Positions 1 through 64,000 of a stretch of DNA of 64,000 bases are shown piece after piece. The DNA is from Methanoregula sp. Its GTDB lineage: Archaea; Halobacteriota; Methanomicrobia; Methanomicrobiales; Methanospirillaceae. Numbering within the stretch: position 1 is the first letter of the stretch; the number at the start of each line of letters is the position of its first letter. The notes under the pieces were generated by a model, which searched no databases, was not told where the DNA came from, and was given only the letters and a program-made list of their open reading frames with translations. The stretch lies in assembly GCA_039698055.1 (NCBI GenBank), contig JBDKTL010000030.1, positions 41,862 to 105,861 on the forward strand, read 5' to 3'. The translations under genes were made by a program, and so were the position numbers.

Positions 1-548
1 GCACAATCCACCACTTCGCCAGCGGTGAGATCCCGCGCAATGAGATCGCCGAACCGGGGCCGGGTACCGGCGTTTCCCCCGAAAAAGACGGTCCAGCCGG
101 TCGGGGTTCCCACGATCCCGATATCCCGCGTATGGCTTTCACTGCAACAGCGCGGGCATCCGGATACACCGATCTTAATCTTTGCCGGAAACGTCCGATC
201 CTTGAACTTTTCATCTATTGCGCGGGCAAGCCCGATCGAGTCCTGTTTCCCGTACTTGCACCAGTCAGTGCCAAGGCATGCCTGGACAAACTTGACGCAG
301 GGTGCACTCTCGGGTTTTGCAAGCGGGCCCAAATCATTGATGATGTTCTGCACAGATTCCGGCTCAAGGCCCGCGAACAGAATTCGCTGTCCCGAGGTAA
401 TCTTCAGAACCGGTACATTGTACTTTCTTCCGACTCTGGCAATAGTTTCCAGTTGATCGGGTGTAATAATACCAGCAGGTATCCGGGTAGTGACCGCATA
501 GGTTTTGCCGTCCCGCTGGAGAATTGCTCCTTCTGTGGATTTTGTCAT
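1..548 (-). CDS. Nitrite/sulfite reductase-like ferredoxin + 4Fe-4S/siroheme-domain protein (runs off window start)
   Basis: Manual translation from ATG at 548: MTKSTEGAILQRDGKTYAVTTRIPAGIITPDQL...KITSGQRI...ACLGTDWCKYGKQDS...KIKIGVSGCPRCCSESHTRDIGIVG. CxxxxxC and SGCxxxC motifs of the NIR_SIR family. Absent from the ORF track because it has no stop inside the window. Confidence 0.85.
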   Translation of the reverse strand, partial: MTKSTEGAILQRDGKTYAVTTRIPAGIITPDQLETIARVGRKYNVPVLKITSGQRILFAGLEPESVQNIINDLGPLAKPESAPCVKFVQACLGTDWCKYGKQDSIGLARAIDEKFKDRTFPAKIKIGVSGCPRCCSESHTRDIGIVGTPTGWTVFFGGNAGTRPRFGDLIARDLTAGEVVDC

Positions 549-559
549 ACTCCTCACGA

Positions 560-1420
560 CTATTTGGTTGAGCGTTTTTGATGGGATTTTCTTCCGATCT
601 TGTTTGTGTTTTCCCCTGTTTTCTCCGCACTGCCGGTAATTTCACGCGCTTCTTCAATCATCTGGGAGAACAATCGGTTCTGAACGCAGGTGATGAAGGG
701 GAGCGTGATGATAACCGCCATTCGTTTCCCGTTCTGTGAGTAGATAAGCATTGATTCCCGGTCATCAGCAATAAGAATGCACTCGAGTTTGAAGAGTGCA
801 CCCTCCCGGTGAATAGGAGCTGAGAATATTTTCTCAAAAACAGCCACTCCGAAAAAATCGCGATGGGTCCCGGCTTCAAAGTACCTGATACCCTCCCGTG
901 GAACGATCCCATCCGCACCCCCTTCGGGGAACAGGATTTTTACCGCCCGATCCTTCGCGATGAACGTGACCGGCTCCTGGAATTTGGCCAGAGTCTCCGG
1001 GTTAAAACAGAGAACAATCAGCTCGCTGGTAACGTCTTCAACCAGCATCTCAAGATTCCGCTGGATGGTCCAGTCGGAATGGACATACCAGATCGGTGAA
1101 TAATCCTGCTGGGCGTCCACTGACAGCGCCTCCAGGGTCTTCACACTTTCCGAGGCAGCGGTATCAAGATCTTTTTTCAGGAAGGAGACGACGATATCCG
1201 GGCGGACGGCACGGTACATGAGCGGGCTCCCCTGCCGTATCTCAATGAATCCTTTTTCATCGAGTGCATGGAGAACATCATATACCCGTGGGCGCGGGAC
1301 TCCACTGGCTTCATGGATCCTGCGGACATTGGTTTCACCCAGTCCGACAAGGGCGACATAGATCTTGGCTTCATATTCTTTGAGTCCCAGTCGGGCAAGA
1401 TTTTCAATTGCTGAATCCAT
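560..1420 (-). CDS. TrmB family transcriptional regulator
   Basis: N-terminal LGLKEYEAKIYVAL...SGVPRPRVYDVLHAL..KGFI wHTH signature of TrmB. Confidence 0.9.
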   Translation of the reverse strand: MDSAIENLARLGLKEYEAKIYVALVGLGETNVRRIHEASGVPRPRVYDVLHALDEKGFIEIRQGSPLMYRAVRPDIVVSFLKKDLDTAASESVKTLEALSVDAQQDYSPIWYVHSDWTIQRNLEMLVEDVTSELIVLCFNPETLAKFQEPVTFIAKDRAVKILFPEGGADGIVPREGIRYFEAGTHRDFFGVAVFEKIFSAPIHREGALFKLECILIADDRESMLIYSQNGKRMAVIITLPFITCVQNRLFSQMIEEAREITGSAEKTGENTNKIGRKSHQKRSTK

Positions 1421-1474
1421 TTGTTACTTTGTTAGGGACAACAAAATTAAATAGTTATCTGCCAAGCGTACTGC

Positions 1475-1909
1475 ATGACTCAGACACCGGCAGAGAAAAC
1501 AAATATCGCCATCGTCCGGAAATTTTTCGAAGTGGGACCGTCAAAAGGAGACCTTGCGGCAGCCGGCGCATTGCTCCATCCCGGATTTTCCCTGCACACG
1601 CCATTGCCAACACCTGGGCCCGGGGTTGAGGCAATGAAGAATGTCATCGTGACCTGCCGTGCTGCGTTCCACGATCTGAATGTGACGGTCGATGATATCA
1701 TGGCGGTGGAGGACAGGGTAACTGCCCGCTTCACGGCCCGGGGAATCCATAAGGGAGAATTCATGGGCCTCCCACCCACCGGAAAAGCGATCACGATGAC
1801 CGGCATAGAAATTTTCCGTATAAAGGACGGAAAAATCGTTGAGCTGTGGGGTGAGGTAAACCTGATGGGGCTGATGCAGCAGCTCGGCATTTTGCCGGCC
1901 CCGGCATAA
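1475..1909 (+). CDS. SnoaL-like ester/polyketide cyclase
   Basis: AFHDLNVTVDD..EDRVTARFTARGIHKGEFMGLPPTGKAITMTGIEIFRIKDGKIVELW motif. Confidence 0.9.
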   Translation: MTQTPAEKTNIAIVRKFFEVGPSKGDLAAAGALLHPGFSLHTPLPTPGPGVEAMKNVIVTCRAAFHDLNVTVDDIMAVEDRVTARFTARGIHKGEFMGLPPTGKAITMTGIEIFRIKDGKIVELWGEVNLMGLMQQLGILPAPA

Positions 1910-1938
1910 TCAAGGCGCAATAAAGGAGGAATACTGTC

Positions 1939-2748
1939 ATGGTCTTTGATCAGATTCCAAAAGCTGCAGGCTTTATCTACGCGCTCGTGATGATCTTTGT
2001 TATAGCATATCTCTGGTATTCCGGGCGATGGCAACAGAAGCTTGGCTGGCTGGTCCTCGTTGTTTCTGCGGCACTGGGTTTTCTCATTTTCGCTCCGGTA
2101 GCACCCTGGCAATTCCAGCAGCTTGTGCTGCGGGATGTACAAGGTCTGGGAGCTCCGCTCATTGTCGGCGTCATCGGGCTCACCATTGTATTTGTCCTGA
2201 CGCTGGTTTTAGGGCGATTCTTTTGCGGATATCTTTGCCCGGTTGGCGCTGTACAGGAAATTGCCTATCACGCCCCCATCCCGAAAACCAATCCCCGCCA
2301 AAAGACTGCATTCATGGCAGTAAGAGCAGTCGTCTTTGTCGTGTTTCTTCTCCTGGCATTCTTGCTGTCAGCCTCGTTGCTTGCCTGGTTTGGCATCAGG
2401 GATTTCTTTTACCTTACCCTGACGAGCGGGTCGTTTGTGTTCATCATCGTGGTACTGCTATCCATGACCTTGTACCGCCCGTTCTGCCGCCTTGTCTGCC
2501 CGTACGGGGTACTGTTGTCGCTCGGTGCATGGAAGAGCATTCTCCGGTTACAGAGAACCGATGCCTGTATCAAATGTAAAAAATGTGAGAAGGCGTGCCC
2601 GACCGATGAAGCAAAACGTGATGACGGGAAAGCTGAGTGTTATCTCTGCGGGCGGTGCGTGGATGCCTGCCCGACTACCGGGGCTTTGATCTATAAACGT
2701 CGGAATGCTGATGGGAATAAATGCGTACAGGATCAAAAACACACTTGA
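1939..2748 (+). CDS. Membrane 4Fe-4S protein (NapH/MauN-like)
   Basis: TM helices, GRFFCGYLCPVG and RPFCRLVCPYG motifs, two CxxCxxCxxxCP ferredoxin motifs; GGAGG RBS upstream. Confidence 0.88.
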   Translation: MVFDQIPKAAGFIYALVMIFVIAYLWYSGRWQQKLGWLVLVVSAALGFLIFAPVAPWQFQQLVLRDVQGLGAPLIVGVIGLTIVFVLTLVLGRFFCGYLCPVGAVQEIAYHAPIPKTNPRQKTAFMAVRAVVFVVFLLLAFLLSASLLAWFGIRDFFYLTLTSGSFVFIIVVLLSMTLYRPFCRLVCPYGVLLSLGAWKSILRLQRTDACIKCKKCEKACPTDEAKRDDGKAECYLCGRCVDACPTTGALIYKRRNADGNKCVQDQKHT

Positions 2749-2760
2749 ATGGAGGATAGT

Positions 2761-3126
2761 ATGGTAGAATTCAAATTAGAAAATCCGGATAAGCTTGATA
2801 AGAAGCGGGAAGAACTGAAAGGAAAGGTCATCAATCTTCCGGAGCTTGTGGGCTATGCTGACGGGACGGTCGCAAGCCGGATGATCATCAACAACAAAGC
2901 CGGGAGTATCACCATCTTTTCCTTTGATGAGAATGAAGGGCTCTCCGAGCACACAGCCCCGTATGACGCTGTGGTTACGATCCTTGAAGGGGAGTGTGAG
3001 GTGTGGATTGCCGGTACGACCCTCCAGATGAAAGCGGGCCAGACTATTATCTTTCCGGCAAACGCTCCCCACGCACTCAGCGCCATCACGAAATTCAAGA
3101 TGACGCTGACCATGATCCGGGGGTAA
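2761..3126 (+). CDS. Cupin domain protein
   Basis: FSFDENEGLSEHTAPYDA...GQTIIFPANAPHAL; RBS GGAGGA at 2751 favours the 2761 start. Confidence 0.88.
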   Translation: MVEFKLENPDKLDKKREELKGKVINLPELVGYADGTVASRMIINNKAGSITIFSFDENEGLSEHTAPYDAVVTILEGECEVWIAGTTLQMKAGQTIIFPANAPHALSAITKFKMTLTMIRG

Positions 3127-3130
3127 CTGC

Positions 3131-3421
3131 ATGGGCGGGAATGATCAGGACGGATATTATTGCACCATCTGCGGAGGTATCCCTCCCGACAAAATAAACA
3201 TCAGGCAGATTCCCGTTGACGGCAAAGCGACCGGAATTGACAAGCTGGACTGGATCGTTGCAGAGGTACGGAAACTGAACCTTTCCGATGACTCCGTTAT
3301 CACGGAGGAACTGCTGAAACGGACGAAGGCGCTCAACTACGTTCCCACCCGAAAGGAAAAGGAGTATGGCGAGGCGCTGCTCCTGGAATATAAAAAAACA
3401 GGGAGTGAATCCGGTGCTTGA
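3131..3421 (+). CDS. Small conserved methanogen protein with CxxCGG motif
   Basis: ORF directly follows the cupin gene; YYCTICGG...TGIDKLD...NYVP. Confidence 0.7.
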   Translation: MGGNDQDGYYCTICGGIPPDKINIRQIPVDGKATGIDKLDWIVAEVRKLNLSDDSVITEELLKRTKALNYVPTRKEKEYGEALLLEYKKTGSESGA

Positions 3422-3650
3422 CCATCGTCCGGGTGCTGCGAACATCAGGACCCCGACCCTCTCGATAATGAAGTGCCTCCCGTATGGCAACGGGGTGGAG
3501 GTATTCTCAAACGATGTGAAAGTAGCCTGTGATCACTGTGGCTTTATTGTCTACAACAATTTCCTTTCGTGTGTCCAGTGGTACAAGTACGCGGGGTAGT
3601 GTGTCGGTAAGGAGACGTACCGGAAACTTGTGGAGAGAAAAGAGGGATGA
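3414..3650 (+). pseudogene. Degraded small Zn-ribbon/Cys-rich protein gene with in-frame TAG at 3597-3599
   Basis: Reads MLDHRPGAANIRTPTLSIMKCLPYGNGVEVFSNDVKVACDHCGFIVYNNFLSCVQWYKYAG*CVGKETYRKLVERKEG. Family-like sequence continues past the TAG, and several expected Cys appear replaced. Confidence 0.6.
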
Positions 3651-3733
3651 TGGAACGACTATCGCCAGATGATACGTTTCCTGACCCTGATGCTGAACGC
3701 AAAGGTAAAGATACCAGAAAGTGAGGATGAAGT

Positions 3734-4285
3734 ATGCCGCCACATTGTGATACCAGGGACGGCCCGGTTGTCAAAGCAGCGAAAAAAGCACTGGAGACCG
3801 GGAATCTCAATTACGTACTGATCTGGATTCCAAAAGAATCTGAAAAGGAACTGAAAGATGTGTTTGCACGCACCCTGCGTGCAAGAAAAGCCGGAAAGGA
3901 TGCGCAGGAAGTTGCTGATGATTGGTTCTTCGAAAATACCATCCGGCTCCACCGCGCCGGTGAGGGCGCCGCTTATACGGGTATGAAACCCGCCGGCCTC
4001 AGTGAAGGTCCGGTTGTACCAAGAGCGGAGAAAGCTATCGAGACTGAGGATCCCAAAGAATCGATCGGGTTTATCCTCAAGACGGTCGAAGACGATCTCA
4101 CCCATCGCTTCCATCACGTCATGACAAAGAAAAAATATGACGTGAACGATGTGGCTGCCGGCCGGGAATACATAGAAGCGTTCATCGGCTGGGTTGTCTA
4201 TTCCCATCACCTGTACGTGAATGTCACGAGCGGGGACAGCCATGGAGAACAATCTGCAAAGAATGGTGGCTGCGGCCACCATTGA
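3734..4285 (+). CDS. DUF6448-like conserved protein
   Basis: HCDTRDGPVVKAA...FFENTIRLHRAGEGAAYTGMKPAG pattern. Confidence 0.75.
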   Translation: MPPHCDTRDGPVVKAAKKALETGNLNYVLIWIPKESEKELKDVFARTLRARKAGKDAQEVADDWFFENTIRLHRAGEGAAYTGMKPAGLSEGPVVPRAEKAIETEDPKESIGFILKTVEDDLTHRFHHVMTKKKYDVNDVAAGREYIEAFIGWVVYSHHLYVNVTSGDSHGEQSAKNGGCGHH

Positions 4286-4307
4286 ATTTTTCTGGAGTTG
4301 CAATACC

Positions 4308-5807
4308 ATGCAGGAAGTAATCAAAAAGATGATCACGGAAGCGATGGCTGCCCAGCACGCCGATGTGAACCAGGTAAAAAAGAAACGCGGGGAGAAATTT
4401 GTCATTGACGATACGAAAGCGTATGTCGATGCGGTCAAGGTTATGAAACCCGCCGGGGGCCAGAGCAAAGCGGTCTTTGGCCTGCACACCGACTCGGTCA
4501 ATGCCCATTACACCATTCTGAAGGGCCTGACGAACACGATCCGTCCTGAGGACGACCCCTTTGTCGAGCACTACCAGACCCCGGTCATCATGGAGATGCT
4601 CTACGACGCCGATCCAAAGTTCCGGAAGAGCGTGGATGTATTCATCAAGGCTGTTGGGAAAGCCGAAGCCCTGATTGGCAAAGAGTCTGCCCGCCGGTAC
4701 GCGGGTTTCTACGGCCCAACCTGTGTCGTGGACTTTGCCCTTATCCCGGGCAGCAGCAGCAATATCGTCAACCAGATCCTGAAATCCACGGATATCCCGG
4801 TTCCTCACAAGCAGACAATCCTCGCCGCAAAGTCCTGGGCCATGAACACCTCGTACGGTATCGGGGATGTCTTTGCCCACGCGGTTGAAGGGGGAGCAAC
4901 CCTGGCGGATGCAGTTAAGAAAGAGGTTGCCATGGTCCAGTCCATCTACGACACGCCGGTCGATGCCCAGGCAAAACTCATGGACAGTGTAGGCCAGAAT
5001 TCGTTTGACTGCCGGAAGTACATGAAAGAGTACCGCACGAAGATGAAGGGAGCCGTCAGTGCCTCGCTTGATGAAGGGGTCCATTATGGGAACATCGTGA
5101 CCGTGCCAGCCTATTGCGTCGGGGACATCGCCCACCACATCTCCCAGTCCACGTACAACATGTGCAAGGACGACGTGATCATGGCCGTCATCGAGGCCGT
5201 TACCGAAGTTATGGACAAGACTCTGCACGCGGCAGCCCCGAAGATGAAGACCGAGAACGAGGTGCTCTCGGTAGCGACCGGGTCCTCGGCCGCGGCTGCG
5301 GAATATATTCTCGAACTTGACGGATTCAACGCGATCATGGTCGTGGATATGCTGACGAAACGCTACCACAATTATGTCCAGCTGTACCCGAAGCGGAGTG
5401 CAGCCATCGAACTCCACAACTGCGATTTCATGGACATGATCTACCGGGGCTGGAAGATGGTGGACAAGGCCCGGAGAATGCAGAGCAGCGAACCCGGCCT
5501 GGTGACGCCAAAAGTAGCCGGGTTCAATGTCGATCTCTCGCCCATCCTGAAGAACGAGGTGCTCGCAAACCCGCAACGGTACGCCTACCCGGCCTGTGCT
5601 ATGACCGTCCGGTTCTCGGCGATGATGCGCCTCTCCGACTACCCGTGCCTGCTGACGAGCGAGCCGGTCACGGCAACCCTGATGACCAACATCATCGCAC
5701 TCCACAAAGAGGTTGCAGCAGCCCCGGCACGGATCTGCAAGGACTGTGCATCGGCTGCCCTGATGGATTTCCGGCACTGCTCCTGCCAGTGGAAGGAAGC
5801 GGTCTAA
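4308..5807 (+). CDS. DUF2193 family methanogen protein
   Basis: IRPEDDPFVEHYQTP, GFYGPTCVVDFALIPG, C-terminal CKDC...CQW; GGAG RBS before ATG 4308. Confidence 0.8.
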   Translation: MQEVIKKMITEAMAAQHADVNQVKKKRGEKFVIDDTKAYVDAVKVMKPAGGQSKAVFGLHTDSVNAHYTILKGLTNTIRPEDDPFVEHYQTPVIMEMLYDADPKFRKSVDVFIKAVGKAEALIGKESARRYAGFYGPTCVVDFALIPGSSSNIVNQILKSTDIPVPHKQTILAAKSWAMNTSYGIGDVFAHAVEGGATLADAVKKEVAMVQSIYDTPVDAQAKLMDSVGQNSFDCRKYMKEYRTKMKGAVSASLDEGVHYGNIVTVPAYCVGDIAHHISQSTYNMCKDDVIMAVIEAVTEVMDKTLHAAAPKMKTENEVLSVATGSSAAAAEYILELDGFNAIMVVDMLTKRYHNYVQLYPKRSAAIELHNCDFMDMIYRGWKMVDKARRMQSSEPGLVTPKVAGFNVDLSPILKNEVLANPQRYAYPACAMTVRFSAMMRLSDYPCLLTSEPVTATLMTNIIALHKEVAAAPARICKDCASAALMDFRHCSCQWKEAV

Positions 5808-5832
5808 TAGCGGGACAGGGAAGTGAGCAATC

Positions 5833-6045
5833 ATGAAATGTTACGTGTGTGCAAAGGAAGGAAAAGACAGTGATGCCGTTGCTGTCTGCGTCGCCTGCGG
5901 CATGGGGACCTGTATGAAACATACGATCCGGAAAGAGGTCGATGTCTGGGAAGGCGGATACCCGCTTCCCTCCCGGAAACTGCCAAAGAAGATGCCACGG
6001 ATGCTCTGCCCGGACTGCAATGCAGCATACGGGGAGGGAAAGTGA
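5833..6045 (+). CDS. DUF2180 family Zn-finger protein
   Basis: MKCYVC...AVAVCVACGMGTCMKH...LCPDC. Confidence 0.8.
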   Translation: MKCYVCAKEGKDSDAVAVCVACGMGTCMKHTIRKEVDVWEGGYPLPSRKLPKKMPRMLCPDCNAAYGEGK

Positions 6046-6785
6046 TGGCATCACTTTCCAGCCGGAGCATTGCTGAAGGTGTAGGGACGGCACTCCTCGT
6101 GTACTTCGGTGCCGGGGCAGCAGCTATCACGCTGATGATTGCGGCCGGGACAAAACCGGCAACACCATTCAACATCGGGATCGGCCAGCTCGGCGGGCTC
6201 GGTGACTGGTTTGCGATCGGTATCACCTTTGGTATTGTTATCGCTGCCGTCATCTACTCGCTCGGCCGGGTCTCGGGGGCCCACATCAACCCGGCCGTGA
6301 CCATTGCGCTCTGCGCAACGAAACGGTTCCCGGCCGGAGATGCGGTTGCGTATATTGTTGCCCAGTGCATTGGTGCCGCGATCGGGAGCCTGTTCTTCTT
6401 CCTGACCGTGGGAATGGATGCAGTTACGATTGGCGGGCTCGGGGCAACGGCACCGTTTCCCGGGATCGGGTACAGCCAGGCGATCCTTGTCGAGGCAATA
6501 GCAACCTTCGTGCTGATGCTTGTCATCATGGGAGTCGCCGTGGACGAACGTGCCCCGCAGGGATTTGCCGGGCTCATCATCGGTCTGACCGTGGCCGGTA
6601 TGATCACGATGGCCGGTAACCTCTCCGGCGCATCGCTCAACCCGGCCCGCACGTTTGGGCCGTACGTGATGGACTTCCTGCTCGGTGGTTCGAACCTCTG
6701 GATATTCTTCCCGATCTATATTGTGGGGCCGATTATCGGGGCAGTCTGTGCTGCATTTTTCTATGACCGGATAACCGCGGAGTAA
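6045..6785 (+). CDS. aqpM: MIP channel protein (AqpM-like aquaporin)
   Basis: SGAHINPAVT and GASLNPARTFGP (two NPA motifs), six TM segments. Confidence 0.92.
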   Translation: MASLSSRSIAEGVGTALLVYFGAGAAAITLMIAAGTKPATPFNIGIGQLGGLGDWFAIGITFGIVIAAVIYSLGRVSGAHINPAVTIALCATKRFPAGDAVAYIVAQCIGAAIGSLFFFLTVGMDAVTIGGLGATAPFPGIGYSQAILVEAIATFVLMLVIMGVAVDERAPQGFAGLIIGLTVAGMITMAGNLSGASLNPARTFGPYVMDFLLGGSNLWIFFPIYIVGPIIGAVCAAFFYDRITAE

Positions 6786-6919
6786 AACAATCCAATCCTT
6801 TTTCCGGAATCGATCTGGTTGACGGGATTCTTTTTTAACGGATTTTTGAAGATCCGCCCAGCACCTCATGAAAAACCATACCGTACATCATCTGACGGAT
6901 TGATCATCGGGAGATGTGC

Positions 6920-7963
6920 CTAATCGATCCCCTGCCGGTATATCTTCTCCTTTTTTCCCCGCCGCTGTTTCACCCGTTCCACTCCGCTGGATATCAGCGC
7001 GGAGATGACGATGGGCAGGGCAATGGTTGCATCGACATGTACCTGTACCTGCAGGCTCGTTGCCGATTCCTTACCCCAGCTGATCGCTTCTTCAAAAGTA
7101 CAGCCGGAAAGCCCGCCCCACTGGGGGGAATCCGTTGTGTACTGGATAGCATATGCATGCCCGCCAAGGTCCTTCTCGTGGATCGATCCAATCACCTGCG
7201 TCTGCTGAATGAAGTTCTTGGGCACCCCGCCACCCACATAGATGACACCGGATTTCTTTGCTTCCTCTACCCGCGCCGTGATCTCGTCAGCATCGGCGAT
7301 CTGGTCGATATCGATATCAAATCCCCGGCGTCGTGCAATAAGAAGCCCGATACCGATCGACGAATCGGCCAGTGCCGGGATAAAGATCGGTACCTTCTCC
7401 TTCGCGCAGACCGAAGTGAGCGATTCATACTCCGGCCTTTTCCTCCCCAGCCATTCTCCCCATAACCGGGTGAACTCCCGCGAAGAACCCCGGAACGGCG
7501 CGATCGATTCAGACCATGCGGCTATCGCGCGGTCAACGGTCCGGAACTCCTCCTCGAACGCAAAGACATCGTAGATGCGGTCGATGCCTTTCCGGTAGAG
7601 CTCGCGGTCGTCAGCGGTATGGTGGCCACGGTAATGGCGGATGCCGAGATGCTCGCAGGAATCGTGAAATATGTTCGCACCCGTTGATACAATCACATCA
7701 ACAAAATGCCGTTGTACCATCTCGACAAGACACCGCTGCATACCTGCTGGTATCATCGCACCCGAGAGCCCGAAGAAGATCGTACACTCAGGATCGGCAA
7801 GCATACGGCGCCATACCTCCACCGATTCCCCCAGTTTGCGCCCCTGGAAGCCGGTCCGGGCCATACCGGACAGGAGGGATGCAACGTTATCTGATGGGCA
7901 GACGGGTGAGATTGTTTTCATCGGGTGTTTTTTTGTCATTTCCCCAACGGCTTTTATACTCAT
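6920..7963 (-). CDS. dys: Deoxyhypusine synthase family protein
   Basis: TGFQG, GLSGAMIPAG, GGGVPKNFIQQ, GGLSGCTFEEAISWGK (active-site Lys retained), DATIALP. Start uncertain (7939/7963/7969). Confidence 0.88.
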   Translation of the reverse strand: MSIKAVGEMTKKHPMKTISPVCPSDNVASLLSGMARTGFQGRKLGESVEVWRRMLADPECTIFFGLSGAMIPAGMQRCLVEMVQRHFVDVIVSTGANIFHDSCEHLGIRHYRGHHTADDRELYRKGIDRIYDVFAFEEEFRTVDRAIAAWSESIAPFRGSSREFTRLWGEWLGRKRPEYESLTSVCAKEKVPIFIPALADSSIGIGLLIARRRGFDIDIDQIADADEITARVEEAKKSGVIYVGGGVPKNFIQQTQVIGSIHEKDLGGHAYAIQYTTDSPQWGGLSGCTFEEAISWGKESATSLQVQVHVDATIALPIVISALISSGVERVKQRRGKKEKIYRQGID

Positions 7964-8514
7964 CCGCATCCCAGGAACCCGCGGATACTCCGGCTTGTGC
8001 GGCCGCCAAAATAGATATCCCGCTCACTCATGGTAGATACCTCTTCGATAGTGAAATGGACCTTCGGGTGTTCCCTCTTGAGCATCTCCAACAACCGTTT
8101 CAGTTCAGTACGGGGTACAATACTGATCAGGACCGCAACTGCCGGTACGAACTGGCCCGACCCGTTGATCCGCGTTGTCCCGAACCCCATCGTCCCCATA
8201 CGGCTGATCAGCGGTTCAGGATCCTCAGTACAGAAAATCCGGATAACGGCCGTGCCGAGGCCGATCCACGATTCTATCGTCATCCCCAAAAGTGTACCAA
8301 TCCCGTATCCTAGCATGTATGCAAGGATCCCGGGGATATTGTCAAGATTCGTCAGTACGAGCCCGGTTGAGACGATCCAGACGCCGATCTTCAGCGTCCC
8401 GATACCCGAAGCGAGGTATTTGTGGCCTTTTGTTACATAGACAAGACGGATCGTCTCCATGGTGGTCTCGACAATCCGTGCAACAAGGATGATAAGCGGT
8501 AAGACAAGATCCAT
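7960..8514 (-). CDS. DUF2179/DUF5698 membrane protein (paralogue 1)
   Basis: PLIILVARIVETTMETIRLVYVTKG...YMLGYGIGTLLGMTIE. Confidence 0.8.
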   Translation of the reverse strand: MDLVLPLIILVARIVETTMETIRLVYVTKGHKYLASGIGTLKIGVWIVSTGLVLTNLDNIPGILAYMLGYGIGTLLGMTIESWIGLGTAVIRIFCTEDPEPLISRMGTMGFGTTRINGSGQFVPAVAVLISIVPRTELKRLLEMLKREHPKVHFTIEEVSTMSERDIYFGGRTSRSIRGFLGCG

Positions 8515-8958
8515 TACGCATCCATAACCTGTGACCGCAGCTGACGTACGGTAATCTAGGCGTATCAGATTGCGGGTATGTATGCTTTGTGGGGTACTGA
8601 AAAAACATCCGTGCAATGGATCCCTGCGATAATGCAGACGGTGTCAGCTATATTTCCAGATCATCGTGGAGCAGATCAAAAGCCGGTTTGTTGCGGAAAA
8701 TATACCGGTACAGGATCCTCTTCAGTGCGAAGAACCAGTCTTTCCACACACGCGTACACATTCTGTTAAATGGCGAAGTTGCCGCCCCAGGCCAGAGCAT
8801 TCATCAGAGGGTCTTCCCATGAGGGATTGACACCGGATGAAATGGTGAGATTACTGAAATCATACCGGGCCAATAGCCTGCAATTCCCGCACCCTGCTAT
8901 CCTGATTGCTGTGTTCAGGATCTCGTAAAAAAAATGGTGCGGGATATCCGGATCCCGG

Positions 8959-9150
8959 CTATCGGCCGGAGCCACTTTGCAATCCTGATATTCCGGCATT
9001 ATTCCACGATTTGCTCTCTTTTTCCTTCATCCAGCATTCATAGTGGTAGATCCTGTTGTCTGTCCAGACCGTATCTTCGTAAATGTGCAGCAGTTGTCCG
9101 CACCGGTGACAGACCTTACGTATCCATGTTATAGGGATAATTTTCTTCAT
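8959..9150 (-). CDS. Small protein with LIM-like C-x2-C-x18-H-x2-C Zn finger
   Basis: VCHRCGQLLHIYEDTVWTDNRIYHYECW; GGTGA RBS; co-oriented with neighbours. Confidence 0.55.
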   Translation of the reverse strand: MKKIIPITWIRKVCHRCGQLLHIYEDTVWTDNRIYHYECWMKEKESKSWNNAGISGLQSGSGR

Positions 9151-9171
9151 CATCATCACCGATTTTCCGCT

Positions 9172-9510
9172 CTAATGCACCGGATAAAGATTTTTCAATC
9201 GTGTGTATTCATGGATTACACAATCCGGAGTAGTGCACCTCCAGAGTTTTCTCTCACCGGGTCCTGCAATCAGGACCATCGGCTTGCGACATTCACAGCA
9301 GAAGACCTTTCTCATGGATTCCTTCAGGGTATTTCCCTCGCGCTGGATTATATCGAAAAGACAGGCGATTCCCAGCCTGTCAGGCAAAGGAATGATTGCA
9401 GGACATCCGATACAATCGCATGCATCAGCACAATCCGGCCTGGCCTTGGCTGCGAGCGTTCTGATATCTTGAACTGCAAGGTAGATCTTCTCCATTTTTT
9501 TATCGCTCAT
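9172..9510 (-). CDS. Hypothetical Cys-rich Zn-binding protein
   Basis: CADACDCIGCP, CCECRKPM, WRCTTPDC; GGAGG RBS before ATG 9510. Confidence 0.6.
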   Translation of the reverse strand: MSDKKMEKIYLAVQDIRTLAAKARPDCADACDCIGCPAIIPLPDRLGIACLFDIIQREGNTLKESMRKVFCCECRKPMVLIAGPGERKLWRCTTPDCVIHEYTRLKNLYPVH

Positions 9511-9619
9511 CAAATCCTCCATCTGACGAAATTTCAGATACCATTTCCAATTCCTGTGTTTTTCATTCAACCGGGAACATCGGATCCGCCATCACCATAG
9601 CCGATGAAAACCATCATTA

Positions 9620-9715
9620 TTAGAACAACGATCCGGCCATAATCATGACGAGAATCCAGATAATCAGGAGAGCCACAAGCCCCCAGAATACCTGATCCAC
9701 CGTATAATATTCCAA
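9620..9715 (-). CDS. 31-aa single-TM small protein (not in ORF track)
   Basis: TTG start after GGTGA RBS; MEYYTVDQVFWGLVALLIIWILVMIMAGSLF*. Confidence 0.45.
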   Translation of the reverse strand: MEYYTVDQVFWGLVALLIIWILVMIMAGSLF

Positions 9716-9887
9716 GCCTGGTCACCTGCCATTATTACCCTGTTTTCATTCTCCGGTACGGGTTTCATTATATGTCCCGGAGGATACCCGGAACCGACCG
9801 CGTTGTCCAGTCCTTTCACCTGAATCCAGAAATTGATGAGACCGGTTTTTCCTGACCGGTCATCGTATTTTTTTTAATCAATGCGCA

Positions 9888-10115
9888 TCAGTACGTCCGT
9901 CGTGATGATCGTGTATTCTGGCGTTGCAATAATTGGATGAACTGTTGGTTCCGCGGACATTCATACGGATTCACACCCTGTTCCGGGTTCCATTTCCCTT
10001 CCATCGGGTTGAATCGTGCCGGGCACGATACTTCTTCAACGATCGGCGAATGAATTCCCGGCACCATTCTAATTATTTTGTGTTCGCAATCTCTGCAAAA
10101 CGAATGAATACTCAT
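9888..10115 (-). CDS. Small Cys-containing hypothetical protein
   Basis: MSIHSFCRDCEH...SCPARF...ECPRN. Confidence 0.5.
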   Translation of the reverse strand: MSIHSFCRDCEHKIIRMVPGIHSPIVEEVSCPARFNPMEGKWNPEQGVNPYECPRNQQFIQLLQRQNTRSSRRTY

Positions 10116-10490
10116 GGTTTTTGTTTCCTGTTTTGAATAAACATCAGATGTAACCTGACGTGCCGTCCGGGCGATGTTCTCTGAATGCAGAATAACGCCC
10201 TGTGCAAGCATTACCGGATGAAAAAAGATGATGGGGGATTGAGGTGTTACTGCTGTATCAGTTGGGGCTTGATGAATTTGATGAATTGAAGGAATTATTC
10301 GATGTGTAATCATCTTCTGAATGCATCCGGCTTGAGCCATTACACAAAGGAATACACCAATTCATCGCATCACTCCTGTACACATATTTGTCGTATGATA
10401 ATAAGTAGTTTAAGGTGTTCCCTACGGGGATAATTGAACTTCAGTTACCTTTACCAGTCTGATATTATTTGAGACCATACGGATTCCGGA

Positions 10491-11093
10491 TTATTTTTTC
10501 CTGCCCGTACCCGCCAGCGTATGAATCATCCCGGTGAACGAATCGCGGCTCCGGTGCCGGAAGACTCCTTCGTTCACGTACCGGACATCCTCAATTGAGA
10601 AGAACGCCCGTGGATTGATCCTCTCAATACCCAGAGTAATCCGGGAAAGCTCCGACCGGTTCACGAGTGAGAGGATCATGGTGACGGTTCCCCGCGATCC
10701 CCGGGCATCGAGACAGGTAACCCCGTGATTCTCTGACTGGAGGTATGCGGTGATCGCGTCACAGGATTCATCAGTTGTCACGATACGCAGGATCACCATG
10801 CCGAGGGACAACTTCTCCTCGACAACGAGCCCGACATACGTTCCAGCTGCAAATCCCAGCGCGTATGCGAGGAAGTTTGCAATATTGGCAAGGTCTTTCA
10901 TCACGACCTCGACTGCCAGAAGCCAGATCACGATCTCAAAGAACGCGATCGCGGCGGCAAGGACACGGATGCCCTTGGATATGAAGACGATTCGTACCGT
11001 CTCCAACGTAACATCACAGACACGGGCCAGAAAGATCAGCAGGGGAAGGATCACCCATGCATAGAGTTCGGGACTTATTAAGAGAAATGCCAT
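10491..11093 (-). CDS. DUF2179/DUF5698 membrane protein (paralogue 2)
   Basis: LPLLIFLARVCDVTLETVRIVFISKG...GFAAGTYVG...PRAFFSIEDVR. Confidence 0.85.
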   Translation of the reverse strand: MAFLLISPELYAWVILPLLIFLARVCDVTLETVRIVFISKGIRVLAAAIAFFEIVIWLLAVEVVMKDLANIANFLAYALGFAAGTYVGLVVEEKLSLGMVILRIVTTDESCDAITAYLQSENHGVTCLDARGSRGTVTMILSLVNRSELSRITLGIERINPRAFFSIEDVRYVNEGVFRHRSRDSFTGMIHTLAGTGRKK

Positions 11094-11271
11094 TCACTCG
11101 CCTAAAGGTGTCATCCATTTCAGGACGATAATCATAGGATGCTGTCTCTTCCCATATCAACATTCTCAGGCAGGACACGGCAGATTATATGGAAGAGAAC
11201 CAACAATAATACAAGATACTTTTCATGGAACACTCTGCCAGCCACGACAGCACAGACAGAACGTATGCGTA

Positions 11272-12816
11272 ATGAACCTGCTCCCCCCGTCACAGGAACT
11301 CACGCCGGAAGAGGTTGAGCACGGCTTATCCAACATCATTTATGATGGCCTGACAACGCATGCATTCGTCACGCTCACGAGCGGCATTTTCCTGATCGCA
11401 TTCGCTCTTGAGCTCGGAGCATCCAACATTGTAATCGGCCTTCTTGCAGCAATCCCGGCACTTACGGAGCTTATCCAGATCCCGGCAGTCGGATTAATCG
11501 AACGTGTCCGGAACCGTCGCCTCATAACCGTTGTTTCCTCTTTCCTGTCCCGGGGATTATGGCTCGTTATCGCTCTCATACCGTTCCTGTTCTCAAAACA
11601 GGCCGGGATTTATTGCCTGATCATCCTTCTGATCCTGTACTGTTGCATCTCATCCGTCAAGCACTGCGGCTGGAAGTCCTGGATGCGGGACCTGATACCG
11701 GATGAGATCCTCGGGATGTTCTTCTCGCGGAGGATGGCACTTTCCTTTGCGCTTGCAATCATTCTCTCCCTCTGCGCCAGTTTCTTTCTTGATGTCTGGC
11801 AGAGCGACAGCATGAGGGAGCCATCCTACGGCTACTCAATGATCTTCCTGGCAGGGAGTCTCATCGGCCTTGCGGGTACCTGTTACCTGATACGGACCCC
11901 CGAGCCGCAGATGACCCGGCAATTCAGTGCTCCGCTTACCAGCCGGTTTCCCGTCTGGTTTGCCGATACGAACTTCCGCAACCTGATAATCTTCCTCAGC
12001 CTGTGGAGTTTTGCGGTCAACCTGGCAGCGCCGTTCGTCACGGTCTATCTCCTGAAACGGCTCTCGCTCGATATTACTATCGTAATTTTACTGTCCATTG
12101 TCAGCCAGGTATGCAGCATCGTCTCGCTTCCGCTCTGGGGATCCATCGCCGACCGGTTCAGCAACAAATCCGTGCTCCATGTTGCCGGCCCGCTCTTCCT
12201 GCTCTGTTTCCTTGCGCTCACCTTCACAAACCTGCCCGATCCGCATGCCTTCACGATGCCGCTTCTTGTCATCGTCCATATCACCATGGGAGTGTCAATG
12301 GCCGGTGTCACGCTTGCCGCCGGCAACATCGGCCTGAAACTGGCCCCGAAGGGATCGGCAACATCCTACCTTGCAGGCATCAGCATCTTCACGGCACTCA
12401 CCGCAGGAATTGCTCCTGTCATCGGCGGGTTTTTTGTCGACCATCTTGCCGAATGCGAACTGACATGGAACCTGATCTGGAAGAGCCCCGGCATCCAGTT
12501 CACCATCCCGACGCTCTACCTGATCCACTGGGATTACTTCTTTGTCTTTGCCTTCCTGATCGGGCTGTACTCTCTCCACCGGCTCTCGTACGTCCAGGAG
12601 CAGGGTGAGGTGGACGAGCCGATCTTCATCCCCTCGCTCATCGCCTATGGCAAGGATATGCGGAACTTCTCGACTGCCGGCGGCATCCGGAACCTTCTCC
12701 GCTTCCCGGTGAACGGCATCGACATCCAGTCCGACAATACCTCGCGGGAATGCCGGCTGGCACGGGAGGCACCGCAGTTATCAGAACAAAAAAAACATAC
12801 GAGGGAGGGACGGTAG
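11272..12816 (+). CDS. MFS transporter
   Basis: About 12 TM segments; WGSIADRFSNK MFS loop motif. Confidence 0.88.
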   Translation: MNLLPPSQELTPEEVEHGLSNIIYDGLTTHAFVTLTSGIFLIAFALELGASNIVIGLLAAIPALTELIQIPAVGLIERVRNRRLITVVSSFLSRGLWLVIALIPFLFSKQAGIYCLIILLILYCCISSVKHCGWKSWMRDLIPDEILGMFFSRRMALSFALAIILSLCASFFLDVWQSDSMREPSYGYSMIFLAGSLIGLAGTCYLIRTPEPQMTRQFSAPLTSRFPVWFADTNFRNLIIFLSLWSFAVNLAAPFVTVYLLKRLSLDITIVILLSIVSQVCSIVSLPLWGSIADRFSNKSVLHVAGPLFLLCFLALTFTNLPDPHAFTMPLLVIVHITMGVSMAGVTLAAGNIGLKLAPKGSATSYLAGISIFTALTAGIAPVIGGFFVDHLAECELTWNLIWKSPGIQFTIPTLYLIHWDYFFVFAFLIGLYSLHRLSYVQEQGEVDEPIFIPSLIAYGKDMRNFSTAGGIRNLLRFPVNGIDIQSDNTSRECRLAREAPQLSEQKKHTREGR

Positions 12817-12901
12817 GTCTCCCATTCTTTGGTTCCTTATGATATGCCTTTTATAGTGCCGTGGTGTTATACACAATAAGCGCTGGCAAACATCAGTTCC
12901 G

Positions 12902-14431
12902 ATGCCCATGATCCCAAGAATTTCCATTCTCTATGTTGATGATGAACCGGCTCTCCTTGAGCTGGGCAGAATATTCCTTGAAAAGAACGAAACATTCAGG
13001 GTTCAGACAAGCACATCGGTCAATGATGCCACAGCCCTGCTTGCTGTAAACCAGTATGATGTTGTAGTCTCTGATTACCAGATGCCGGAACGGGACGGGA
13101 TCGAGTTTCTCAAATATGTGCGGGCTAATCACGGGGGTCTCCCCTTCATCCTCTTCACCGGCAGGGGCCGGGAAGAAGTGGTTATCGAAGCGATCAATAA
13201 TGGTGCGGATTTCTACCTCCAGAAAGGTGGCGACCCGGTCCCGCAGTTCGCCGAGTTGTCGCAGAAGATCAGGATGGCCGTTGAGAAACGAAAGACCAGT
13301 GAGATGCTCAGGAGACAGACGGTCGTGCTGGGAGAGCGGGTGAAGGAGCTGAACTGCCTGTACCGCCTCGCAGAAGCAATCAATACCCACGGGATCACCC
13401 TTGATACGATGTTACAGGACTGTGTCAACCTCATCCCCTCCGGTTACCAGTACCCGGATTGTACGTGCGTCCGTGTGGTGTTCCACGACCGGGAATACAC
13501 GACACCGGGTTTTTCTAAATCAGTCTGGAACCAGAACGCACTCATCTTCCTTGGCGGTGCCTGTGCAGGTACTATCGAGGTCTCCTATACTGGCAGACTG
13601 GCGGAACGGGTGAACGATGCGTTCCTGGCCGAAGAGAATTCCCTCCTGAACGGCGTCGTGAAGATCCTTGAAAACAGTATTGCCCGTAAGATTGCGGAAG
13701 ACAACATTCGGGATTTCTATGAGAACCGGGAGAATCCGATACAAAAAGATGTGCCAGGGCAGATTTCAGCTGGCGGAAACCTTCAGCGTACTGGGATGGA
13801 GGAGGACCTGCGGAAATCCCGGGAACAGAAAGAGGTGCTGCTCCGTGAGGTCCAGCAGCGCGTGAAAAACAACCTGCGTGCAGTTCACGATCTTCTTGCG
13901 CTCCAGCAAAAATATATCCGGGACGAGAAGGTTCTCAAGACACTTCATGAAAGCCAGAACCGGATCCGGGCGATGGCGCTTGTCCACGAGATCCTCTACC
14001 AGACTCCGGAGATCACGAATATTGATCTTGCGCTGTATGTCAATACACTCGGGAAAAACCTGTTCGATTTCTATAAAATCAAAGGGTCACGGATCACCCT
14101 GCGAACGGATATACCGGGGATATGTATCGGGGTAAACTCGGCTATTCCCATCGGCCTGATCATGAATGAGCTGATCTCGAATGCCCTCAAGCATGCGTTT
14201 CCCGGGAACTCCTGCGGGGAGATCTTCATCAGGGTCCGGAAAAAGGACCGGTCCATCTCGCTCCTCGTCCGTGACACCGGTGCAGGAATGCCCCGGGACC
14301 TGAACTGGCGCGATTCAAAATCGCTGGGGTTACGCATGGTCTTCTCGCTGGTGGAACAGATGAATGGTACTATCGGCCTTGACCGGAGCAGGGGGACTGA
14401 GTTCTCCATGGTCCTGGAAGAGCGGAAATGA
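12902..14431 (+). CDS. Hybrid receiver / GAF-like / HisKA_2 histidine kinase
   Basis: ILYVDDE...SDYQMP receiver; LLREVQQRVKNNL H-box region; ELISNALKHAF, DTGAG, SLGL ATPase motifs. Confidence 0.88.
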   Translation: MPMIPRISILYVDDEPALLELGRIFLEKNETFRVQTSTSVNDATALLAVNQYDVVVSDYQMPERDGIEFLKYVRANHGGLPFILFTGRGREEVVIEAINNGADFYLQKGGDPVPQFAELSQKIRMAVEKRKTSEMLRRQTVVLGERVKELNCLYRLAEAINTHGITLDTMLQDCVNLIPSGYQYPDCTCVRVVFHDREYTTPGFSKSVWNQNALIFLGGACAGTIEVSYTGRLAERVNDAFLAEENSLLNGVVKILENSIARKIAEDNIRDFYENRENPIQKDVPGQISAGGNLQRTGMEEDLRKSREQKEVLLREVQQRVKNNLRAVHDLLALQQKYIRDEKVLKTLHESQNRIRAMALVHEILYQTPEITNIDLALYVNTLGKNLFDFYKIKGSRITLRTDIPGICIGVNSAIPIGLIMNELISNALKHAFPGNSCGEIFIRVRKKDRSISLLVRDTGAGMPRDLNWRDSKSLGLRMVFSLVEQMNGTIGLDRSRGTEFSMVLEERK

Positions 14432-14896
14432 CATGTATCATCTGGTTTTTACAATGAGGATCTCAAGAAGGAACGGAGGATTCTGGGGAGAACAAAAGAG
14501 GAGGCCAGAAAGAGATCCGACCGGATAAGGAATGGGGATGATACGGAAACAGAGGGTGAAGAAAAAGGATTAAGAAAGCACCGGATTACGGCCCGACAAT
14601 TTAATCGAGTCGCCGCACGTCTGCATATGCCCGATCAACAGCGACGAGCATTCCGCAGGAGCGGTATGCAAGGAGCGGGCCCTAGCAGCCGCTGGCGCCG
14701 GAGCAACGCGACAAGCCCGGGGCATCAATCCTACCAACAAACAGGGCAACTCCGGAAAACAGCGAGGTGATGTGAGCGGAACGGGTGATACGCCCGTTGA
14801 GACGAACATGACGGAAGCGTCTGCGTGGTATCGTTAACAAAAAAAATTGTGGGAATTCAGATCACAATAATTATGAATTAGAAGGGAATTCTCCGG

Positions 14897-15661
14897 TCAC
14901 TTCTTCAGGCTCTTCAAAACAAGGTTGGCCGCCTGCTCACCGGACAACAGCATTCCCCCAAAGACCGCTCCCATCCGGCTCTCTCCCCCGACGGCATTGG
15001 CTGCCATACCGGCAACAAAAAGTCCGGGGAACACCTCCTTAGTATGCTGGAGAATATGGGATTCGGCTCGGTCAGCCCACATGAAACTCTCGCCTTTTAC
15101 CTGAAGGTTCCCACCCTTCTTTTCCACAAGCCTCGCAACAACCGAGTCATGACCGGTTGCATCGACTGTATAGCTGCAACGCATGACAAGAGGATCGACA
15201 TGGAGTTTTCCCATCTCAACGGCAGTCCAGTTGATCACGAGCCCGCTGATCCGCCCGTCTGCCTTGATCATGACATCCTCCACGGACGTGAGATTGAAGA
15301 ATTCAGCTCCCGCATCACAGGCAGCAGCGGTAAGTTTGGAGACAGCTTCGACTGACTTGGCGACATAATATCCCTCTTCGTAAACAGCGGAGCGGATGTG
15401 AAACCGGTCAAGCAGGCGGCGTGCCTCTTCCTGCACGACAATCCGGGGAAACATCATCCCGCCACCCCACATTCCGCCGCCGACTGAGAGTTTCTTCTCG
15501 ATAATGCCGACCTTGATGCCTTTTTCAGCGATCAGTGCAGCGCAGGTAAGTCCGGCCGGCCCGGCTCCCACGACAGCCACATCCAGTTCCATATAATCGA
15601 TCAGGGTATTCATCTGGGTTGAGAGAATCGCCCTGCTGATGGTAATTTCATTGAGTTCCAT
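14897..15661 (-). CDS. thi4: Sulfide-dependent thiazole synthase (non-Cys Thi4)
   Basis: GAGPAGL, GGGMWGGGMMF, LHVDPL (His rather than Cys), DATGH, RMGAVFGGMLLSG. Confidence 0.93.
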   Translation of the reverse strand: MELNEITISRAILSTQMNTLIDYMELDVAVVGAGPAGLTCAALIAEKGIKVGIIEKKLSVGGGMWGGGMMFPRIVVQEEARRLLDRFHIRSAVYEEGYYVAKSVEAVSKLTAAACDAGAEFFNLTSVEDVMIKADGRISGLVINWTAVEMGKLHVDPLVMRCSYTVDATGHDSVVARLVEKKGGNLQVKGESFMWADRAESHILQHTKEVFPGLFVAGMAANAVGGESRMGAVFGGMLLSGEQAANLVLKSLKK

Positions 15662-15730
15662 GGTAATTGCCTTCACAGTATATTATTCAGAATACTATTA
15701 CAACGTTAGGAATCGGGGTAAGGAAAAGAG

Positions 15731-16330
15731 TTATTTCTGTGATTGTGCATAGTCCCGTGCAATCCCGCATACATCTCGTGCAACACCCATCGGTTCATCC
15801 CCCACGATAATACAGACCGGCTCTTTTCCCATTCCTCCGGCATCGCAGATAATTTTCGGCACTCTCCCACCGGCGGCCCGAACCGATTCTGCCGCCTTCC
15901 ACTGCATCGATAACCCCTCTGCAATCCTGAGTTCGGCAGGTTCAATCCTCCGGTCAATCATGACAGATGCCCAGCCTTGCTGTATGCAATAGTCTGACAG
16001 CCAGTCTGAAAATCCGGGAGGATTTGCAAAATCGATCCCGGCCCGGACGGTCGGATCGGTCTTCATGAGTTCGATGATGAACCGGGCCATATGGCCCGAT
16101 GCACCGAACCGGACTCTCCCGGCAGCCCGTGGCATACCGTTGATGATGGTGATCCGGCCATCTACGGCCAGGACTTCATCGGGAGTTTTTGCATACGGGT
16201 GTGCAAATACCATATTGGTCCTGACTTCCGGTATGAGAGCGGTAAATTCCCTGCATGCTTCAACCTTCTCAAGGGCAATCGTCATCCGTCCGAACATGTC
16301 GATCTCTGTGGTGGGGTCAGGTTGTTTCAT
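15731..16330 (-). CDS. thiN: Thiamine-phosphate synthase ThiN domain protein
   Basis: LIPEVRTN, GRIT, FGASGHMAR, GGMGKEP motifs; adjacent to thi4. Confidence 0.88.
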   Translation of the reverse strand: MKQPDPTTEIDMFGRMTIALEKVEACREFTALIPEVRTNMVFAHPYAKTPDEVLAVDGRITIINGMPRAAGRVRFGASGHMARFIIELMKTDPTVRAGIDFANPPGFSDWLSDYCIQQGWASVMIDRRIEPAELRIAEGLSMQWKAAESVRAAGGRVPKIICDAGGMGKEPVCIIVGDEPMGVARDVCGIARDYAQSQK

Positions 16331-16565
16331 GGTCCTCCTCTGTTCATCTGAATTATGTGATGGGAAGGATTATTGGTTCTCTGGTCATGTGACCGAGCGT
16401 CTTCATCTTCCCTGATCAGCTGAGGGTAGATCGCCGCCCCGCTCCGCACGCTTCGTGCACCTGCGGCGCACTCGCACGTGCTACCCGGGCCGGCTTGAAT
16501 CTGACCAGAATGGCTTTAATGTTATAATAAAAAGCAAATTGAAGCAATCCGGAAACGGGTGACCG

Positions 16566-16937
16566 ATGAAAGAGCAAACCATTCAGTTATTCACCGAGAA
16601 GGAAGAAGAATTTGTCAACCTTCTCATTGAGATCGGCACAAAGAAGACCGTTGCACAAATGCTGGTATTTCTTGCAAATACTCCGACAGCAACATCACGG
16701 GATCTCGAACGCGGGACGGACCTGCGCCAGCCCGAAGTAAGCATAGCGATAAAATATCTGTCCGGGCAAGGCTGGATCAAAAGTGGTGAGGCCCCGTCCC
16801 AGCATAAAGGACGGCCACAGAAAATCTATTCCCTCGCTGTACCAATCAAACAAATTATTGCAGCCATTGAAAAAGCAAAGAAAGACGAGGCCACCGAACG
16901 TCTTGTTCTCGTTAAGAAAATACGAGATTATATCTGA
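16566..16937 (+). CDS. Archaeal wHTH transcriptional regulator (COG4738-like)
   Basis: SRDLERGTDLRQPEVSIAIKYL..QGWI...KGRPQKIYSL. Confidence 0.82.
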   Translation: MKEQTIQLFTEKEEEFVNLLIEIGTKKTVAQMLVFLANTPTATSRDLERGTDLRQPEVSIAIKYLSGQGWIKSGEAPSQHKGRPQKIYSLAVPIKQIIAAIEKAKKDEATERLVLVKKIRDYI

Positions 16938-17290
16938 ATATCCCAAAAATCCCGATTTTTGAAACCTCCGTCGGAGAAAAAGACCTTCATATTCGCGTTC
17001 TGGTGACCGTTTTGGGGCCCGGATAGGGTAAACTAGGTGGCAAAACCCGGCACGATTTAAGGGCCTTTGGTGGCTGTTATACGAGGCACAAATCAGCCGT
17101 ATTTTGGCAAACGGGGCAATTATAGGGCATATTCTCCACAGGAACTGAAAATATGGATAATCCGAGGTTTTCCGGTAGTGGCCCGGAGACGGGGGCAGGA
17201 AACGGAGCCCGTATAGGGCTTATTTCCCCTCAGGGTCCGGATCCCTCCATTTCAGGTCCTTCCGACGTGGATAAAAAGGGGAAAACTGGT

Positions 17291-17875
17291 TTACCCGCCC
17301 ATTCCCGTAATCAATCCGACAATCTGCTGAGCTATCACCGGGTCCAGGACCTGAGCCAGCACCAGCCCGGCCATCGAAATGAAGAAGGTCCAGAAGACTT
17401 TCTTCACCTGCTCGTTCTTCCCGAACGCCTCGATCGCGGCGTCCGTGTCCGCCTTCATGGCTTGCTGGATAAGCTTCGGCAGGAACACGAAGAGCGGCAG
17501 GAAAAGAACCGCAGCCCCGATGAACGCGAGCGTGATTTCTGCCCGGCCCGCCATATAGATCCCGACCGGGACTGCAAACACCCCGGCCAGGATCGCGGCC
17601 ATCCCGACCTCGCCGAACCAGAAGTAATGCCGCTTTTCAGCGTAGTTCAATCGCTCTGCATCCGTGAGTGAGGAGAGATCGAAGATGCCGATGGTGTTCA
17701 GCATCCCGTACCAGACTGCGTGCGTCTCCTCCGGGTCGGCAACGATGCCGAGGAAGAGGATTGCGACCGGCACCATGAGCAGGATGGGCGGCAGGTGCGC
17801 GAAGAGAAAAATGAGCGCGAGCAGGAGCCCGGTACCGCAGATGGCGGCCCGGGTCTGCACCTCGTTCTCAAACAT
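17291..17875 (-). CDS. Hypothetical multi-pass membrane protein
   Basis: GGAGG RBS before ATG 17875; several hydrophobic segments; overlaps upstream stop. Confidence 0.7.
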   Translation of the reverse strand: MFENEVQTRAAICGTGLLLALIFLFAHLPPILLMVPVAILFLGIVADPEETHAVWYGMLNTIGIFDLSSLTDAERLNYAEKRHYFWFGEVGMAAILAGVFAVPVGIYMAGRAEITLAFIGAAVLFLPLFVFLPKLIQQAMKADTDAAIEAFGKNEQVKKVFWTFFISMAGLVLAQVLDPVIAQQIVGLITGMGG

Positions 17876-18341
17876 CGCGGTCCTCCGCGATCCTGATCTC
17901 AAAGACCGGGCTGGTATATCCACCATTTGCCGGGCTGAAGTCCCGGACCCGGCCCATCTGCGCAAACTTGCGCCGGCCCGTGCGGATCTGGACTGTATGA
18001 ATGCCCGGGGCCCGGGGGAACACCCGCCGCCCGTCCACATCCCGCATGTCCATATACGGCGGGATGTCGAACCAGTCCGGCCAGAACCGGACCCCTCGCG
18101 GGATATCCGTTCCCCGGTACAGATCCTGCAAGCGCAGGGGCGACATGTTGTCGTAGATCACATCGATGATCAGGTTCTCATCATCCTGCTCCGGATGCAG
18201 GTCCAGCTCATAGAAAATCGGATTGCGCCGCACCTCGTCGCGGGTGAGCGGTTTATCCGGTGTGAGCGGTTCAAGACCGCCAAACTTTCCGCGATACAGG
18301 CCGGTCACTGTTGCGACCGGCTGCACGTTCTCATAAACCAT
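17868..18341 (-). CDS. Hypothetical protein (157 aa)
   Basis: AGGAGGAG RBS before ATG 18341; overlaps neighbours. Confidence 0.7.
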   Translation of the reverse strand: MVYENVQPVATVTGLYRGKFGGLEPLTPDKPLTRDEVRRNPIFYELDLHPEQDDENLIIDVIYDNMSPLRLQDLYRGTDIPRGVRFWPDWFDIPPYMDMRDVDGRRVFPRAPGIHTVQIRTGRRKFAQMGRVRDFSPANGGYTSPVFEIRIAEDRDV

Positions 18342-18495
18342 GATACTCCTCCTTGTAGCATTCGTGCTCGTCCCGGAGTTTCTTGAACTCCTCGACAATC
18401 TCATCATATTTGCCGATCTTCTGGTAGATGGCAAACAACATGGGATAGAGCGGAAGCACAGTTGCAAGCACTATCCCTAAAACTTCAATTTCCAT
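18331..18495 (-). CDS. 54-aa single-TM + coiled-coil protein (holin-like topology)
   Basis: MEIEVLGIVLATVLPLYPMLFAIYQKIGKYDEIVEEFKKLRDEH...; GGAGG RBS. Confidence 0.6.
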   Translation of the reverse strand: MEIEVLGIVLATVLPLYPMLFAIYQKIGKYDEIVEEFKKLRDEHECYKEEYHGL

Positions 18496-18498
18496 GGC

Positions 18499-18562
18499 GG
18501 TCCTCCGCAAAAGTGACGAGAGGACCAAAAAGAGAGGGGACCGGAGGTCTCCTCCCCTCCGG
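18499..18562 (-). promoter_or_regulatory. Terminator-like hairpin plus RBS-sequestering hairpin between the 167-aa and 54-aa genes
   Basis: CCGGAGG(18541-47)/CCTCCGG(18556-62) stem followed on - strand by a T5 run; GGTCCTC(18499-505)/GAGGACC(18520-26) stem covers the GGAGG RBS. Confidence 0.5.
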
Positions 18563-18582
18563 GTCGTTTCGTCAAAACGGTT

Positions 18583-19086
18583 CTAGGCGAGAGCTGCCAC
18601 AGTGTCCGCCCAGGTCTCCACATTCGTCCGGATTGCGTCATCCGAGTACGAAGTGATGGTGACCCGGTCGCGGCTGAAGTTCACCATGTAGATCTCACCG
18701 TTCGCGTCATGGCACCGCAGGGAGGCGCTGAATGCATCCTTCCCGAGATCGTGGACCACGGACCCGCCGTGAGCCGTGCTGACCGCAGCGGCAGCGAGCA
18801 GTGCAGTCACACCCGCATTGAACTTTGCCAGGGTGTCGAATTTGTGGCTGCCCGTGCCAACGGTCTTGGCATCGGTGTCCTGATAGACGAGTTTCGCGGT
18901 GTATGCCTCCTTGGTCTTCTCGACCGGGGGGTGGCTCTGACCTGCAGTCATATACGCTACACACTCAAAGGGATTGTCGGTGATGACCGACTGGACGATC
19001 GTGTTGAACGTCGCAACATCCACGATGGGTTCTGCAAGGGTGCGGGTCGCACTCTTGACATTTGCACTCTGTACGAAATCTGCCAT
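18583..19086 (-). CDS. 167-aa hypothetical protein with internal repeat; candidate structural protein
   Basis: GGGAGTGA RBS; Ala/Thr/Val-rich; internal similarity KEAYTAKLVYQDTDA / KDAFSASLRCHDANG. Confidence 0.75.
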   Translation of the reverse strand: MADFVQSANVKSATRTLAEPIVDVATFNTIVQSVITDNPFECVAYMTAGQSHPPVEKTKEAYTAKLVYQDTDAKTVGTGSHKFDTLAKFNAGVTALLAAAAVSTAHGGSVVHDLGKDAFSASLRCHDANGEIYMVNFSRDRVTITSYSDDAIRTNVETWADTVAALA

Positions 19087-19205
19087 TCTTCACTCCCGCC
19101 CTTGGGCCCTTGGGCTGAATAATACTCTATAGGACGGGGGGCTTAGGTTTTACTGAAGGGAAGGAGAAAGGAAACCTCAAGGCAATTTAGCCACATAATT
19201 GAATT

Positions 19206-20093
19206 GTGACAGAAATCATCAAAATGCAACATTACGTTCCAAGAGTATACCTGAGAAATTTTTCCTTTGACCAAAAATCAAACGATTATGCTATTTATTG
19301 TTTTGATAAAACCAATTCGAAGGCATTCCCCGTAAACATTTCAAATATTGCGTGTGAACGTTTCTTTTACGATATTGAAAACGACGAAGATCAGACCATC
19401 GAAAAATTACTCTGTAAATACGAAGGGGCGTATGCGGGAGTGTATAACAAGATTATCGAAAACTGGAATCTGAATTGTTTAAACAGCGATGAGAGGACAA
19501 TTCTGGCATTCTTTTTCTCAATCCAATATCTCCGGACGAAAGAACAACGGATCTCCTATCGTGACGTATTCAACTGTGTGAAAGACCGGTTAACCCAACA
19601 GTGTTCGAGCGAGTCGCTCAAAGAGGACCTTGAGGCATGCGGTCAGGAATCGGTATTGAAAGAAGGACATCTAACTGTTTTTATGAAGGCCGTTCCGGAA
19701 ATGGCGCAAAAATTGCTCACAATGAAATGGACATTATGTAAAAATACAACAACGATGCCGTTCTGGGCTTCGGATAACCCGATTGTGATGGATAACCATG
19801 CAGAAAATAAGTACGATCGCTATCTGGGGTATGCCTGCCCGGGAATAGAGATGTACCTTCCCTTAAATCCACAATATTGCCTCGCAATTTTTGATTCTGC
19901 GAAATATCATGTGCTGCCGGGCATCATGGAAACAAAAAGCATCGAGAATGTAATTTACAACAATTGTCTGCAACTCATGAACTCCACACGGTTCATTTTC
20001 TCAAATACCGAAGACTTTTCCTATGCCGAGAAATTCCTGGAGAAAAAACCTGAATACAAAAGTGTTGATCGGCAGAGGATCTTTCCTCCGTGA
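19206..20093 (+). CDS. DUF4238 domain protein
   Basis: QHYVPRVYLRNF N-terminus, IEKLL..YE, FWASDNP, YLPLNP motifs; AT-rich. Confidence 0.82.
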   Translation: MTEIIKMQHYVPRVYLRNFSFDQKSNDYAIYCFDKTNSKAFPVNISNIACERFFYDIENDEDQTIEKLLCKYEGAYAGVYNKIIENWNLNCLNSDERTILAFFFSIQYLRTKEQRISYRDVFNCVKDRLTQQCSSESLKEDLEACGQESVLKEGHLTVFMKAVPEMAQKLLTMKWTLCKNTTTMPFWASDNPIVMDNHAENKYDRYLGYACPGIEMYLPLNPQYCLAIFDSAKYHVLPGIMETKSIENVIYNNCLQLMNSTRFIFSNTEDFSYAEKFLEKKPEYKSVDRQRIFPP

Positions 20094-20099
20094 TACCCC

Positions 20100-20207
20100 T
20101 TACAGAGCATCCTCTTCATTTCGGATCTGGTCCTCGATGAACTTGCGGATCTCCTCTTTTCCCGGGAGCCCAAGCTGATACTTGGAGACAAACAACTGGT
20201 TGTCCAT
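20100..20207 (-). pseudogene. 3' remnant of a YhcG/DUF1016 PD-(D/E)XK nuclease gene
   Basis: Manual translation MDNQLFVSKYQLGLPGKEEIRKFIEDQIRNEEDAL*, resembling the YhcG C-terminal 'FVSKYQL.LP..EE' motif. Confidence 0.6.
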
Positions 20208-20421
20208 ACTTCTTCGTCCGCAGGTGATTCACTCATACAATCTCCAAAAACTCTGAGTATTATTAAAGACAGTGTATCGCAATTCGAATCAAATAATTTT
20301 GCGTAAACCATTATTATTTAGAGGATATCTCCTCCGTATGTCTCCAATTGGGAAGACCGGGGAAGGTACTCATTACATTTTAAAAGGGCGCCAAATGGGC
20401 TAAAGAGGCACAGAAGGAGTA

Positions 20422-20535
20422 TCATTGAGGTACCACCCATACAGCCCCTATCCCGGCAACCGCCATCTCGAATCGTTCCGGCCCATCCCCGAAATAGAAC
20501 CGTGCCGGTGAAAATATCGGTCCTGACTCATCCCC
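20422..20535 (-). pseudogene. 3' remnant of a second Dam-type methyltransferase gene (diverged direct repeat of ~22750-22862)
   Basis: Reads SGPIFSPARFYFGDGPERFEMAVAGIGAVWVVPQ* versus GPTFSPALFYVGDGPERFEKAFAEIGAVWGVPKV*; exact 19-mer CGTTCCGGCCCATCCCCGA at 20474 and 22799. Confidence 0.85.
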
Positions 20536-20582
20536 CTGATAAGGGCCTAAAAAAGGAGAGAAAAAGTTATAACAATAAGATA

Positions 20583-22505
20583 TTATTTGGGAAGTAAGAC
20601 ATTAATTTTTTGAAATAATGCAGCCGCCCTATCGATTGTGGCAACGTCGATTTTTTTGAGAAGATCGGATTGCTCATTCAGCAGAAAAACCGCTGGTAGA
20701 TAATGATTGAAATGGCCTCCCGAAATAGCTTGGAGTTTGAAGTATTCCTCGATTCTCTTGACAATCCGGGGATTTTGGTTTGTAAAGGATTTGAGGGTTA
20801 ATTTTTGAGATAATTCTTTAGGGTAAGCACCATTAACTAAATTCAAATAAAACTGGGGTTCGAATAAATCTTCAATATCGGCATCTTTTGCCCCGGTTAT
20901 CTCACCGATATTGATCAGATTTTTATTACCGAGGAAATGGTTCCCCTTTAAATTTTTTATCCGCTGTTTATCTCGTTCTGAAATATCTATCAAAACGGCG
21001 ATGTTCAATTCATTCGCTCCCAGTAATGATACGAATGTTGAAACCTTATCTGCCCCACCAACGGGGGTCACTACCCAGCGGGGATCCAGACCATTTTTCC
21101 CATGGCTGATTACAGCCTCACTTAAAATCTTCAGATAAATCAAATCTGATGGGCCTTCTACGAGAAGACAATTGGGACCAATAAACAAAGTTTGGGCAAG
21201 ATCATATCCAAGTGCCGCCTGAAGAGGGAATATTGTATCTTGATCATTTCGTAATATATCCTCACTAATTTTTGTTCCTTTTTCATCCACATCTTGAACA
21301 GTCCTGACGCTGGTCAATGCATTTGGATCGATCATGAACGGTGAATGGGTTGTATATATCACCTGATGTTTCGGGGCAAGACGTTCATCGATAAACCTGA
21401 GAAAGTCCCCTTGAGCTTTTGCATGCAGATTTAATCCAGGTTCATCTAGCAAAAGGATCAAATCTGCGTCACTTCGCTCGATTTGGGAGAAATATGCAAA
21501 GAATGAGAAAAACCAGATAAATCCCCGTGATCTTTCATCAAAAGGCACAGTAACCCGGTGACGGTTGTTCTTAATTCTTACGTGGAGGATAGGACCATTA
21601 TTCAACGGGGGCGGATCGTTTGGATTTGCCTGGGAGATATCGAACTCCACTTCAAGCTGTTTGTTCTGAGTCCAGTATTCAAATACCTGATCGGAGATAC
21701 TGATTGATGCGGCTTCTAATTCCGCTTTCAGACGTTCATAATTTGTTACACTCTCAAAATCCTCAAGTTTGTTATCAGAAAGTGATAACAGCGCTAAGAA
21801 GGTCCGATCTGCTTCATCAGTTTGATTTTGATCTCGCCGCGTTTTGAGGAAAGGAATTGAAATACGTCCTTTCATTGTGCAATAATCATCAAAATACACA
21901 AATTTTGGAATAAATTTTGTGAGAAATTCATTGATAATATACTCATTCAGCCCTTTTGGAAATCGGGAATTAACTGTGGTCAAAAGAGTATTGGCCACGA
22001 CTTGGCTTTCTTTATTCTTTTCAAGGAGTTCTTTAAATTCGTCGAGTGTCTCAATATTCGTAGCCTGTTTTTTTACGTCGTCCAACAATTCAGATGTGAT
22101 TAGCATATGCTGGACTGCTGTCTTCTCATCTGTTTGTAAACTCCACACACGGGAATTTTTGAAATTTTTAGTCACTTTTACAATATTGGATTTTAAAGCA
22201 TTTTTTCCAAGGACAGATTCAATTTTATCAATTTCCTCTTTTAAAAGTTCAAATTCAGCAATTACAACCACAGCGGGAGTTTTATCATGAATTTGTTTGT
22301 ACCTTGTATATCCTTTTCTTGGATAGTCCATGATATCGAAATTTCCATTTGCACCCTCAACAGGACTTAATTTTTGTAAAGCCTGAAGAAACGCAGTTTT
22401 ACCGGACTCGTTTTTACCGACAAGGCATGTGACCGTATCAATTTTTACGGGGTCTGAATCATCAATACTCTTAAAATTTTGTACATGAGCGGTGATTAAT
22501 TTCAT
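20583..22505 (-). CDS. OLD-family ATP-dependent endonuclease (ABC ATPase + TOPRIM)
   Basis: NFKSI..., LVGKNESGKT Walker A, RSRGF signature, LLLDEPG Walker B, YTTHSP, LLVEGPSD TOPRIM, DIEDLF. Confidence 0.88.
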   Translation of the reverse strand: MKLITAHVQNFKSIDDSDPVKIDTVTCLVGKNESGKTAFLQALQKLSPVEGANGNFDIMDYPRKGYTRYKQIHDKTPAVVVIAEFELLKEEIDKIESVLGKNALKSNIVKVTKNFKNSRVWSLQTDEKTAVQHMLITSELLDDVKKQATNIETLDEFKELLEKNKESQVVANTLLTTVNSRFPKGLNEYIINEFLTKFIPKFVYFDDYCTMKGRISIPFLKTRRDQNQTDEADRTFLALLSLSDNKLEDFESVTNYERLKAELEAASISISDQVFEYWTQNKQLEVEFDISQANPNDPPPLNNGPILHVRIKNNRHRVTVPFDERSRGFIWFFSFFAYFSQIERSDADLILLLDEPGLNLHAKAQGDFLRFIDERLAPKHQVIYTTHSPFMIDPNALTSVRTVQDVDEKGTKISEDILRNDQDTIFPLQAALGYDLAQTLFIGPNCLLVEGPSDLIYLKILSEAVISHGKNGLDPRWVVTPVGGADKVSTFVSLLGANELNIAVLIDISERDKQRIKNLKGNHFLGNKNLINIGEITGAKDADIEDLFEPQFYLNLVNGAYPKELSQKLTLKSFTNQNPRIVKRIEEYFKLQAISGGHFNHYLPAVFLLNEQSDLLKKIDVATIDRAAALFQKINVLLPK

Positions 22506-22743
22506 AATCATTCCTCTTGTTTGATCGGCGACTGATCAAGATCTGATTACTATTCCTCTATCTGTTGTCATTTATAAACGATATGGGATATGATGCGTTA
22601 TCATTGTGATATATTTTTAGTATTCGGTTCACAATGTGAAAATAACAAAAGGGTATTTTTTCGATTATAATTTTTTAGAATTCTGAAAAGAATCGTTTCT
22701 GGAAGAATGTTATGAGGTGAAAATTTCATTTCTCAGCATCTAT

Positions 22744-23259
22744 TCAGACTTTCGGCACACCCCAAACCGCCCCGATCTCAGCAAACGCCTTCTCGAACCG
22801 TTCCGGCCCATCCCCGACATAGAACAGTGCCGGTGAAAACGTCGGACCGGGACCCTCATCACCAGCAGGCCCCACAAACCGGATCCTCGCAGAAGGAAAA
22901 CATACCCGGCACGATATCGCCGTCAGCGTCTTCCATGCAGCAGTCTCGGTCGCCGATTTCCACAGTACAATCGCCTCCGTGGTCCGGCCTGCGGACCGCT
23001 CCAGATATAATTTCGAGAACCACTGCTCGACACCGGGCCCGAACGGGGGATTAAGAAACACCCGTCCCGACCAGGGCTGCACGAGCCCGTTGTCCTGAGC
23101 TGTGTAATGCCTCGCTGCCGGCACGTTCGGGATCTCCCGGCAGTTGCTGGCCGGGTCCAGATCGATTGCGCCCATGCACGCGATCACTGCATCGAGGATG
23201 TACTGCGGCGTGTAATGCTCCGTGCTCTCGTGCGAAAGAAGGGCTGGAGGGACGGTCAT
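22744..23259 (-). CDS. Phage-type DNA N6-adenine methyltransferase (Dam family)
   Basis: EHYTP, IDLDPAS, DNGL..PW.GRVFLNPPF catalytic motif. Confidence 0.88.
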   Translation of the reverse strand: MTVPPALLSHESTEHYTPQYILDAVIACMGAIDLDPASNCREIPNVPAARHYTAQDNGLVQPWSGRVFLNPPFGPGVEQWFSKLYLERSAGRTTEAIVLWKSATETAAWKTLTAISCRVCFPSARIRFVGPAGDEGPGPTFSPALFYVGDGPERFEKAFAEIGAVWGVPKV

Positions 23260-23469
23260 ATGATGAGATGATGTGTAAAATCACCGGCTTAGTCTTTACT
23301 GAAGACCGGGACGCAGGACGGGGACACAGAAATCGCACATAATATTAAAAAGCATATTTACATCCGCCACTCAATATCTCTTATTCATCTCAGCAAAATC
23401 CTCTGACTCCCGGGTGAGGATAAGCACGATTATGACAACGATAACGACGACAACAAGCAGGACAACAAC

Positions 23470-24915
23470 ATGATAGGCATCTTCGTCAGCAGTGTGCAGA
23501 AGGAATACGGCGATGAGCGCCGTTCAATTCGTGAATTTATTCACAATGATCCTCTTCTGAAACAATTCTTTCATGCATTCATATTCGAGGATCTCCCTGC
23601 CGCCGATCATCGGCCTGATGAAATTTATCTTGATGAAGTGAATCGGTGCACAATATATCTGGGAATTTACGGGAAACACTACGGACCGGAGGATGCAGAA
23701 GGACTTTCCCCAACCGAACGGGAATTTAATCGCGCAACCGAGCAATGCAAACACCGGCTGATTTTCGTGCAAGGTTCCGATGACACCGGAAGGCACAGCA
23801 AGATGTCTGCCCTCATCCAGAAAGCAGCGGGACAGGTAATACGGCGACGTTTCACGGATATTTCGGATCTGAAAACCCAGATCTATGCGGCTCTTGTCCA
23901 GTACCTCAGCGAGAATGGCCTTCTGCGACACAAGCCTTTTGACGAAGCAATATGTATCGGTGCATCGATCGATGATATTTCCCCGGAAAAAATCGCCTGG
24001 TTTCTCTCGGTCTCAAAGAAGGAACGGAAATTTCCGCTCCGGGCAGGCACACCGGCAGAGGCGGTTCTGTCTCACTTAAACCTGCTTGATGGATCACAGC
24101 CTACGCACGCAGCGATACTTCTCTTCGGGAAAAACAGTCATCACTTTCTCCCAGCAGCGGAGATCAAATGCCTGAGCTTCCGGGGCACAAAGATCGAGAA
24201 ACCAATTCCCTCCTATCAGATTTATACCGGGACGCTCTTCGATCAGGTGGACAATGCTGCAGATTTTGTACTTTCAAAACTTGATCGCCGCGTTTCTGCA
24301 CGGGATGAAACACCAGTGAGTGATACCGGCTATGAGATCCCGGTCCCTGCTATCCATGAAGCACTTGTCAATGCTGTTGTCCATCGGGATTACACATCCA
24401 AAGCAGCAGTTCAGGTTATGGTTTTTGCAGATCGGGTAGAAGTGTGGAACCCTGGTGCCCTGCCCTCGGACCTGACACCCGACAGTCTCAAGACAGAACA
24501 CCCATCCATTCCTCACAACCCGCTCATTGCCCATCCGTTGTACTTAACGCACTACATCGAGAAGGCCGGTACCGGGACGCTCGATATGATCACGTATTGC
24601 AAGGAGGCCGGTCTTCCGGAACCGGGTTTCGAGCAACGCGGAGGCCAGTTCGTTGTCACCCTCTGGAGAGACTGGCTGACAGAATCCGTGCTGGCTGAAT
24701 TTGGACTTAATGAACGACAGATGATGATCATTACCTTCATGAAAAGCCATGCCAGAATTACCAATACCGAATGTCAGAGTCTTACCGGTGCCGCCCGTAA
24801 AGCGACGAGCCGCGATCTCGGAGGACTCGTTGACGCCGGTCTTCTGATTCGTGTCGGTGAACGACGCGGGGCGTATTATGAACTCGCCCGAAGTAAACAC
24901 AAAGAAATTATTTGA
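23470..24915 (+). CDS. DUF4062 + RecG_C/HATPase-like + wHTH protein
   Basis: IFVSSVQKE...YLGIYGKHYG..SPTEREF (DUF4062); EALVNAVVHRDY, VWNPG, NPLIA, IEKAGTG; C-terminal ITN...RDL..LV..G wHTH. Confidence 0.85.
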   Translation: MIGIFVSSVQKEYGDERRSIREFIHNDPLLKQFFHAFIFEDLPAADHRPDEIYLDEVNRCTIYLGIYGKHYGPEDAEGLSPTEREFNRATEQCKHRLIFVQGSDDTGRHSKMSALIQKAAGQVIRRRFTDISDLKTQIYAALVQYLSENGLLRHKPFDEAICIGASIDDISPEKIAWFLSVSKKERKFPLRAGTPAEAVLSHLNLLDGSQPTHAAILLFGKNSHHFLPAAEIKCLSFRGTKIEKPIPSYQIYTGTLFDQVDNAADFVLSKLDRRVSARDETPVSDTGYEIPVPAIHEALVNAVVHRDYTSKAAVQVMVFADRVEVWNPGALPSDLTPDSLKTEHPSIPHNPLIAHPLYLTHYIEKAGTGTLDMITYCKEAGLPEPGFEQRGGQFVVTLWRDWLTESVLAEFGLNERQMMIITFMKSHARITNTECQSLTGAARKATSRDLGGLVDAGLLIRVGERRGAYYELARSKHKEII

Positions 24916-24955
24916 GACGGTTTCTTTCAACCAGCAACTGAAGATCGGGAAAAAT

Positions 24956-25078
24956 ATGGGACAATTATGAGACATATGAGACATGTGTGATATATGAGAC
25001 AAGTATGGGACATATGAGACATGCATCAAACAAAATCCCCGTGGGGGAATGGGGCCATAAAGGGGCCTAAGGGGCCAA
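24956..25078. repeat. Degenerate 9-bp tandem repeats (ATGAGACAT x7, then GGGGCC-containing x3)
   Basis: Units at 24956, 24967, 24976, 24985, 24994, 25005 and 25014; second array 25049-25078. Confidence 0.75.
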
Positions 25079-25179
25079 GATTCAATAGATATTACCCCGA
25101 AATTGAGGGATTGAATCGATGATTTTCAGTTTCACGCCACAGGACATTCATTTAATGACCATGTGAACCGGACGATCTA

Positions 25180-25971
25180 TTGATCGTCCGGTTCACAGGG
25201 CCTTGTACGGTGATATCTATCTCTGAAGAGCAGATCCTTATTCCCCTGAACGCGAAGGAATATTCAGACGCCCATCAACCAATCGTTGAAGAAAATCTGA
25301 TGCGTTTGCCATTCTGTTTTAATGAATATTCTAAACCGTTTATCGGTTTTGAACACCTCAATTCGCTCTATCGGGAATCATATTCCTGTCTTATCCACGG
25401 GAATTATCATGCCGGAATTGTCATAATGAATCAATTGCTCGAAGAGACATTAAGAGAAATTATTCGTGTTCATACCGGAAAGAATGATGGTTCTGTTCTG
25501 GAGGGATTATTGTCCTCTATGTCTCAGCAGAGCAAGGTAACACTAAAACGATATCTCATTCATCCGGAACTTGTCAATCAGATTTCTAAAATAAAAGAGG
25601 ATATCAGACATCCCTACACGCACATGAGATATCGCAAGATTTTACGTGGTCAAAAAATATCCGCAGCAAAAATTATGGTGGGAACCGATCCCGAAAAAAT
25701 TCTGGAGAATGTGAAAAACGGAGTTGAGGCTTCGAAAGAAGGAAAATTACAGTATGATGAATATGATCCTAGTGGAGATCCTGTTGTTGCTGCATATTTG
25801 AAACGAGATATCGATAAAGTACTTGCAATTCAACTCGCATGGAAAATATATCCGCTCTATTGGCTTTTGATGGAAGAGTACCTCAACCAAGAAATTACCG
25901 AGGCATCCTTGAAAAAATTCGGCTCTATGTGGGAGCCGGTGGCCCAAAAAGAAAAAAACCAAGTGGGTTAA
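25180..25971 (+). CDS. Putative HEPN (DUF4145-like) protein; start uncertain
   Basis: YRESYSCLIHGNYHAGIVIMNQLLEETLR helix pattern and R-x4-H motif RHPYTH. Confidence 0.6.
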   Translation: MIVRFTGPCTVISISEEQILIPLNAKEYSDAHQPIVEENLMRLPFCFNEYSKPFIGFEHLNSLYRESYSCLIHGNYHAGIVIMNQLLEETLREIIRVHTGKNDGSVLEGLLSSMSQQSKVTLKRYLIHPELVNQISKIKEDIRHPYTHMRYRKILRGQKISAAKIMVGTDPEKILENVKNGVEASKEGKLQYDEYDPSGDPVVAAYLKRDIDKVLAIQLAWKIYPLYWLLMEEYLNQEITEASLKKFGSMWEPVAQKEKNQVG

Positions 25972-26064
25972 CAGTTTTTGTTGAGAGAGACTATTGCGGA
26001 ACCCCCGACACCGCCAGAAGAAAACCCATAATGTTTTTTCAAGGGATACGTGAATATTACATTC

Positions 26065-26910
26065 ATGAGTGAAAAATTTACTTACGATATTCCCGATTCA
26101 AATCTATATCTCAAAGGAGTGATAGCTCTACTTCGATCAAAAAATGAGATAAAAATTGCTGATCTTCTTATTGGTTGCAAGTGTGACATTTCGCACGCTT
26201 CCCAATTTTCTCGAAGAAGATATGATGCCTTCTATACCTGGATTAAATTCTACGTCCCTCTCTCAAAACTCGAATCTTTCTCAGAATATGCAAAACATAG
26301 AATTCTCGAAGAATGTAACGCGGCAATGCCGGATATATCGGGACTCGATGTAATGAAAATTGAAATTTCACCACTGTTGGAGGAAATTTCAGAAGAACCA
26401 ACACTTTCCGTCGATTTAGAGAAGATATCGGCTGAATTAACTAACAAATTCGCTCAAATTCTGCCACCAGAAATCTTGAATAATGGAAAAGAAATGGCGG
26501 AAGTTTATTTGTATCTTTATTGCATCGAGAACAGTTTGAGAATCTTCATCGAATCCGTTGCGAAAGAAAAATATGGTGATGACTGGACATCCAAATTAAA
26601 AATGAATCGTTCAATCAAAGATAGTATATCAAGACTCAGAGATCTGGAAGGTCGCAATAAATGGTTGAGCATACGAGGTAAATCTGAATTATTTTTGGTC
26701 GATTTCAAAGATCTAGGATCCATCATTTCCCAAAATTGGGATATCTTCAAACCACATTTCCCTGATTTGAACTGGATTGAATCTAAAATTGGGGAGTTAG
26801 CCCAATGTCGCAATCTGGTTGCACATAATAGCTACATTGACGACCACGAAAAAGATATAATTCGAGTGAATTATCGAAGCATTTTGAAACAAATCGGTGT
26901 AATCGAATAA
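26065..26910 (+). CDS. Swt1-like HEPN domain protein
   Basis: YLYCIENSLRIFI..., DFKDLGSII..NWDIF, RNLVAH (R-x4-H). Confidence 0.82.
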   Translation: MSEKFTYDIPDSNLYLKGVIALLRSKNEIKIADLLIGCKCDISHASQFSRRRYDAFYTWIKFYVPLSKLESFSEYAKHRILEECNAAMPDISGLDVMKIEISPLLEEISEEPTLSVDLEKISAELTNKFAQILPPEILNNGKEMAEVYLYLYCIENSLRIFIESVAKEKYGDDWTSKLKMNRSIKDSISRLRDLEGRNKWLSIRGKSELFLVDFKDLGSIISQNWDIFKPHFPDLNWIESKIGELAQCRNLVAHNSYIDDHEKDIIRVNYRSILKQIGVIE

Positions 26911-26919
26911 TTTTTCCAC

Positions 26920-29900
26920 TCATACTAAACCCACTTTCCGTGCATCATCCCGCACGCCTCTCCCGTAACAATGCTCGCAGAGCTTCACGCCCATCTCGCG
27001 ATCCAGCCACACCGCCTTCGCAATCCCGCAGACCGAGCACTTCCCGATATCCGCCGTCACCCGGCTGCACCGGGAGATCTCCACGGCCCCGGGCAGCGGG
27101 ACCGATGCGGTCTGTTCCGTTTTTACTGCCTCGTTGAAACATGAGCGGCAGATCCGTCGGGCCTCCTGCTGGTCCCTGGGCCGGGCCCGGCGCTCTTTGG
27201 TATATTTTTCAATATACCGGGAGCCTTTCTTTCCGCAGGCATAGCACGGTGTCTTCGGCTCCGGGATCTCGAGTTTTTTGTAATCACCGGCCCTGATGGA
27301 CCGGGGCGGATCCTTGTTTACAGCAGGGGGTGGGGAATCCGGGCTCGTTTCAGCAGTTTTACAGCATGTGCTGTAAGAGCCCGGGGAGACCGGTGGGGCC
27401 GGATTCGGCTTTTGAACCGCTCCGGTCAGAGATCGTTTTTTATTTACAGCATTTTCAGAATCATGAAGACACTGATCTGTATCTTTTCCGGAATTTTGAC
27501 CGTCTCCATAATTCCGGTTTTGCTGTAAATGACCATCCTTTAGTACAGAATTATTTGTACAATCATCTTCTTTGCAGGAACCGGGCGCACCGGGTTTACC
27601 ATTTTGATTTACAGCAGTTGCTGTAAAACTGCTGTAAACGTGCTGTAATGCTGTAAATGAACCTGCGCCGCCATCCTCATCGCTGTCCTTCGGGTCATGA
27701 TCGAGCCAGCAGGCCCCGCCGTTCGCCCACTGCCGGAAGATCTCGCGGCTCCACGTAAATGCCTCGGTCCTGCGCCGGACTGAAACGCCCTCTTCATCAT
27801 TTATCGTCACCGTCCGGTCCGTGAACGAGAGGGCCGGGCACTTCTCCAGCAGCCCGGTGTAATTCTTCCCCCGGCTGTCGTAGCCTTTGATCATCCGGTA
27901 AATGCCCATGTAGGACCCGCCTGTGAATCGCTGGAGGTCCTGGATAGTGAACTCCGGTTGGTCGGCCTTCTCGATGATGGCGAGCAGGTCAGACTCTTTC
28001 TTCGTCATCTTTGATTCCTGCCCGCCCGCGGTCCCGTTCAGGAGCGTGAAGACATCGTTCGCGGCCGAGAAGTCGGCCTCATTCGCGTACACGCAGAGCG
28101 TCCCGTCCTCGCTCGTCTTCTGCTGCCGCTGCATGAAGAAAAGGGCTGCGTGGCTTTTGATCAGGTCGTAGAGCATGTCGGGGTTGCGCCGGTTGCAGAT
28201 GGCGTTGAACCGGATCCGCTTCGAGTAGGGGATGATCACCCAGATCATCTGCTCGTGCAGGATCTCCCAGATTGCCCTGCAGGTCCTCAGCTCATCTGTC
28301 TCTTCAACGAACAGGTCCGGGTCCAGCATCTCGCGGGCCTGCTTCGCCTCAAGTACCCGGGCGTCTTGCTCAGCTGACTCATCGATCCAGCAGGTCAGCA
28401 TCCGGTTCATCACCTGATCATCGCCAGTCCCTTCCTTCTTCGCAATCCACCAGACGCACCGCTCGGGGATCGTGCAGACCCGCGAAGTCAGGTCCTTCGT
28501 GACCGTCGTGTGCGTAATCGGTTCGTGAAAGTTCGAGGTCGCGGATTTCAGGATCTCCTGAATGCCGTCCGAGAGTTCGGTGTCGTCGCTCATCAGGACC
28601 GTGCGAGGCCGGAGGTCTTTCATGTAATAGAGCGCCTTGTTGCTCACCGTGCCTTTCACCTTGTACGCATCCGGCACCTGGCGCATCATCTTCCGGAAGG
28701 CATGGGTCTTGCCCTTGCCAGAATCACCGGTCACGGAGACATGCAGCCCGTCCGAATTCTTCACGGCTTGTGATGCCATTGAGAGGACCATGCACCGGGC
28801 TACGATCTCGTCGCCAACATGCTCCTGGGCGAAGGTCCGGAGCATCAGGGCCACCGGGTCGCCATGTTCGAGCACATCGAGGGCCGCTGCCCGGTTGTCG
28901 GGTGAGCCCGCAACCGGGGCCGAGCATGGGTCGGTTCTCCCTTCTTGCTCAACCTTTGCCCGGGCCCGGTCCTTCCGGGCGGTCTGCTGTTTTTGCTCCC
29001 AGCCCTTCCGCTTCGTAGCCCGGTCCGGCTCATACCGCTCGCGGAGCTCCTGCCAGCGCTGCGTACCGCCTCCGCAGGACGTGTGCTTGCAACCGGCGAA
29101 GACTGCGCCGTTCCCGAACTGGATCGCAAAGCCCCCGTCCTTGTGCGCTGACGAGAACGGGCACTGGTCGAAGATGAAGAGTGTGCCGCCGCTGTACGGC
29201 TTCTCGGTCCTGACATCGAGGCCGTGGTCTGCGAGCCAGTGGCGCAGGTCGAAGCCCTTGCCATTCACCGTTGCCGGCTGCGGCTGTGCGTGCTGTTCGG
29301 TCGGCAGCCGGGCCGCGAGATCCCTGAGCTGTTCCGCTGTCGCAATCTTCAGCTCATCCGGGGCCGAGATGATGCGGCTCCTCCGGTACGGACGTTCCGG
29401 GGTGTTGTCACCCTTCCGCGATATCGTACCGTAGAGTTTCCAGATGCGGGCCGCGTTGAAGTTCGCAGTATCCACGTTCACCCGCTCATCTGAGAAGAGC
29501 GTGTCGAGCGTTGCGAGGCAAGCCTTCACGAGTGCTGTTGCTGCTTCATCGTTCGGCAGATCGATGCGGTACAGAAGGTGGGCCCCGTTGCCGGAGTCGG
29601 CCCGGACCGGTTCCGGGAAACCTAGCCCGGCCATCCACCGGGCAATCTCTTCGGCTTTTGCCAGGGCCAGCCCGTGCTCCTCATCAGTACTCGACACACC
29701 ACTCGGTCGCAGCGGGTCGATGTCGATCGGCAGCCAGCGGCGGCGCAGGATATCCGCATCGCTCGTCGTGCTGTCCTTCTTGCCGAGCCGCATCTTGATC
29801 CGGTTCGCCCGGCGCGAGAGCAGGGCCGGGTTCACCTCGTTCAGCGTGACGTAGATGCCGTGTACTGAACTGTCTGTATCCAGCGGCTCAACGGCCTTGA

Positions 29901-30021
29901 TGAGCGCAGCATGATCACTGAAGTAGCCGCTGTGGGTGAACTGGTCGGTGAGTGCCCGGACCTCGACGACCTGCCAGGGCCCGGCTAATCGGGCAACGGC
30001 ATCACGGAGCAGACCATCCAC
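26920..30021 (-). CDS. Replication protein: AEP primase-polymerase + P-loop NTPase/helicase + C-terminal Zn fingers
   Basis: IDIDP (motif I), DSGNGAH (motif II), VDTANFNAARIWKLYGT (motif III); CPF..H...CKH..C Zn motif; GDSGKGKT Walker A, LMSDD Walker B; CYAC..CRSC and CSVC..CEHC. Confidence 0.85.
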   Translation of the reverse strand: MDGLLRDAVARLAGPWQVVEVRALTDQFTHSGYFSDHAALIKAVEPLDTDSSVHGIYVTLNEVNPALLSRRANRIKMRLGKKDSTTSDADILRRRWLPIDIDPLRPSGVSSTDEEHGLALAKAEEIARWMAGLGFPEPVRADSGNGAHLLYRIDLPNDEAATALVKACLATLDTLFSDERVNVDTANFNAARIWKLYGTISRKGDNTPERPYRRSRIISAPDELKIATAEQLRDLAARLPTEQHAQPQPATVNGKGFDLRHWLADHGLDVRTEKPYSGGTLFIFDQCPFSSAHKDGGFAIQFGNGAVFAGCKHTSCGGGTQRWQELRERYEPDRATKRKGWEQKQQTARKDRARAKVEQEGRTDPCSAPVAGSPDNRAAALDVLEHGDPVALMLRTFAQEHVGDEIVARCMVLSMASQAVKNSDGLHVSVTGDSGKGKTHAFRKMMRQVPDAYKVKGTVSNKALYYMKDLRPRTVLMSDDTELSDGIQEILKSATSNFHEPITHTTVTKDLTSRVCTIPERCVWWIAKKEGTGDDQVMNRMLTCWIDESAEQDARVLEAKQAREMLDPDLFVEETDELRTCRAIWEILHEQMIWVIIPYSKRIRFNAICNRRNPDMLYDLIKSHAALFFMQRQQKTSEDGTLCVYANEADFSAANDVFTLLNGTAGGQESKMTKKESDLLAIIEKADQPEFTIQDLQRFTGGSYMGIYRMIKGYDSRGKNYTGLLEKCPALSFTDRTVTINDEEGVSVRRRTEAFTWSREIFRQWANGGACWLDHDPKDSDEDGGAGSFTALQHVYSSFTATAVNQNGKPGAPGSCKEDDCTNNSVLKDGHLQQNRNYGDGQNSGKDTDQCLHDSENAVNKKRSLTGAVQKPNPAPPVSPGSYSTCCKTAETSPDSPPPAVNKDPPRSIRAGDYKKLEIPEPKTPCYACGKKGSRYIEKYTKERRARPRDQQEARRICRSCFNEAVKTEQTASVPLPGAVEISRCSRVTADIGKCSVCGIAKAVWLDREMGVKLCEHCYGRGVRDDARKVGLV
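27317..27657. repeat. Iteron-like cluster: 10 copies of TGCTGTAA in both orientations, candidate replication origin
   Basis: Reverse copies near 27317, 27358, 27443 and 27608; forward copies at 27369, 27521, 27619, 27630, 27641 and 27649. Confidence 0.8.
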
Positions 30022-30071
30022 ACGTCACCACCCGGGTCCCTGCTCTGGTCTGCGGTGAAAAAATTACCAGG

Positions 30072-30311
30072 TCAGCCATGCCCGTCGCCTTCTTCCGGGG
30101 CAGGCTCCTCCTGCCTCACTCGCTCCGCGTGCTCATCGAAGGTCTCGACCTTCACGGTATAGCGGTGATGGAATTTTCGCTCGACAAAGATGTGAAAGAC
30201 CGATTCGCCCTTCTTCTTGATCAGGTCCGCGATTGCTTTCGGGATCAGGTAGAGCGGGATGCCATCGACTTTTTCAGTCATGACTGCCGGCTTCTTCTCC
30301 TCAGTGGGCAT
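30072..30311 (-). CDS. Small hypothetical protein
   Basis: Overlaps upstream gene, GAGGTGG RBS; part of the coupled operon. Confidence 0.7.
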   Translation of the reverse strand: MPTEEKKPAVMTEKVDGIPLYLIPKAIADLIKKKGESVFHIFVERKFHHRYTVKVETFDEHAERVRQEEPAPEEGDGHG

Positions 30312-30672
30312 AGGCAGCCACCTCGCGGATCTCGTCCGGCAATATCTCGTAACAGTGGAGGGAGCCGTTGGGCGAACTCACCCAGAGCTCGCAACGGATG
30401 AAGATGTTGCCCGGGTACCGGGTCAACAGCGAGCGGAACTGGCAGATCTCGAACCTGCAGAGCGATTCAACGTACGGGATGTTCAGGGCACCGGTCGCGG
30501 TCCGGAGTTTGACACCCAGGATCTCGTAATCGCCCCGCAACCCGACAAGATGAAGCGGGATGTACTCTGCAAGAAAACTGCTCCCTACCGGCAGAACCGG
30601 CTCGTAGCCCCGGGAGACGAGGAGTTCCAAACCCCGCTGCCGGGAGGCGGACCGGGCGCTCTGCGCCATCAT
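30301..30672 (-). CDS. Degenerate Hjc-like PD-(D/E)XK-fold protein, paralogue 3
   Basis: LELLVSRGYEP...IPLHLVG...GVKLR...ELWV...YEILPDEIREV. Confidence 0.65.
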   Translation of the reverse strand: MMAQSARSASRQRGLELLVSRGYEPVLPVGSSFLAEYIPLHLVGLRGDYEILGVKLRTATGALNIPYVESLCRFEICQFRSLLTRYPGNIFIRCELWVSSPNGSLHCYEILPDEIREVAAYAH

Positions 30673-31085
30673 ACAGCACCCCCATCACCACCGGCGTTTT
30701 GCCCGCGACACAGGATCTCCCGGATACCGTCGCGGGTAATTTCGAACTGCTGGAACTGCCGTGAGGGAATCGAGATCCAGACTTCGAACCGGGAAGCCAG
30801 AAGGCCGGAAGGAAGCTGTAAAAAGAATTTCTTCATCCGCCCCATCTCATCCCGGCAGAACTCCTCGGCATCACTCAGCGAGACAAGGGGACGAAGGGAG
30901 ATCTTCAGTTTCACCATCACATTGTCAATGGTCCCATCGTCCAGTTCCTTGCGTGCGGTCAGGTTGTAGGGGATGTACCGCGAAGTCCGGACAATGTCGC
31001 TGACTATCATCGGCTCGTAGCCCAGGCTGAGCAGGATGTTTCCCGCCTGTTGCTCCAGAACATGGAAGCGGTGGACGGCACTCAT
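30669..31085 (-). CDS. Degenerate Hjc-like PD-(D/E)XK-fold protein, paralogue 2
   Basis: EQQAGNILLSLGYEP...IPYNLTA...MVKLK...EVWI...FEITRDGIREI; ATGA overlaps. Confidence 0.65.
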   Translation of the reverse strand: MSAVHRFHVLEQQAGNILLSLGYEPMIVSDIVRTSRYIPYNLTARKELDDGTIDNVMVKLKISLRPLVSLSDAEEFCRDEMGRMKKFFLQLPSGLLASRFEVWISIPSRQFQQFEITRDGIREILCRGQNAGGDGGAV

Positions 31086-31486
31086 GCCGCACCCCCGGAG
31101 TGCGATGCTACGGATCGGTACAGCGAGCGTTTCGGGATCTCCCGGATGCTGTCCCTCATGACCTCGAAGCACCGGAATCCGTAGGTCAGCGAGTAGATCC
31201 AGATCTCGTAATGATACCCGGCTTCCCCGATGTGGCGGGCGATGTGCTTGCGGAACTGCGAAAGGTCAATGCCGCATTTCTGCATGACCATATCGACCGT
31301 TGAGGGGAGATGGGAGAATTTACGGATGCGGATGAACCGTTTCTCGCCGGAATCCCGCTCCGCGACAAGGTGGGCCGGCGGCTGGTTCTTGTTGAAACCG
31401 GGCGGGATGACCTGGACCCGGTAACCATGCAGCCTGAGGAGCTCGCGGGCCCCGTCCTCGATGAGCGTTCCGCGACGGCTGGTCAT
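31082..31486 (-). CDS. Degenerate Hjc-like PD-(D/E)XK-fold protein, paralogue 1
   Basis: RRGTLIEDGARELLRLHGYRV...PAHLVAE...FIRIR...EIWI...FEVMRDSIREI. Confidence 0.65.
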   Translation of the reverse strand: MTSRRGTLIEDGARELLRLHGYRVQVIPPGFNKNQPPAHLVAERDSGEKRFIRIRKFSHLPSTVDMVMQKCGIDLSQFRKHIARHIGEAGYHYEIWIYSLTYGFRCFEVMRDSIREIPKRSLYRSVASHSGGAA

Positions 31487-31851
31487 GATGCAGCACCTCC
31501 CTTGTGCGGCGTAAGTATTTCCGGTTCCGGTACATCTCCCGGGACCTCGAAGAGAATGCAGGAGACGTCTTCGCCGAGCGCAACCGCGATGAACCGGTCG
31601 CGGGGGAGCATGTACCGGACACTGCCGACCGAGATAATGACGGCCCGGCCCGAGGGATTGAGGGAAACCAAGCCGGATGCGACCGGGTTACCGGACGGGT
31701 CCGGGTTTTTCTGCAGCAGGGGGATGGTCTCTCCGACAAACAGTAGCATCCCCATATCTTCTGGGCGGATGAAATACGATTTGTCCCAGATCCGGATGTG
31801 GACATAGCCGTCGCTCCCGGTCAGCACGATACCGGCGGAGAAATGGCTCAT
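31483..31851 (-). CDS. Hypothetical protein
   Basis: GGAGG RBS; ATGA overlap with downstream gene. Confidence 0.7.
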   Translation of the reverse strand: MSHFSAGIVLTGSDGYVHIRIWDKSYFIRPEDMGMLLFVGETIPLLQKNPDPSGNPVASGLVSLNPSGRAVIISVGSVRYMLPRDRFIAVALGEDVSCILFEVPGDVPEPEILTPHKGGAAS

Positions 31852-31966
31852 ACTGATCCTCCCGCCAGCCTGCCTCCTTCAGTGAGGAATTTAAAGATGG
31901 AAATAGAAGTATCTATGGCAGTCTCACGGCGTGACTGGGTAAGTTTTGTTTGTGAGCTGCCACTGG

Positions 31967-32122
31967 TTATTGCGTGCATGATACCTCCTCTTTTGTGACG
32001 ATCTTCCAGCGCCCGTGTTCAACCATCTTCTTCCCGATGCCATAGAAGCCGGACCGCTTCTCGTAGGCTTCCACGGCTTCCTGCGTTACCCGCAGGGGTT
32101 CGCGATTTATTGTGTTCTGCAT
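31967..32122 (-). CDS. 51-aa small protein (not in ORF track)
   Basis: GGTGA RBS; MQNTINREPLRVTQEAVEAYEKRSGFYGIGKKMVEHGRWKIVTKEEVSCTQ*. Confidence 0.5.
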   Translation of the reverse strand: MQNTINREPLRVTQEAVEAYEKRSGFYGIGKKMVEHGRWKIVTKEEVSCTQ

Positions 32123-32827
32123 GTTTTCACCGACTTTGTTAAGTTGTGTTCAGCCACATTCCCCAATTGTTGAAACGTTCTTTTTCCCTCGTGTCACGCA
32201 AAGCAACGGCTATCATCCGGTCAGATGCCACTCTCCTCGAAACGGCAGGTGGCCTATCGGATCAAAGCAATAAGCGGATCACGGTTAACGATTGCCTGAA
32301 ATCTACAGACTATCACCAAAAAAAGTAAAGAGCGAGAATATCGGGGAGTGGTTGCCTGTCAGCCGGCAGCACTGGCCCGTGTTCTTCTTACATCCTTTTC
32401 CGGACGCCAAGCTGTTCATCCTGACCCGGCTCTTTTGCAATGCAACCGGTTCGGGCCGACGGATCAGGGCCGTGATCTTCGTCGTGATCGAAGCCACTGC
32501 GGTCTTTATCCGGCTGCCCGCCTTTTGGAGGAAGTCCAACAGCATTGTAATTGTTTTATAAATTCGCAGTTGTTTAAAGTGTTTTCTGAACCAGCGGGTT
32601 ACATGGGCGCTTTTTGTCGTACACGTGTAACACAATTGGCAGATTTTACTGCACCAGAATGCCAAGCGCGGCTGGAATTATTGAGAAATGGAAAAGCAAT
32701 ACTTTGAATTTTTCAGTCAAGTACCAGAGGGTGCGGGAGGTGCCGCAAATTTTGTGAAGTCATTAATGCGAGTGGATGGCAAGTAGAAAGGTAAAAACGG
32801 ATATATATCGAAGGGATAATTTTAGAT

Positions 32828-33793
32828 ATGGTCTTTGGGAAGAATTTTTTGAAGTCTATTACTTCATTCTTTCCAGATCGAGAAAAAGTTCTTGAAGAGA
32901 TTGAAGATTTGAAGGTAACTTGCGAACTTGAAACGGCGAAGATCGGGTTCGGTTTTTTGTTTATTGTTGTTTCAGCATACGGGCTTCATAATTTGGTTAC
33001 TCCAATAATCCCAGAAATGCCATCCTGGGGTTTTACATTACTCTTTTCATTACTTTTCAGCTTGTTGATGTTTGGTCTTAATTTAACGATCAATGGATTA
33101 ACTTCGAACGCTGCCAGAAACAAAAAATTCCAAGATGGAGTAAATAGAAAATTAGAGGCTTTAATCTCAAGAGGAACTCCACCAGAGAATATCCAAGAAG
33201 CTGAGGAAACTATGACTTCCCAAGAGAAAAGTAACAAATTTGGTGAGACACTCATAAAAATAGGATTTGCAGTTTTCATAGTAGTTTATATCATTTGGTT
33301 TGTCTGGACAATGAGCCAGCATTCGAATGATTCGCAATATATTACAACGGCCATTCTTGCAATTCCAACATTAGTTGTTGCAGTGGTCACGTACATGTAC
33401 GTTTTATTGACAAGGGATCTTGTAAAAATTAACCAAGATCTTGTCAATGCCCAAAAACAGCCAATATTTTCACTTGATATTGAAAATAGGGAAGGATGCC
33501 GTGTTGTTAACCTGTGGAATACCGGAGAAGTCGCAAGAAATGTTACGATTATCTTTACTGCCAATTGGGATTTTCAACAGCCTTCAATTAATCTCCTCTC
33601 TCTGAAGCGAGATTCGCAATGTGAATTATTGGATAATATAAGTCAAATTTTAGGCAATGGTCATATTTGGACGGTAACGGTTGACTATGAAAACATTTTC
33701 TCGCAACATTTCCATGAAGTTTTCCCACTATCTAATGAGAAGTTGCAATCTCTGGGAACCACTCGAATAATAATACCTGGTGGAGTGCTATAA
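32828..33793 (+). CDS. AT-rich hypothetical membrane protein (about 4 TM + soluble C-terminal domain)
   Basis: 321-aa ORF, hydrophobic segments, low GC, TATA-like GATATATAT upstream. Confidence 0.7.
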   Translation: MVFGKNFLKSITSFFPDREKVLEEIEDLKVTCELETAKIGFGFLFIVVSAYGLHNLVTPIIPEMPSWGFTLLFSLLFSLLMFGLNLTINGLTSNAARNKKFQDGVNRKLEALISRGTPPENIQEAEETMTSQEKSNKFGETLIKIGFAVFIVVYIIWFVWTMSQHSNDSQYITTAILAIPTLVVAVVTYMYVLLTRDLVKINQDLVNAQKQPIFSLDIENREGCRVVNLWNTGEVARNVTIIFTANWDFQQPSINLLSLKRDSQCELLDNISQILGNGHIWTVTVDYENIFSQHFHEVFPLSNEKLQSLGTTRIIIPGGVL

Positions 33794-33823
33794 GAGGTTG
33801 AATTTCATCGTCGAGCAACTAGG

Positions 33824-33858
33824 TTATGGGGGAATTCGTATAACCCCCCGTAAAAAAA
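33824..33858. terminator. Inverted repeat and A/T run between convergent genes
   Basis: TTATGGGGG...CCCCCGTAA followed by an A-run next to the integrase stop. Confidence 0.45.
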
Positions 33859-35091
33859 TTATAATTCCCCTTTCCTCTTCATCTCCGCAATCCTTTCATC
33901 AATCAGCTGCCGCAGAATATCCGGGTTGTCCCTGAGGACGCTCTGCTGGATTCCCTCATCGGTATCGATCACAACATCGGAAAGATGCTGGCCGCACGAG
34001 AAACAGTAGTTTGAGGTGGGAGGATTGATCTTCCGGCAGTGCGGGCACTGGATCGGTTCCAGCCGTGATGTTGCATTTCCGTTATCCACGACAGTTATCC
34101 CGTAGGATTTGAGCATCGCAGAATCGATATCCTGCCCGGTGAGATGGGCGTAGGTCCGGAACATATCGGTGCTGATGTTGCCCCACATCATGAGCTTGAT
34201 CACGCTTTCCGGTACTTGTTCCTTGATGAGATGCGTGATACGGCTGTGCCGGAAGATGTGGGGTGTGACATGTTTCTCAATGCCCGCATGCCTGGCAATA
34301 ACCTTGAGATGCTTGTTGATGGTCGCATGGATGAGAGGTTTGCCATGCACGTTCACGAAGACCAGCGCGTTCCCGCTCGGGTCCGGTTTGTAGCAGGCCC
34401 GCCACTGTGCCAGGTATTCGTTTGCCATTATGAGCCGGACGTACCGGGGCATGTTGGTCTTGAAGTTCACGTTCGCAATGACACCGTATTTATCGAACGT
34501 GAGATCGCCCCAGGTCATGGTCCCGATCTCGCCAATGCGGAACCCTCCTTCGTACAGCGTCATGATGAGAGCCCGTTCCACGGGGCGGGTGCACGCTTTG
34601 ATCATCGCGGTGATCTCGTCCGGTGTCAGCAAGTCGGCGGCCACCTTGGTCATAGGATCCTTGGCGGGTATCCGGAGTTTGCGGAGCTTGGTCTCGCTGA
34701 GATCTGAATACTTGTTCTCAATCATCCAGAGGTAGAACTGTTTGAGGATGGCAACGAAATCGCTGATCGTGTTCTGCTTGAATGGGCGCTCACGGCTGCT
34801 CTTTGCATTTCTCAATTCTGGAATCGCGGCGTAGAGATCACCGATGGTGTTGCTTGAAAACGGCCCGATGAACCGGCGCCAGCCCACGAGAGTAAACGTG
34901 AGTTTGTTCGCCCGCCCGGTGCTGATGTTCTTGCAGGACCGGAGTTCCGAGACGAATTCCCGGATCTGGGCAGCGTCAGCCTGGGTGAGGGTGAATTTCT
35001 CAAGGGCGTGCCTGATTGAATTTTCTGCCAGTTCATTCCTCATTGGATGGAAAGTACTGGCTGGAAGTACTTGAGCGACTGGGTAAGTCAT
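33859..35091 (-). CDS. Tyrosine recombinase/integrase with C-terminal Zn ribbon
   Basis: YEGGFRIGEI (R), KT (K), HIFRHSRIT (HxxR), MMWG (W for H), TYAHL (Y); CPHC...CFSC. Confidence 0.93.
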   Translation of the reverse strand: MTYPVAQVLPASTFHPMRNELAENSIRHALEKFTLTQADAAQIREFVSELRSCKNISTGRANKLTFTLVGWRRFIGPFSSNTIGDLYAAIPELRNAKSSRERPFKQNTISDFVAILKQFYLWMIENKYSDLSETKLRKLRIPAKDPMTKVAADLLTPDEITAMIKACTRPVERALIMTLYEGGFRIGEIGTMTWGDLTFDKYGVIANVNFKTNMPRYVRLIMANEYLAQWRACYKPDPSGNALVFVNVHGKPLIHATINKHLKVIARHAGIEKHVTPHIFRHSRITHLIKEQVPESVIKLMMWGNISTDMFRTYAHLTGQDIDSAMLKSYGITVVDNGNATSRLEPIQCPHCRKINPPTSNYCFSCGQHLSDVVIDTDEGIQQSVLRDNPDILRQLIDERIAEMKRKGEL

Positions 35092-35153
35092 AGAAAAGTT
35101 TCTGAAATAATGGCTTTAAAAAGGAAACTGAAGCATCGAACTTCGCGTCCAGA

Positions 35154-35236
35154 TGCGAGAAGCAGGAGTCGAACCTGCGAACCCCTACGGGAACGGATCT
35201 TGAGTCCGCCTCTGTTGGCCACTTAGATATTCTCGC
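35154..35236 (-). tRNA. tRNA-Leu (CAA)
   Basis: Reverse complement GCGAGAATATCTAAGTGGCCAACAGAGGCGGACTCAAGATCCGTTCCCGTAGGGGTTCGCAGGTTCGACTCCTGCTTCTCGCA: acceptor stem, CAA anticodon, long variable arm, GTTCGA T-loop. Confidence 0.95.
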
Positions 35237-35410
35237 GTGGATTACTATTTGCTTTCAGGATAGTAAAATGCTTGTGAGTCCCGGAAAATATCATTTTGTT
35301 ATACCCGGTGAAGAGCCTGCAAATCCTCATAAAACCGATCGTAAAGGGGATTTCCACGAACGCCGTTGGAAGTGCCAGACCTGAATGAACAATTTTCACT
35401 GGAAATCAAA

Positions 35411-38400
35411 TTACATGAAATCCGCAAGGCCCAGCTGCTGTTGCTTCTCCTCACCAAACGTGGAGTTGATTGCAAGATCGAGCACCTCGACACGTTGCTT
35501 GGTATACTCAGAAACCTTGTACTTCCTGCAGATATTCCGCGACATTTCCAGATACTTCTTGACCGAGCCTTCATGAACCGTGGGAATGATATTGCCGTTG
35601 CAGATACCTTTGCCCTTAAACTTCGTGCACTTGCCCGCAAGCGGCATACGCCGGTAGCTTGTATTGCATTTCGTGCACCGGAACTTTTGCTTGGAGAACG
35701 CAGAGAGGTTGCCCATCAGGTCCCGGATGAAATGCGTGGTAAGTACCCGCTCTGCAACGTCATCTTCATCCACGGCACGGATTTTTTCGGCGAGCACAAG
35801 TTCTGCTTCGAGTTTCTCAGTCATGGACTTGAGCTGGGTATACATGGACTCAAGCGGACCGGCCGAGATATCGGACGTGTCGTGGGTGTAGTGGAACCCT
35901 TCGAGCTGGGCCGGCGTGCCAATACGGCGTTCGACCCGGTCGATAAGCTGTTCCACATCCTTTGCCTTCGCATACGTCAGCGCCGCTTCGTACAGCTCAA
36001 TGGGGTAGCTGCTCCCCACATCCACGTTCAGGGCTTCCTTATCGATCTCCGCCGGGTCGATCCGGCTGGTCAGCACGAGCGGGGCATCCATCGAACCGCC
36101 CCGGGTCTGGGGCAGGAACGACCGGGAGAAGTTCAGCAGCCCGTCCAAAAGGAGCATGATACAGTCTTCATCCCCGTCGCACTGCCCGGTAAAGATGCCG
36201 TTTGCAGCAAGCGTGTGGTCATCAGCAACTGTTACGCAGTAGACACAATCCTCAGGCGCAGGAACAATCTCTGCTGTCGCGATCCGGTCGGTTATCATGC
36301 ACATGCCTTCGAACACCGGAACCGCATCACCGGCTTTTACCTCCATCGCCATGCATTTCCGCAGATAGCCGGTTTCCCAGACAAGCATCGCATGCTCAGG
36401 AGTAACAACGACCTCCCGGCCCCGGCCGGTCACAAACCGGATCAGGGTTTTTGGCGCACGGTGGATGGAAACTGACGTGATCTTTCGTATGTGCAGGATA
36501 CCGCCTGTATCAACACTCCGGGTGAAACTTGGATGGGCGGGATCGGAGTAGTAGGTACCAAGCCGGTCAAGTTCAGGCCGGCTGATATCAAAGTTCTCCA
36601 GCACAAACGTGCGGATGGGCATGTGTTTCCACTGTTGCCCATCATTGATCTCGATCACGGTATCCCCGTAAAAGCAGTTCCGGCGCTTCGCGGCATGGAA
36701 AAACGGGTGGGCATACCCGACATTTGCGCTGGTGAACCCGACGATACGGGCAAGGACACCGGCACTCGTGTGCGGGGCGAGCCCGATCACGAGATGCCCG
36801 ATGAGGTCGTCCCGGGTTTTAATCTGGTAAAAGGGCGGCAGCCCATAGAGTTTTGTCAACAGATCGTCGATGAACTGCGCTACTTTAATCATGTAATCTG
36901 CGCAGGAGTCTGAAATGAGAAGGTCCTGCGGGCGCAGCTCAAGCACCTGTTTGCCGTTCTGCAGGTCATAACCAAAGGTGTCTTTTACATAACCAAGCGA
37001 GCGGAGTTTTTCAACAGATACTTTCACTTCATCGGGGCGGATGTGCGTGAGGGGAAGGTCGATCATATCAAACCGGGTCGTGCCATCTTTGAAAACAAAA
37101 ATGTCCTGCACCGCCCGGAGAATGCCTTTTTCCATGGCTTCGACCGTCCGCTCCCGGGAGATCACTCCTTTGACTCCCTTCACAAGCGCAATGCTGTCAG
37201 GTCGCAGTCCCAACCGCTCCATCGCTTTGGCATACTCCCCTTTTACGTTCAGGCTGATCCGCTGGCTGCACGTGGCAGGCACATTGCAGTTCGGGCACCG
37301 CTCGGTAGTCAGCTCATGGCCGCATTTCGGGCAGGTGTTGATCGGGATGGTGTGTGCCCCGCATGCAGCGCAGCGGTTAAGGTACGTGATCTCGTTACAA
37401 CTGGTGCAGCGCCGTCGCCCCACTTCAATTTCAATCACGCCGCCTTCTTTCTGGAAATCTATCTCGGTTGCCGTTGCATCGGCATCCTCCAGATGGTTCG
37501 ACGCGGACTGGAACGAGCGGCGGGAACCACCGGACTCGCCAAGCGGGAAGAGCCCGTGCGGTGGCGGGTTCATCTTGCGGGGTTTTGATTTCCCGGGCCG
37601 GCCCATCCTTCCGCCAATCCGGGTCCCGGATCGGGAGCGCATACGGAGCCCGGAGAGGTGCATAACCAGCGCAAGGGAACTGTTCCCGGGTATATCATCT
37701 GTGGCATCGCGGCGGTGCAGGTGTTCGTCGAGCCCGAGACAGGCGATGAATACCCGGTAGTTCCGGATCTGGATATGACCTTCCCGGACTTTATGGGGGA
37801 GCAGCAATTCCTCAAGTATGACTTTTATTGTTTTGTCGTTGGGAAATGAGAGAACGTCGTCCTCAATTTTTCCAGTCGCTGAAACAACTTCTGACAATGC
37901 GCAGATTTGGTCAGCCGTGATGTCGTCCCAGAACCACGTATAGTCCGGGTGGAGATACCCGCCAGTACGTGCAAACGCGAGTGCTTCCTCTTCGTTCTCC
38001 GGAGTTTTTGTGCCGCCGTCAAGCCGCCACCATTCGTCGCAGTAGCCAACCGGGACAAGGGGGTGATTGTTCTCAAGGAAGTCCCCGTACGAGATCAGAA
38101 TCTCGCCGACGTCAATAATTTTTTCTATCCGGGGGATCAGCAACCTGGCAGTCCCGACATCGTCCACCCGGAGCATATCCCCGTTCGTCAGCCGTATAGT
38201 CGGCCCTTCAATGGAGTCCACAGGTACGACACCGCAGGCTTTTCCCGGGCGTTCGGTCTTCATCTGGGTGCCGACCGCCAGAAAATCGCCAAGGATGTGA
38301 AGCGTTGCCGGGTGGAGCCCGGCAGCGGCAAACCCTGTATTCCGTGACCGACCGTACCGGAGCCGGAACCCTCCTTTGCGCATCGGGTAGGCAAAGACCG

Positions 38401-39319
38401 GCCTTCCCCCGATGAGATCGCGGAGATATTTGTCAATGGGCTTGATGCCGGGCGTATGGTCTTCGGTATCGGTTTTTGCCGCTCCGGCGATGAGCTTGTC
38501 CAACCAGTCCCATCCCTCCATCTTCATTTTTTCGACTTTGCTTTTAAGCTTGCGGGCTTTCCCGGCAATACCTTCCGCAAGCACAAGCGCCATGCCGCCC
38601 CGCACCGCGTTTGTCTCCACCCGCTCAAGGTTGCGGTGCCCGGATACCTCCTCTTTTTCTGTCGCTTCGCCATCAATGCAGACCGGACAGTTCTGGACGA
38701 TAAGCCGGATCTCTGCTTCGCTTGGCAGGTACTGGAGGTTCATAATGGTGTTGTACTGCCGGATCTCCTCGATGTAGCGCTCGACTTCTTCCTGCCGGGG
38801 GATATAGCGGTTGATGCCGAGCTGCGTACGGACATAATCCCCGACAAGCACCGACATTGCCTGCGCTGTGCCGCCGGCGCTCCGGATAGGACCAGCGTAA
38901 AAGATCGCGAGGTACTGGCTTCCGTCATCGTTTTTCCCTGTATCGATCTTTGCAATACCTTCCGTGGGAGCGGCCACCACTCCTTCGGTTAACAGCGCCA
39001 TCGCCGTGCGTATCGAGTGGTCAAGAATCTCAGAATTATTTTTTTCCCCGAAACGCCGGGCGACAAAATCGTCGCCAATCCGGAGCGCCACTTCCTCCCG
39101 GGACATCTGCGATTCAAGCTCGCGGATCCGTGCCGCAACTCCCTTGATGCCCAGCAACGCCTCAACACGATCGGCGAGATCGCTTGCGATCGGGATCTCG
39201 ACTTCCATACTTGGATCGATACCTTTCTGTCGCGCCTCATGTGCGATGGCAATCGCATGGTTCAGCCCCTCCATTAACGAATTCCCGTATGCTTCCATAT
39301 CAGGAGAGAGCTTGAGCAT
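35411..39319 (-). CDS. polC: DNA polymerase D large subunit DP2 (intein-containing)
   Basis: [39 protein letters not shown]|C...Q|CDGDED, C-terminal Zn finger and [11 protein letters not shown] box. Confidence 0.97.
36182..36676 (-). other. 165-aa mini-intein in DP2, ending in Gln
   Basis: Interrupts the RRN-CDGDED active site; starts CFYGDT, block B VTPEH, block F VYCVTV, ends IFTGQ/C; no homing endonuclease. Confidence 0.93.
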
Positions 39320-39414
39320 ACCGGTACGATGGTCGGCCGGGAGATTTATCTGTTCGGTTTGGTCTCAGTTATTTTTTAACAGGACCATACTGTTTGTATA
39401 AAAAACGGGCGGGG

Positions 39415-39948
39415 TTATGTATCCGGGTTCTGCTGGAGTGTATCAACCATCGCCGGGAGTCCCGTTTCACCCATCTGCCAGAGCGTAAGCGTTGCACAGG
39501 AACTGATAATCTCGTTTGCGTCCGAAAGCCTGCGGGTGAGAGGCTCAACGGCGGGTTTGCCGATCCTGCAGAGAGCTCTTGAAAAAAATCCCCGCAGGTC
39601 ACGATCATCTGTTGCCATTGCATCGATAAGAGGTTCAATTGCCGGCTCGCCCATCTCACCGAGCGCTGCAGCGGCATACCGTCGGAAATCCCTGTCGGTA
39701 TGCTCCGACATTGCAAAAAGCATTGGCCGGATTGCAGGAGCGCCAATTTTTGACAGGGAGATCGCAGCATACCACCGCTGATCATTATCAGTTGCAGTCG
39801 CAAGTGCGCTTATCAGCGGATCAACTGCGCCTGCCCCGAATCCTGCCAGGGCATGAACCGCAGTATGACGAATGTCGAGAGTGGGATCGTTTAAATCCAG
39901 AATATATTCGCCGATGGTTTTTTTCGAGGTATTTTTTGTTGCATTCAT
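39415..39948 (-). CDS. HEAT-repeat protein
   Basis: Repeated R..AA.AL..IG.PAV.PL units. Confidence 0.85.
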   Translation of the reverse strand: MNATKNTSKKTIGEYILDLNDPTLDIRHTAVHALAGFGAGAVDPLISALATATDNDQRWYAAISLSKIGAPAIRPMLFAMSEHTDRDFRRYAAAALGEMGEPAIEPLIDAMATDDRDLRGFFSRALCRIGKPAVEPLTRRLSDANEIISSCATLTLWQMGETGLPAMVDTLQQNPDT

Positions 39949-40297
39949 GCATATTCCTTCAGGTAATGGTTAAAGCCGGACAAAATATTCCCCGCACACC
40001 TTTGTATTTTTATTGCAGGATCCCTTTGAATCGTTCCATTTGATCGGTGCCACTGCTGATCGATGCCGCTCACCGTACACACATCCCCATCGCACGGAAA
40101 ATGTCCCCGTAACTTTTCACACGCCTTCTCAACCATATTTTCCTTGCCGGAATGCAAACGTCGGCCTCGCAATTTCCCTGTGTGAACTATCCGGCTTTTA
40201 CGATGGCCCGGGTCAGCAGTCACAAACCCGGGAAAAAAGTCGGGCAATCGGGTCATGCCCGGTCCGGGGTAATAATTCCCCCCATCGTGAGACGTTG

Positions 40298-41440
40298 TTA
40301 CGGCACGGTGACCCCAAGCCAGACCGGGATAAAGAGAATGCCAAAAAATATTACCATTAGCGCGAGCCCGATAGGAATGCCGGCTTTTGCCCATTCACGC
40401 ATCGAGATCCCGAGTTTTCCGGCCGCAATAATATTGGGGATGTTGCCGGGAATCAGCATCCCTCCCGATATGAGAAGGGCCAGCAGTGCACCGGTCATCT
40501 GTTCGAGAGAGAGTGCCGGGCTGATCTCTGCTGCGGCAAGCGTTGCGTTGTCAAGCACTGCAGACACCATGTTCACCCAGTACAGGGCTTCTGCCGGAAT
40601 ATGGATGATATATTCAAGAATGAGCGGCTTAAACCCCTCACCGAGGAATACCAATGCCATAATGAACAGGTACACCTTGCCCGCCCGGATCAGCACCTCC
40701 TGAATCTCCTCACGTTCGACAATACATTCAAGGTTGTCATCACCCGTATGATGGCGCAAAAAAAGCACCAGGCCGATGACACCAAGAAGGAAAATAGTGG
40801 GAATGATATAGATTCCCAGTTTTGAAAACAGGAACAGGAAATCCGCATGATAGGGGGCGCCGCTCAGTTTTTGAATGACGATGGTTGAGAGCGGTTCTCC
40901 CAGCGGAGTAAGCCCGGCACCAAGACCAATCGCAAAACAGGCAATAATAGTGATCTCGATTTTTGCCTGCCGGACAATCGGGAGGGCATTAATGATCTCG
41001 ACCAGAATGATCGCAGCAAGGATGGCTGATATGATGCTTGATACAAGACCAAGGACAATGATAAGCATCGGGACAATAACGGTCAGCGGGATTTTGTTGG
41101 TGATGCTGTTGATCCCCTTCTCCAGATGATGATGGAAAAAATAGATCAAAAGCCCCACCAGCAGCACAACCTGGACAATCCCAATAGGCACACCGGCGAT
41201 GTTTCCGACATTAAGCGGGCTTGTCAGCGCTTCAAGGATAATCTTTGGCGTCCACCCAAATGTTTCTCCTGAAACTGAACCAAATCCGGAGATTGTCAGC
41301 GCAGCAACACCGCAGACAAAGAGGAATACTTCGAGATTATATTCAATCTTTTTAATCGTGAACGGCAGGATGAGCACCGTACAAAAAATGAGCAGAAGCC
41401 CGAGATTGACCCAGAGATCCATGAGGTTCACATCCAGCAA
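40298..41440 (-). CDS. DUF1646 family membrane protein (ion-transporter superfamily-like)
   Basis: GAGLTPLGEPLST, SAVLDNATLAAAEI, GGMLIPGNIPNII. Confidence 0.82.
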   Translation of the reverse strand: MLDVNLMDLWVNLGLLLIFCTVLILPFTIKKIEYNLEVFLFVCGVAALTISGFGSVSGETFGWTPKIILEALTSPLNVGNIAGVPIGIVQVVLLVGLLIYFFHHHLEKGINSITNKIPLTVIVPMLIIVLGLVSSIISAILAAIILVEIINALPIVRQAKIEITIIACFAIGLGAGLTPLGEPLSTIVIQKLSGAPYHADFLFLFSKLGIYIIPTIFLLGVIGLVLFLRHHTGDDNLECIVEREEIQEVLIRAGKVYLFIMALVFLGEGFKPLILEYIIHIPAEALYWVNMVSAVLDNATLAAAEISPALSLEQMTGALLALLISGGMLIPGNIPNIIAAGKLGISMREWAKAGIPIGLALMVIFFGILFIPVWLGVTVP

Positions 41441-41793
41441 TCACTGGTTGCCGGTCCGTTACTAAGAATATGCATTCATAAGATTAATGGGTTCTTCTCT
41501 GGATTTGCCTCCTCTCCAGTAGTAAGAAAGTATATATGTTCAACCACTGGTATAGACCAAATAACCAATAATGTCACGGTGAGGATCATGAAGGGAGATA
41601 TCACCGGGTGTATCCGGTCATTGCAGACAACTGCCGTTAACAGGTGCAGGAAGCGGCTCGAAGAGGCTGCACTCAGGGCCCGGAGCCTGATCACAAAGGA
41701 TACCGGTGACACAAAGGCAGAGGATCCCAAGACGACAGATTACGGTGTCACATCCGTTCTGAAACGCAGGCATGGGTTATAGGGGGAAGAAGA

Positions 41794-42114
41794 ATGGATC
41801 AGGAAAAAACATTATTACAGCAGATCCGGGAAAAAGAGCTGGAATACGCAGGAAAAATCGAAGCCGTAAAAACAGAGACCGATGCAGCGATCGCTGCAGC
41901 TGAAAGTGAGGTTGAGAGTCTGCTGTGCACTGCAGACAGTACGGGAAAGATCGAGGCTGAACAGCTCTACAGGCAGGAGATAGAAAAGATCGAGGTGAAG
42001 ATCGATACGCTGAAACGCGAGGCAGCAACGGCAAGGGAGAATGCAGTAATGAAAGGGGAGAAAAACCTGCCCCGCGCCATTACAGCCATTACCAGCTCCG
42101 TGAACATGGAATAA
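41794..42114 (+). CDS. V/A-type ATPase peripheral stalk subunit H(G)-like
   Basis: Charged coiled coil of 106 aa immediately upstream of subunit I. Confidence 0.7.
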   Translation: MDQEKTLLQQIREKELEYAGKIEAVKTETDAAIAAAESEVESLLCTADSTGKIEAEQLYRQEIEKIEVKIDTLKREAATARENAVMKGEKNLPRAITAITSSVNME

Positions 42115-42140
42115 CACTGGTTCATCCCTAAAGAGTTATC

Positions 42141-44078
42141 ATGCTCCAGAAGATGGAACGAATCCAGGTTATCGGCCCAAAAGATGAATTAAACCGCGTA
42201 GTTGACCTGTTGTACTCCTCAGGAACCGTTCATCTCGAAAACGCAAACGAGACCATCAACCCGGACGAGATCCCGTTAATACCAGTTGAACTCGGAGCTG
42301 CGAATGAGATTACCGATGTCCTCTCAAAGATCACGGCAATCTTTGGCACCCTGCCGGTCATTGCAGATAACCCGGCGCACCAGGAGCAGATTCGTGCGGG
42401 TCTTGAAAAAGAAAGTCAGGACCAGATTGTTGGCAGGGCCCGCAGGATAATTGAGGGACTGGAAACAACCACACGGGAACTCTCATCAAAAAAGCGGGAC
42501 CTTGCCCTTTCGGTGACAAACCTTGACAGGTACGCAAAAGTGCTCGCGATCATCCAGCCGGTCGAGAGGGAACTACCATCACTGGAAGGTTTTGAAGTCA
42601 CCATCCTCCTCATCCAGAAAGAGCATAGCGAGGTTCTCGAACTTATACGAAAGGAACTGGAGATCATCACAAAAAACCAGTTCGAGATGACTTCGACCAC
42701 CGTGGACGCCGACACCCTTGCAACCCTGATGGTCTTTAACAAGAAACATTCAGAAGAAGTGCACGCATTCATCTACTCGGTGAACGTGAATGAGGTCCAA
42801 ATCCCCCGGGAGTACGCCGGCAGACCTTTTTTCGAGATGTATGCGATGATCGAGGAGCAGAAGATCCAGGCGCAGAACGGGATTTCTGCCATCGATGAAC
42901 AGCTTGCATCCCTTTCCGTGACCTGGTACCAGGAACTCGTTGTCTTAAAAAAGCAGCTTGAGAACTTCCACGACGAATTCGGGGCGTACCGCAACTTCGG
43001 GCTCTCTGAATATACGTTTGTGATCTCCGGCTGGATCCCACAAAAATCCCTTCCCCGGACACAGGCGGCCTTGCGGGAGCTCTTTGGCAACAAAGTAGTC
43101 GTAAACGTGCTGCGGGTTACCGAAGGGGATATGAATAATGCGCCGGTGTACTATGACAACCCGTCCTGGGTGAAGCCCTTTGAAGTGGTTATGAGCCTCG
43201 TCTCCCTGCCGAAGTATCGTGAGATCGACCCCTCCCCAATCCTTGCAGTCTTTTTCCCGATCTTTTTTGGAATCATGGTCGGCGACATCGGGTACGGGCT
43301 CCTCATCCTCGCTATCGGGCTCATTGTCCGGCACCGTTTCCAAGCGATCGCTTTTGCGCGGAGCCTTGCCGGGATGCTCATTATTTCCTCTGTCCCGGCA
43401 ATCATTTTCGGGTTCATCTTCGGGGAATTCTTTGGGGACCTTGGGGAGCAGATGGGATGGATCCAACCGGTGCAGTTCCTCGGCATTACGTGGAACAGGG
43501 CAGAGGCTATTATCCCGATGCTGATTCTTGCCGTTTCGATTGGCGTTGTCCATGTCTTTTTAGGACTCACTATCGGGATCCGTAATGCCATTATCTTAAA
43601 GAGCCGCAGGCACCTTGCAGAACGCTCGGGCATGCTTCTTGTAATTACCGGCATTATTGTCCTGCTGGTGATGCTGGCCGGTTCCGTGCCCGGAGCGGCG
43701 GTTTACCCGGCGGCAGCCCTCATAATTGCCGGCCTTCCACTTGTCCTGTACGGGGCAGGTGTGTTTGGCACGATCGAAGTCATGAGCACCGTGGGAAATA
43801 TCCTTTCATACGCCCGCTTGATGGCGATCGGTATGGCGTCGGTGATCCTCGCAATGGTCGCGAACAAGCTGAGCGGGGCCTTTGAGATAGCCATAATTGG
43901 TATTATCATTGCCGTTCTGCTTCATATCCTCAATCTCGCGCTTGCCATGTTCAGCCCCTCCATCCATTCCATCCGTCTCCATCTCGTTGAATTCTTTTCA
44001 AAGTTCTACGAGGGCGGCGGTAGTGTGTACCAACCGTTTGCCCGGCCGGTGGCTGACGGGGAGAGGCAAAAAGAGTAG
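42141..44078 (+). CDS. atpI: V/A-type ATP synthase subunit I
   Basis: PKYREIDP, GDIGYG, LSYARLMA (essential Arg), RLHLVEFFSKFY. Confidence 0.95.
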   Translation: MLQKMERIQVIGPKDELNRVVDLLYSSGTVHLENANETINPDEIPLIPVELGAANEITDVLSKITAIFGTLPVIADNPAHQEQIRAGLEKESQDQIVGRARRIIEGLETTTRELSSKKRDLALSVTNLDRYAKVLAIIQPVERELPSLEGFEVTILLIQKEHSEVLELIRKELEIITKNQFEMTSTTVDADTLATLMVFNKKHSEEVHAFIYSVNVNEVQIPREYAGRPFFEMYAMIEEQKIQAQNGISAIDEQLASLSVTWYQELVVLKKQLENFHDEFGAYRNFGLSEYTFVISGWIPQKSLPRTQAALRELFGNKVVVNVLRVTEGDMNNAPVYYDNPSWVKPFEVVMSLVSLPKYREIDPSPILAVFFPIFFGIMVGDIGYGLLILAIGLIVRHRFQAIAFARSLAGMLIISSVPAIIFGFIFGEFFGDLGEQMGWIQPVQFLGITWNRAEAIIPMLILAVSIGVVHVFLGLTIGIRNAIILKSRRHLAERSGMLLVITGIIVLLVMLAGSVPGAAVYPAAALIIAGLPLVLYGAGVFGTIEVMSTVGNILSYARLMAIGMASVILAMVANKLSGAFEIAIIGIIIAVLLHILNLALAMFSPSIHSIRLHLVEFFSKFYEGGGSVYQPFARPVADGERQKE

Positions 44079-44246
44079 TTGATGCCCGGATTTTTATTGC
44101 GTAGTGGTTACCTTTTTAGTGGGGAGAATTGATTGGAAGGGTAAAATCCACGTTTGGTAAAAAGATCATGGAATATTGGAAATTTTGTTATCGGAAATCC
44201 CATTAATTTGACAAAACTTATAGGGAGTTAGTAGTTGGAAAAACGC

Positions 44247-44912
44247 TCACTTCCCCCCACGCAGCTTCTTTTCCTTCGCCTTTTTCTTCTTCCGCTCAAG
44301 GATACTCTTGACCTTCTTGAGCCGGAACAAATCCTCCCGCTCCCGCTCCTCAATGGCATTCTTGATATACTTGGCCTGACTGTTCAGTTCAGGGATAAGG
44401 ATCTGCTCAAGTGCATTCACCCGCCGCCGGTTCATCTGGATCTCGGCTCCGAGCCGGCGCATCGCGGTCTCGGTCTCGGCAAGCCTGATTAACAGGTCGA
44501 GCTCCGCCTCGAATCGCTCTGCGGTCTCATCGATGCGGGCGCTCGTGGTAATGATCCCATAGCCCCGCTCAAGCAAGGTCTTGGACACTCGTTTCTTCTC
44601 AATTACGGGAACGGGAACACCCATGATGTTCTTTCCGGTGATGTCAACGGTGATCGAGCGGCGGGTGGCAAACCCGGCTGACTTGAGGGCGACAGGATCA
44701 TCAGTAGCCTGAGCGATGAGAAGGGCGAGGTCGGATGATTGCGAGATTATCTCAAGCTCGTCCCGCGAGTCAGAAACCGTGGAGAGGATTTTGAAAAACT
44801 CCCGGATCAGGGCATCCATCTTCTCCCGCAGGAGATCACGGCCCTGTTCGGCAAGACGGATCTGTGCCTTCTTCTTCATCAGTTCCATCCGGGTGGGCTT
44901 GACCTGCTCCAT
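44247..44912 (-). CDS. atpD: V/A-type ATP synthase subunit D
   Basis: KPTRMEL, NIMGVPVP, RRRVNALE, EREREDLFRLK. Confidence 0.95.
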   Translation of the reverse strand: MEQVKPTRMELMKKKAQIRLAEQGRDLLREKMDALIREFFKILSTVSDSRDELEIISQSSDLALLIAQATDDPVALKSAGFATRRSITVDITGKNIMGVPVPVIEKKRVSKTLLERGYGIITTSARIDETAERFEAELDLLIRLAETETAMRRLGAEIQMNRRRVNALEQILIPELNSQAKYIKNAIEEREREDLFRLKKVKSILERKKKKAKEKKLRGGK

Positions 44913-44914
44913 AA

Positions 44915-46321
44915 TTATTCTCCCGCAGGCTTCGCGTTGGCTGGATGATATTTCGCGATGTGCTCCCGTTTTATCCGCTTCAGCTCATCCTCAGGAAGGA
45001 TCGCAAAGAGATCCCATGCGATAGCAAGCGTGGTCTCAATCGGGCGATCTTCATCGCTCTGCGTGATGAACTGCTTCTCAAACATATCGGCAAACTTAAG
45101 GTACTTCTTGTCCAGTTCGGTCAGGGCTTCTTCCCCGACGATGGCGACAAGCCGGCGGAGATCGCGGCCATAAGCATAGGAGGCGTAGAGCTGGTCAGCC
45201 ACACCTCTGTGGTCTTCCCGGGTCTTGCCCGGACCGATCCCGAGATTCATGAGCCGGGAGAGACAGGGAAGTGCATCCACCGGCGGGTCGGCACCACGGC
45301 GGAAGAGATCCCGGGAGAGAACAATCTGCCCTTCCGTGATGTATCCCGTCAGGTCGGGGACCGGGTGAGTGATGTCGTCATCGGGCATGGTCAGGATGGG
45401 GATTTGGGTGATAGATCCCTTCCTTCCCTTGAGCCTCCCCGCCCTTTCATAGATGGACGAGAGATCAGTGTACATATATCCGGGATAGCCCCGCCGGCCC
45501 GGGACTTCTTCGCGGGCAGTCGAGATCTCACGCAGCGCTTCGCAGTAATTGATCATGTCCGTCAGGATGACAAGTACGTGCAGGTTATGCGTGAAGGCGA
45601 GGAATTCGGCCACTGCAAGACCACACCGGGGGGCAGAGAGCCGTTCCACCGTCGGGTCGTCTGCGAGGTTCATGAAAAAGACCACACGGTCAAGCGCACC
45701 TGTCTGCTCGAAATCCCGCATGAAAAACGAGGCTTCCTTGTTGGTGATTCCCATCGCTACGAAAACAACAGCGAACTGCTCCCCCTCGCCAAGTACCTTT
45801 GCCTGCCTGGCGATCTGGGCTGCAAGCTTGCTCGCCGGAAGGCCGGCTCCCGAAAAAATCGGCAGCTTCTGGCCCCGGACCAGCGTATTGAGCCCATCGA
45901 TGGCTGACATACCCGTCTGGATAAAGTCAGCCGGCTTGTCGCGGGCCGATGGGTTGATGGGGGTACCGGCGATGTCCAGCACTGCCTCAGGGATGATCTC
46001 CGGGCGGCCGTCCCGAGCCTTCCCGACACCGGTGAAAACACGACCCAGCATATCAAGCGAGACATTGATCCGGGCCGGTTCTCCCATGAACCTGACCGTG
46101 GTTGCGTCTGTGTCGATTCCTCTCGTTCCCTCAAAAACCTGGACTATCGCATGCTCTTCGGAGATATCGAGCACCTGTCCTGTCCGCTCTTCTCCGTTGC
46201 GGAGCGTAATCCTCACCATCTCCCCGTACGCGGCGCCTTTCACGTTATTGACAAAAACAAGGGGACCCGAGACGTAATCGATTGTCCGGTATTCCCGGGT
46301 AACCAGTGATGATGGCGTCAT
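44915..46321 (-). CDS. atpB: V/A-type ATP synthase subunit B
   Basis: [34 protein letters not shown]. Confidence 0.97.
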
Positions 46322-48057
46322 TTCTCCACCGCCAGGCTTAAGAGCTGCTGCTCGATATCGGGCGCCATGTTCCGTATTGCCTCGATATCCGTAACATCCT
46401 TCATCCTGCCGATACCCGCCCGGATCGGGAGCGCCTGAACCTGCCGGAGCGTGACGCCGCGGCCCATCGCCACGTTCACGTGCTCGAAATAGGTCATAAT
46501 CACCCTAAGCATCATGTATTGCTTCTCGACAGGACAGAACGAATCGGTATCGCTGTAAGCGCTTTGCTGAAGGAAGTCTTCGCGGATCATCCGGGTCACA
46601 TCAAGAATTGCCTTCTCACTTTCAGGCAGAGCATCGGGGCCGACCAGTTGGACAATCTCCTGCAGCTCAACTTCTTTCTGGAGCAGGTACATCGCCTTAT
46701 CCCTCAGCTCACGCCAGTCATGAGCAATATTTTTCACATACCATTCCGAGATGCTGTCGATATAGAGGGAATAACTCTTGATCCAGTTAACCGACGGGAA
46801 ATGCCGGCGGTAGGCAAGGTTTGTGTCCAGGGCCCAGAAGGTGCCGACAACCCTCAGCGTGTTCTGGGTGATCGGTTCAGAGAAGTCGCCCCCGGCCGGC
46901 GAGACCGCACCTACGACGGTGATCGACCCGTTCCGTTCCCCGGAGCCAAGGCAGACTACTCTCCCTGCCCGCTCGTAGAAGGCGGAGAGCCGGGTCGCGA
47001 GGTAGGCAGGATACCCTTCCTCACCGGGCATCTCCTCGAGCCTGCCCGAGACCTCCCGCAGTGCCTCGCCCCACCGTGAGGTCGAGTCTGCCATCAGCGC
47101 AACATCGTAGCCCATGTCCCGGAAATACTCGGCGATGGTGATCCCCGTGTAGATGGAGGCCTCCCTTGCCGCGACCGGCATGTTGGAGGTGTTGGCAATC
47201 AGGATCGTCCGCTCGATGAGAGGCAGGCCGGTCCGGGGATCGACCAGTTCGGGAAACTCGGCAAGCACATCGGTCATCTCGTTGCCCCGCTCGCCGCACC
47301 CGATGTAGACCACGACCTGCGTATCAGCCCACTTGGCAAGCGTCTGCTCCGAGACCGTCTTGCCAGTCCCAAACCCGCCCGGAATCATCGCCGTACCACC
47401 TTTGGTAACGGGGAAGATGCAGTCAAAGACCCTTTGCCCGGTGATCAGCGGGAGAACGGGATCGAGTTTTTTCGTATGGGGCCGGGGGATCCGCACCGGC
47501 CAGACCTGCATCAGCGACAGCCGGGTCGTTTTGTCAAGTACGCACACAGTCTCTTCGACCGTGAATGATCCGGGCGTAATATCCGTTATTGTGCCTGCGA
47601 CAGCGGGAGGGACGAGGATACAGTGTTCGAAATGGAACTCCTGAACAGTCCCGATGACATCACCTGCAACGACGTGATCACCTTTTTTTTTCGCAGGAAC
47701 AAACTCCCACTTTTTATCCCGGTCAAGACCGGGAGCGTAGATCCCGCGGGCAATGAAGTCACCGCTCTTCTGCATGAGAACAGGGAGAGGTCGCTGAACC
47801 CCGTCATAGATCGATGCGAGGAGACCGGGGCCAAGCTCCACGGAAAGGGGTTGTTCCGTGTTCGCGACCGGTTCACCAATCATCAGGCCGGTTGTATCCT
47901 CATAGACCTGGATAACCGCATCATCACCCTCAAGCCGGATGATCTCGCCCCGGAGGGCTTCGTCCCCCACTTTTACCACGTCATACATCTTCGACCCTTT
48001 CATATCGCGGGCGATGATGACCGGGCCCGAGATTCGTGCAATTGTTCCCGTGATCAT
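46318..48057 (-). CDS. atpA: V/A-type ATP synthase subunit A
   Basis: [28 protein letters not shown]; no intein. Confidence 0.97.
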
Positions 48058-48061
48058 ATCT

Positions 48062-48382
48062 TCACCTCTTTAAGACGATGTTGTACCCGATTGCCTTGCG
48101 CAGGAGCCGTTCGATATACGTCCGCCGGTCGACCTCTTTTGATTTTGAAGGGAGCGGGATGATGAGCGGGCGGTGCATCTTTTCGATACGGTCCATCATC
48201 TTCTCGTCAAGCGAGAGCATGTACTCCTCGTCAACCGCCACAATCCCGATATCGTCCCGGTAGAGCAGTCCGGGGATCACCTTCTTTGCTTCTTCGCTGG
48301 TTCTGGCCTCAAGCACCTCAGCACCAGCGAGACGGAATCCCGTTGCACGGTCGCTGTCAGTCACAACAACAACCTTATACAT
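48062..48382 (-). CDS. atpF: V/A-type ATP synthase subunit F
   Basis: TGFRLAG...RKAIG. Confidence 0.92.
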
Positions 48383-49433
48383 AGACCAGCTCCTCTTTCA
48401 GATTCTCAACAGGGAAATCCGCAGTCTTGCACCGGGAGATGATCCGTATGTTGGTGATCTCGTTGTACTTGGCCCAGAAGTACCCGATGACTGAGGCGAC
48501 ACTGAGCGGGTCGAGAAGAAATGCCCCCACACCTTTCCTGATGAGAAACCGTTCAAGCTCTTTCTCAATCGCCGAAATTTTTTGTGTCCGCATAACTGAT
48601 TCGGGGATTTCGGCAAGAAAACGGTACCTTGTCTCGGCTTGGGCTTTTATCACGTCCTCGATCGTGGGAAGGGAAAGCAGCATTATAAGATTTTTCTCGT
48701 CGAGCTCCTTGCCTCCTGGAAGAATATACCTTTGGGCATCCTCCGGGTCCACGTGGTCCCGGACCATCCGAAGCACCGTCCGTAGGTTCACGACATCGAT
48801 CTCTATGGAGAGAAGGTCGCGGATCAGTGTGGTATTATAGCCGGAATCTTTGACAGCAGCAAGGGCATCGGCATAATAGAAGCGGTCGAGCGCACTTTCG
48901 AGGATTGCAAGGTCTTTGGTCTTTGTAAATTCGGGGAATGCCTCCGTGAGGGGCTTCGCATAGCGGATCCTCCATGTCGCCAGCATGTCGATGACAGCCC
49001 TTACATCCGGCTGTCTGAGAAGCTCCCGGAAAGTTGCCTCGTCAAGTTCCCCGGCGGGCACAAGGCAATCTGCAATCTCCTCGGAGGTTGCATGGATATT
49101 CTTCCCGCGGAGGATCGTTTTGAGGTTCTGGATATCCCAGCGATGCAGGAATATCCGTATGTACTCCTCCGCTTCTGCCTCCTGTCGTGCAAAATTCTGG
49201 ATCTTCCGGAAGGTCCGGATGAAATTCTGCCGGAGGGCATATTCGATACAGAGGATTCCTGACAAATGGCCTTTTGCTTCGATGATATCGTCCCGGTACG
49301 GGCCATTCTCAAGGTCTGCGATGAGGGATTCGAGATCCGGTTTGAGGATCAGGTCATCAAGGGCCCGGTGGGAAAGAAGCCGGCTCTTCATTCCCCGCAT
49401 CCGTGCGTTGATATACCCGTAATCCATGGTCAC
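48375..49433 (-). CDS. atpC: V/A-type ATP synthase subunit C
   Basis: YGYINARMRGMKSRLL, WDIQNLKTILRG, EITNIRII. Confidence 0.92.
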   Translation of the reverse strand: MTMDYGYINARMRGMKSRLLSHRALDDLILKPDLESLIADLENGPYRDDIIEAKGHLSGILCIEYALRQNFIRTFRKIQNFARQEAEAEEYIRIFLHRWDIQNLKTILRGKNIHATSEEIADCLVPAGELDEATFRELLRQPDVRAVIDMLATWRIRYAKPLTEAFPEFTKTKDLAILESALDRFYYADALAAVKDSGYNTTLIRDLLSIEIDVVNLRTVLRMVRDHVDPEDAQRYILPGGKELDEKNLIMLLSLPTIEDVIKAQAETRYRFLAEIPESVMRTQKISAIEKELERFLIRKGVGAFLLDPLSVASVIGYFWAKYNEITNIRIISRCKTADFPVENLKEELVYV

Positions 49434-50014
49434 GCTCCGGCAAGGATTGCATGGATCTCTTTTCTTGAGCGTTCCCGGGCCCGCTGCAGCCGGGACTCGA
49501 TGGTGTTCGAAATAACGACAGAATCACCGGGCAGGTTCACCACTACGCCACCCGCGCTCGTGATGTCAGTCAGGATATCCGCGGAGATGCCGAGGGCGGC
49601 AAGGGACTTTTTGCAGAGATCCTCATCGCGCGGGTCCACGTGAACACTGAACGCTTCGCCACCTAGGGTGCTGGTTGCCTCCACAAGGAGTTTTTCAAAG
49701 ATGGCCGGGTATTTCGGGTCGAGCCGAATGTTTAAAAGCCGGGTCGCTGCTTCGTGGAAGGCTTTTTCAAATCCGGCCTCCCTGACCCTGATGAAAAGTT
49801 CCTTGTTCTCCACGTTGGTGAGATAAAGGAGTTTGTTTCGTTCAGTAGTGATGGATTTTTTTGCCTGGTCAATATGGGCCTGCCCGATCGCTTCAGCCTT
49901 CGTCCGTGCCCGCTTTTGGATCTCCTCTATAGTTGAGGCGGCCTTTTTCCGGAGTGCAAGCTCTTTCTCCTGCGCACTCTCCTCAACAGATCTCAAAAGA
50001 TCTTCGTAGGCCAT
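49430..50014 (-). CDS. atpE: V/A-type ATP synthase subunit E
   Basis: N-terminal coiled coil, GGVVV...SNTIESRL. Confidence 0.88.
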   Translation of the reverse strand: MAYEDLLRSVEESAQEKELALRKKAASTIEEIQKRARTKAEAIGQAHIDQAKKSITTERNKLLYLTNVENKELFIRVREAGFEKAFHEAATRLLNIRLDPKYPAIFEKLLVEATSTLGGEAFSVHVDPRDEDLCKKSLAALGISADILTDITSAGGVVVNLPGDSVVISNTIESRLQRARERSRKEIHAILAGA

Positions 50015-50084
50015 GCAATCACCAGAACTTACTTTCAGATAACAGGATACTCCCAAGAGAGGGCAGGGAGTTTTTTTTATGGCC

Positions 50085-50309
50085 TTATTCTACCAGGAGG
50101 ATGATCATCGCAGCGACAACGAAACCGAGAATGACAAGGGTCTCGGGAATCGCTTCCAGAATAATGATCGATCCCACCGTTTCAGGACGTTCGGCAATGG
50201 CCCCGGCTCCCGCTGCCCCAATCCGTGACTGGGCCCAGCCGGTTCCAATGGCACCGCCTGCAAAGGCAATGGCAGCTCCGACTGGGACCTCCCAACCTGC
50301 TACGCTCAT
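50085..50309 (-). CDS. atpK: V/A-type ATP synthase proteolipid subunit K (single hairpin)
   Basis: GTGWAQSRIGAAGAGAIAERPE...AIPETLVILGFVVA. Confidence 0.92.
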   Translation of the reverse strand: MSVAGWEVPVGAAIAFAGGAIGTGWAQSRIGAAGAGAIAERPETVGSIIILEAIPETLVILGFVVAAMIILLVE

Positions 50310-50385
50310 ATTTGGTACCTCCTAATGATACAACCTAACGAAGGTTCCCGTATATTAATCTATGGAGACTTCAAGAAGCGCGCCG

Positions 50386-50733
50386 TTAATGGGGAGGATT
50401 GTTGCTGGAACATTGTAACAGGATTGCTTCTGATGATCTGAATGTCTCATCGGTGAGGTGGTGCCGGGTTTCGAGGTCCTTGCTGAGCGCCACCAGTTCC
50501 CGTATATCCTGTCCGGTAAGGGTCGAAAAACAGTACTGGTGCCAGCGTTCATACGTAGTGTTCATCCATATCTCGGCAAGACATAACTTCAACGCTGCCC
50601 GTTCTTCTGAGGAAAGTGTGTCCCACTCGGATCCTACGGCATGCCGTATCCTCTCCAGCGCATGCTCAACTGCCTTTTCCCGGTGAAGTAAAAAGCGCCG
50701 TCTCCCCAGGTTATCCTCGTTTGGTGGGGGCAT
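50386..50733 (-). CDS. Hypothetical protein (paralogue A)
   Basis: LGRRRFLLHREKAVEHAL...W..L..EE; similar to the divergent neighbour. Confidence 0.7.
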   Translation of the reverse strand: MPPPNEDNLGRRRFLLHREKAVEHALERIRHAVGSEWDTLSSEERAALKLCLAEIWMNTTYERWHQYCFSTLTGQDIRELVALSKDLETRHHLTDETFRSSEAILLQCSSNNPPH

Positions 50734-50899
50734 ACAATTTTTTGAGAGTATACAGGTACCAGCTGATAAACTTACCTACCACAGAGTGAAATCTCATAGC
50801 CAGTCAAAAGTGTTGTTCCCGGTTTGCCGCAAAGTATATAGGCGGGCAGGAGGATTGACTCATCATCCCCCGCATGGAATGCGGGAGGGGGAATTTTTA

Positions 50900-51229
50900 A
50901 TGCCGGATGTAACGCAGGCGGAAATGGGCCGGCGGTTGTATCATGTCCACCGCGAAAAGCGGGTGGAATGGGCAATCAAGCTGATACATCAGGGCCTTGG
51001 CCCGGCATGGCAAACGCTTAAGGAAGAGGAGATCCTGCTCCTGGGACACCTGCTGCAGTGCACGTGGAACACCATTGACCAGAAGAAATGGGATGGGATA
51101 CCCTTTGCCACGGTCAACATGGACATGGTGCGGAAGATCATTTCATACGGGGAAGGGGTCAGCCCGGGCCACAACCCGGCGCCGGCAGTGGTCGCGGAGA
51201 TCAAGAATCTCCTTCTGTCGCTCAAATGA
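50900..51229 (+). CDS. Hypothetical protein (paralogue B)
   Basis: MGRRLYHVHREKRVEWAI...W..L.EEE; GGAGGGGG RBS before ATG 50900. Confidence 0.7.
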   Translation: MPDVTQAEMGRRLYHVHREKRVEWAIKLIHQGLGPAWQTLKEEEILLLGHLLQCTWNTIDQKKWDGIPFATVNMDMVRKIISYGEGVSPGHNPAPAVVAEIKNLLLSLK

Positions 51230-51310
51230 CCCCGCCCCTTTTTTTGTGCGGGAAATCTTCCGGTACAGGCCCAAGGGGAGACTTGTAGCCAAAGAGAGGA
51301 AGTGGAGGCC

Positions 51311-52474
51311 CTACTCCGTCGCCACATTTACGCAATCTTCGATCGTTCCAATCCGGGCCAATGCCCCGCACATATCCGGCACATAAGCAAGGGCTTTGCC
51401 GCTGTTTACCATAATTGCAGAGTACTTTTCCATCACCGGGGAAACAACCATGCAGGTATCGGCATAGACACGGGCACCCGTCCGTTCGATCGTTTCCACA
51501 AATCGCCGGTTCTGGTCTATGATACCCTGTGACGCAAAGACATAGAACGGCTTTGTCACGGTTTTTCCCGTCAGCAGCCGGGCAATCTCACCGAGTTCGG
51601 CCACAGAGCAGTGCGGACACCCGACAGCCACAGCGTCAACCGGGATATCTTTAAAGATTCCTGTAACATCTGCGGATTCAACAGGGATGGTTTCAAGGCC
51701 GGCGATAGTGTAGTGGTTGATCTTTGCTTCCGGCGTGACGTTCTCCACATGGTACAGTGCCACGGCACCCGTTGCCGCCATCGCCGCACCGATTGCTTTT
51801 AACTGGTCGGGCGCCGGGGAAATTCCCTTAAGATACGGGATCCGGTTACCTGCCAGTTTTCCCGTATAATATCCAAGTGCGCCATAATCGGCAATGCTCC
51901 AGCTCTTTGTGTCAGCATGAATGTCAACGACGACAGAGGGAAGCCGGTTTTTTGACAGGTGAAACCCGTAGCATGGCGTTTTCCCAATCAATGCCGCCGC
52001 AAGCGCGCTCGGCCCGCCTTCGCGGTTTGTCCGCGCCCCAATCACCGAGTTCGCATAACTGACGGCAGAGGATTCAGACCATGCGAGATGGTCGCCAAAC
52101 CGGGTTTCGTACAGGTAATAGGGCGTGCAGGTACAGTCAAGCCTTATACCGAGCCGCCCGTATGCATCGATGACGGCATTCTGGTTCTCTGCAAAACCGG
52201 GGTCCACACCCATCTCCTGCCAGCGCCCGCGTGGCATACCGATCGGGTTTAACACCGCTGGCACAACGGCCTTTGCATCAAGGCTCGCAAGCCATGCCAG
52301 ACCGTATTTGCCGATGGTCTTATACGACGCCCCACTTACCTGGGCACTTTTGATGGGAACCAGTCGCTCGGCACCAAAGACTTTGCCCAATGCAACGAGA
52401 AGCTCCAGCATCTTCTGCCGGGTCTCACCCTGTTCGCCGGCAAGGATCTGTTCGTCAAACGGATCGAGATGCAT
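51311..52474 (-). CDS. Aconitase X catalytic subunit / phosphomevalonate dehydratase large subunit
   Basis: SAQVSGASYKTIG, CTCTPY, WSESSAVSYANSVIGARTNREGG, GCPH, DTCMVVSP, NSGKA. Confidence 0.9.
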   Translation of the reverse strand: MHLDPFDEQILAGEQGETRQKMLELLVALGKVFGAERLVPIKSAQVSGASYKTIGKYGLAWLASLDAKAVVPAVLNPIGMPRGRWQEMGVDPGFAENQNAVIDAYGRLGIRLDCTCTPYYLYETRFGDHLAWSESSAVSYANSVIGARTNREGGPSALAAALIGKTPCYGFHLSKNRLPSVVVDIHADTKSWSIADYGALGYYTGKLAGNRIPYLKGISPAPDQLKAIGAAMAATGAVALYHVENVTPEAKINHYTIAGLETIPVESADVTGIFKDIPVDAVAVGCPHCSVAELGEIARLLTGKTVTKPFYVFASQGIIDQNRRFVETIERTGARVYADTCMVVSPVMEKYSAIMVNSGKALAYVPDMCGALARIGTIEDCVNVATE

Positions 52475-52479
52475 CGCGT

Positions 52480-53715
52480 TCACCAGGTGGCACGCCGGAA
52501 ATCGTCTTCGCGTCCGAGCACCATCGTGGCATCCACACCAACCTTCACGTTTGTGCCATCCGGTTTCTGGCAGGGGTCAAGTGACGAGCCCCGGACACCG
52601 GTGATAACGAGTATGTCCTCGTCACCGCTTACCCGGGTGGCAATCGCGTATTCCACTTCTTCGGAGTTCAGGGGATTAATGTCCTCATCGACAACAACCA
52701 CATGCTTGAGCGAGGTATGGGCGGCAAATGCGGCAAGGATTGCATTCTTCCCGTCGCCCTGCGTACTCTTTTTGATCTGGATAACCGCGTGAAGGTACCC
52801 GCACCCGCCTTTTGTCAGCACCACATTTTTTACTTCAGTAACACCGGCAACAGCCCGGTAGATCTTGGGTTCATAGGGAGCGCCCATCAGCATTTTATGC
52901 TCATCGCCGCCGGGCAGGATGCCATGATAGATGAATCCCGGTTTCGTGTATATACCGGTGAACTCGATCACCGGCTGGCGCCGTACCGGATCATACGTAC
53001 CGGTGATATCCACAAACGGTCCTTCATCAGTCCGTTCAGCGCCGATATATCCTTCAAGAACGATCTCCGCATCGGGAACAAGCACTCCGTTGCTGCATTC
53101 CTTTACCCGGATTTCACCGCCCATGAGCTCTGCCGCATAGGCGAGTTCCTTTCCGGTGGGAACCCGGGTGCAACTCGCAAATGTCACTGCCGGGTGCGAT
53201 CCAATTGTCACAGCAATCGGCAACCTCTCTCCTTGCGCGATCGCTTTTTGCAGCATAACATGAGTATGGCGGCCCTCCACCAGACGGGCGGCAACGCGAT
53301 GATCGTCAAGGACAAGCATCCGGTGGATTGAGGCGTTCTCCACCCCATCCCATTTCGAGAACACAATACCGGCCGTCAGGTACTTTCCCGCGTCTTTGGG
53401 GAAATGGTGCATGATGGGAAGACGGGACAGGTCGGGCTTTTCCATTACCAGCCGGCCATCAGGAATTACTTTCCCGTCAAACCGGGCATCAGCCAGTTTG
53501 TGCAGGAGCGTGTTCTCATCCATTCCCAGCGCAAGGGCAAGCGAATGCCGGTTTGCCGTGAGGTTCATCACCGCCCGGGCACCCCCGATCTGTGAAAAAT
53601 ACAGGACTTTGTCGGTACCTGCCGCCATCTTTGCAGCCTGCATATCCACAGAGCACGGCTCCTTCACATCTATGACGAGCCCTTCTTTGCGCATTTTCTC
53701 AATGAACTCACGCAT
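52480..53715 (-). CDS. UbiD-family decarboxylase (anhydromevalonate phosphate decarboxylase)
   Basis: NASIHR, EIVLEG, EGPFVDITGTYD, VVVVDEDI, GSSLDP, GVDAT; in operon with ubiX and acnX. Confidence 0.9.
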   Translation of the reverse strand: MREFIEKMRKEGLVIDVKEPCSVDMQAAKMAAGTDKVLYFSQIGGARAVMNLTANRHSLALALGMDENTLLHKLADARFDGKVIPDGRLVMEKPDLSRLPIMHHFPKDAGKYLTAGIVFSKWDGVENASIHRMLVLDDHRVAARLVEGRHTHVMLQKAIAQGERLPIAVTIGSHPAVTFASCTRVPTGKELAYAAELMGGEIRVKECSNGVLVPDAEIVLEGYIGAERTDEGPFVDITGTYDPVRRQPVIEFTGIYTKPGFIYHGILPGGDEHKMLMGAPYEPKIYRAVAGVTEVKNVVLTKGGCGYLHAVIQIKKSTQGDGKNAILAAFAAHTSLKHVVVVDEDINPLNSEEVEYAIATRVSGDEDILVITGVRGSSLDPCQKPDGTNVKVGVDATMVLGREDDFRRATW

Positions 53716-54262
53716 CGTAACCACTCCATCGTCCGGCAAGCGTATGTTCCACATTCAGGTGATCGAGCACACGGGCAACCACCATATCGACCATATCATC
53801 CACCGTTTTTGGCCGGTGATAGAAACCGGGGCACGCGGGCATGATGGTTGCACCGGCTTCCTGTGCAGCGAGCATGTTTTTAAGGTGGATTTTTGAGAGC
53901 GGCATCTCGCGGGTCACAAGTATGCATTTCCGCTGTTCCTTCAGGCACACATCGGCAGTGCGGGTAATCAGGTTATCGGCATATCCTGACGCGATCGCGG
54001 CCAGCGTCTTTGAGCTGCAGGGAATGATCACCATACCATCATGCCGGTGCGATCCGCTCGCTATCCCGGCGGCAATTTCATCGATGTCATGGTACGTCGC
54101 GGTAAAACCGGACAGGTTCACGCTTTCATGAGCGGCAATCTGCCCGGCAACATCCGAAATAATGAGGTGAACATTTGCATCCCTGCACAGCACCTCCAGC
54201 AGGCGCCGGGCATAGCAGATTCCGCTTGCACCCGTCACCCCGACTACAAATTCCTTTTTCAT
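53708..54262 (-). CDS. ubiX: Flavin prenyltransferase
   Basis: GVTGASG, ASGS, PCSSKTLAAIASG, RTADVCLKE, REMP, PGFYHRP. Confidence 0.93.
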   Translation of the reverse strand: MKKEFVVGVTGASGICYARRLLEVLCRDANVHLIISDVAGQIAAHESVNLSGFTATYHDIDEIAAGIASGSHRHDGMVIIPCSSKTLAAIASGYADNLITRTADVCLKEQRKCILVTREMPLSKIHLKNMLAAQEAGATIMPACPGFYHRPKTVDDMVDMVVARVLDHLNVEHTLAGRWSGYDA

Positions 54263-54543
54263 ATATGCCTCGCGCTCTCGTTATGGTACCAATGTCGGAG
54301 CCGGAGTTAAAAAGAGTTTATGGCAAAAAAAGGCTGGATATGCTGTTTTGGCTTGCCGTCTTTTTTTTTGGCGTTGATATTTCAGGATCACACTTTTTTA
54401 CCCGCTCACATAAAAACCGCATACAGGAATTCTCTTTTAAAACTGTGGCAGAACCGTATCTGACAAGTGGGGGGAGAAATCTGCCCGTAATCCAATATCT
54501 CTTGAGCGGGAGATGTCTCCACGTCAGAATAAAAAAAGTTTTT

Positions 54544-54987
54544 TTATTTTTTGAGCGGTGCAAAGAACCGGTATCGTACCTGCGCTTCCTCAACCTTCCT
54601 CGCATGGGAGGGGTTGAGATCCCTGCGGGCTTCAATCACCAGCCGGTTGAGAATATTGTGGAGCCGCAACGCATCAAACTCCTTATCTTTTGATTCGTTG
54701 AAAAAGTCCAGGAGGTCATTGACGCTTTTTAATACGCCGGAACTTGCAATAAGGTTCAACCGGTTCACGGTGAGCGCAAGACTCTTTTTCGCGATATCCA
54801 GTTTATACGTGTCCGTGCCGGCGAGGTTGATCTCGGTAATGGAATTCAGGAGATCGGTATATGCTTTGAGTTTGTAGGTACTCTCGTGCATCCTGCGCTC
54901 TGCGGAACGAAGCCTGAGCAGGCTCACGGCAATAATCAATACGACGATTACAACCCCGCAGGTTGCAACAATCCAGTCTTCAATCAT
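54544..54987 (-). CDS. Hypothetical protein with N-terminal TM anchor
   Basis: Hydrophobic N-terminus; directly downstream of the lipoprotein gene. Confidence 0.7.
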   Translation of the reverse strand: MIEDWIVATCGVVIVVLIIAVSLLRLRSAERRMHESTYKLKAYTDLLNSITEINLAGTDTYKLDIAKKSLALTVNRLNLIASSGVLKSVNDLLDFFNESKDKEFDALRLHNILNRLVIEARRDLNPSHARKVEEAQVRYRFFAPLKK

Positions 54988-54993
54988 GTTATA

Positions 54994-55467
54994 TCACGGG
55001 TTTCTTTTTGCGGCATTTACATCCACCTTGACCCGGTTTCCTTTCATCTCAATCTTGTAGGGGCCGGTCGTGTACATTGGGATCTGGTGGTCAAGTTCAA
55101 ACCCGTTATCCCTGCCATACCCATAGGTATCACTCTGCCCGGTGTCGATATTGGTGACGGTCATCACAAACCAGCAGTACTGCAGGTCGTCATTTAATGG
55201 CAACACCGTGAATTCAATGCCCCACGAGGGGTTATCCACCCGGAACTGCTCGGTAACCAGATCGTTTTCACTCTGGAAAGAATACGATTTCTGGAGATAG
55301 TGATCGCCCAGGGTAAACGAGGGCGTCTGAACCGTTGTTGTCCCGGTTGTTGGTGCAACTGTTGCCGGGGCCGGTGTTGTTGCGGGAGTGGCGGGGGCAC
55401 TGGTACAACCTCCTACAAGCACTGCGGCAAGAACGAGGGCAATGAGAACCATTAATAATTGTTTCAT
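54994..55467 (-). CDS. Putative lipoprotein with Thr/Pro linker
   Basis: Signal peptide LVGGC lipobox, TPATTPAPAT linker. Confidence 0.78.
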   Translation of the reverse strand: MKQLLMVLIALVLAAVLVGGCTSAPATPATTPAPATVAPTTGTTTVQTPSFTLGDHYLQKSYSFQSENDLVTEQFRVDNPSWGIEFTVLPLNDDLQYCWFVMTVTNIDTGQSDTYGYGRDNGFELDHQIPMYTTGPYKIEMKGNRVKVDVNAAKRNP

Positions 55468-55547
55468 ATGCGTGAGTGTATGAGGAGGGGGCTATTAGAA
55501 CTTTTTATTTTTTAAAAATCGGGAAATTCCTGATCGTCCGGGATTTT

Positions 55548-56747
55548 TTAAAATAGTGTGTCCTGCCGCGTTGGTTTTTTTACATGGAGTATCTCTGTTG
55601 CAGCCTCAGTAACCTTATCACGCAACTCCGGCAGCGTATAGACACCCAGGCGCCATTGCTCGCGCCGGGTCTCGTTGAGCATCCGGAGACGTGGCGAGAA
55701 CTCCACAAACCCTACCGTTGCATTTCGGTTCTTTACCATCACTTCCATGGACATGTCGTGCGGGAACGGGGGGATATCAACCAGGACTTCAGATGGGGCA
55801 CACCCGGCCTGTGCCGCAATTTCTTCTGCATAGGCGCGGGAACTCATAAGGGGGTCCGGGGATTGGAATGCCCCGTAGTTTACCTGATCCTGCGCGGCAT
55901 ATACCGCCCGCTTGTAGAGCCGCCGCTCGTAGATGCGCTGCATCATCTCCCGCGCTGGAGAACTTTTTGATGAAAGGAGCAGGTGCATACACGAGGTGTC
56001 GTCCCGGGCAAGAAGAGATTCAATGCTGCAGGCAGGATCAGCTGCGATATGATTGAGCATTGCCAGATGGAACATACATTCGCCGATCCGGCTCACATGA
56101 TGGAAGTACACGGTCGGTCGCATCAGCGTGCGGGCGATAAGCAGGGATTCTGCGGCATTCATCCCATTTTCCTCGAGCACGATGCCATCGTCTGTGCGGA
56201 GGATATTCCGTATAAGCCGGTGCGCATCAACCGTCCCGTAGGGTGCGCCGGTATAGTACGCGTCCCGGAGCAGGTAGTCCATCCTGTCCACGTCGAGATC
56301 CCCGTGGATTATGCCCGAAAGGGGGTGCGTGCCATTTACCACCGCACAGACATCGCCTGAATCAATGCCCTCCGAGCGCAGGAGGGAGCCAAGCCGTGTA
56401 TCGATAATATCGTCAATCTGGTCATGTGTGCGATGGAGCAGGGATTCCATGATCGGTTCGCTTGCATGAGAAAACGGCCCGTGCCCGATATCGTGAAGGA
56501 GCGCCGATGCAACTACGAGTTTCCGGTCATCGTCGGACAGTCCGAACCTCTTTGATGCGACATCCGCAAGATGCATCGTCCCCAGCGAATGTTCAAACCG
56601 GGTATGGTTTGCGCCAGGGTAGACCAGATACGAGAACCCCAGCTGCCGGACATAGCGGAGGCGCTGTAATACGGGGGAATCCAACAATGGCTGGATGAAC
56701 TCTTCCACTTCCACATAGCCATGGACCGGGTCTTTTATGATCTTCAC
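55548..56747 (-). CDS. HD-domain phosphohydrolase (dNTP triphosphohydrolase-like)
   Basis: DPVHG, QRLR..RQLG, HTRFEHSLG, LHDIGHGPFSH, DVDRMDYL.RD. Confidence 0.92.
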   Translation of the reverse strand: MKIIKDPVHGYVEVEEFIQPLLDSPVLQRLRYVRQLGFSYLVYPGANHTRFEHSLGTMHLADVASKRFGLSDDDRKLVVASALLHDIGHGPFSHASEPIMESLLHRTHDQIDDIIDTRLGSLLRSEGIDSGDVCAVVNGTHPLSGIIHGDLDVDRMDYLLRDAYYTGAPYGTVDAHRLIRNILRTDDGIVLEENGMNAAESLLIARTLMRPTVYFHHVSRIGECMFHLAMLNHIAADPACSIESLLARDDTSCMHLLLSSKSSPAREMMQRIYERRLYKRAVYAAQDQVNYGAFQSPDPLMSSRAYAEEIAAQAGCAPSEVLVDIPPFPHDMSMEVMVKNRNATVGFVEFSPRLRMLNETRREQWRLGVYTLPELRDKVTEAATEILHVKKPTRQDTLF

Positions 56748-56794
56748 AGGTTCACTAAAGAATCTTCATATAGCCAGCATAAAAGTATTGAGTA

Positions 56795-57697
56795 ATGATC
56801 ACGTTCCTTTCGGGTGGAACCGGCACCCCAAAACTCCTGCGCGGCATGCAGAAAGTGATGGACCGTCATGAGATATCCGTGGTGGTGAACACGGCCGAGG
56901 ACATCTGGATTTCCGGCAACCACATTTCTCCCGATCTCGATACCGTCATGTATCTCTTTTCCGGCGTGCTGAACACTGACACATGGTGGGGTCTCCGCGA
57001 CGATACTTTTACAACGCACGAAGAGATCGAAAAACTCGGTATTGAAGAGTTCATAACCATCGGCGATCGTGACCGGGCCGTGCACATCGCCAGAGGAAAA
57101 ATGCTCCGGGAAGGGATGCGGCTGACAAATGCCACAAAAAACCTGTGTGACCGGTTCGGTGTCCGGGAAAATGTGCTGCCGATGACCGATGCTGAGGTAA
57201 CAACACGGATAAAAACAGATATCGGCCTGATCCATTACCAGGACTACTGGATCCGTGCCCGGGGAAACCTTGAGATCCGGGAGGTCGTGCGCTGTTCGGC
57301 AGAACCGCCACAGACAACCGAAGAAGTGCTACAAGCAGTTGAGGCCAGTGACGTCGTGGTCATCGGTCCGTCAAACCCTATCACAAGTATCACTCCCATT
57401 CTTGAATGCGGCGGGCTTAAAAAGGCGCTCGCGGACCGGTATGTTATCGCCGTCAGCCCGTTTATCGGAAACGCTCCGGTAAGCGGCCCTGCCGCAGCGT
57501 TGATGAGGGCGTCAGGATTTGAGCCGACTTCAAAGGGCACTCTCGACTGCTATGGGGATCTTGTCAATCTCTTTGTCCATGATATCCGTGATCCGGTCGA
57601 TGTCTGCGATGCGGTGCGGCTTGACACACTGATGACAACCGAAGCAAAGAGCATCGAACTTGCCAGGGAGATCCTTCATCTGGCCGTGGTCAGCTGA
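56795..57697 (+). CDS. cofD: 2-phospho-L-lactate transferase (F420 biosynthesis)
   Basis: [44 protein letters not shown]. Confidence 0.95.
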
Positions 57698-57792
57698 TGC
57701 TGCAGCATCGCCCGTCATGGTTAGACATATTTTTTGGAAACCTATATATCGCTCTGCAATAACGGTTATCGTGAGAAACCAGGGAAGGAAAA

Positions 57793-58722
57793 ATGTACCG
57801 TAATATCGCTATTTGCATACTCGTATTGACAGCGGTGTCTGCAGGGTGCATGACAAACCCGGTTACAGAGAAAGGAACTCTCTACCTGACGTCGTCACCC
57901 CAGGGCGCAGAAGTATATCTCGATAATCAGTATCAGGGGAGCACGCCAGTCACGATTCCTAATGTGGAGCCGGGAAACCACACGCTGGAATACCGATCTT
58001 CCGGGTACATGAGCTGGTCAGCAATGATCACGGTAACACCAGGCACGTCCCAGATTTTTGCCGCACTTGCGCCAGGCACGGCAGGCCAGCAGTCTTCCGG
58101 GGACGGTACAATCTCTCCACAGGCAACCACTTCATCGACAGCTGCATCCTCAGTGGTGACCGTTCAGGCAGGCAGGGATGTGATGATCATCGGTAACTCC
58201 CAGATATTCTCCGGCTCCTGCAATGGATGCAGTGGCGTGAATCTGGTCCTTTTTGGACCGGGGTATTACACCAATGGCGTGCAGCTCGCCCAGGTGAAAC
58301 CCGATCAGATTGGATCGTGGAGTTACACGTGGAACCCGGGATCGTCCGTCCTGTCGGGCTCGTATACCCTGGTGGCCACAGATACGCAGAAAACCAGCAC
58401 CGACCGGGCGCAGTTTGCAGTCATCGGTGGAGGAATCGTAACGGTTGCTTCGAGCAGCTATTCTGCATCGAGTGGCAATGTTCTGACATTCTCAGGACAA
58501 TGCACCACCGGCGCCCCGAGCGTTCACCTTGTGCTCTCCGGGCCTGACCGTTTTTCAAACGGTGCCGACCTAGGATCGGTGTCCGTGATGGCAGATAAAA
58601 CATGGAAATTCAAATATACGATTGATACAACCATGCCGGCAGGTATCTACACGATGACTGCCTACGATGTTCCAAGGACAACATCGGGAACAGCCCAATT
58701 CACCGTGGGTTTTAACTCTTGA
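57793..58722 (+). CDS. PEGA-domain lipoprotein with two Ig-like repeats
   Basis: SAGC lipobox; SSPQGAEVYLD..YQGSTP PEGA; duplicated FSG.C...V.LVL.GP modules. Confidence 0.85.
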   Translation: MYRNIAICILVLTAVSAGCMTNPVTEKGTLYLTSSPQGAEVYLDNQYQGSTPVTIPNVEPGNHTLEYRSSGYMSWSAMITVTPGTSQIFAALAPGTAGQQSSGDGTISPQATTSSTAASSVVTVQAGRDVMIIGNSQIFSGSCNGCSGVNLVLFGPGYYTNGVQLAQVKPDQIGSWSYTWNPGSSVLSGSYTLVATDTQKTSTDRAQFAVIGGGIVTVASSSYSASSGNVLTFSGQCTTGAPSVHLVLSGPDRFSNGADLGSVSVMADKTWKFKYTIDTTMPAGIYTMTAYDVPRTTSGTAQFTVGFNS

Positions 58723-58889
58723 AACGATGATTGGGCAGGCCAATCCGGTCTTTTTTTTTTAAATTCATAAAAGATAAAAACCGGTCGAAATGCTGGTTGA
58801 TCCTGTTAAAAGGGACGAACTGGCGCAGCACCGGTACCCGATACCTATTTGAAGGATTTTATACCAATACTCCCTATTGGAGTTAATCT

Positions 58890-60077
58890 ATGGGCATTAT
58901 CAAAAAATTTCTCAACCTTTTTAAGTCCGGAAAAGAGGAGGAGGAGGAAACCCGGTTAAAGGCTCAACGTGAGCGCAACGAGAACTTCCTCCGGGCCCTT
59001 ACTGAAGGAGATCTCGACACCCGGTGGAACGCCGTCCGTTCGGTTGGCGATCTGGGCGAACCCTTCATCGAACCGCTTATTCAGGGGCTTAAGGATGAGT
59101 ACTGGATCATCCGGAGAGGATCTGCCGATACGCTCGGGAAGATTGGAGCACCAGCGGTTCCATCATTGATCGGGGCACTCACTGAACCGGGGGAAGACAT
59201 CCGGCAGGAAACTATCCGGGCACTTCAGCTGATCGGTGAACCCTCGGTGGGACCGCTCATGCAGGCACTCAAACAGCCTCACCCGTTTATTCGCCGGGGG
59301 GCAGTTCAGGCACTCGGCGTCATGGGAGAATCCCGGGCAGTGCCCGCTCTCATTGAATCGCTCAGGGACCCGGATGCATGGGTCCGTCATGAAGCAGCGG
59401 TCGCACTTGGCAGGATAGGGGATTCGCGGGCTGTTGCTCCCCTTATCGAGAGCCTGAACGATGCAAAGGAGCATGTTCGGATGGCGGCGATGGCAACCCT
59501 CTGCTCTATCGGTGAAGCATCAATTGATCCGCTTATCCATGCCCTGATCGACACCAATGAAGATGTGTGCCGGAGAGCCGGACTGGCACTGGTAACCATC
59601 GGTGAACCTTCGATTGAGCCCCTGATCAACGGTATGTCTGACCAGAACCCGGGCATCCGAAAAGGTGTTGCAGAAGTGCTGGGCCAGATCGGGAACACCC
59701 GGGCAATACCTGTCCTGGTGGCGGCACTTGATGATCCCGAACGCCCGGTCCGCACCGATGTTATCAAGGCACTTGCAGCACTCGGCGTCCCGGCTATTGC
59801 CCCGCTGATGCAGATATTCCGGGAAGGAGATGTCCGCATGAGGACGGGGGCTATGGAAGCCCTGTGGATGCTCGGCCAGCCGGCAACAACACCGCTTATC
59901 ATGGTGCTCAAGGATGACCAGAGCGATGTGCGCAAGCGGGCAGCACTCTTATTAGGAGAAATCGGGGACCAGAAGGCAGTTGACCACCTTACCAATATGC
60001 TCTCTGATGAAAATGTGTCTGTCCGGAGAGAGGCTTTCGAAGCCCTCGAAATAATCAAGAAGCGAAATACCCAGTAA
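58890..60077 (+). CDS. HEAT-repeat protein
   Basis: Multiple VR..AA.ALG.IG...AV.PLI..L.D units. Confidence 0.9.
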   Translation: MGIIKKFLNLFKSGKEEEEETRLKAQRERNENFLRALTEGDLDTRWNAVRSVGDLGEPFIEPLIQGLKDEYWIIRRGSADTLGKIGAPAVPSLIGALTEPGEDIRQETIRALQLIGEPSVGPLMQALKQPHPFIRRGAVQALGVMGESRAVPALIESLRDPDAWVRHEAAVALGRIGDSRAVAPLIESLNDAKEHVRMAAMATLCSIGEASIDPLIHALIDTNEDVCRRAGLALVTIGEPSIEPLINGMSDQNPGIRKGVAEVLGQIGNTRAIPVLVAALDDPERPVRTDVIKALAALGVPAIAPLMQIFREGDVRMRTGAMEALWMLGQPATTPLIMVLKDDQSDVRKRAALLLGEIGDQKAVDHLTNMLSDENVSVRREAFEALEIIKKRNTQ

Positions 60078-60234
60078 TATTTAACTTTTTTTTAATTCAC
60101 CCGGTTTTGTGCTGGCAGGGTGGAACCTGTTGTGTGCCCCACATATCCACCACAGAGTTGCTGTCGCCAGTTCCAGGTACATCATCGTCCATACCTGACA
60201 GGCAGGCAAACTACTAAAAAAAGAGAGATTTGGA

Positions 60235-60816
60235 TTAATCCCAGTAATTCCGGACAAATACTTTTGATTTTCTGACGCGGGGAGTGCAATAATGGAGCAC
60301 CGGCAGGACGATTATCATGGTAATGATCATGTTGCCGAGCAGCCAGGGTATAAATACCGACATGATTTGGGAGAACTCAATGACGTTCCCAACCGCCATC
60401 GTGATCGAACCCCATGCCGCGCCAATCACGTTGTTAAGGATTACTCCAAAGAGGATCAGGTGGAACAAATCGCGCCGGTTTTCGATGCCTACATCTGCCT
60501 CAAACACCCTGAATGCGACAAGCGGAATGAGAACCTGCCAGAGACTCGCAAGCGACCAGTAAAGGCTTACCTGAGGCGAAATTCCTGATAAGACACCGGC
60601 ACCCAAAAATCCACCGACATATGCGGCTATCGCGCCATACGCACCAAACCAGAGCGTAAAGACGATCATGAATGCAATAGCGAAGTATCCCCATGAAACA
60701 CCGCTCGTTCCCGTGGGACTGATAAGGACTGCAACACGGGCAAGAATAGTGTTGATGATGATGAGCCCGATCACAAGAATCAGGAATGAATAGGTTGGAC
60801 GCTGCTGAGTTTTCAT
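60235..60816 (-). CDS. Integral membrane protein (MASE1/ECF-S-like)
   Basis: Five to six TM segments, LWFGAYGAIAAYVG, WLLGN. Confidence 0.72.
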   Translation of the reverse strand: MKTQQRPTYSFLILVIGLIIINTILARVAVLISPTGTSGVSWGYFAIAFMIVFTLWFGAYGAIAAYVGGFLGAGVLSGISPQVSLYWSLASLWQVLIPLVAFRVFEADVGIENRRDLFHLILFGVILNNVIGAAWGSITMAVGNVIEFSQIMSVFIPWLLGNMIITMIIVLPVLHYCTPRVRKSKVFVRNYWD

Positions 60817-61297
60817 ACAAATACCCTGTATCCCCATATTATCTGCTTATATACATAGTATTTTTGCCCCGGGCGTTTGAAGGCTTTGACCAGGTGTGCA
60901 TTTTCGCCCAATGTGGGCGGGCAGGGTTATGCTGCGCCGGAAGGTTTTGCCATGACAGCCCATCGTGAGGATAACGCATAAAAATACCGGGAAAAATTTA
61001 TTTTGGCTATGCATTCATGTTTGATGGGATGTGGGGCCATAGGACAATTCCGGGTACCTGCTTTGATGTCGTTACCGTCGTATCAAAATCAGGATTTTTA
61101 CCATTCGTCCCCGGATAGTACAGCGTGATCTGGAAACCGGTGTCAAATACCGGTATGCCAAGAACGGGGGTTTGTGTATCGAGGGGACGAATTACCCGCT
61201 CCTCGCCGACCACCAGTTTCCCGCGATTGTAGGGAAAATAAAACAGCTTGCCCATAAAGTCCATTAGCCCCCCCGGCTCATTATAATAGGATTTCAA

Positions 61298-62590
61298 ATG
61301 CGCATACCCATACAATCAGTCACCCCGGAAGTTGGCCACGCGGACATCTGCGGCTGGGTTCACGAGGTCCGGGACCTCGGTGGTCTCGCATTCTTTTTAA
61401 TCCGCGACCGGACCGGCATCCTGCAGGTAACTATCCCCAAAAAGAAAGTGTCAGAAGCAGTGCTTGCTGCCATTAAACAGGTGTCCCGTGAATCGGTTGT
61501 TCACGTCGCCGGTACAGTAAAAGCGATGGAAAAAGCGCCGGGCGGAAGGGAACTTGTCCCGGATACGTTTGAGATTATAAATCTTGCAGAAACCCCGCTG
61601 CCGCTTGATGTTTCAGAGAAAGTGGGAGTTGAACTGGATACCCGGCTTGATGCGCGGTTCCTTGATGTGCGGAGACCGCGGGTGGCGGCAGTTTTCCATA
61701 TCCGAAGTGCCGCGATGCATGCAATGAACGATTATTTCCACAAAGAGGGATTTATCGGCATCACGACACCCAAGATCGTAGCCGCTGCCACAGAAGGCGG
61801 TACCGAACTCTTCCCGATTGCCTATTTTGATAAGGAGGCGTTCCTCAACCAGAGCCCGCAGCTCTATAAGCAGATGATGATGGCGGCAGGGTTTGAGAAA
61901 GTCTACGAGATCGGCCCCATCTTCCGCGCCGAGGAGCACAACACGACAAAGCACCTCAACGAGGCGACATCGATCGACATCGAGGTTTCCTACGCGGACC
62001 ATCTCGAAGTCATGCGCATTCTTGAAGACCTTATCGTCAAGACCTACGAGTACGTGAATGTCACGTGCAGCGACCACCTTGCAAACATCGAATGCACGGA
62101 CTTTGCCGTGCCAAAAGCCCCGTTTGCCCGGCTTCCATACAGCGAAGCGATCGAGATCGCCGCAAAGAAGATTGCAGAGCCGATTAAGTTCGGTGACGAT
62201 ATCAGTGCCGCCGCAGAGCACGCGATTGGCGACGAGATGGGCGCTCATTACTTTATCGTGGACTGGCCAAGCTCGATCCGCCCCTATTACGCAATGCCCT
62301 ACGAGGATGATCCAACGATTTGCAAGGCCTTTGACCTCATGCACCCGAGAATGGAGCTCTCAAGCGGCGCACAGCGTGTCCACCAGCATGATATGCTTGT
62401 GCAGCAGATCGCGAGAAAAGGGCTCAACCCGGAAAGCTTTGAGTTCTACCTGAAGCCGTTCCGGTACGGCATGCCCCCGCACGCGGGCTGGGGACTGGGC
62501 GCGGACCGTCTGATCATGACAATGCTGGGGCTCTCAAACGTTCGCGAGGCAGTACTGTTCCCGCGTGACATGCACCGGCTCGTTCCCTGA
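61298..62590 (+). CDS. aspS: Aspartate--tRNA(Asp/Asn) ligase, non-discriminating type
   Basis: GWVHEVRDLGG, ATEGGTELF, QSPQLYKQ, FRAE, GMPPHAGWGLG..R; KAPGG loop Pro typical of ND-AspRS. Confidence 0.96.
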   Translation: MRIPIQSVTPEVGHADICGWVHEVRDLGGLAFFLIRDRTGILQVTIPKKKVSEAVLAAIKQVSRESVVHVAGTVKAMEKAPGGRELVPDTFEIINLAETPLPLDVSEKVGVELDTRLDARFLDVRRPRVAAVFHIRSAAMHAMNDYFHKEGFIGITTPKIVAAATEGGTELFPIAYFDKEAFLNQSPQLYKQMMMAAGFEKVYEIGPIFRAEEHNTTKHLNEATSIDIEVSYADHLEVMRILEDLIVKTYEYVNVTCSDHLANIECTDFAVPKAPFARLPYSEAIEIAAKKIAEPIKFGDDISAAAEHAIGDEMGAHYFIVDWPSSIRPYYAMPYEDDPTICKAFDLMHPRMELSSGAQRVHQHDMLVQQIARKGLNPESFEFYLKPFRYGMPPHAGWGLGADRLIMTMLGLSNVREAVLFPRDMHRLVP

Positions 62591-62649
62591 TCACATACTC
62601 TTTTTATTGCGCAAAGTCAACCCGTTTGTATATCTGTGCTGATTTTAAA

Positions 62650-63555
62650 ATGGCGAAAAATTATTTTATCAACAAAGTGCTGGCGACCACGGTTGTGGGA
62701 AGTTATCCGGTGGTGAAAGGCGGGGGCCTTAAAAGTCTCTTTGACCCCCTCCATTCCGCCGTTGAGACAGCCGTTGCCGACCAGATGACTGCAGGGATCG
62801 ACATCATCTCGGATGGACAGGTGAGGGGAGATATGATCCAGGCATTTGCGGCAAAACTGCCTGGCATCAAAGGGCAGGACGTGATCGGCAAAGTGCAGCC
62901 GGCTTCAGGTTCCATCACTGCCGGGGATACAAAATTTGCCCTGTCAAAAGCGCCGAAAGTAAAAGGGATTATCACCGGTCCTTCCACGCTTGCTCACGGG
63001 CTTCACATCGGCACGCCGATGTACCGGAACAAGGAGGAACTTGCTCTTGATCTCGCTACCGCGCTCATTGTGGAAGCACGGAGCCTTGAAGCGGCGGGTG
63101 CGACCCTGCTCCAGCTCGATGAACCGATATTCTCCACGGGTATTGCCGATCTGGCAGTAGGAAAAGAGGCGATTGAACGGATCACGGCCGCCGTGAAAAT
63201 TCCCACCTGTATGCATGTCTGCGGGAATCTTGAGAATGCTATTGACGATATCCTGAAGATCAACGTCAATGTGCTGGATTTTGAGTTCTCCAAAAACCCT
63301 GCAAACCTTGAACTGTTCAGCTCCCGTGACCTGGCCGGGAGGATGATCGGCTATGGCTGCATCGATTCTTCATCGGAGACCGTGGAGACCGTACCAGAGA
63401 TCAAGACCCGGATCATGAAGGGGGTCGAAGTGTTCGGCGCCCGTTCGATGCTGATCGATCCCGACTGTGGTATGCGGATGAGGACTCGGGAAGCGGCATT
63501 CTGGAAGCTCAAGAACATGTGTGAAGCGGCAAAGGAAGTCCGTTTCGCGCTGTGA
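62650..63555 (+). CDS. Core (MetE C-terminal-like) methionine synthase, methylcobamide:homocysteine methyltransferase
   Basis: TTVVGSYP, SDGQ, TGPSTL, QLDEP, HVC and PDCG Zn ligands; about 300 aa single barrel. Confidence 0.88.
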   Translation: MAKNYFINKVLATTVVGSYPVVKGGGLKSLFDPLHSAVETAVADQMTAGIDIISDGQVRGDMIQAFAAKLPGIKGQDVIGKVQPASGSITAGDTKFALSKAPKVKGIITGPSTLAHGLHIGTPMYRNKEELALDLATALIVEARSLEAAGATLLQLDEPIFSTGIADLAVGKEAIERITAAVKIPTCMHVCGNLENAIDDILKINVNVLDFEFSKNPANLELFSSRDLAGRMIGYGCIDSSSETVETVPEIKTRIMKGVEVFGARSMLIDPDCGMRMRTREAAFWKLKNMCEAAKEVRFAL

Positions 63556-63646
63556 TTTTTTTGGCCAAAAATTTTTATCACAATAACTCGTGTGATTGGC
63601 TGGCGATCCACCAGCGGGCATCACCTGCGATCCTCCGGCAACGGGA

Positions 63647-63723
63647 GGGGTACCTCCTTGATGATGAGGTACCCCCTTGGGGGGTCTGTCGTACTGGGGC
63701 AAATACCCTCAAGGGGGTACCTC
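63647..63723. repeat. Three-copy inverted-repeat element (GGGGTACCTC)
   Basis: GGGGTACCTC 63647-56, GAGGTACCCCCTTG 63666-79, CAAGGGGGTACCTC 63710-23. Confidence 0.7.
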
Positions 63724-63902
63724 TGGCTCCTGAAAGATGAGGGTATGCCAGGAGAAGATCTGATAAGGCGTTCTCCTGATGGTACAGAGCAAGGAGGAAT
63801 CCCCACAAATGCAGTTACTCTCGCTGGGATGGTTTTAATCCTTGTTCTCGTGGATGTTTCGCTCGAAGCCGGCACGCATCCCGGTTGAGTTTATAATCGT
63901 GA

Positions 63903-64000
63903 GATTCAATCCTAATTTAGTCCGCTTCAAACGTTGTGGCACGCGAGCTGGACATACAACTGCCCGGTCCATTTCAATCCTAATTTAGTCCGCTTCAAAC
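63903..64000 (-). CRISPR. CRISPR array, trailer end (continues beyond window)
   Basis: 30-nt repeat ATTTCAATCCTAATTTAGTCCGCTTCAAAC at 63971-64000, degenerate copy at 63903-63932, 38-nt spacer between. The reverse complement ends ATTGAAAT, the usual repeat 3' end. Confidence 0.85.

Follow-up and report, generated by a model that had tools for sequence, protein, structure and literature searches.

An integrated, probably plasmid-type element with iterons inside its replication gene at a tRNA-Leu gene of Methanoregula

The 64,000-nucleotide stretch of Methanoregula DNA analysed here ("the window") contains an element of 18,652 bp (18.65 kb; window 16502-35153). It is probably an element of the integrative-plasmid type in its integrated form, able to replicate itself but not conjugative, and is part of a Methanomicrobiales-wide family that very probably corresponds to the arCOG07809 elements. 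Archaea of this order rank among the main sources of methane in peat, sediments and digesters and, to our knowledge, almost nothing is known of their mobile DNA. A first-pass annotation of the same DNA had listed the parts of such an element, from a tRNA-Leu gene through to a winged-helix regulator. All of these are present in the sequence, and the analysis supports the proposal that together they form a genuine integrative element, one of a family that recurs.

The element, its integration site and its relatives

To define the ends of the element we took the points at which its likeness to elements at other tRNA genes (loci L004 and L005) stops. On the right this is directly after the 3' end of the tRNA; on the left it is at TGACCAGAATG, at about position 16502, rather than at 16424 as first annotated, since positions ~16380-16497 are a separate 110-nt repeat that lies outside the element. 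Host genes flank the element on both sides, thiN/thi4 to the left and the gene for the PolD large subunit to the right. An 11-nt word, AATGGCTTTAA, lies just inside the left end (16509-16519, plus strand) and recurs as a direct repeat at 35109-35119, with TGAAGCA directly after both copies; it is the only exact match of at least 11 nt between the two element ends, and may be an arm site or a promoter. We looked at both ends and in the window for a tRNA fragment directly repeated as a flanking (att) site, and found none.

The integration target, a tRNA-Leu(CAA) gene (35154-35236, minus strand; ARAGORN, Rfam tRNA 52.8 bits), is intact. Next to it lies a tyrosine integrase of 410 aa (33859-35091, minus strand; PF00589, E 3e-25), which is XerA-like (91 bits, far under the 220-bit equivalog cut-off) and ends in a C-terminal Zn ribbon, for which the matches are weak and below their cut-offs. 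The integrase adjoins the 3' end of the tRNA both in this element and in L001, L004, L005 and L014; its counterparts in L004 and L005 are 84-85% identical and adjoin other tRNA-Leu genes. The integrase would excise the element as a circle and re-insert it at tRNA 3' ends. One contig of sequencing run X6 diverges from the window at 35171, which is 18 nt into the tRNA gene from its 3' end.

A search with the replication protein, Rep, found 2002 relatives. Of 301 Methanomicrobiales genomes sampled, 182 (~60%) carry a relative of Rep, and so do 33 of 43 genera. One genome has five full-length Reps. We collected 25 related loci. Closely related elements sit at four tRNA genes (tRNA-Leu CAA, CAG and GAG, and tRNA-Thr), and the genome studied here holds a second element, at tRNA-Gln. 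When the element was compared with the C16 element of the same genome, Rep and integrase were distant (49% and 52% identity), whereas the methyltransferase (82%) and p167 and p157 (78 and 87%) were close, a pattern indicative of mosaic elements. Near-identical copies of the element are present in 19 public runs, the whole run listing spanning 11 studies.

As suggested in the first-pass annotation, homologous loci were collected with Rep and a 167-aa protein (p167) as queries, and Rep was found to co-occur repeatedly with the early genes, the integrase and the left-arm module. Not every locus has the integrase, however: a related integrase lies within 10 kb in 5 of the 14 loci with enough flank, and in L007, where host ABC-transporter genes abut the early genes, it is certainly absent. 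Many relatives have no related integrase nearby, so that many copies may be immobile.

A replication protein with iterons in its own gene

Rep (1033 aa; 26920-30021, minus strand) comprises an AEP primase part (residues 1-345), a P-loop NTPase, a variable linker and C-terminal CxxC zinc fingers. An AlphaFold 2 model of residues 1-345 (pLDDT 77.7) was searched against the PDB with Foldseek. All five matches at E<=0.001 were AEP enzymes, namely Prim-PolC (6sa0 and 6sa1), the S-2L PrimPol (6zp9; TM 0.61 on the target), the LigD polymerase (2iry) and RepB' (3h20), and the next ranks were AEPs too. The model therefore supports an AEP primase fold for the N-terminus of Rep, in line with the initial description of an AEP primase-NTPase with internal repeats. 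The DxD and SGNGAH motifs of the primase part are invariant in 17 sequences, and the Walker A motif GDSGKGKT and four CxxC pairs, read in the sequence, are invariant in the alignment. Some Rep relatives carry a precomputed AAA_22 match, and an HTH can be seen by eye in the sequence. From such motifs, and by analogy, Rep may also act as a helicase, carry a functional HTH and bind iterons.

Within the part of the rep frame that encodes the linker (27317-27657), the 9-mer TTTACAGCA occurs in eight exact copies in 341 bp, in both orientations. Its expectation is 0.23 in the whole 64-kb window, and none of 100 shuffles reached 9. By its repeats the cluster classes with those of iteron-type replicons, and it is a candidate replication origin. 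At the same place, about nt 2350-2720 of rep, 11 of 14 Reps have an 8-mer in 6-11 copies. The word differs between elements, five different words being found among these 11. That the words have diverged while the array was kept implies selection on replication. The C-terminal DNA-binding part of Rep would bind the protein's own iterons, and Rep would then open the DNA and prime synthesis there; in that case, elements that share a cell but differ in their iterons would not interfere with each other.

Upstream of rep lies a coupled early operon (30072-31851, minus strand) of five genes: e122 (31483-31851), the paralogs e134 (31082-31486), e138 (30669-31085) and e123 (30301-30672), and e79 (30072-30311). 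Their stops and starts overlap at 31483/31486, 31082/31085, 30669/30672 and 30301/30311. The middle paralog had been annotated at 167 aa; its start is at 31085, giving 138 aa. Pairwise identity among the paralogs is ~23-29%. We found e79 in 18 of 21 loci, and the paralogs in 12 of the 19 with enough flank. None of the early operon proteins has a family in Pfam, PHROGs or NCBIfam. For the three paralogs, profile searches gave only spurious ankyrin matches in the PDB and nothing in Pfam, and the paralogs have no conserved acidic catalytic pattern. At the left end of the element is a MarR-type winged-helix regulator of 123 aa (16566-16937, plus strand; PF12802, MarR_2, E 5e-7, 30.2 bits against a cut-off of 27), with identities of 70% to its counterpart in L005, 52% in L008 and 65% in the C16 element. 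Together, the small early proteins and the MarR-type protein would set the switch.

Cargo hot spots and a conserved four-gene module

Two AT-rich hot spots lie between the conserved arms. They are rich in defence genes, and what they contain varies among near-identical strains. Hot spot 1 (19160-22754; GC 0.41; Pfam and PADLOC) contains a DUF4238 gene (19206-20093, plus strand) and an OLD/AriA/GajA-like ATPase-TOPRIM gene (20583-22511, minus strand). In run X6 exactly 19160-22754 is swapped for 7476 other letters, and in run X15 depth over the same interval is zero. A 3' fragment of a methyltransferase gene at 20429-20523 repeats 22754-22848 as a 95-nt direct repeat (83%). The methyltransferase itself (22744-23259, minus strand; 171 aa) is a Dam-like orphan DNA methyltransferase (PF05869, E 2.2e-8; PADLOC oMTase) and is semi-conserved, 83-92% identical in nine loci; in L005, p167 follows directly after it.

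Between the methyltransferase and Rep lies further cargo (23260-26919; GC 0.38-0.41 at 25-27 kb), with a DUF4062/HATPase_c_4 gene (23470-24915), a gene with no function assigned (25180-25971) and a HEPN gene (26050-26910), all on the plus strand, the first and last assigned by Pfam, and a tandem array of six TATGAGACA units (24954-25022; TRF). PADLOC matches here are PDC-M34B (E 3.7e-37) and pAgo-associated PNTD-like. Defence-like genes span 19206-26910 (Pfam, PADLOC), and the defence-like hotspot first annotated between Rep and the module proved to be a defence hot spot across relatives, where the family's cargo includes restriction, OLD/Gabija-like, HEPN, Kiwa-like and Argonaute-associated-type genes. 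Such cargo would pay the host for carriage. Hot spot 2 (31965-33855; GC 0.39-0.46) holds a conserved small ORF of ambiguous frame (32303-32665, minus strand) and a membrane gene in a kilobase of 39% GC (32828-33793, plus strand), which among the 25 loci recurs in L001 only. One contig of run X13 skips 31964-33856.

To the left of the cargo is a conserved module of four genes (17291-19086, minus strand): p167 (18583-19086), p54, a single-pass membrane protein (18331-18495), p157 (17868-18341) and p194, a multi-pass membrane protein (17291-17875). A four-gene module had been proposed here, and it is present and conserved; its real genes, however, are on the minus strand, the long plus-strand ORFs at 17153-17671 and 17664-18386 being shadow frames. 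ORF order is identical in L005, L007, L013 and L016 and in the genome's own contig C16. None of the four proteins has a family in Pfam, NCBIfam, PHROGs or PADLOC. The AlphaFold 2 model of p167 is confident (pLDDT 93.9), with no match in the PDB or BFVD at E<=0.001 and TM <=0.36 among the matches listed, and p167 matched nothing in 50,697 phage and virus records. Its length is 167 aa in most of 120 relatives among the matches listed, and its gene has a purine-rich leader behind a TATA-like box.

This protein is an order-restricted, multi-copy orphan, present in 253 of the 301 sampled Methanomicrobiales genomes. Its gene usually lies downstream of Rep at a distance of 1-23 kb: 5 of 14 loci have it within 10 kb, and four of five further loci have it 15.5-23 kb downstream on the same strand. 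At least 29 same-strand pairs with p167 downstream of Rep were collated by hand. The earlier use of the 167-aa protein as an element marker did not hold, as it is not element-specific: the source genome has seven full-length copies against two Reps, some of them in host-like surroundings. Several copies stand by themselves in a host-gene context, followed by no more than a small membrane ORF; most solo copies lack p157 and p194, and broken and partial copies are scattered in genomes. Given such solo copies in host-like surroundings, p167 does not necessarily serve the element. We read the four proteins as having a possible membrane-associated function in transfer or exclusion.

Related systems and routes of spread

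Makarova et al. 2014 (Extremophiles 18:877; PMC4158269) sketched small integrated elements that encode arCOG07809, a prim-pol/helicase/HTH/Zn-finger protein exemplified by Mpal_2033 of Methanosphaerula palustris, linked them to integrases and to small HJR-like PD-DExK nuclease genes (arCOG09441), and proposed for them "a novel integrated satellite virus". The present family is very probably the same, judged by architecture and host clade rather than by alignment; Mpal_2033 was absent among the 120 matches listed in each of two relative searches. Shared features are a Methanomicrobiales host, a large Rep with a primase part, behind which a putative helicase/ATPase, a putative HTH and Zn fingers would complete the likeness, small companion genes, integrases and integration sites, absent capsid genes and a satellite- or plasmid-like reading (PMC4158269). 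Accordingly, "undescribed", the word used in the first-pass annotation, is too strong for the family as such. The sections of that source available to us, a sketch only, do not mention the iterons in rep and their changes of word, the two hot spots, the module with p167 or how prevalent the family is. The helicase is there called superfamily 1 (PMC4158269), whereas the UniRef name of one Rep relative says SF3.

Among other known systems, the parallel drawn earlier with PICI- and P4-type satellites is a fair one at the level of function, because the defence hot spot between Rep and the module holds across relatives. P4-like satellites and PICIs are bacterial elements of 10-20 kb with an end integrase, a primase-helicase replicon and a defence hot spot, and the element resembles them in its end integrase, self-encoded primase-helicase, variable defence hot spot and size. 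It differs from them in its archaeal host, in that helper-exploitation genes were not recognised, and in proteins that are unrelated beyond the integrase and AEP folds. The Sulfolobus plasmids pRN1, pSSVx and pSSVi, with their ORF904-type Rep, likewise fuse an AEP prim-pol, a helicase and a DNA-binding part, and some integrate at tRNA genes and travel in helper virus particles, but they belong to a different arCOG (PMC4158269) and differ in gene set; the five plasmid records that Rep matched at E<=1e-3 included none of pRN1 type. Residues 374-727 of Rep, its central P-loop part, match the Reps of archaeal plasmids of 4.4-4.9 kb (E 3e-11 to 3e-10). These include the 4.4-kb Methanothermobacter plasmids NC_014409.1 and NC_002125.1 (23-24% identity, E ~1e-10), which we take to be pME2001-type plasmids and which, in contrast to the element, are tiny, without an integrase and with a Rep that lacks the primase domain. 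By description, the pT26-2/pTN3 plasmids of Thermococcales and Methanococcales are also alike, being tRNA-integrating, with a conserved core, membrane proteins and no conjugation genes (PMC6972569, as far as the sections available to us go). They use another kind of replication protein, and one plasmid of this kind is known to be transferred in vesicles.

As first annotated, terminase, portal, capsid, VirB4/VirD4 and relaxase genes were absent from Pfam and PHROGs scans of the tested ORFs. Specifically, Pfam scans of 20 ORFs gave no relaxase or VirB4/VirD4-type ATPase, Pfam and PHROGs (known virus families) gave no major capsid protein, packaging ATPase or terminase, and Pfam, PHROGs and NCBIfam gave no helper-hijacking capsid or packaging family among the scanned ORFs, although proteins that belong to no family might have such a role. 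Because capsid, packaging and mating genes are not recognisable, spread between cells must borrow a helper virus, vesicles or cell contact. To look for a free form, as had been suggested, we compared Logan contigs of three runs (X6, X13 and X15), which drop rare forms, with the stretch; they contained no circular junction or back-joint, and the one run examined as raw reads gave no alignment. In X6, where the source strain dominates (long contigs, few other letters), depth was equal over element (26.9) and flank (27-30); X13 and X15 are mixed-strain runs whose summed depths are uneven and say little. A pattern scan of IMG/VR, in line with the suggested check of virome datasets, gave no close relative of Rep or p167.

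These data bear differently on the alternatives. The element could be a satellite virus that replicates itself and is packaged and delivered by helper-virus particles of Methanomicrobiales, in the way P4 and PICIs in bacteria and pSSVx and pSSVi in Sulfolobus are delivered. The layout of integrase, primase-helicase and defence hot spot, the small size, the absence of structural and packaging genes from the scans and the proposal already made for arCOG07809 elements (PMC4158269) all favour this, but a helper was not seen, candidates for capsid remodelling, a small terminase or a packaging signal were not recognised, scans of virus collections gave no match to p167 and no close relative of Rep, Rep matches virus records by its primase domain only (in two bacterial-virus records), and depth was not raised in X6. 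On balance we consider it possible but rather unlikely. We know of no helper virus for such elements. A decayed element kept as a tRNA-side defence island, no longer mobile, would account for the flank-like depth in X6, the missing att repeat, the many relatives with no related integrase nearby and the defence-like cargo; yet the core genes are intact, including the 1033-aa Rep and 410-aa integrase, close relatives occupy four different tRNA genes, one genome bears five Reps, and the iteron arrays imply selection on replication, which makes a fixed island very unlikely.

The module raises another alternative, that the element is a temperate virus of a novel kind, complete in itself, in which p167, p54, p157 and p194 encode the particle from a soluble major protein and membrane proteins. 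Enveloped or spindle-type viruses of archaea would be the parallel. Apart from Rep, no block is as constant as this module, with order and strand kept, two of its four proteins are membrane proteins, p167 combines constant length (in most of 120 among the matches listed) with a confident, unmatched fold and the leader described above, and its scattered broken copies resemble provirus remnants. Nevertheless, the excess of p167 over Rep in the source genome, the solo copies among host genes, mostly lacking p157 and p194, the missing packaging ATPase, the absence of a match in virus collections and the lack of any sign of induction or excess depth in the contig data lead us to regard a complete virus as improbable. 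A related proposal, that the module forms particles or vesicles for an unseen archaeal virus or transfer agent whose proviruses are the arCOG07809 elements, is in our view similarly doubtful. If true, between one and a dozen proviruses or their remnants would be present in most genomes of the order, and the capsid protein of this family would have a new fold.

The family, which we think is probably of the integrative-plasmid type, is present in ~60% of sampled Methanomicrobiales genomes, often in several copies, and with defence genes in hot spots prone to swapping it is probably a main vehicle of immune-gene exchange there. Element-specific iteron words inside the rep frame offer a model for replicon specificity in archaea that can be tested directly, and p167, order-wide and with a confident, unmatched fold, provides a clean target for learning how such elements leave the cell.

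Layout and boundaries of the integrated element

The integrated element lies 3' of the tRNA-Leu(CAA) gene (35154–35236, minus strand), which is the sole tRNA gene of the window, and is flanked on its left by the host genes thi4 and thiN (14897–16330) and on its right by the host gene for the large subunit of DNA polymerase D (35411–39319). Leftwards from the tRNA, the gene order runs from the integrase and an AT-rich membrane gene, through small early genes that form a minus-strand chain with stops overlapping starts, to Rep (1033 aa; 26920–30021, minus strand) and a low-GC stretch of cargo genes with defence-type domains; beyond these lie a Dam-like methyltransferase, a conserved four-gene block (p167, p54, p157 and p194; 17291–19086) and a MarR-type regulator. 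All of the parts listed in the first-pass annotation are present, with some corrections: the four-gene block is coded on the minus strand, the long ORFs on the plus strand being shadow frames; the middle paralog of the early trio is 138 aa rather than 167 aa; and the left end, set at 16424, moves to near 16502. The integrase is of the tyrosine type (410 aa; PF00589, E 3e-25) and is XerA-like at 91 bits, far under the equivalog cut-off. Searched against Rfam, the window yielded the tRNA only, and the 16200–17200 interval gave no match at E ≤ 1.

A copy of the tRNA 3' end, sought as a direct repeat at the far end of the element, was not found. The ends were defined instead by comparison with relatives integrated at other tRNA genes, namely locus L004, which adjoins tRNA-Leu(CAG), and locus L005, which adjoins tRNA-Leu(GAG), both encoding integrases 84–85% identical to that of the window. 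The likeness of both loci to the window begins directly past the final base of the tRNA (TCTGGA...) and ends, on the far side, at ...CATTCTGGTC (16502–16512, plus strand); these limits therefore place the element at 16502–35153, a length of 18,652 bp. The two junctions have in common just a 5-nt word, TCTGG. In addition, an 11-nt word, AATGGCTTTAA, followed by TGAAGCA, has a subterminal copy at each end of the element, and may be an arm site or a promoter element. No matching empty site was found at the tRNA-Leu genes of relatives, because thiN and thi4 do not adjoin tRNA-Leu in four of them.

In one public sequencing run (X6), a 10.4-kb contig tracks the element and 18 nt of the tRNA, as far as 35171, and then continues into unlike sequence starting TGACCGGAAG, similar to the left end of the element itself, TGACCAGAATG. 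Treated purely as a lead, it hints at an 18-nt core and, in that strain, at a tandemly placed second element. The junction is not that of a circle of the window's element.

A repeat of about 110 nt (16380–16497) abuts the left end of the element, upstream of thiN, with further copies elsewhere in the same genome (C30:41225–41400 and C16:53741–53880). The three own-genome copies are 90–92% identical, and one copy occurs in a related genome (83%). The minus strand of the repeat folds at -44.5 kcal/mol (z -2.3). Rfam contains nothing matching the repeat, one copy of which adjoins an ArdC-like gene just outside the window.

Rep and its internal repeat arrays

Rep has no Pfam, NCBIfam or PDB sequence match, and PDB sequence and profile searches with the whole protein and with its N-terminus returned nothing meaningful; its relatives bear the precomputed Pfam label PF27228. 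When an AlphaFold model of residues 1–345 (pLDDT 77.7, from 17 sequences) was searched with Foldseek, five PDB matches were obtained at E ≤ 0.001, every one a member of the AEP superfamily: mycobacterial Prim-PolC (two entries), cyanophage S-2L PrimPol (TM 0.61 on the target), the LigD polymerase domain and RSF1010 RepB'. The next ranks were likewise AEPs (a CRISPR-associated Prim-Pol, and archaeal and eukaryotic PriS), DxD and SGNGAH motifs are invariant in the Rep alignment, and a language-model atlas returned RepB_primase and BT4734-like clusters, in agreement with an AEP. Taken by itself, the N-terminal domain matches a Bacteroides phage protein at 41% identity and a gene of a Methanomethylovorans plasmid at 47%. 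Residues 374–727 contain a Walker A motif and share 23–24% identity (E about 1e-10) with the Rep of archaeal plasmids of 4.4–4.9 kb, a Methanospirillum relative is named 'SF3 helicase domain-containing protein' in UniRef, and the C-terminus carries four conserved CxxC pairs.

Within rep, eight exact copies of TTTACAGCA lie in both orientations between 27317 and 27657, in the least conserved part of the gene, which codes for a linker. This word is expected 0.23 times in all 64 kb of the window, and 9 was not reached in any of 100 shuffles. Of 14 related Reps compared, 11 have 6–11 copies of an 8-mer at the matching place (nt about 2350–2720), with a word that varies among elements: TGCTGTAA in the window's element and two further loci (L003, L007), TGCTGAAA in three (L004, L008, L019), TGCAGCAA in L005 and L013, TGCTGCAA in L011 and L024, and ATGCACAT in L022. 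By the same count, loci L016 and L025 and a second element on contig C16 of the window's own genome have no clear array. This retention of the array while its word changes makes the rep-internal arrays look like candidate iterons with distinct replicon specificities.

A separate array, comprising six tandem copies of TATGAGACA (24954–25022), lies between a DUF4062 gene and a gene pair ending in a HEPN protein, and may act in regulation or as a further iteron-like site.

Prevalence of the family and distribution of p167

A search of a large protein collection identified 2002 Rep relatives at E ≤ 0.001. A profile search detected Rep in 182 of the 301 Methanomicrobiales genomes sampled (142 of the 208 high-quality ones) and in 33 of 43 genera, with five full-length copies in one genome. 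Carriers of Reps of this kind include isolates of Methanospirillum and Methanoregula. The second element in the window's own genome (C16:21857–41400) adjoins tRNA-Gln(TTG). Its integrase and Rep are 52% and 49% identical to those of the window, while identity reaches 65% for MarR, 82% for the methyltransferase, and 78% and 87% for p167 and p157 of the four-gene block. This mosaic of about 50% and 78–87% identities points to module exchange.

Gene neighbours were counted across 25 fetched loci, each gene among those with enough flank. The small early gene e79 is directly upstream of Rep in 18/21 loci, and the early paralog trio and e122 are each present in 12/19, while a related integrase within 10 kb of Rep and p167 within 10 kb downstream of it were each found in 5/14. 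At one locus (L007), the early genes are abutted by host ABC-transporter genes, without an integrase there. At another (L024:4999–6330), a 443-aa ORF with no Pfam family occupies the position of the window's integrase, between tRNA-Leu(CAA) and the early genes, and may be a very divergent recombinase. In L004, a 102-nt unit is repeated in tandem at least 11 times between integrase and early genes (5531–6952).

The p167 protein (18583–19086) has 1264 relatives, which form 419 clusters at 50% identity; among the 120 matches listed, most are exactly 167 aa. We found no family for it in Pfam, NCBIfam, PHROGs or PADLOC, nothing meaningful in PDB sequence and profile searches, and no match in virus and plasmid records. 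Its model is very confident (pLDDT 93.9), and has no match at E ≤ 0.001 in the PDB or BFVD; CYTH-like matches are weak (TM ≤ 0.34), with none above 0.36 among the matches listed, and the sole atlas match is an unnamed archaeal cluster (0.79). Of 301 Methanomicrobiales genomes, 253 contain the gene, a single genome having as many as 13 matches; in a phylum-wide sample, it is present in 35 of 37 Methanomicrobiales members and in none of the 213 genomes from other families. Some copies are broken or partial.

The first-pass annotation had proposed p167 as a query for collecting related elements. Since the window's own genome has seven full-length copies versus just two Reps, and some of these sit amid host-like genes (on contigs C9, C10, C12 and C35), p167 does not mark the element exclusively. 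Behind the solo copies on C9, C10 and C35 there is just one small membrane ORF, single-pass and of a second type, which is absent at C12. p167 nonetheless shows strong linkage to the element: in four of five further loci, it follows Rep on the same strand at 15.5–23 kb downstream, and hand collation gave at least 29 such same-strand pairs, 1–23 kb apart. The exceptions to this spacing are genomes G103 (37 kb) and G031 (30 kb) and locus L025, which has no p167 nearby; in genomes G032 and G044, p167 is upstream of Rep on the opposite strand.

The p167 copies have in common a purine-rich leader and a TATA-like box. In L004, an identical 97-nt duplication (20836–20932 and 22571–22668, 1.7 kb apart) spans the sequence upstream of p167 together with the first 20 bases of its coding region, as if the p167 start had been duplicated or had received an insertion.

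Cargo hot spots and mode of spread

Assembled contigs of three public runs (X6, X13 and X15) were aligned with 15800–35700. X6 contains the element along with its left junction, yet 7476 other letters stand in place of 19160–22754, with the right border of the swap at the methyltransferase stop. A 95-nt copy of the methyltransferase 3' end (20429–20523) repeats 22754–22848 at 83% identity; this direct repeat brackets the OLD-family gene, and one of its copies is the exact border of the X6 swap. X15 has zero depth over about 19.8–22.4 kb and a diverged block of equal length at 23506–24652, and one X13 contig skips 31964–33856, the AT-rich membrane gene. In L005, p167 directly follows the methyltransferase. 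Within the window's cargo, PADLOC identified an OLD/AriA/GajA-like ATPase-TOPRIM protein, a PDC-M34B HEPN protein (E 3.7e-37), an orphan methyltransferase, a pAgo-associated-type domain and a weak DUF4238 match. Downstream of Rep in nine relatives, we scanned 50 ORFs of at least 150 aa (for four loci the first 10 kb alone, and with some intervals that may overrun the element), which include parts of type I, II and IV restriction systems, a Kiwa KwaB-like protein, mad2, DUF499 and SNF2 helicases. The defence-like hotspot anticipated from the window is borne out by cargo genes here and in relatives, and by the swaps in X6 and X15.

Elements of this kind have probably been seen before. The available portions of Makarova et al. 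2014 (PMC4158269) describe small integrated elements encoding arCOG07809, such as Mpal_2033 of Methanosphaerula palustris, a protein with primase, helicase, HTH and Zn-finger domains, and tie them both to small PD-DExK-type genes (arCOG09441) and to integrases whose sites were identified. No other paper was found in a full-text search for arCOG07809, the accessible parts of Kazlauskas et al. 2018 (PMC5862659) contain no mention of a Methanomicrobiales case, and literature searches on Methanoregula and Methanomicrobiales proviruses, integrases and primases yielded nothing specific. From architecture and host clade, we infer that the window's element belongs to a family sighted before and never worked out; the earlier label 'undescribed' holds in part.

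The hypothesis in PMC4158269 is of a novel integrated satellite virus; that the window's element is a helper-dependent satellite in the strict sense seems unlikely to us. Less probable still is a complete virus whose particle module is new. As had been noted from the sequence, the element ORFs scanned gave no match to capsid, terminase, portal, relaxase or VirB4/VirD4 families, and whole-length Rep relatives were absent from the virus and plasmid collections searched. The proposed virome check gave no relatives in IMG/VR by pattern scans with Rep and p167, which reach close relatives, and a crude scan of the window's own assembly found no CRISPR array. We give least credence to a fixed island. 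Circular junction reads or raised coverage, the suggested signs of a free form, were not seen: the assembled contigs of X6, X13 and X15, which drop rare forms, contain no back-joint, and in X6, the one run where depths compare cleanly (X13 and X15 being strain mixtures with uneven summed depths), element depth is 26.9 versus 27–30 for the flank. A 19.2-kb contig with integrase and Rep (L044) has neither a terminal overlap nor a tRNA, and is uninformative. Against a fixed island speak the intact Rep and integrase and the relatives at other tRNA genes.

The reading that we favour as probable is that of a plasmid-like element borrowing its transfer. The window's element is real and intact, an integrative replicon from a family that pervades the Methanomicrobiales. 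For this element, integration and iteron-driven, primase-initiated replication are well supported and defence hot spots are shown.
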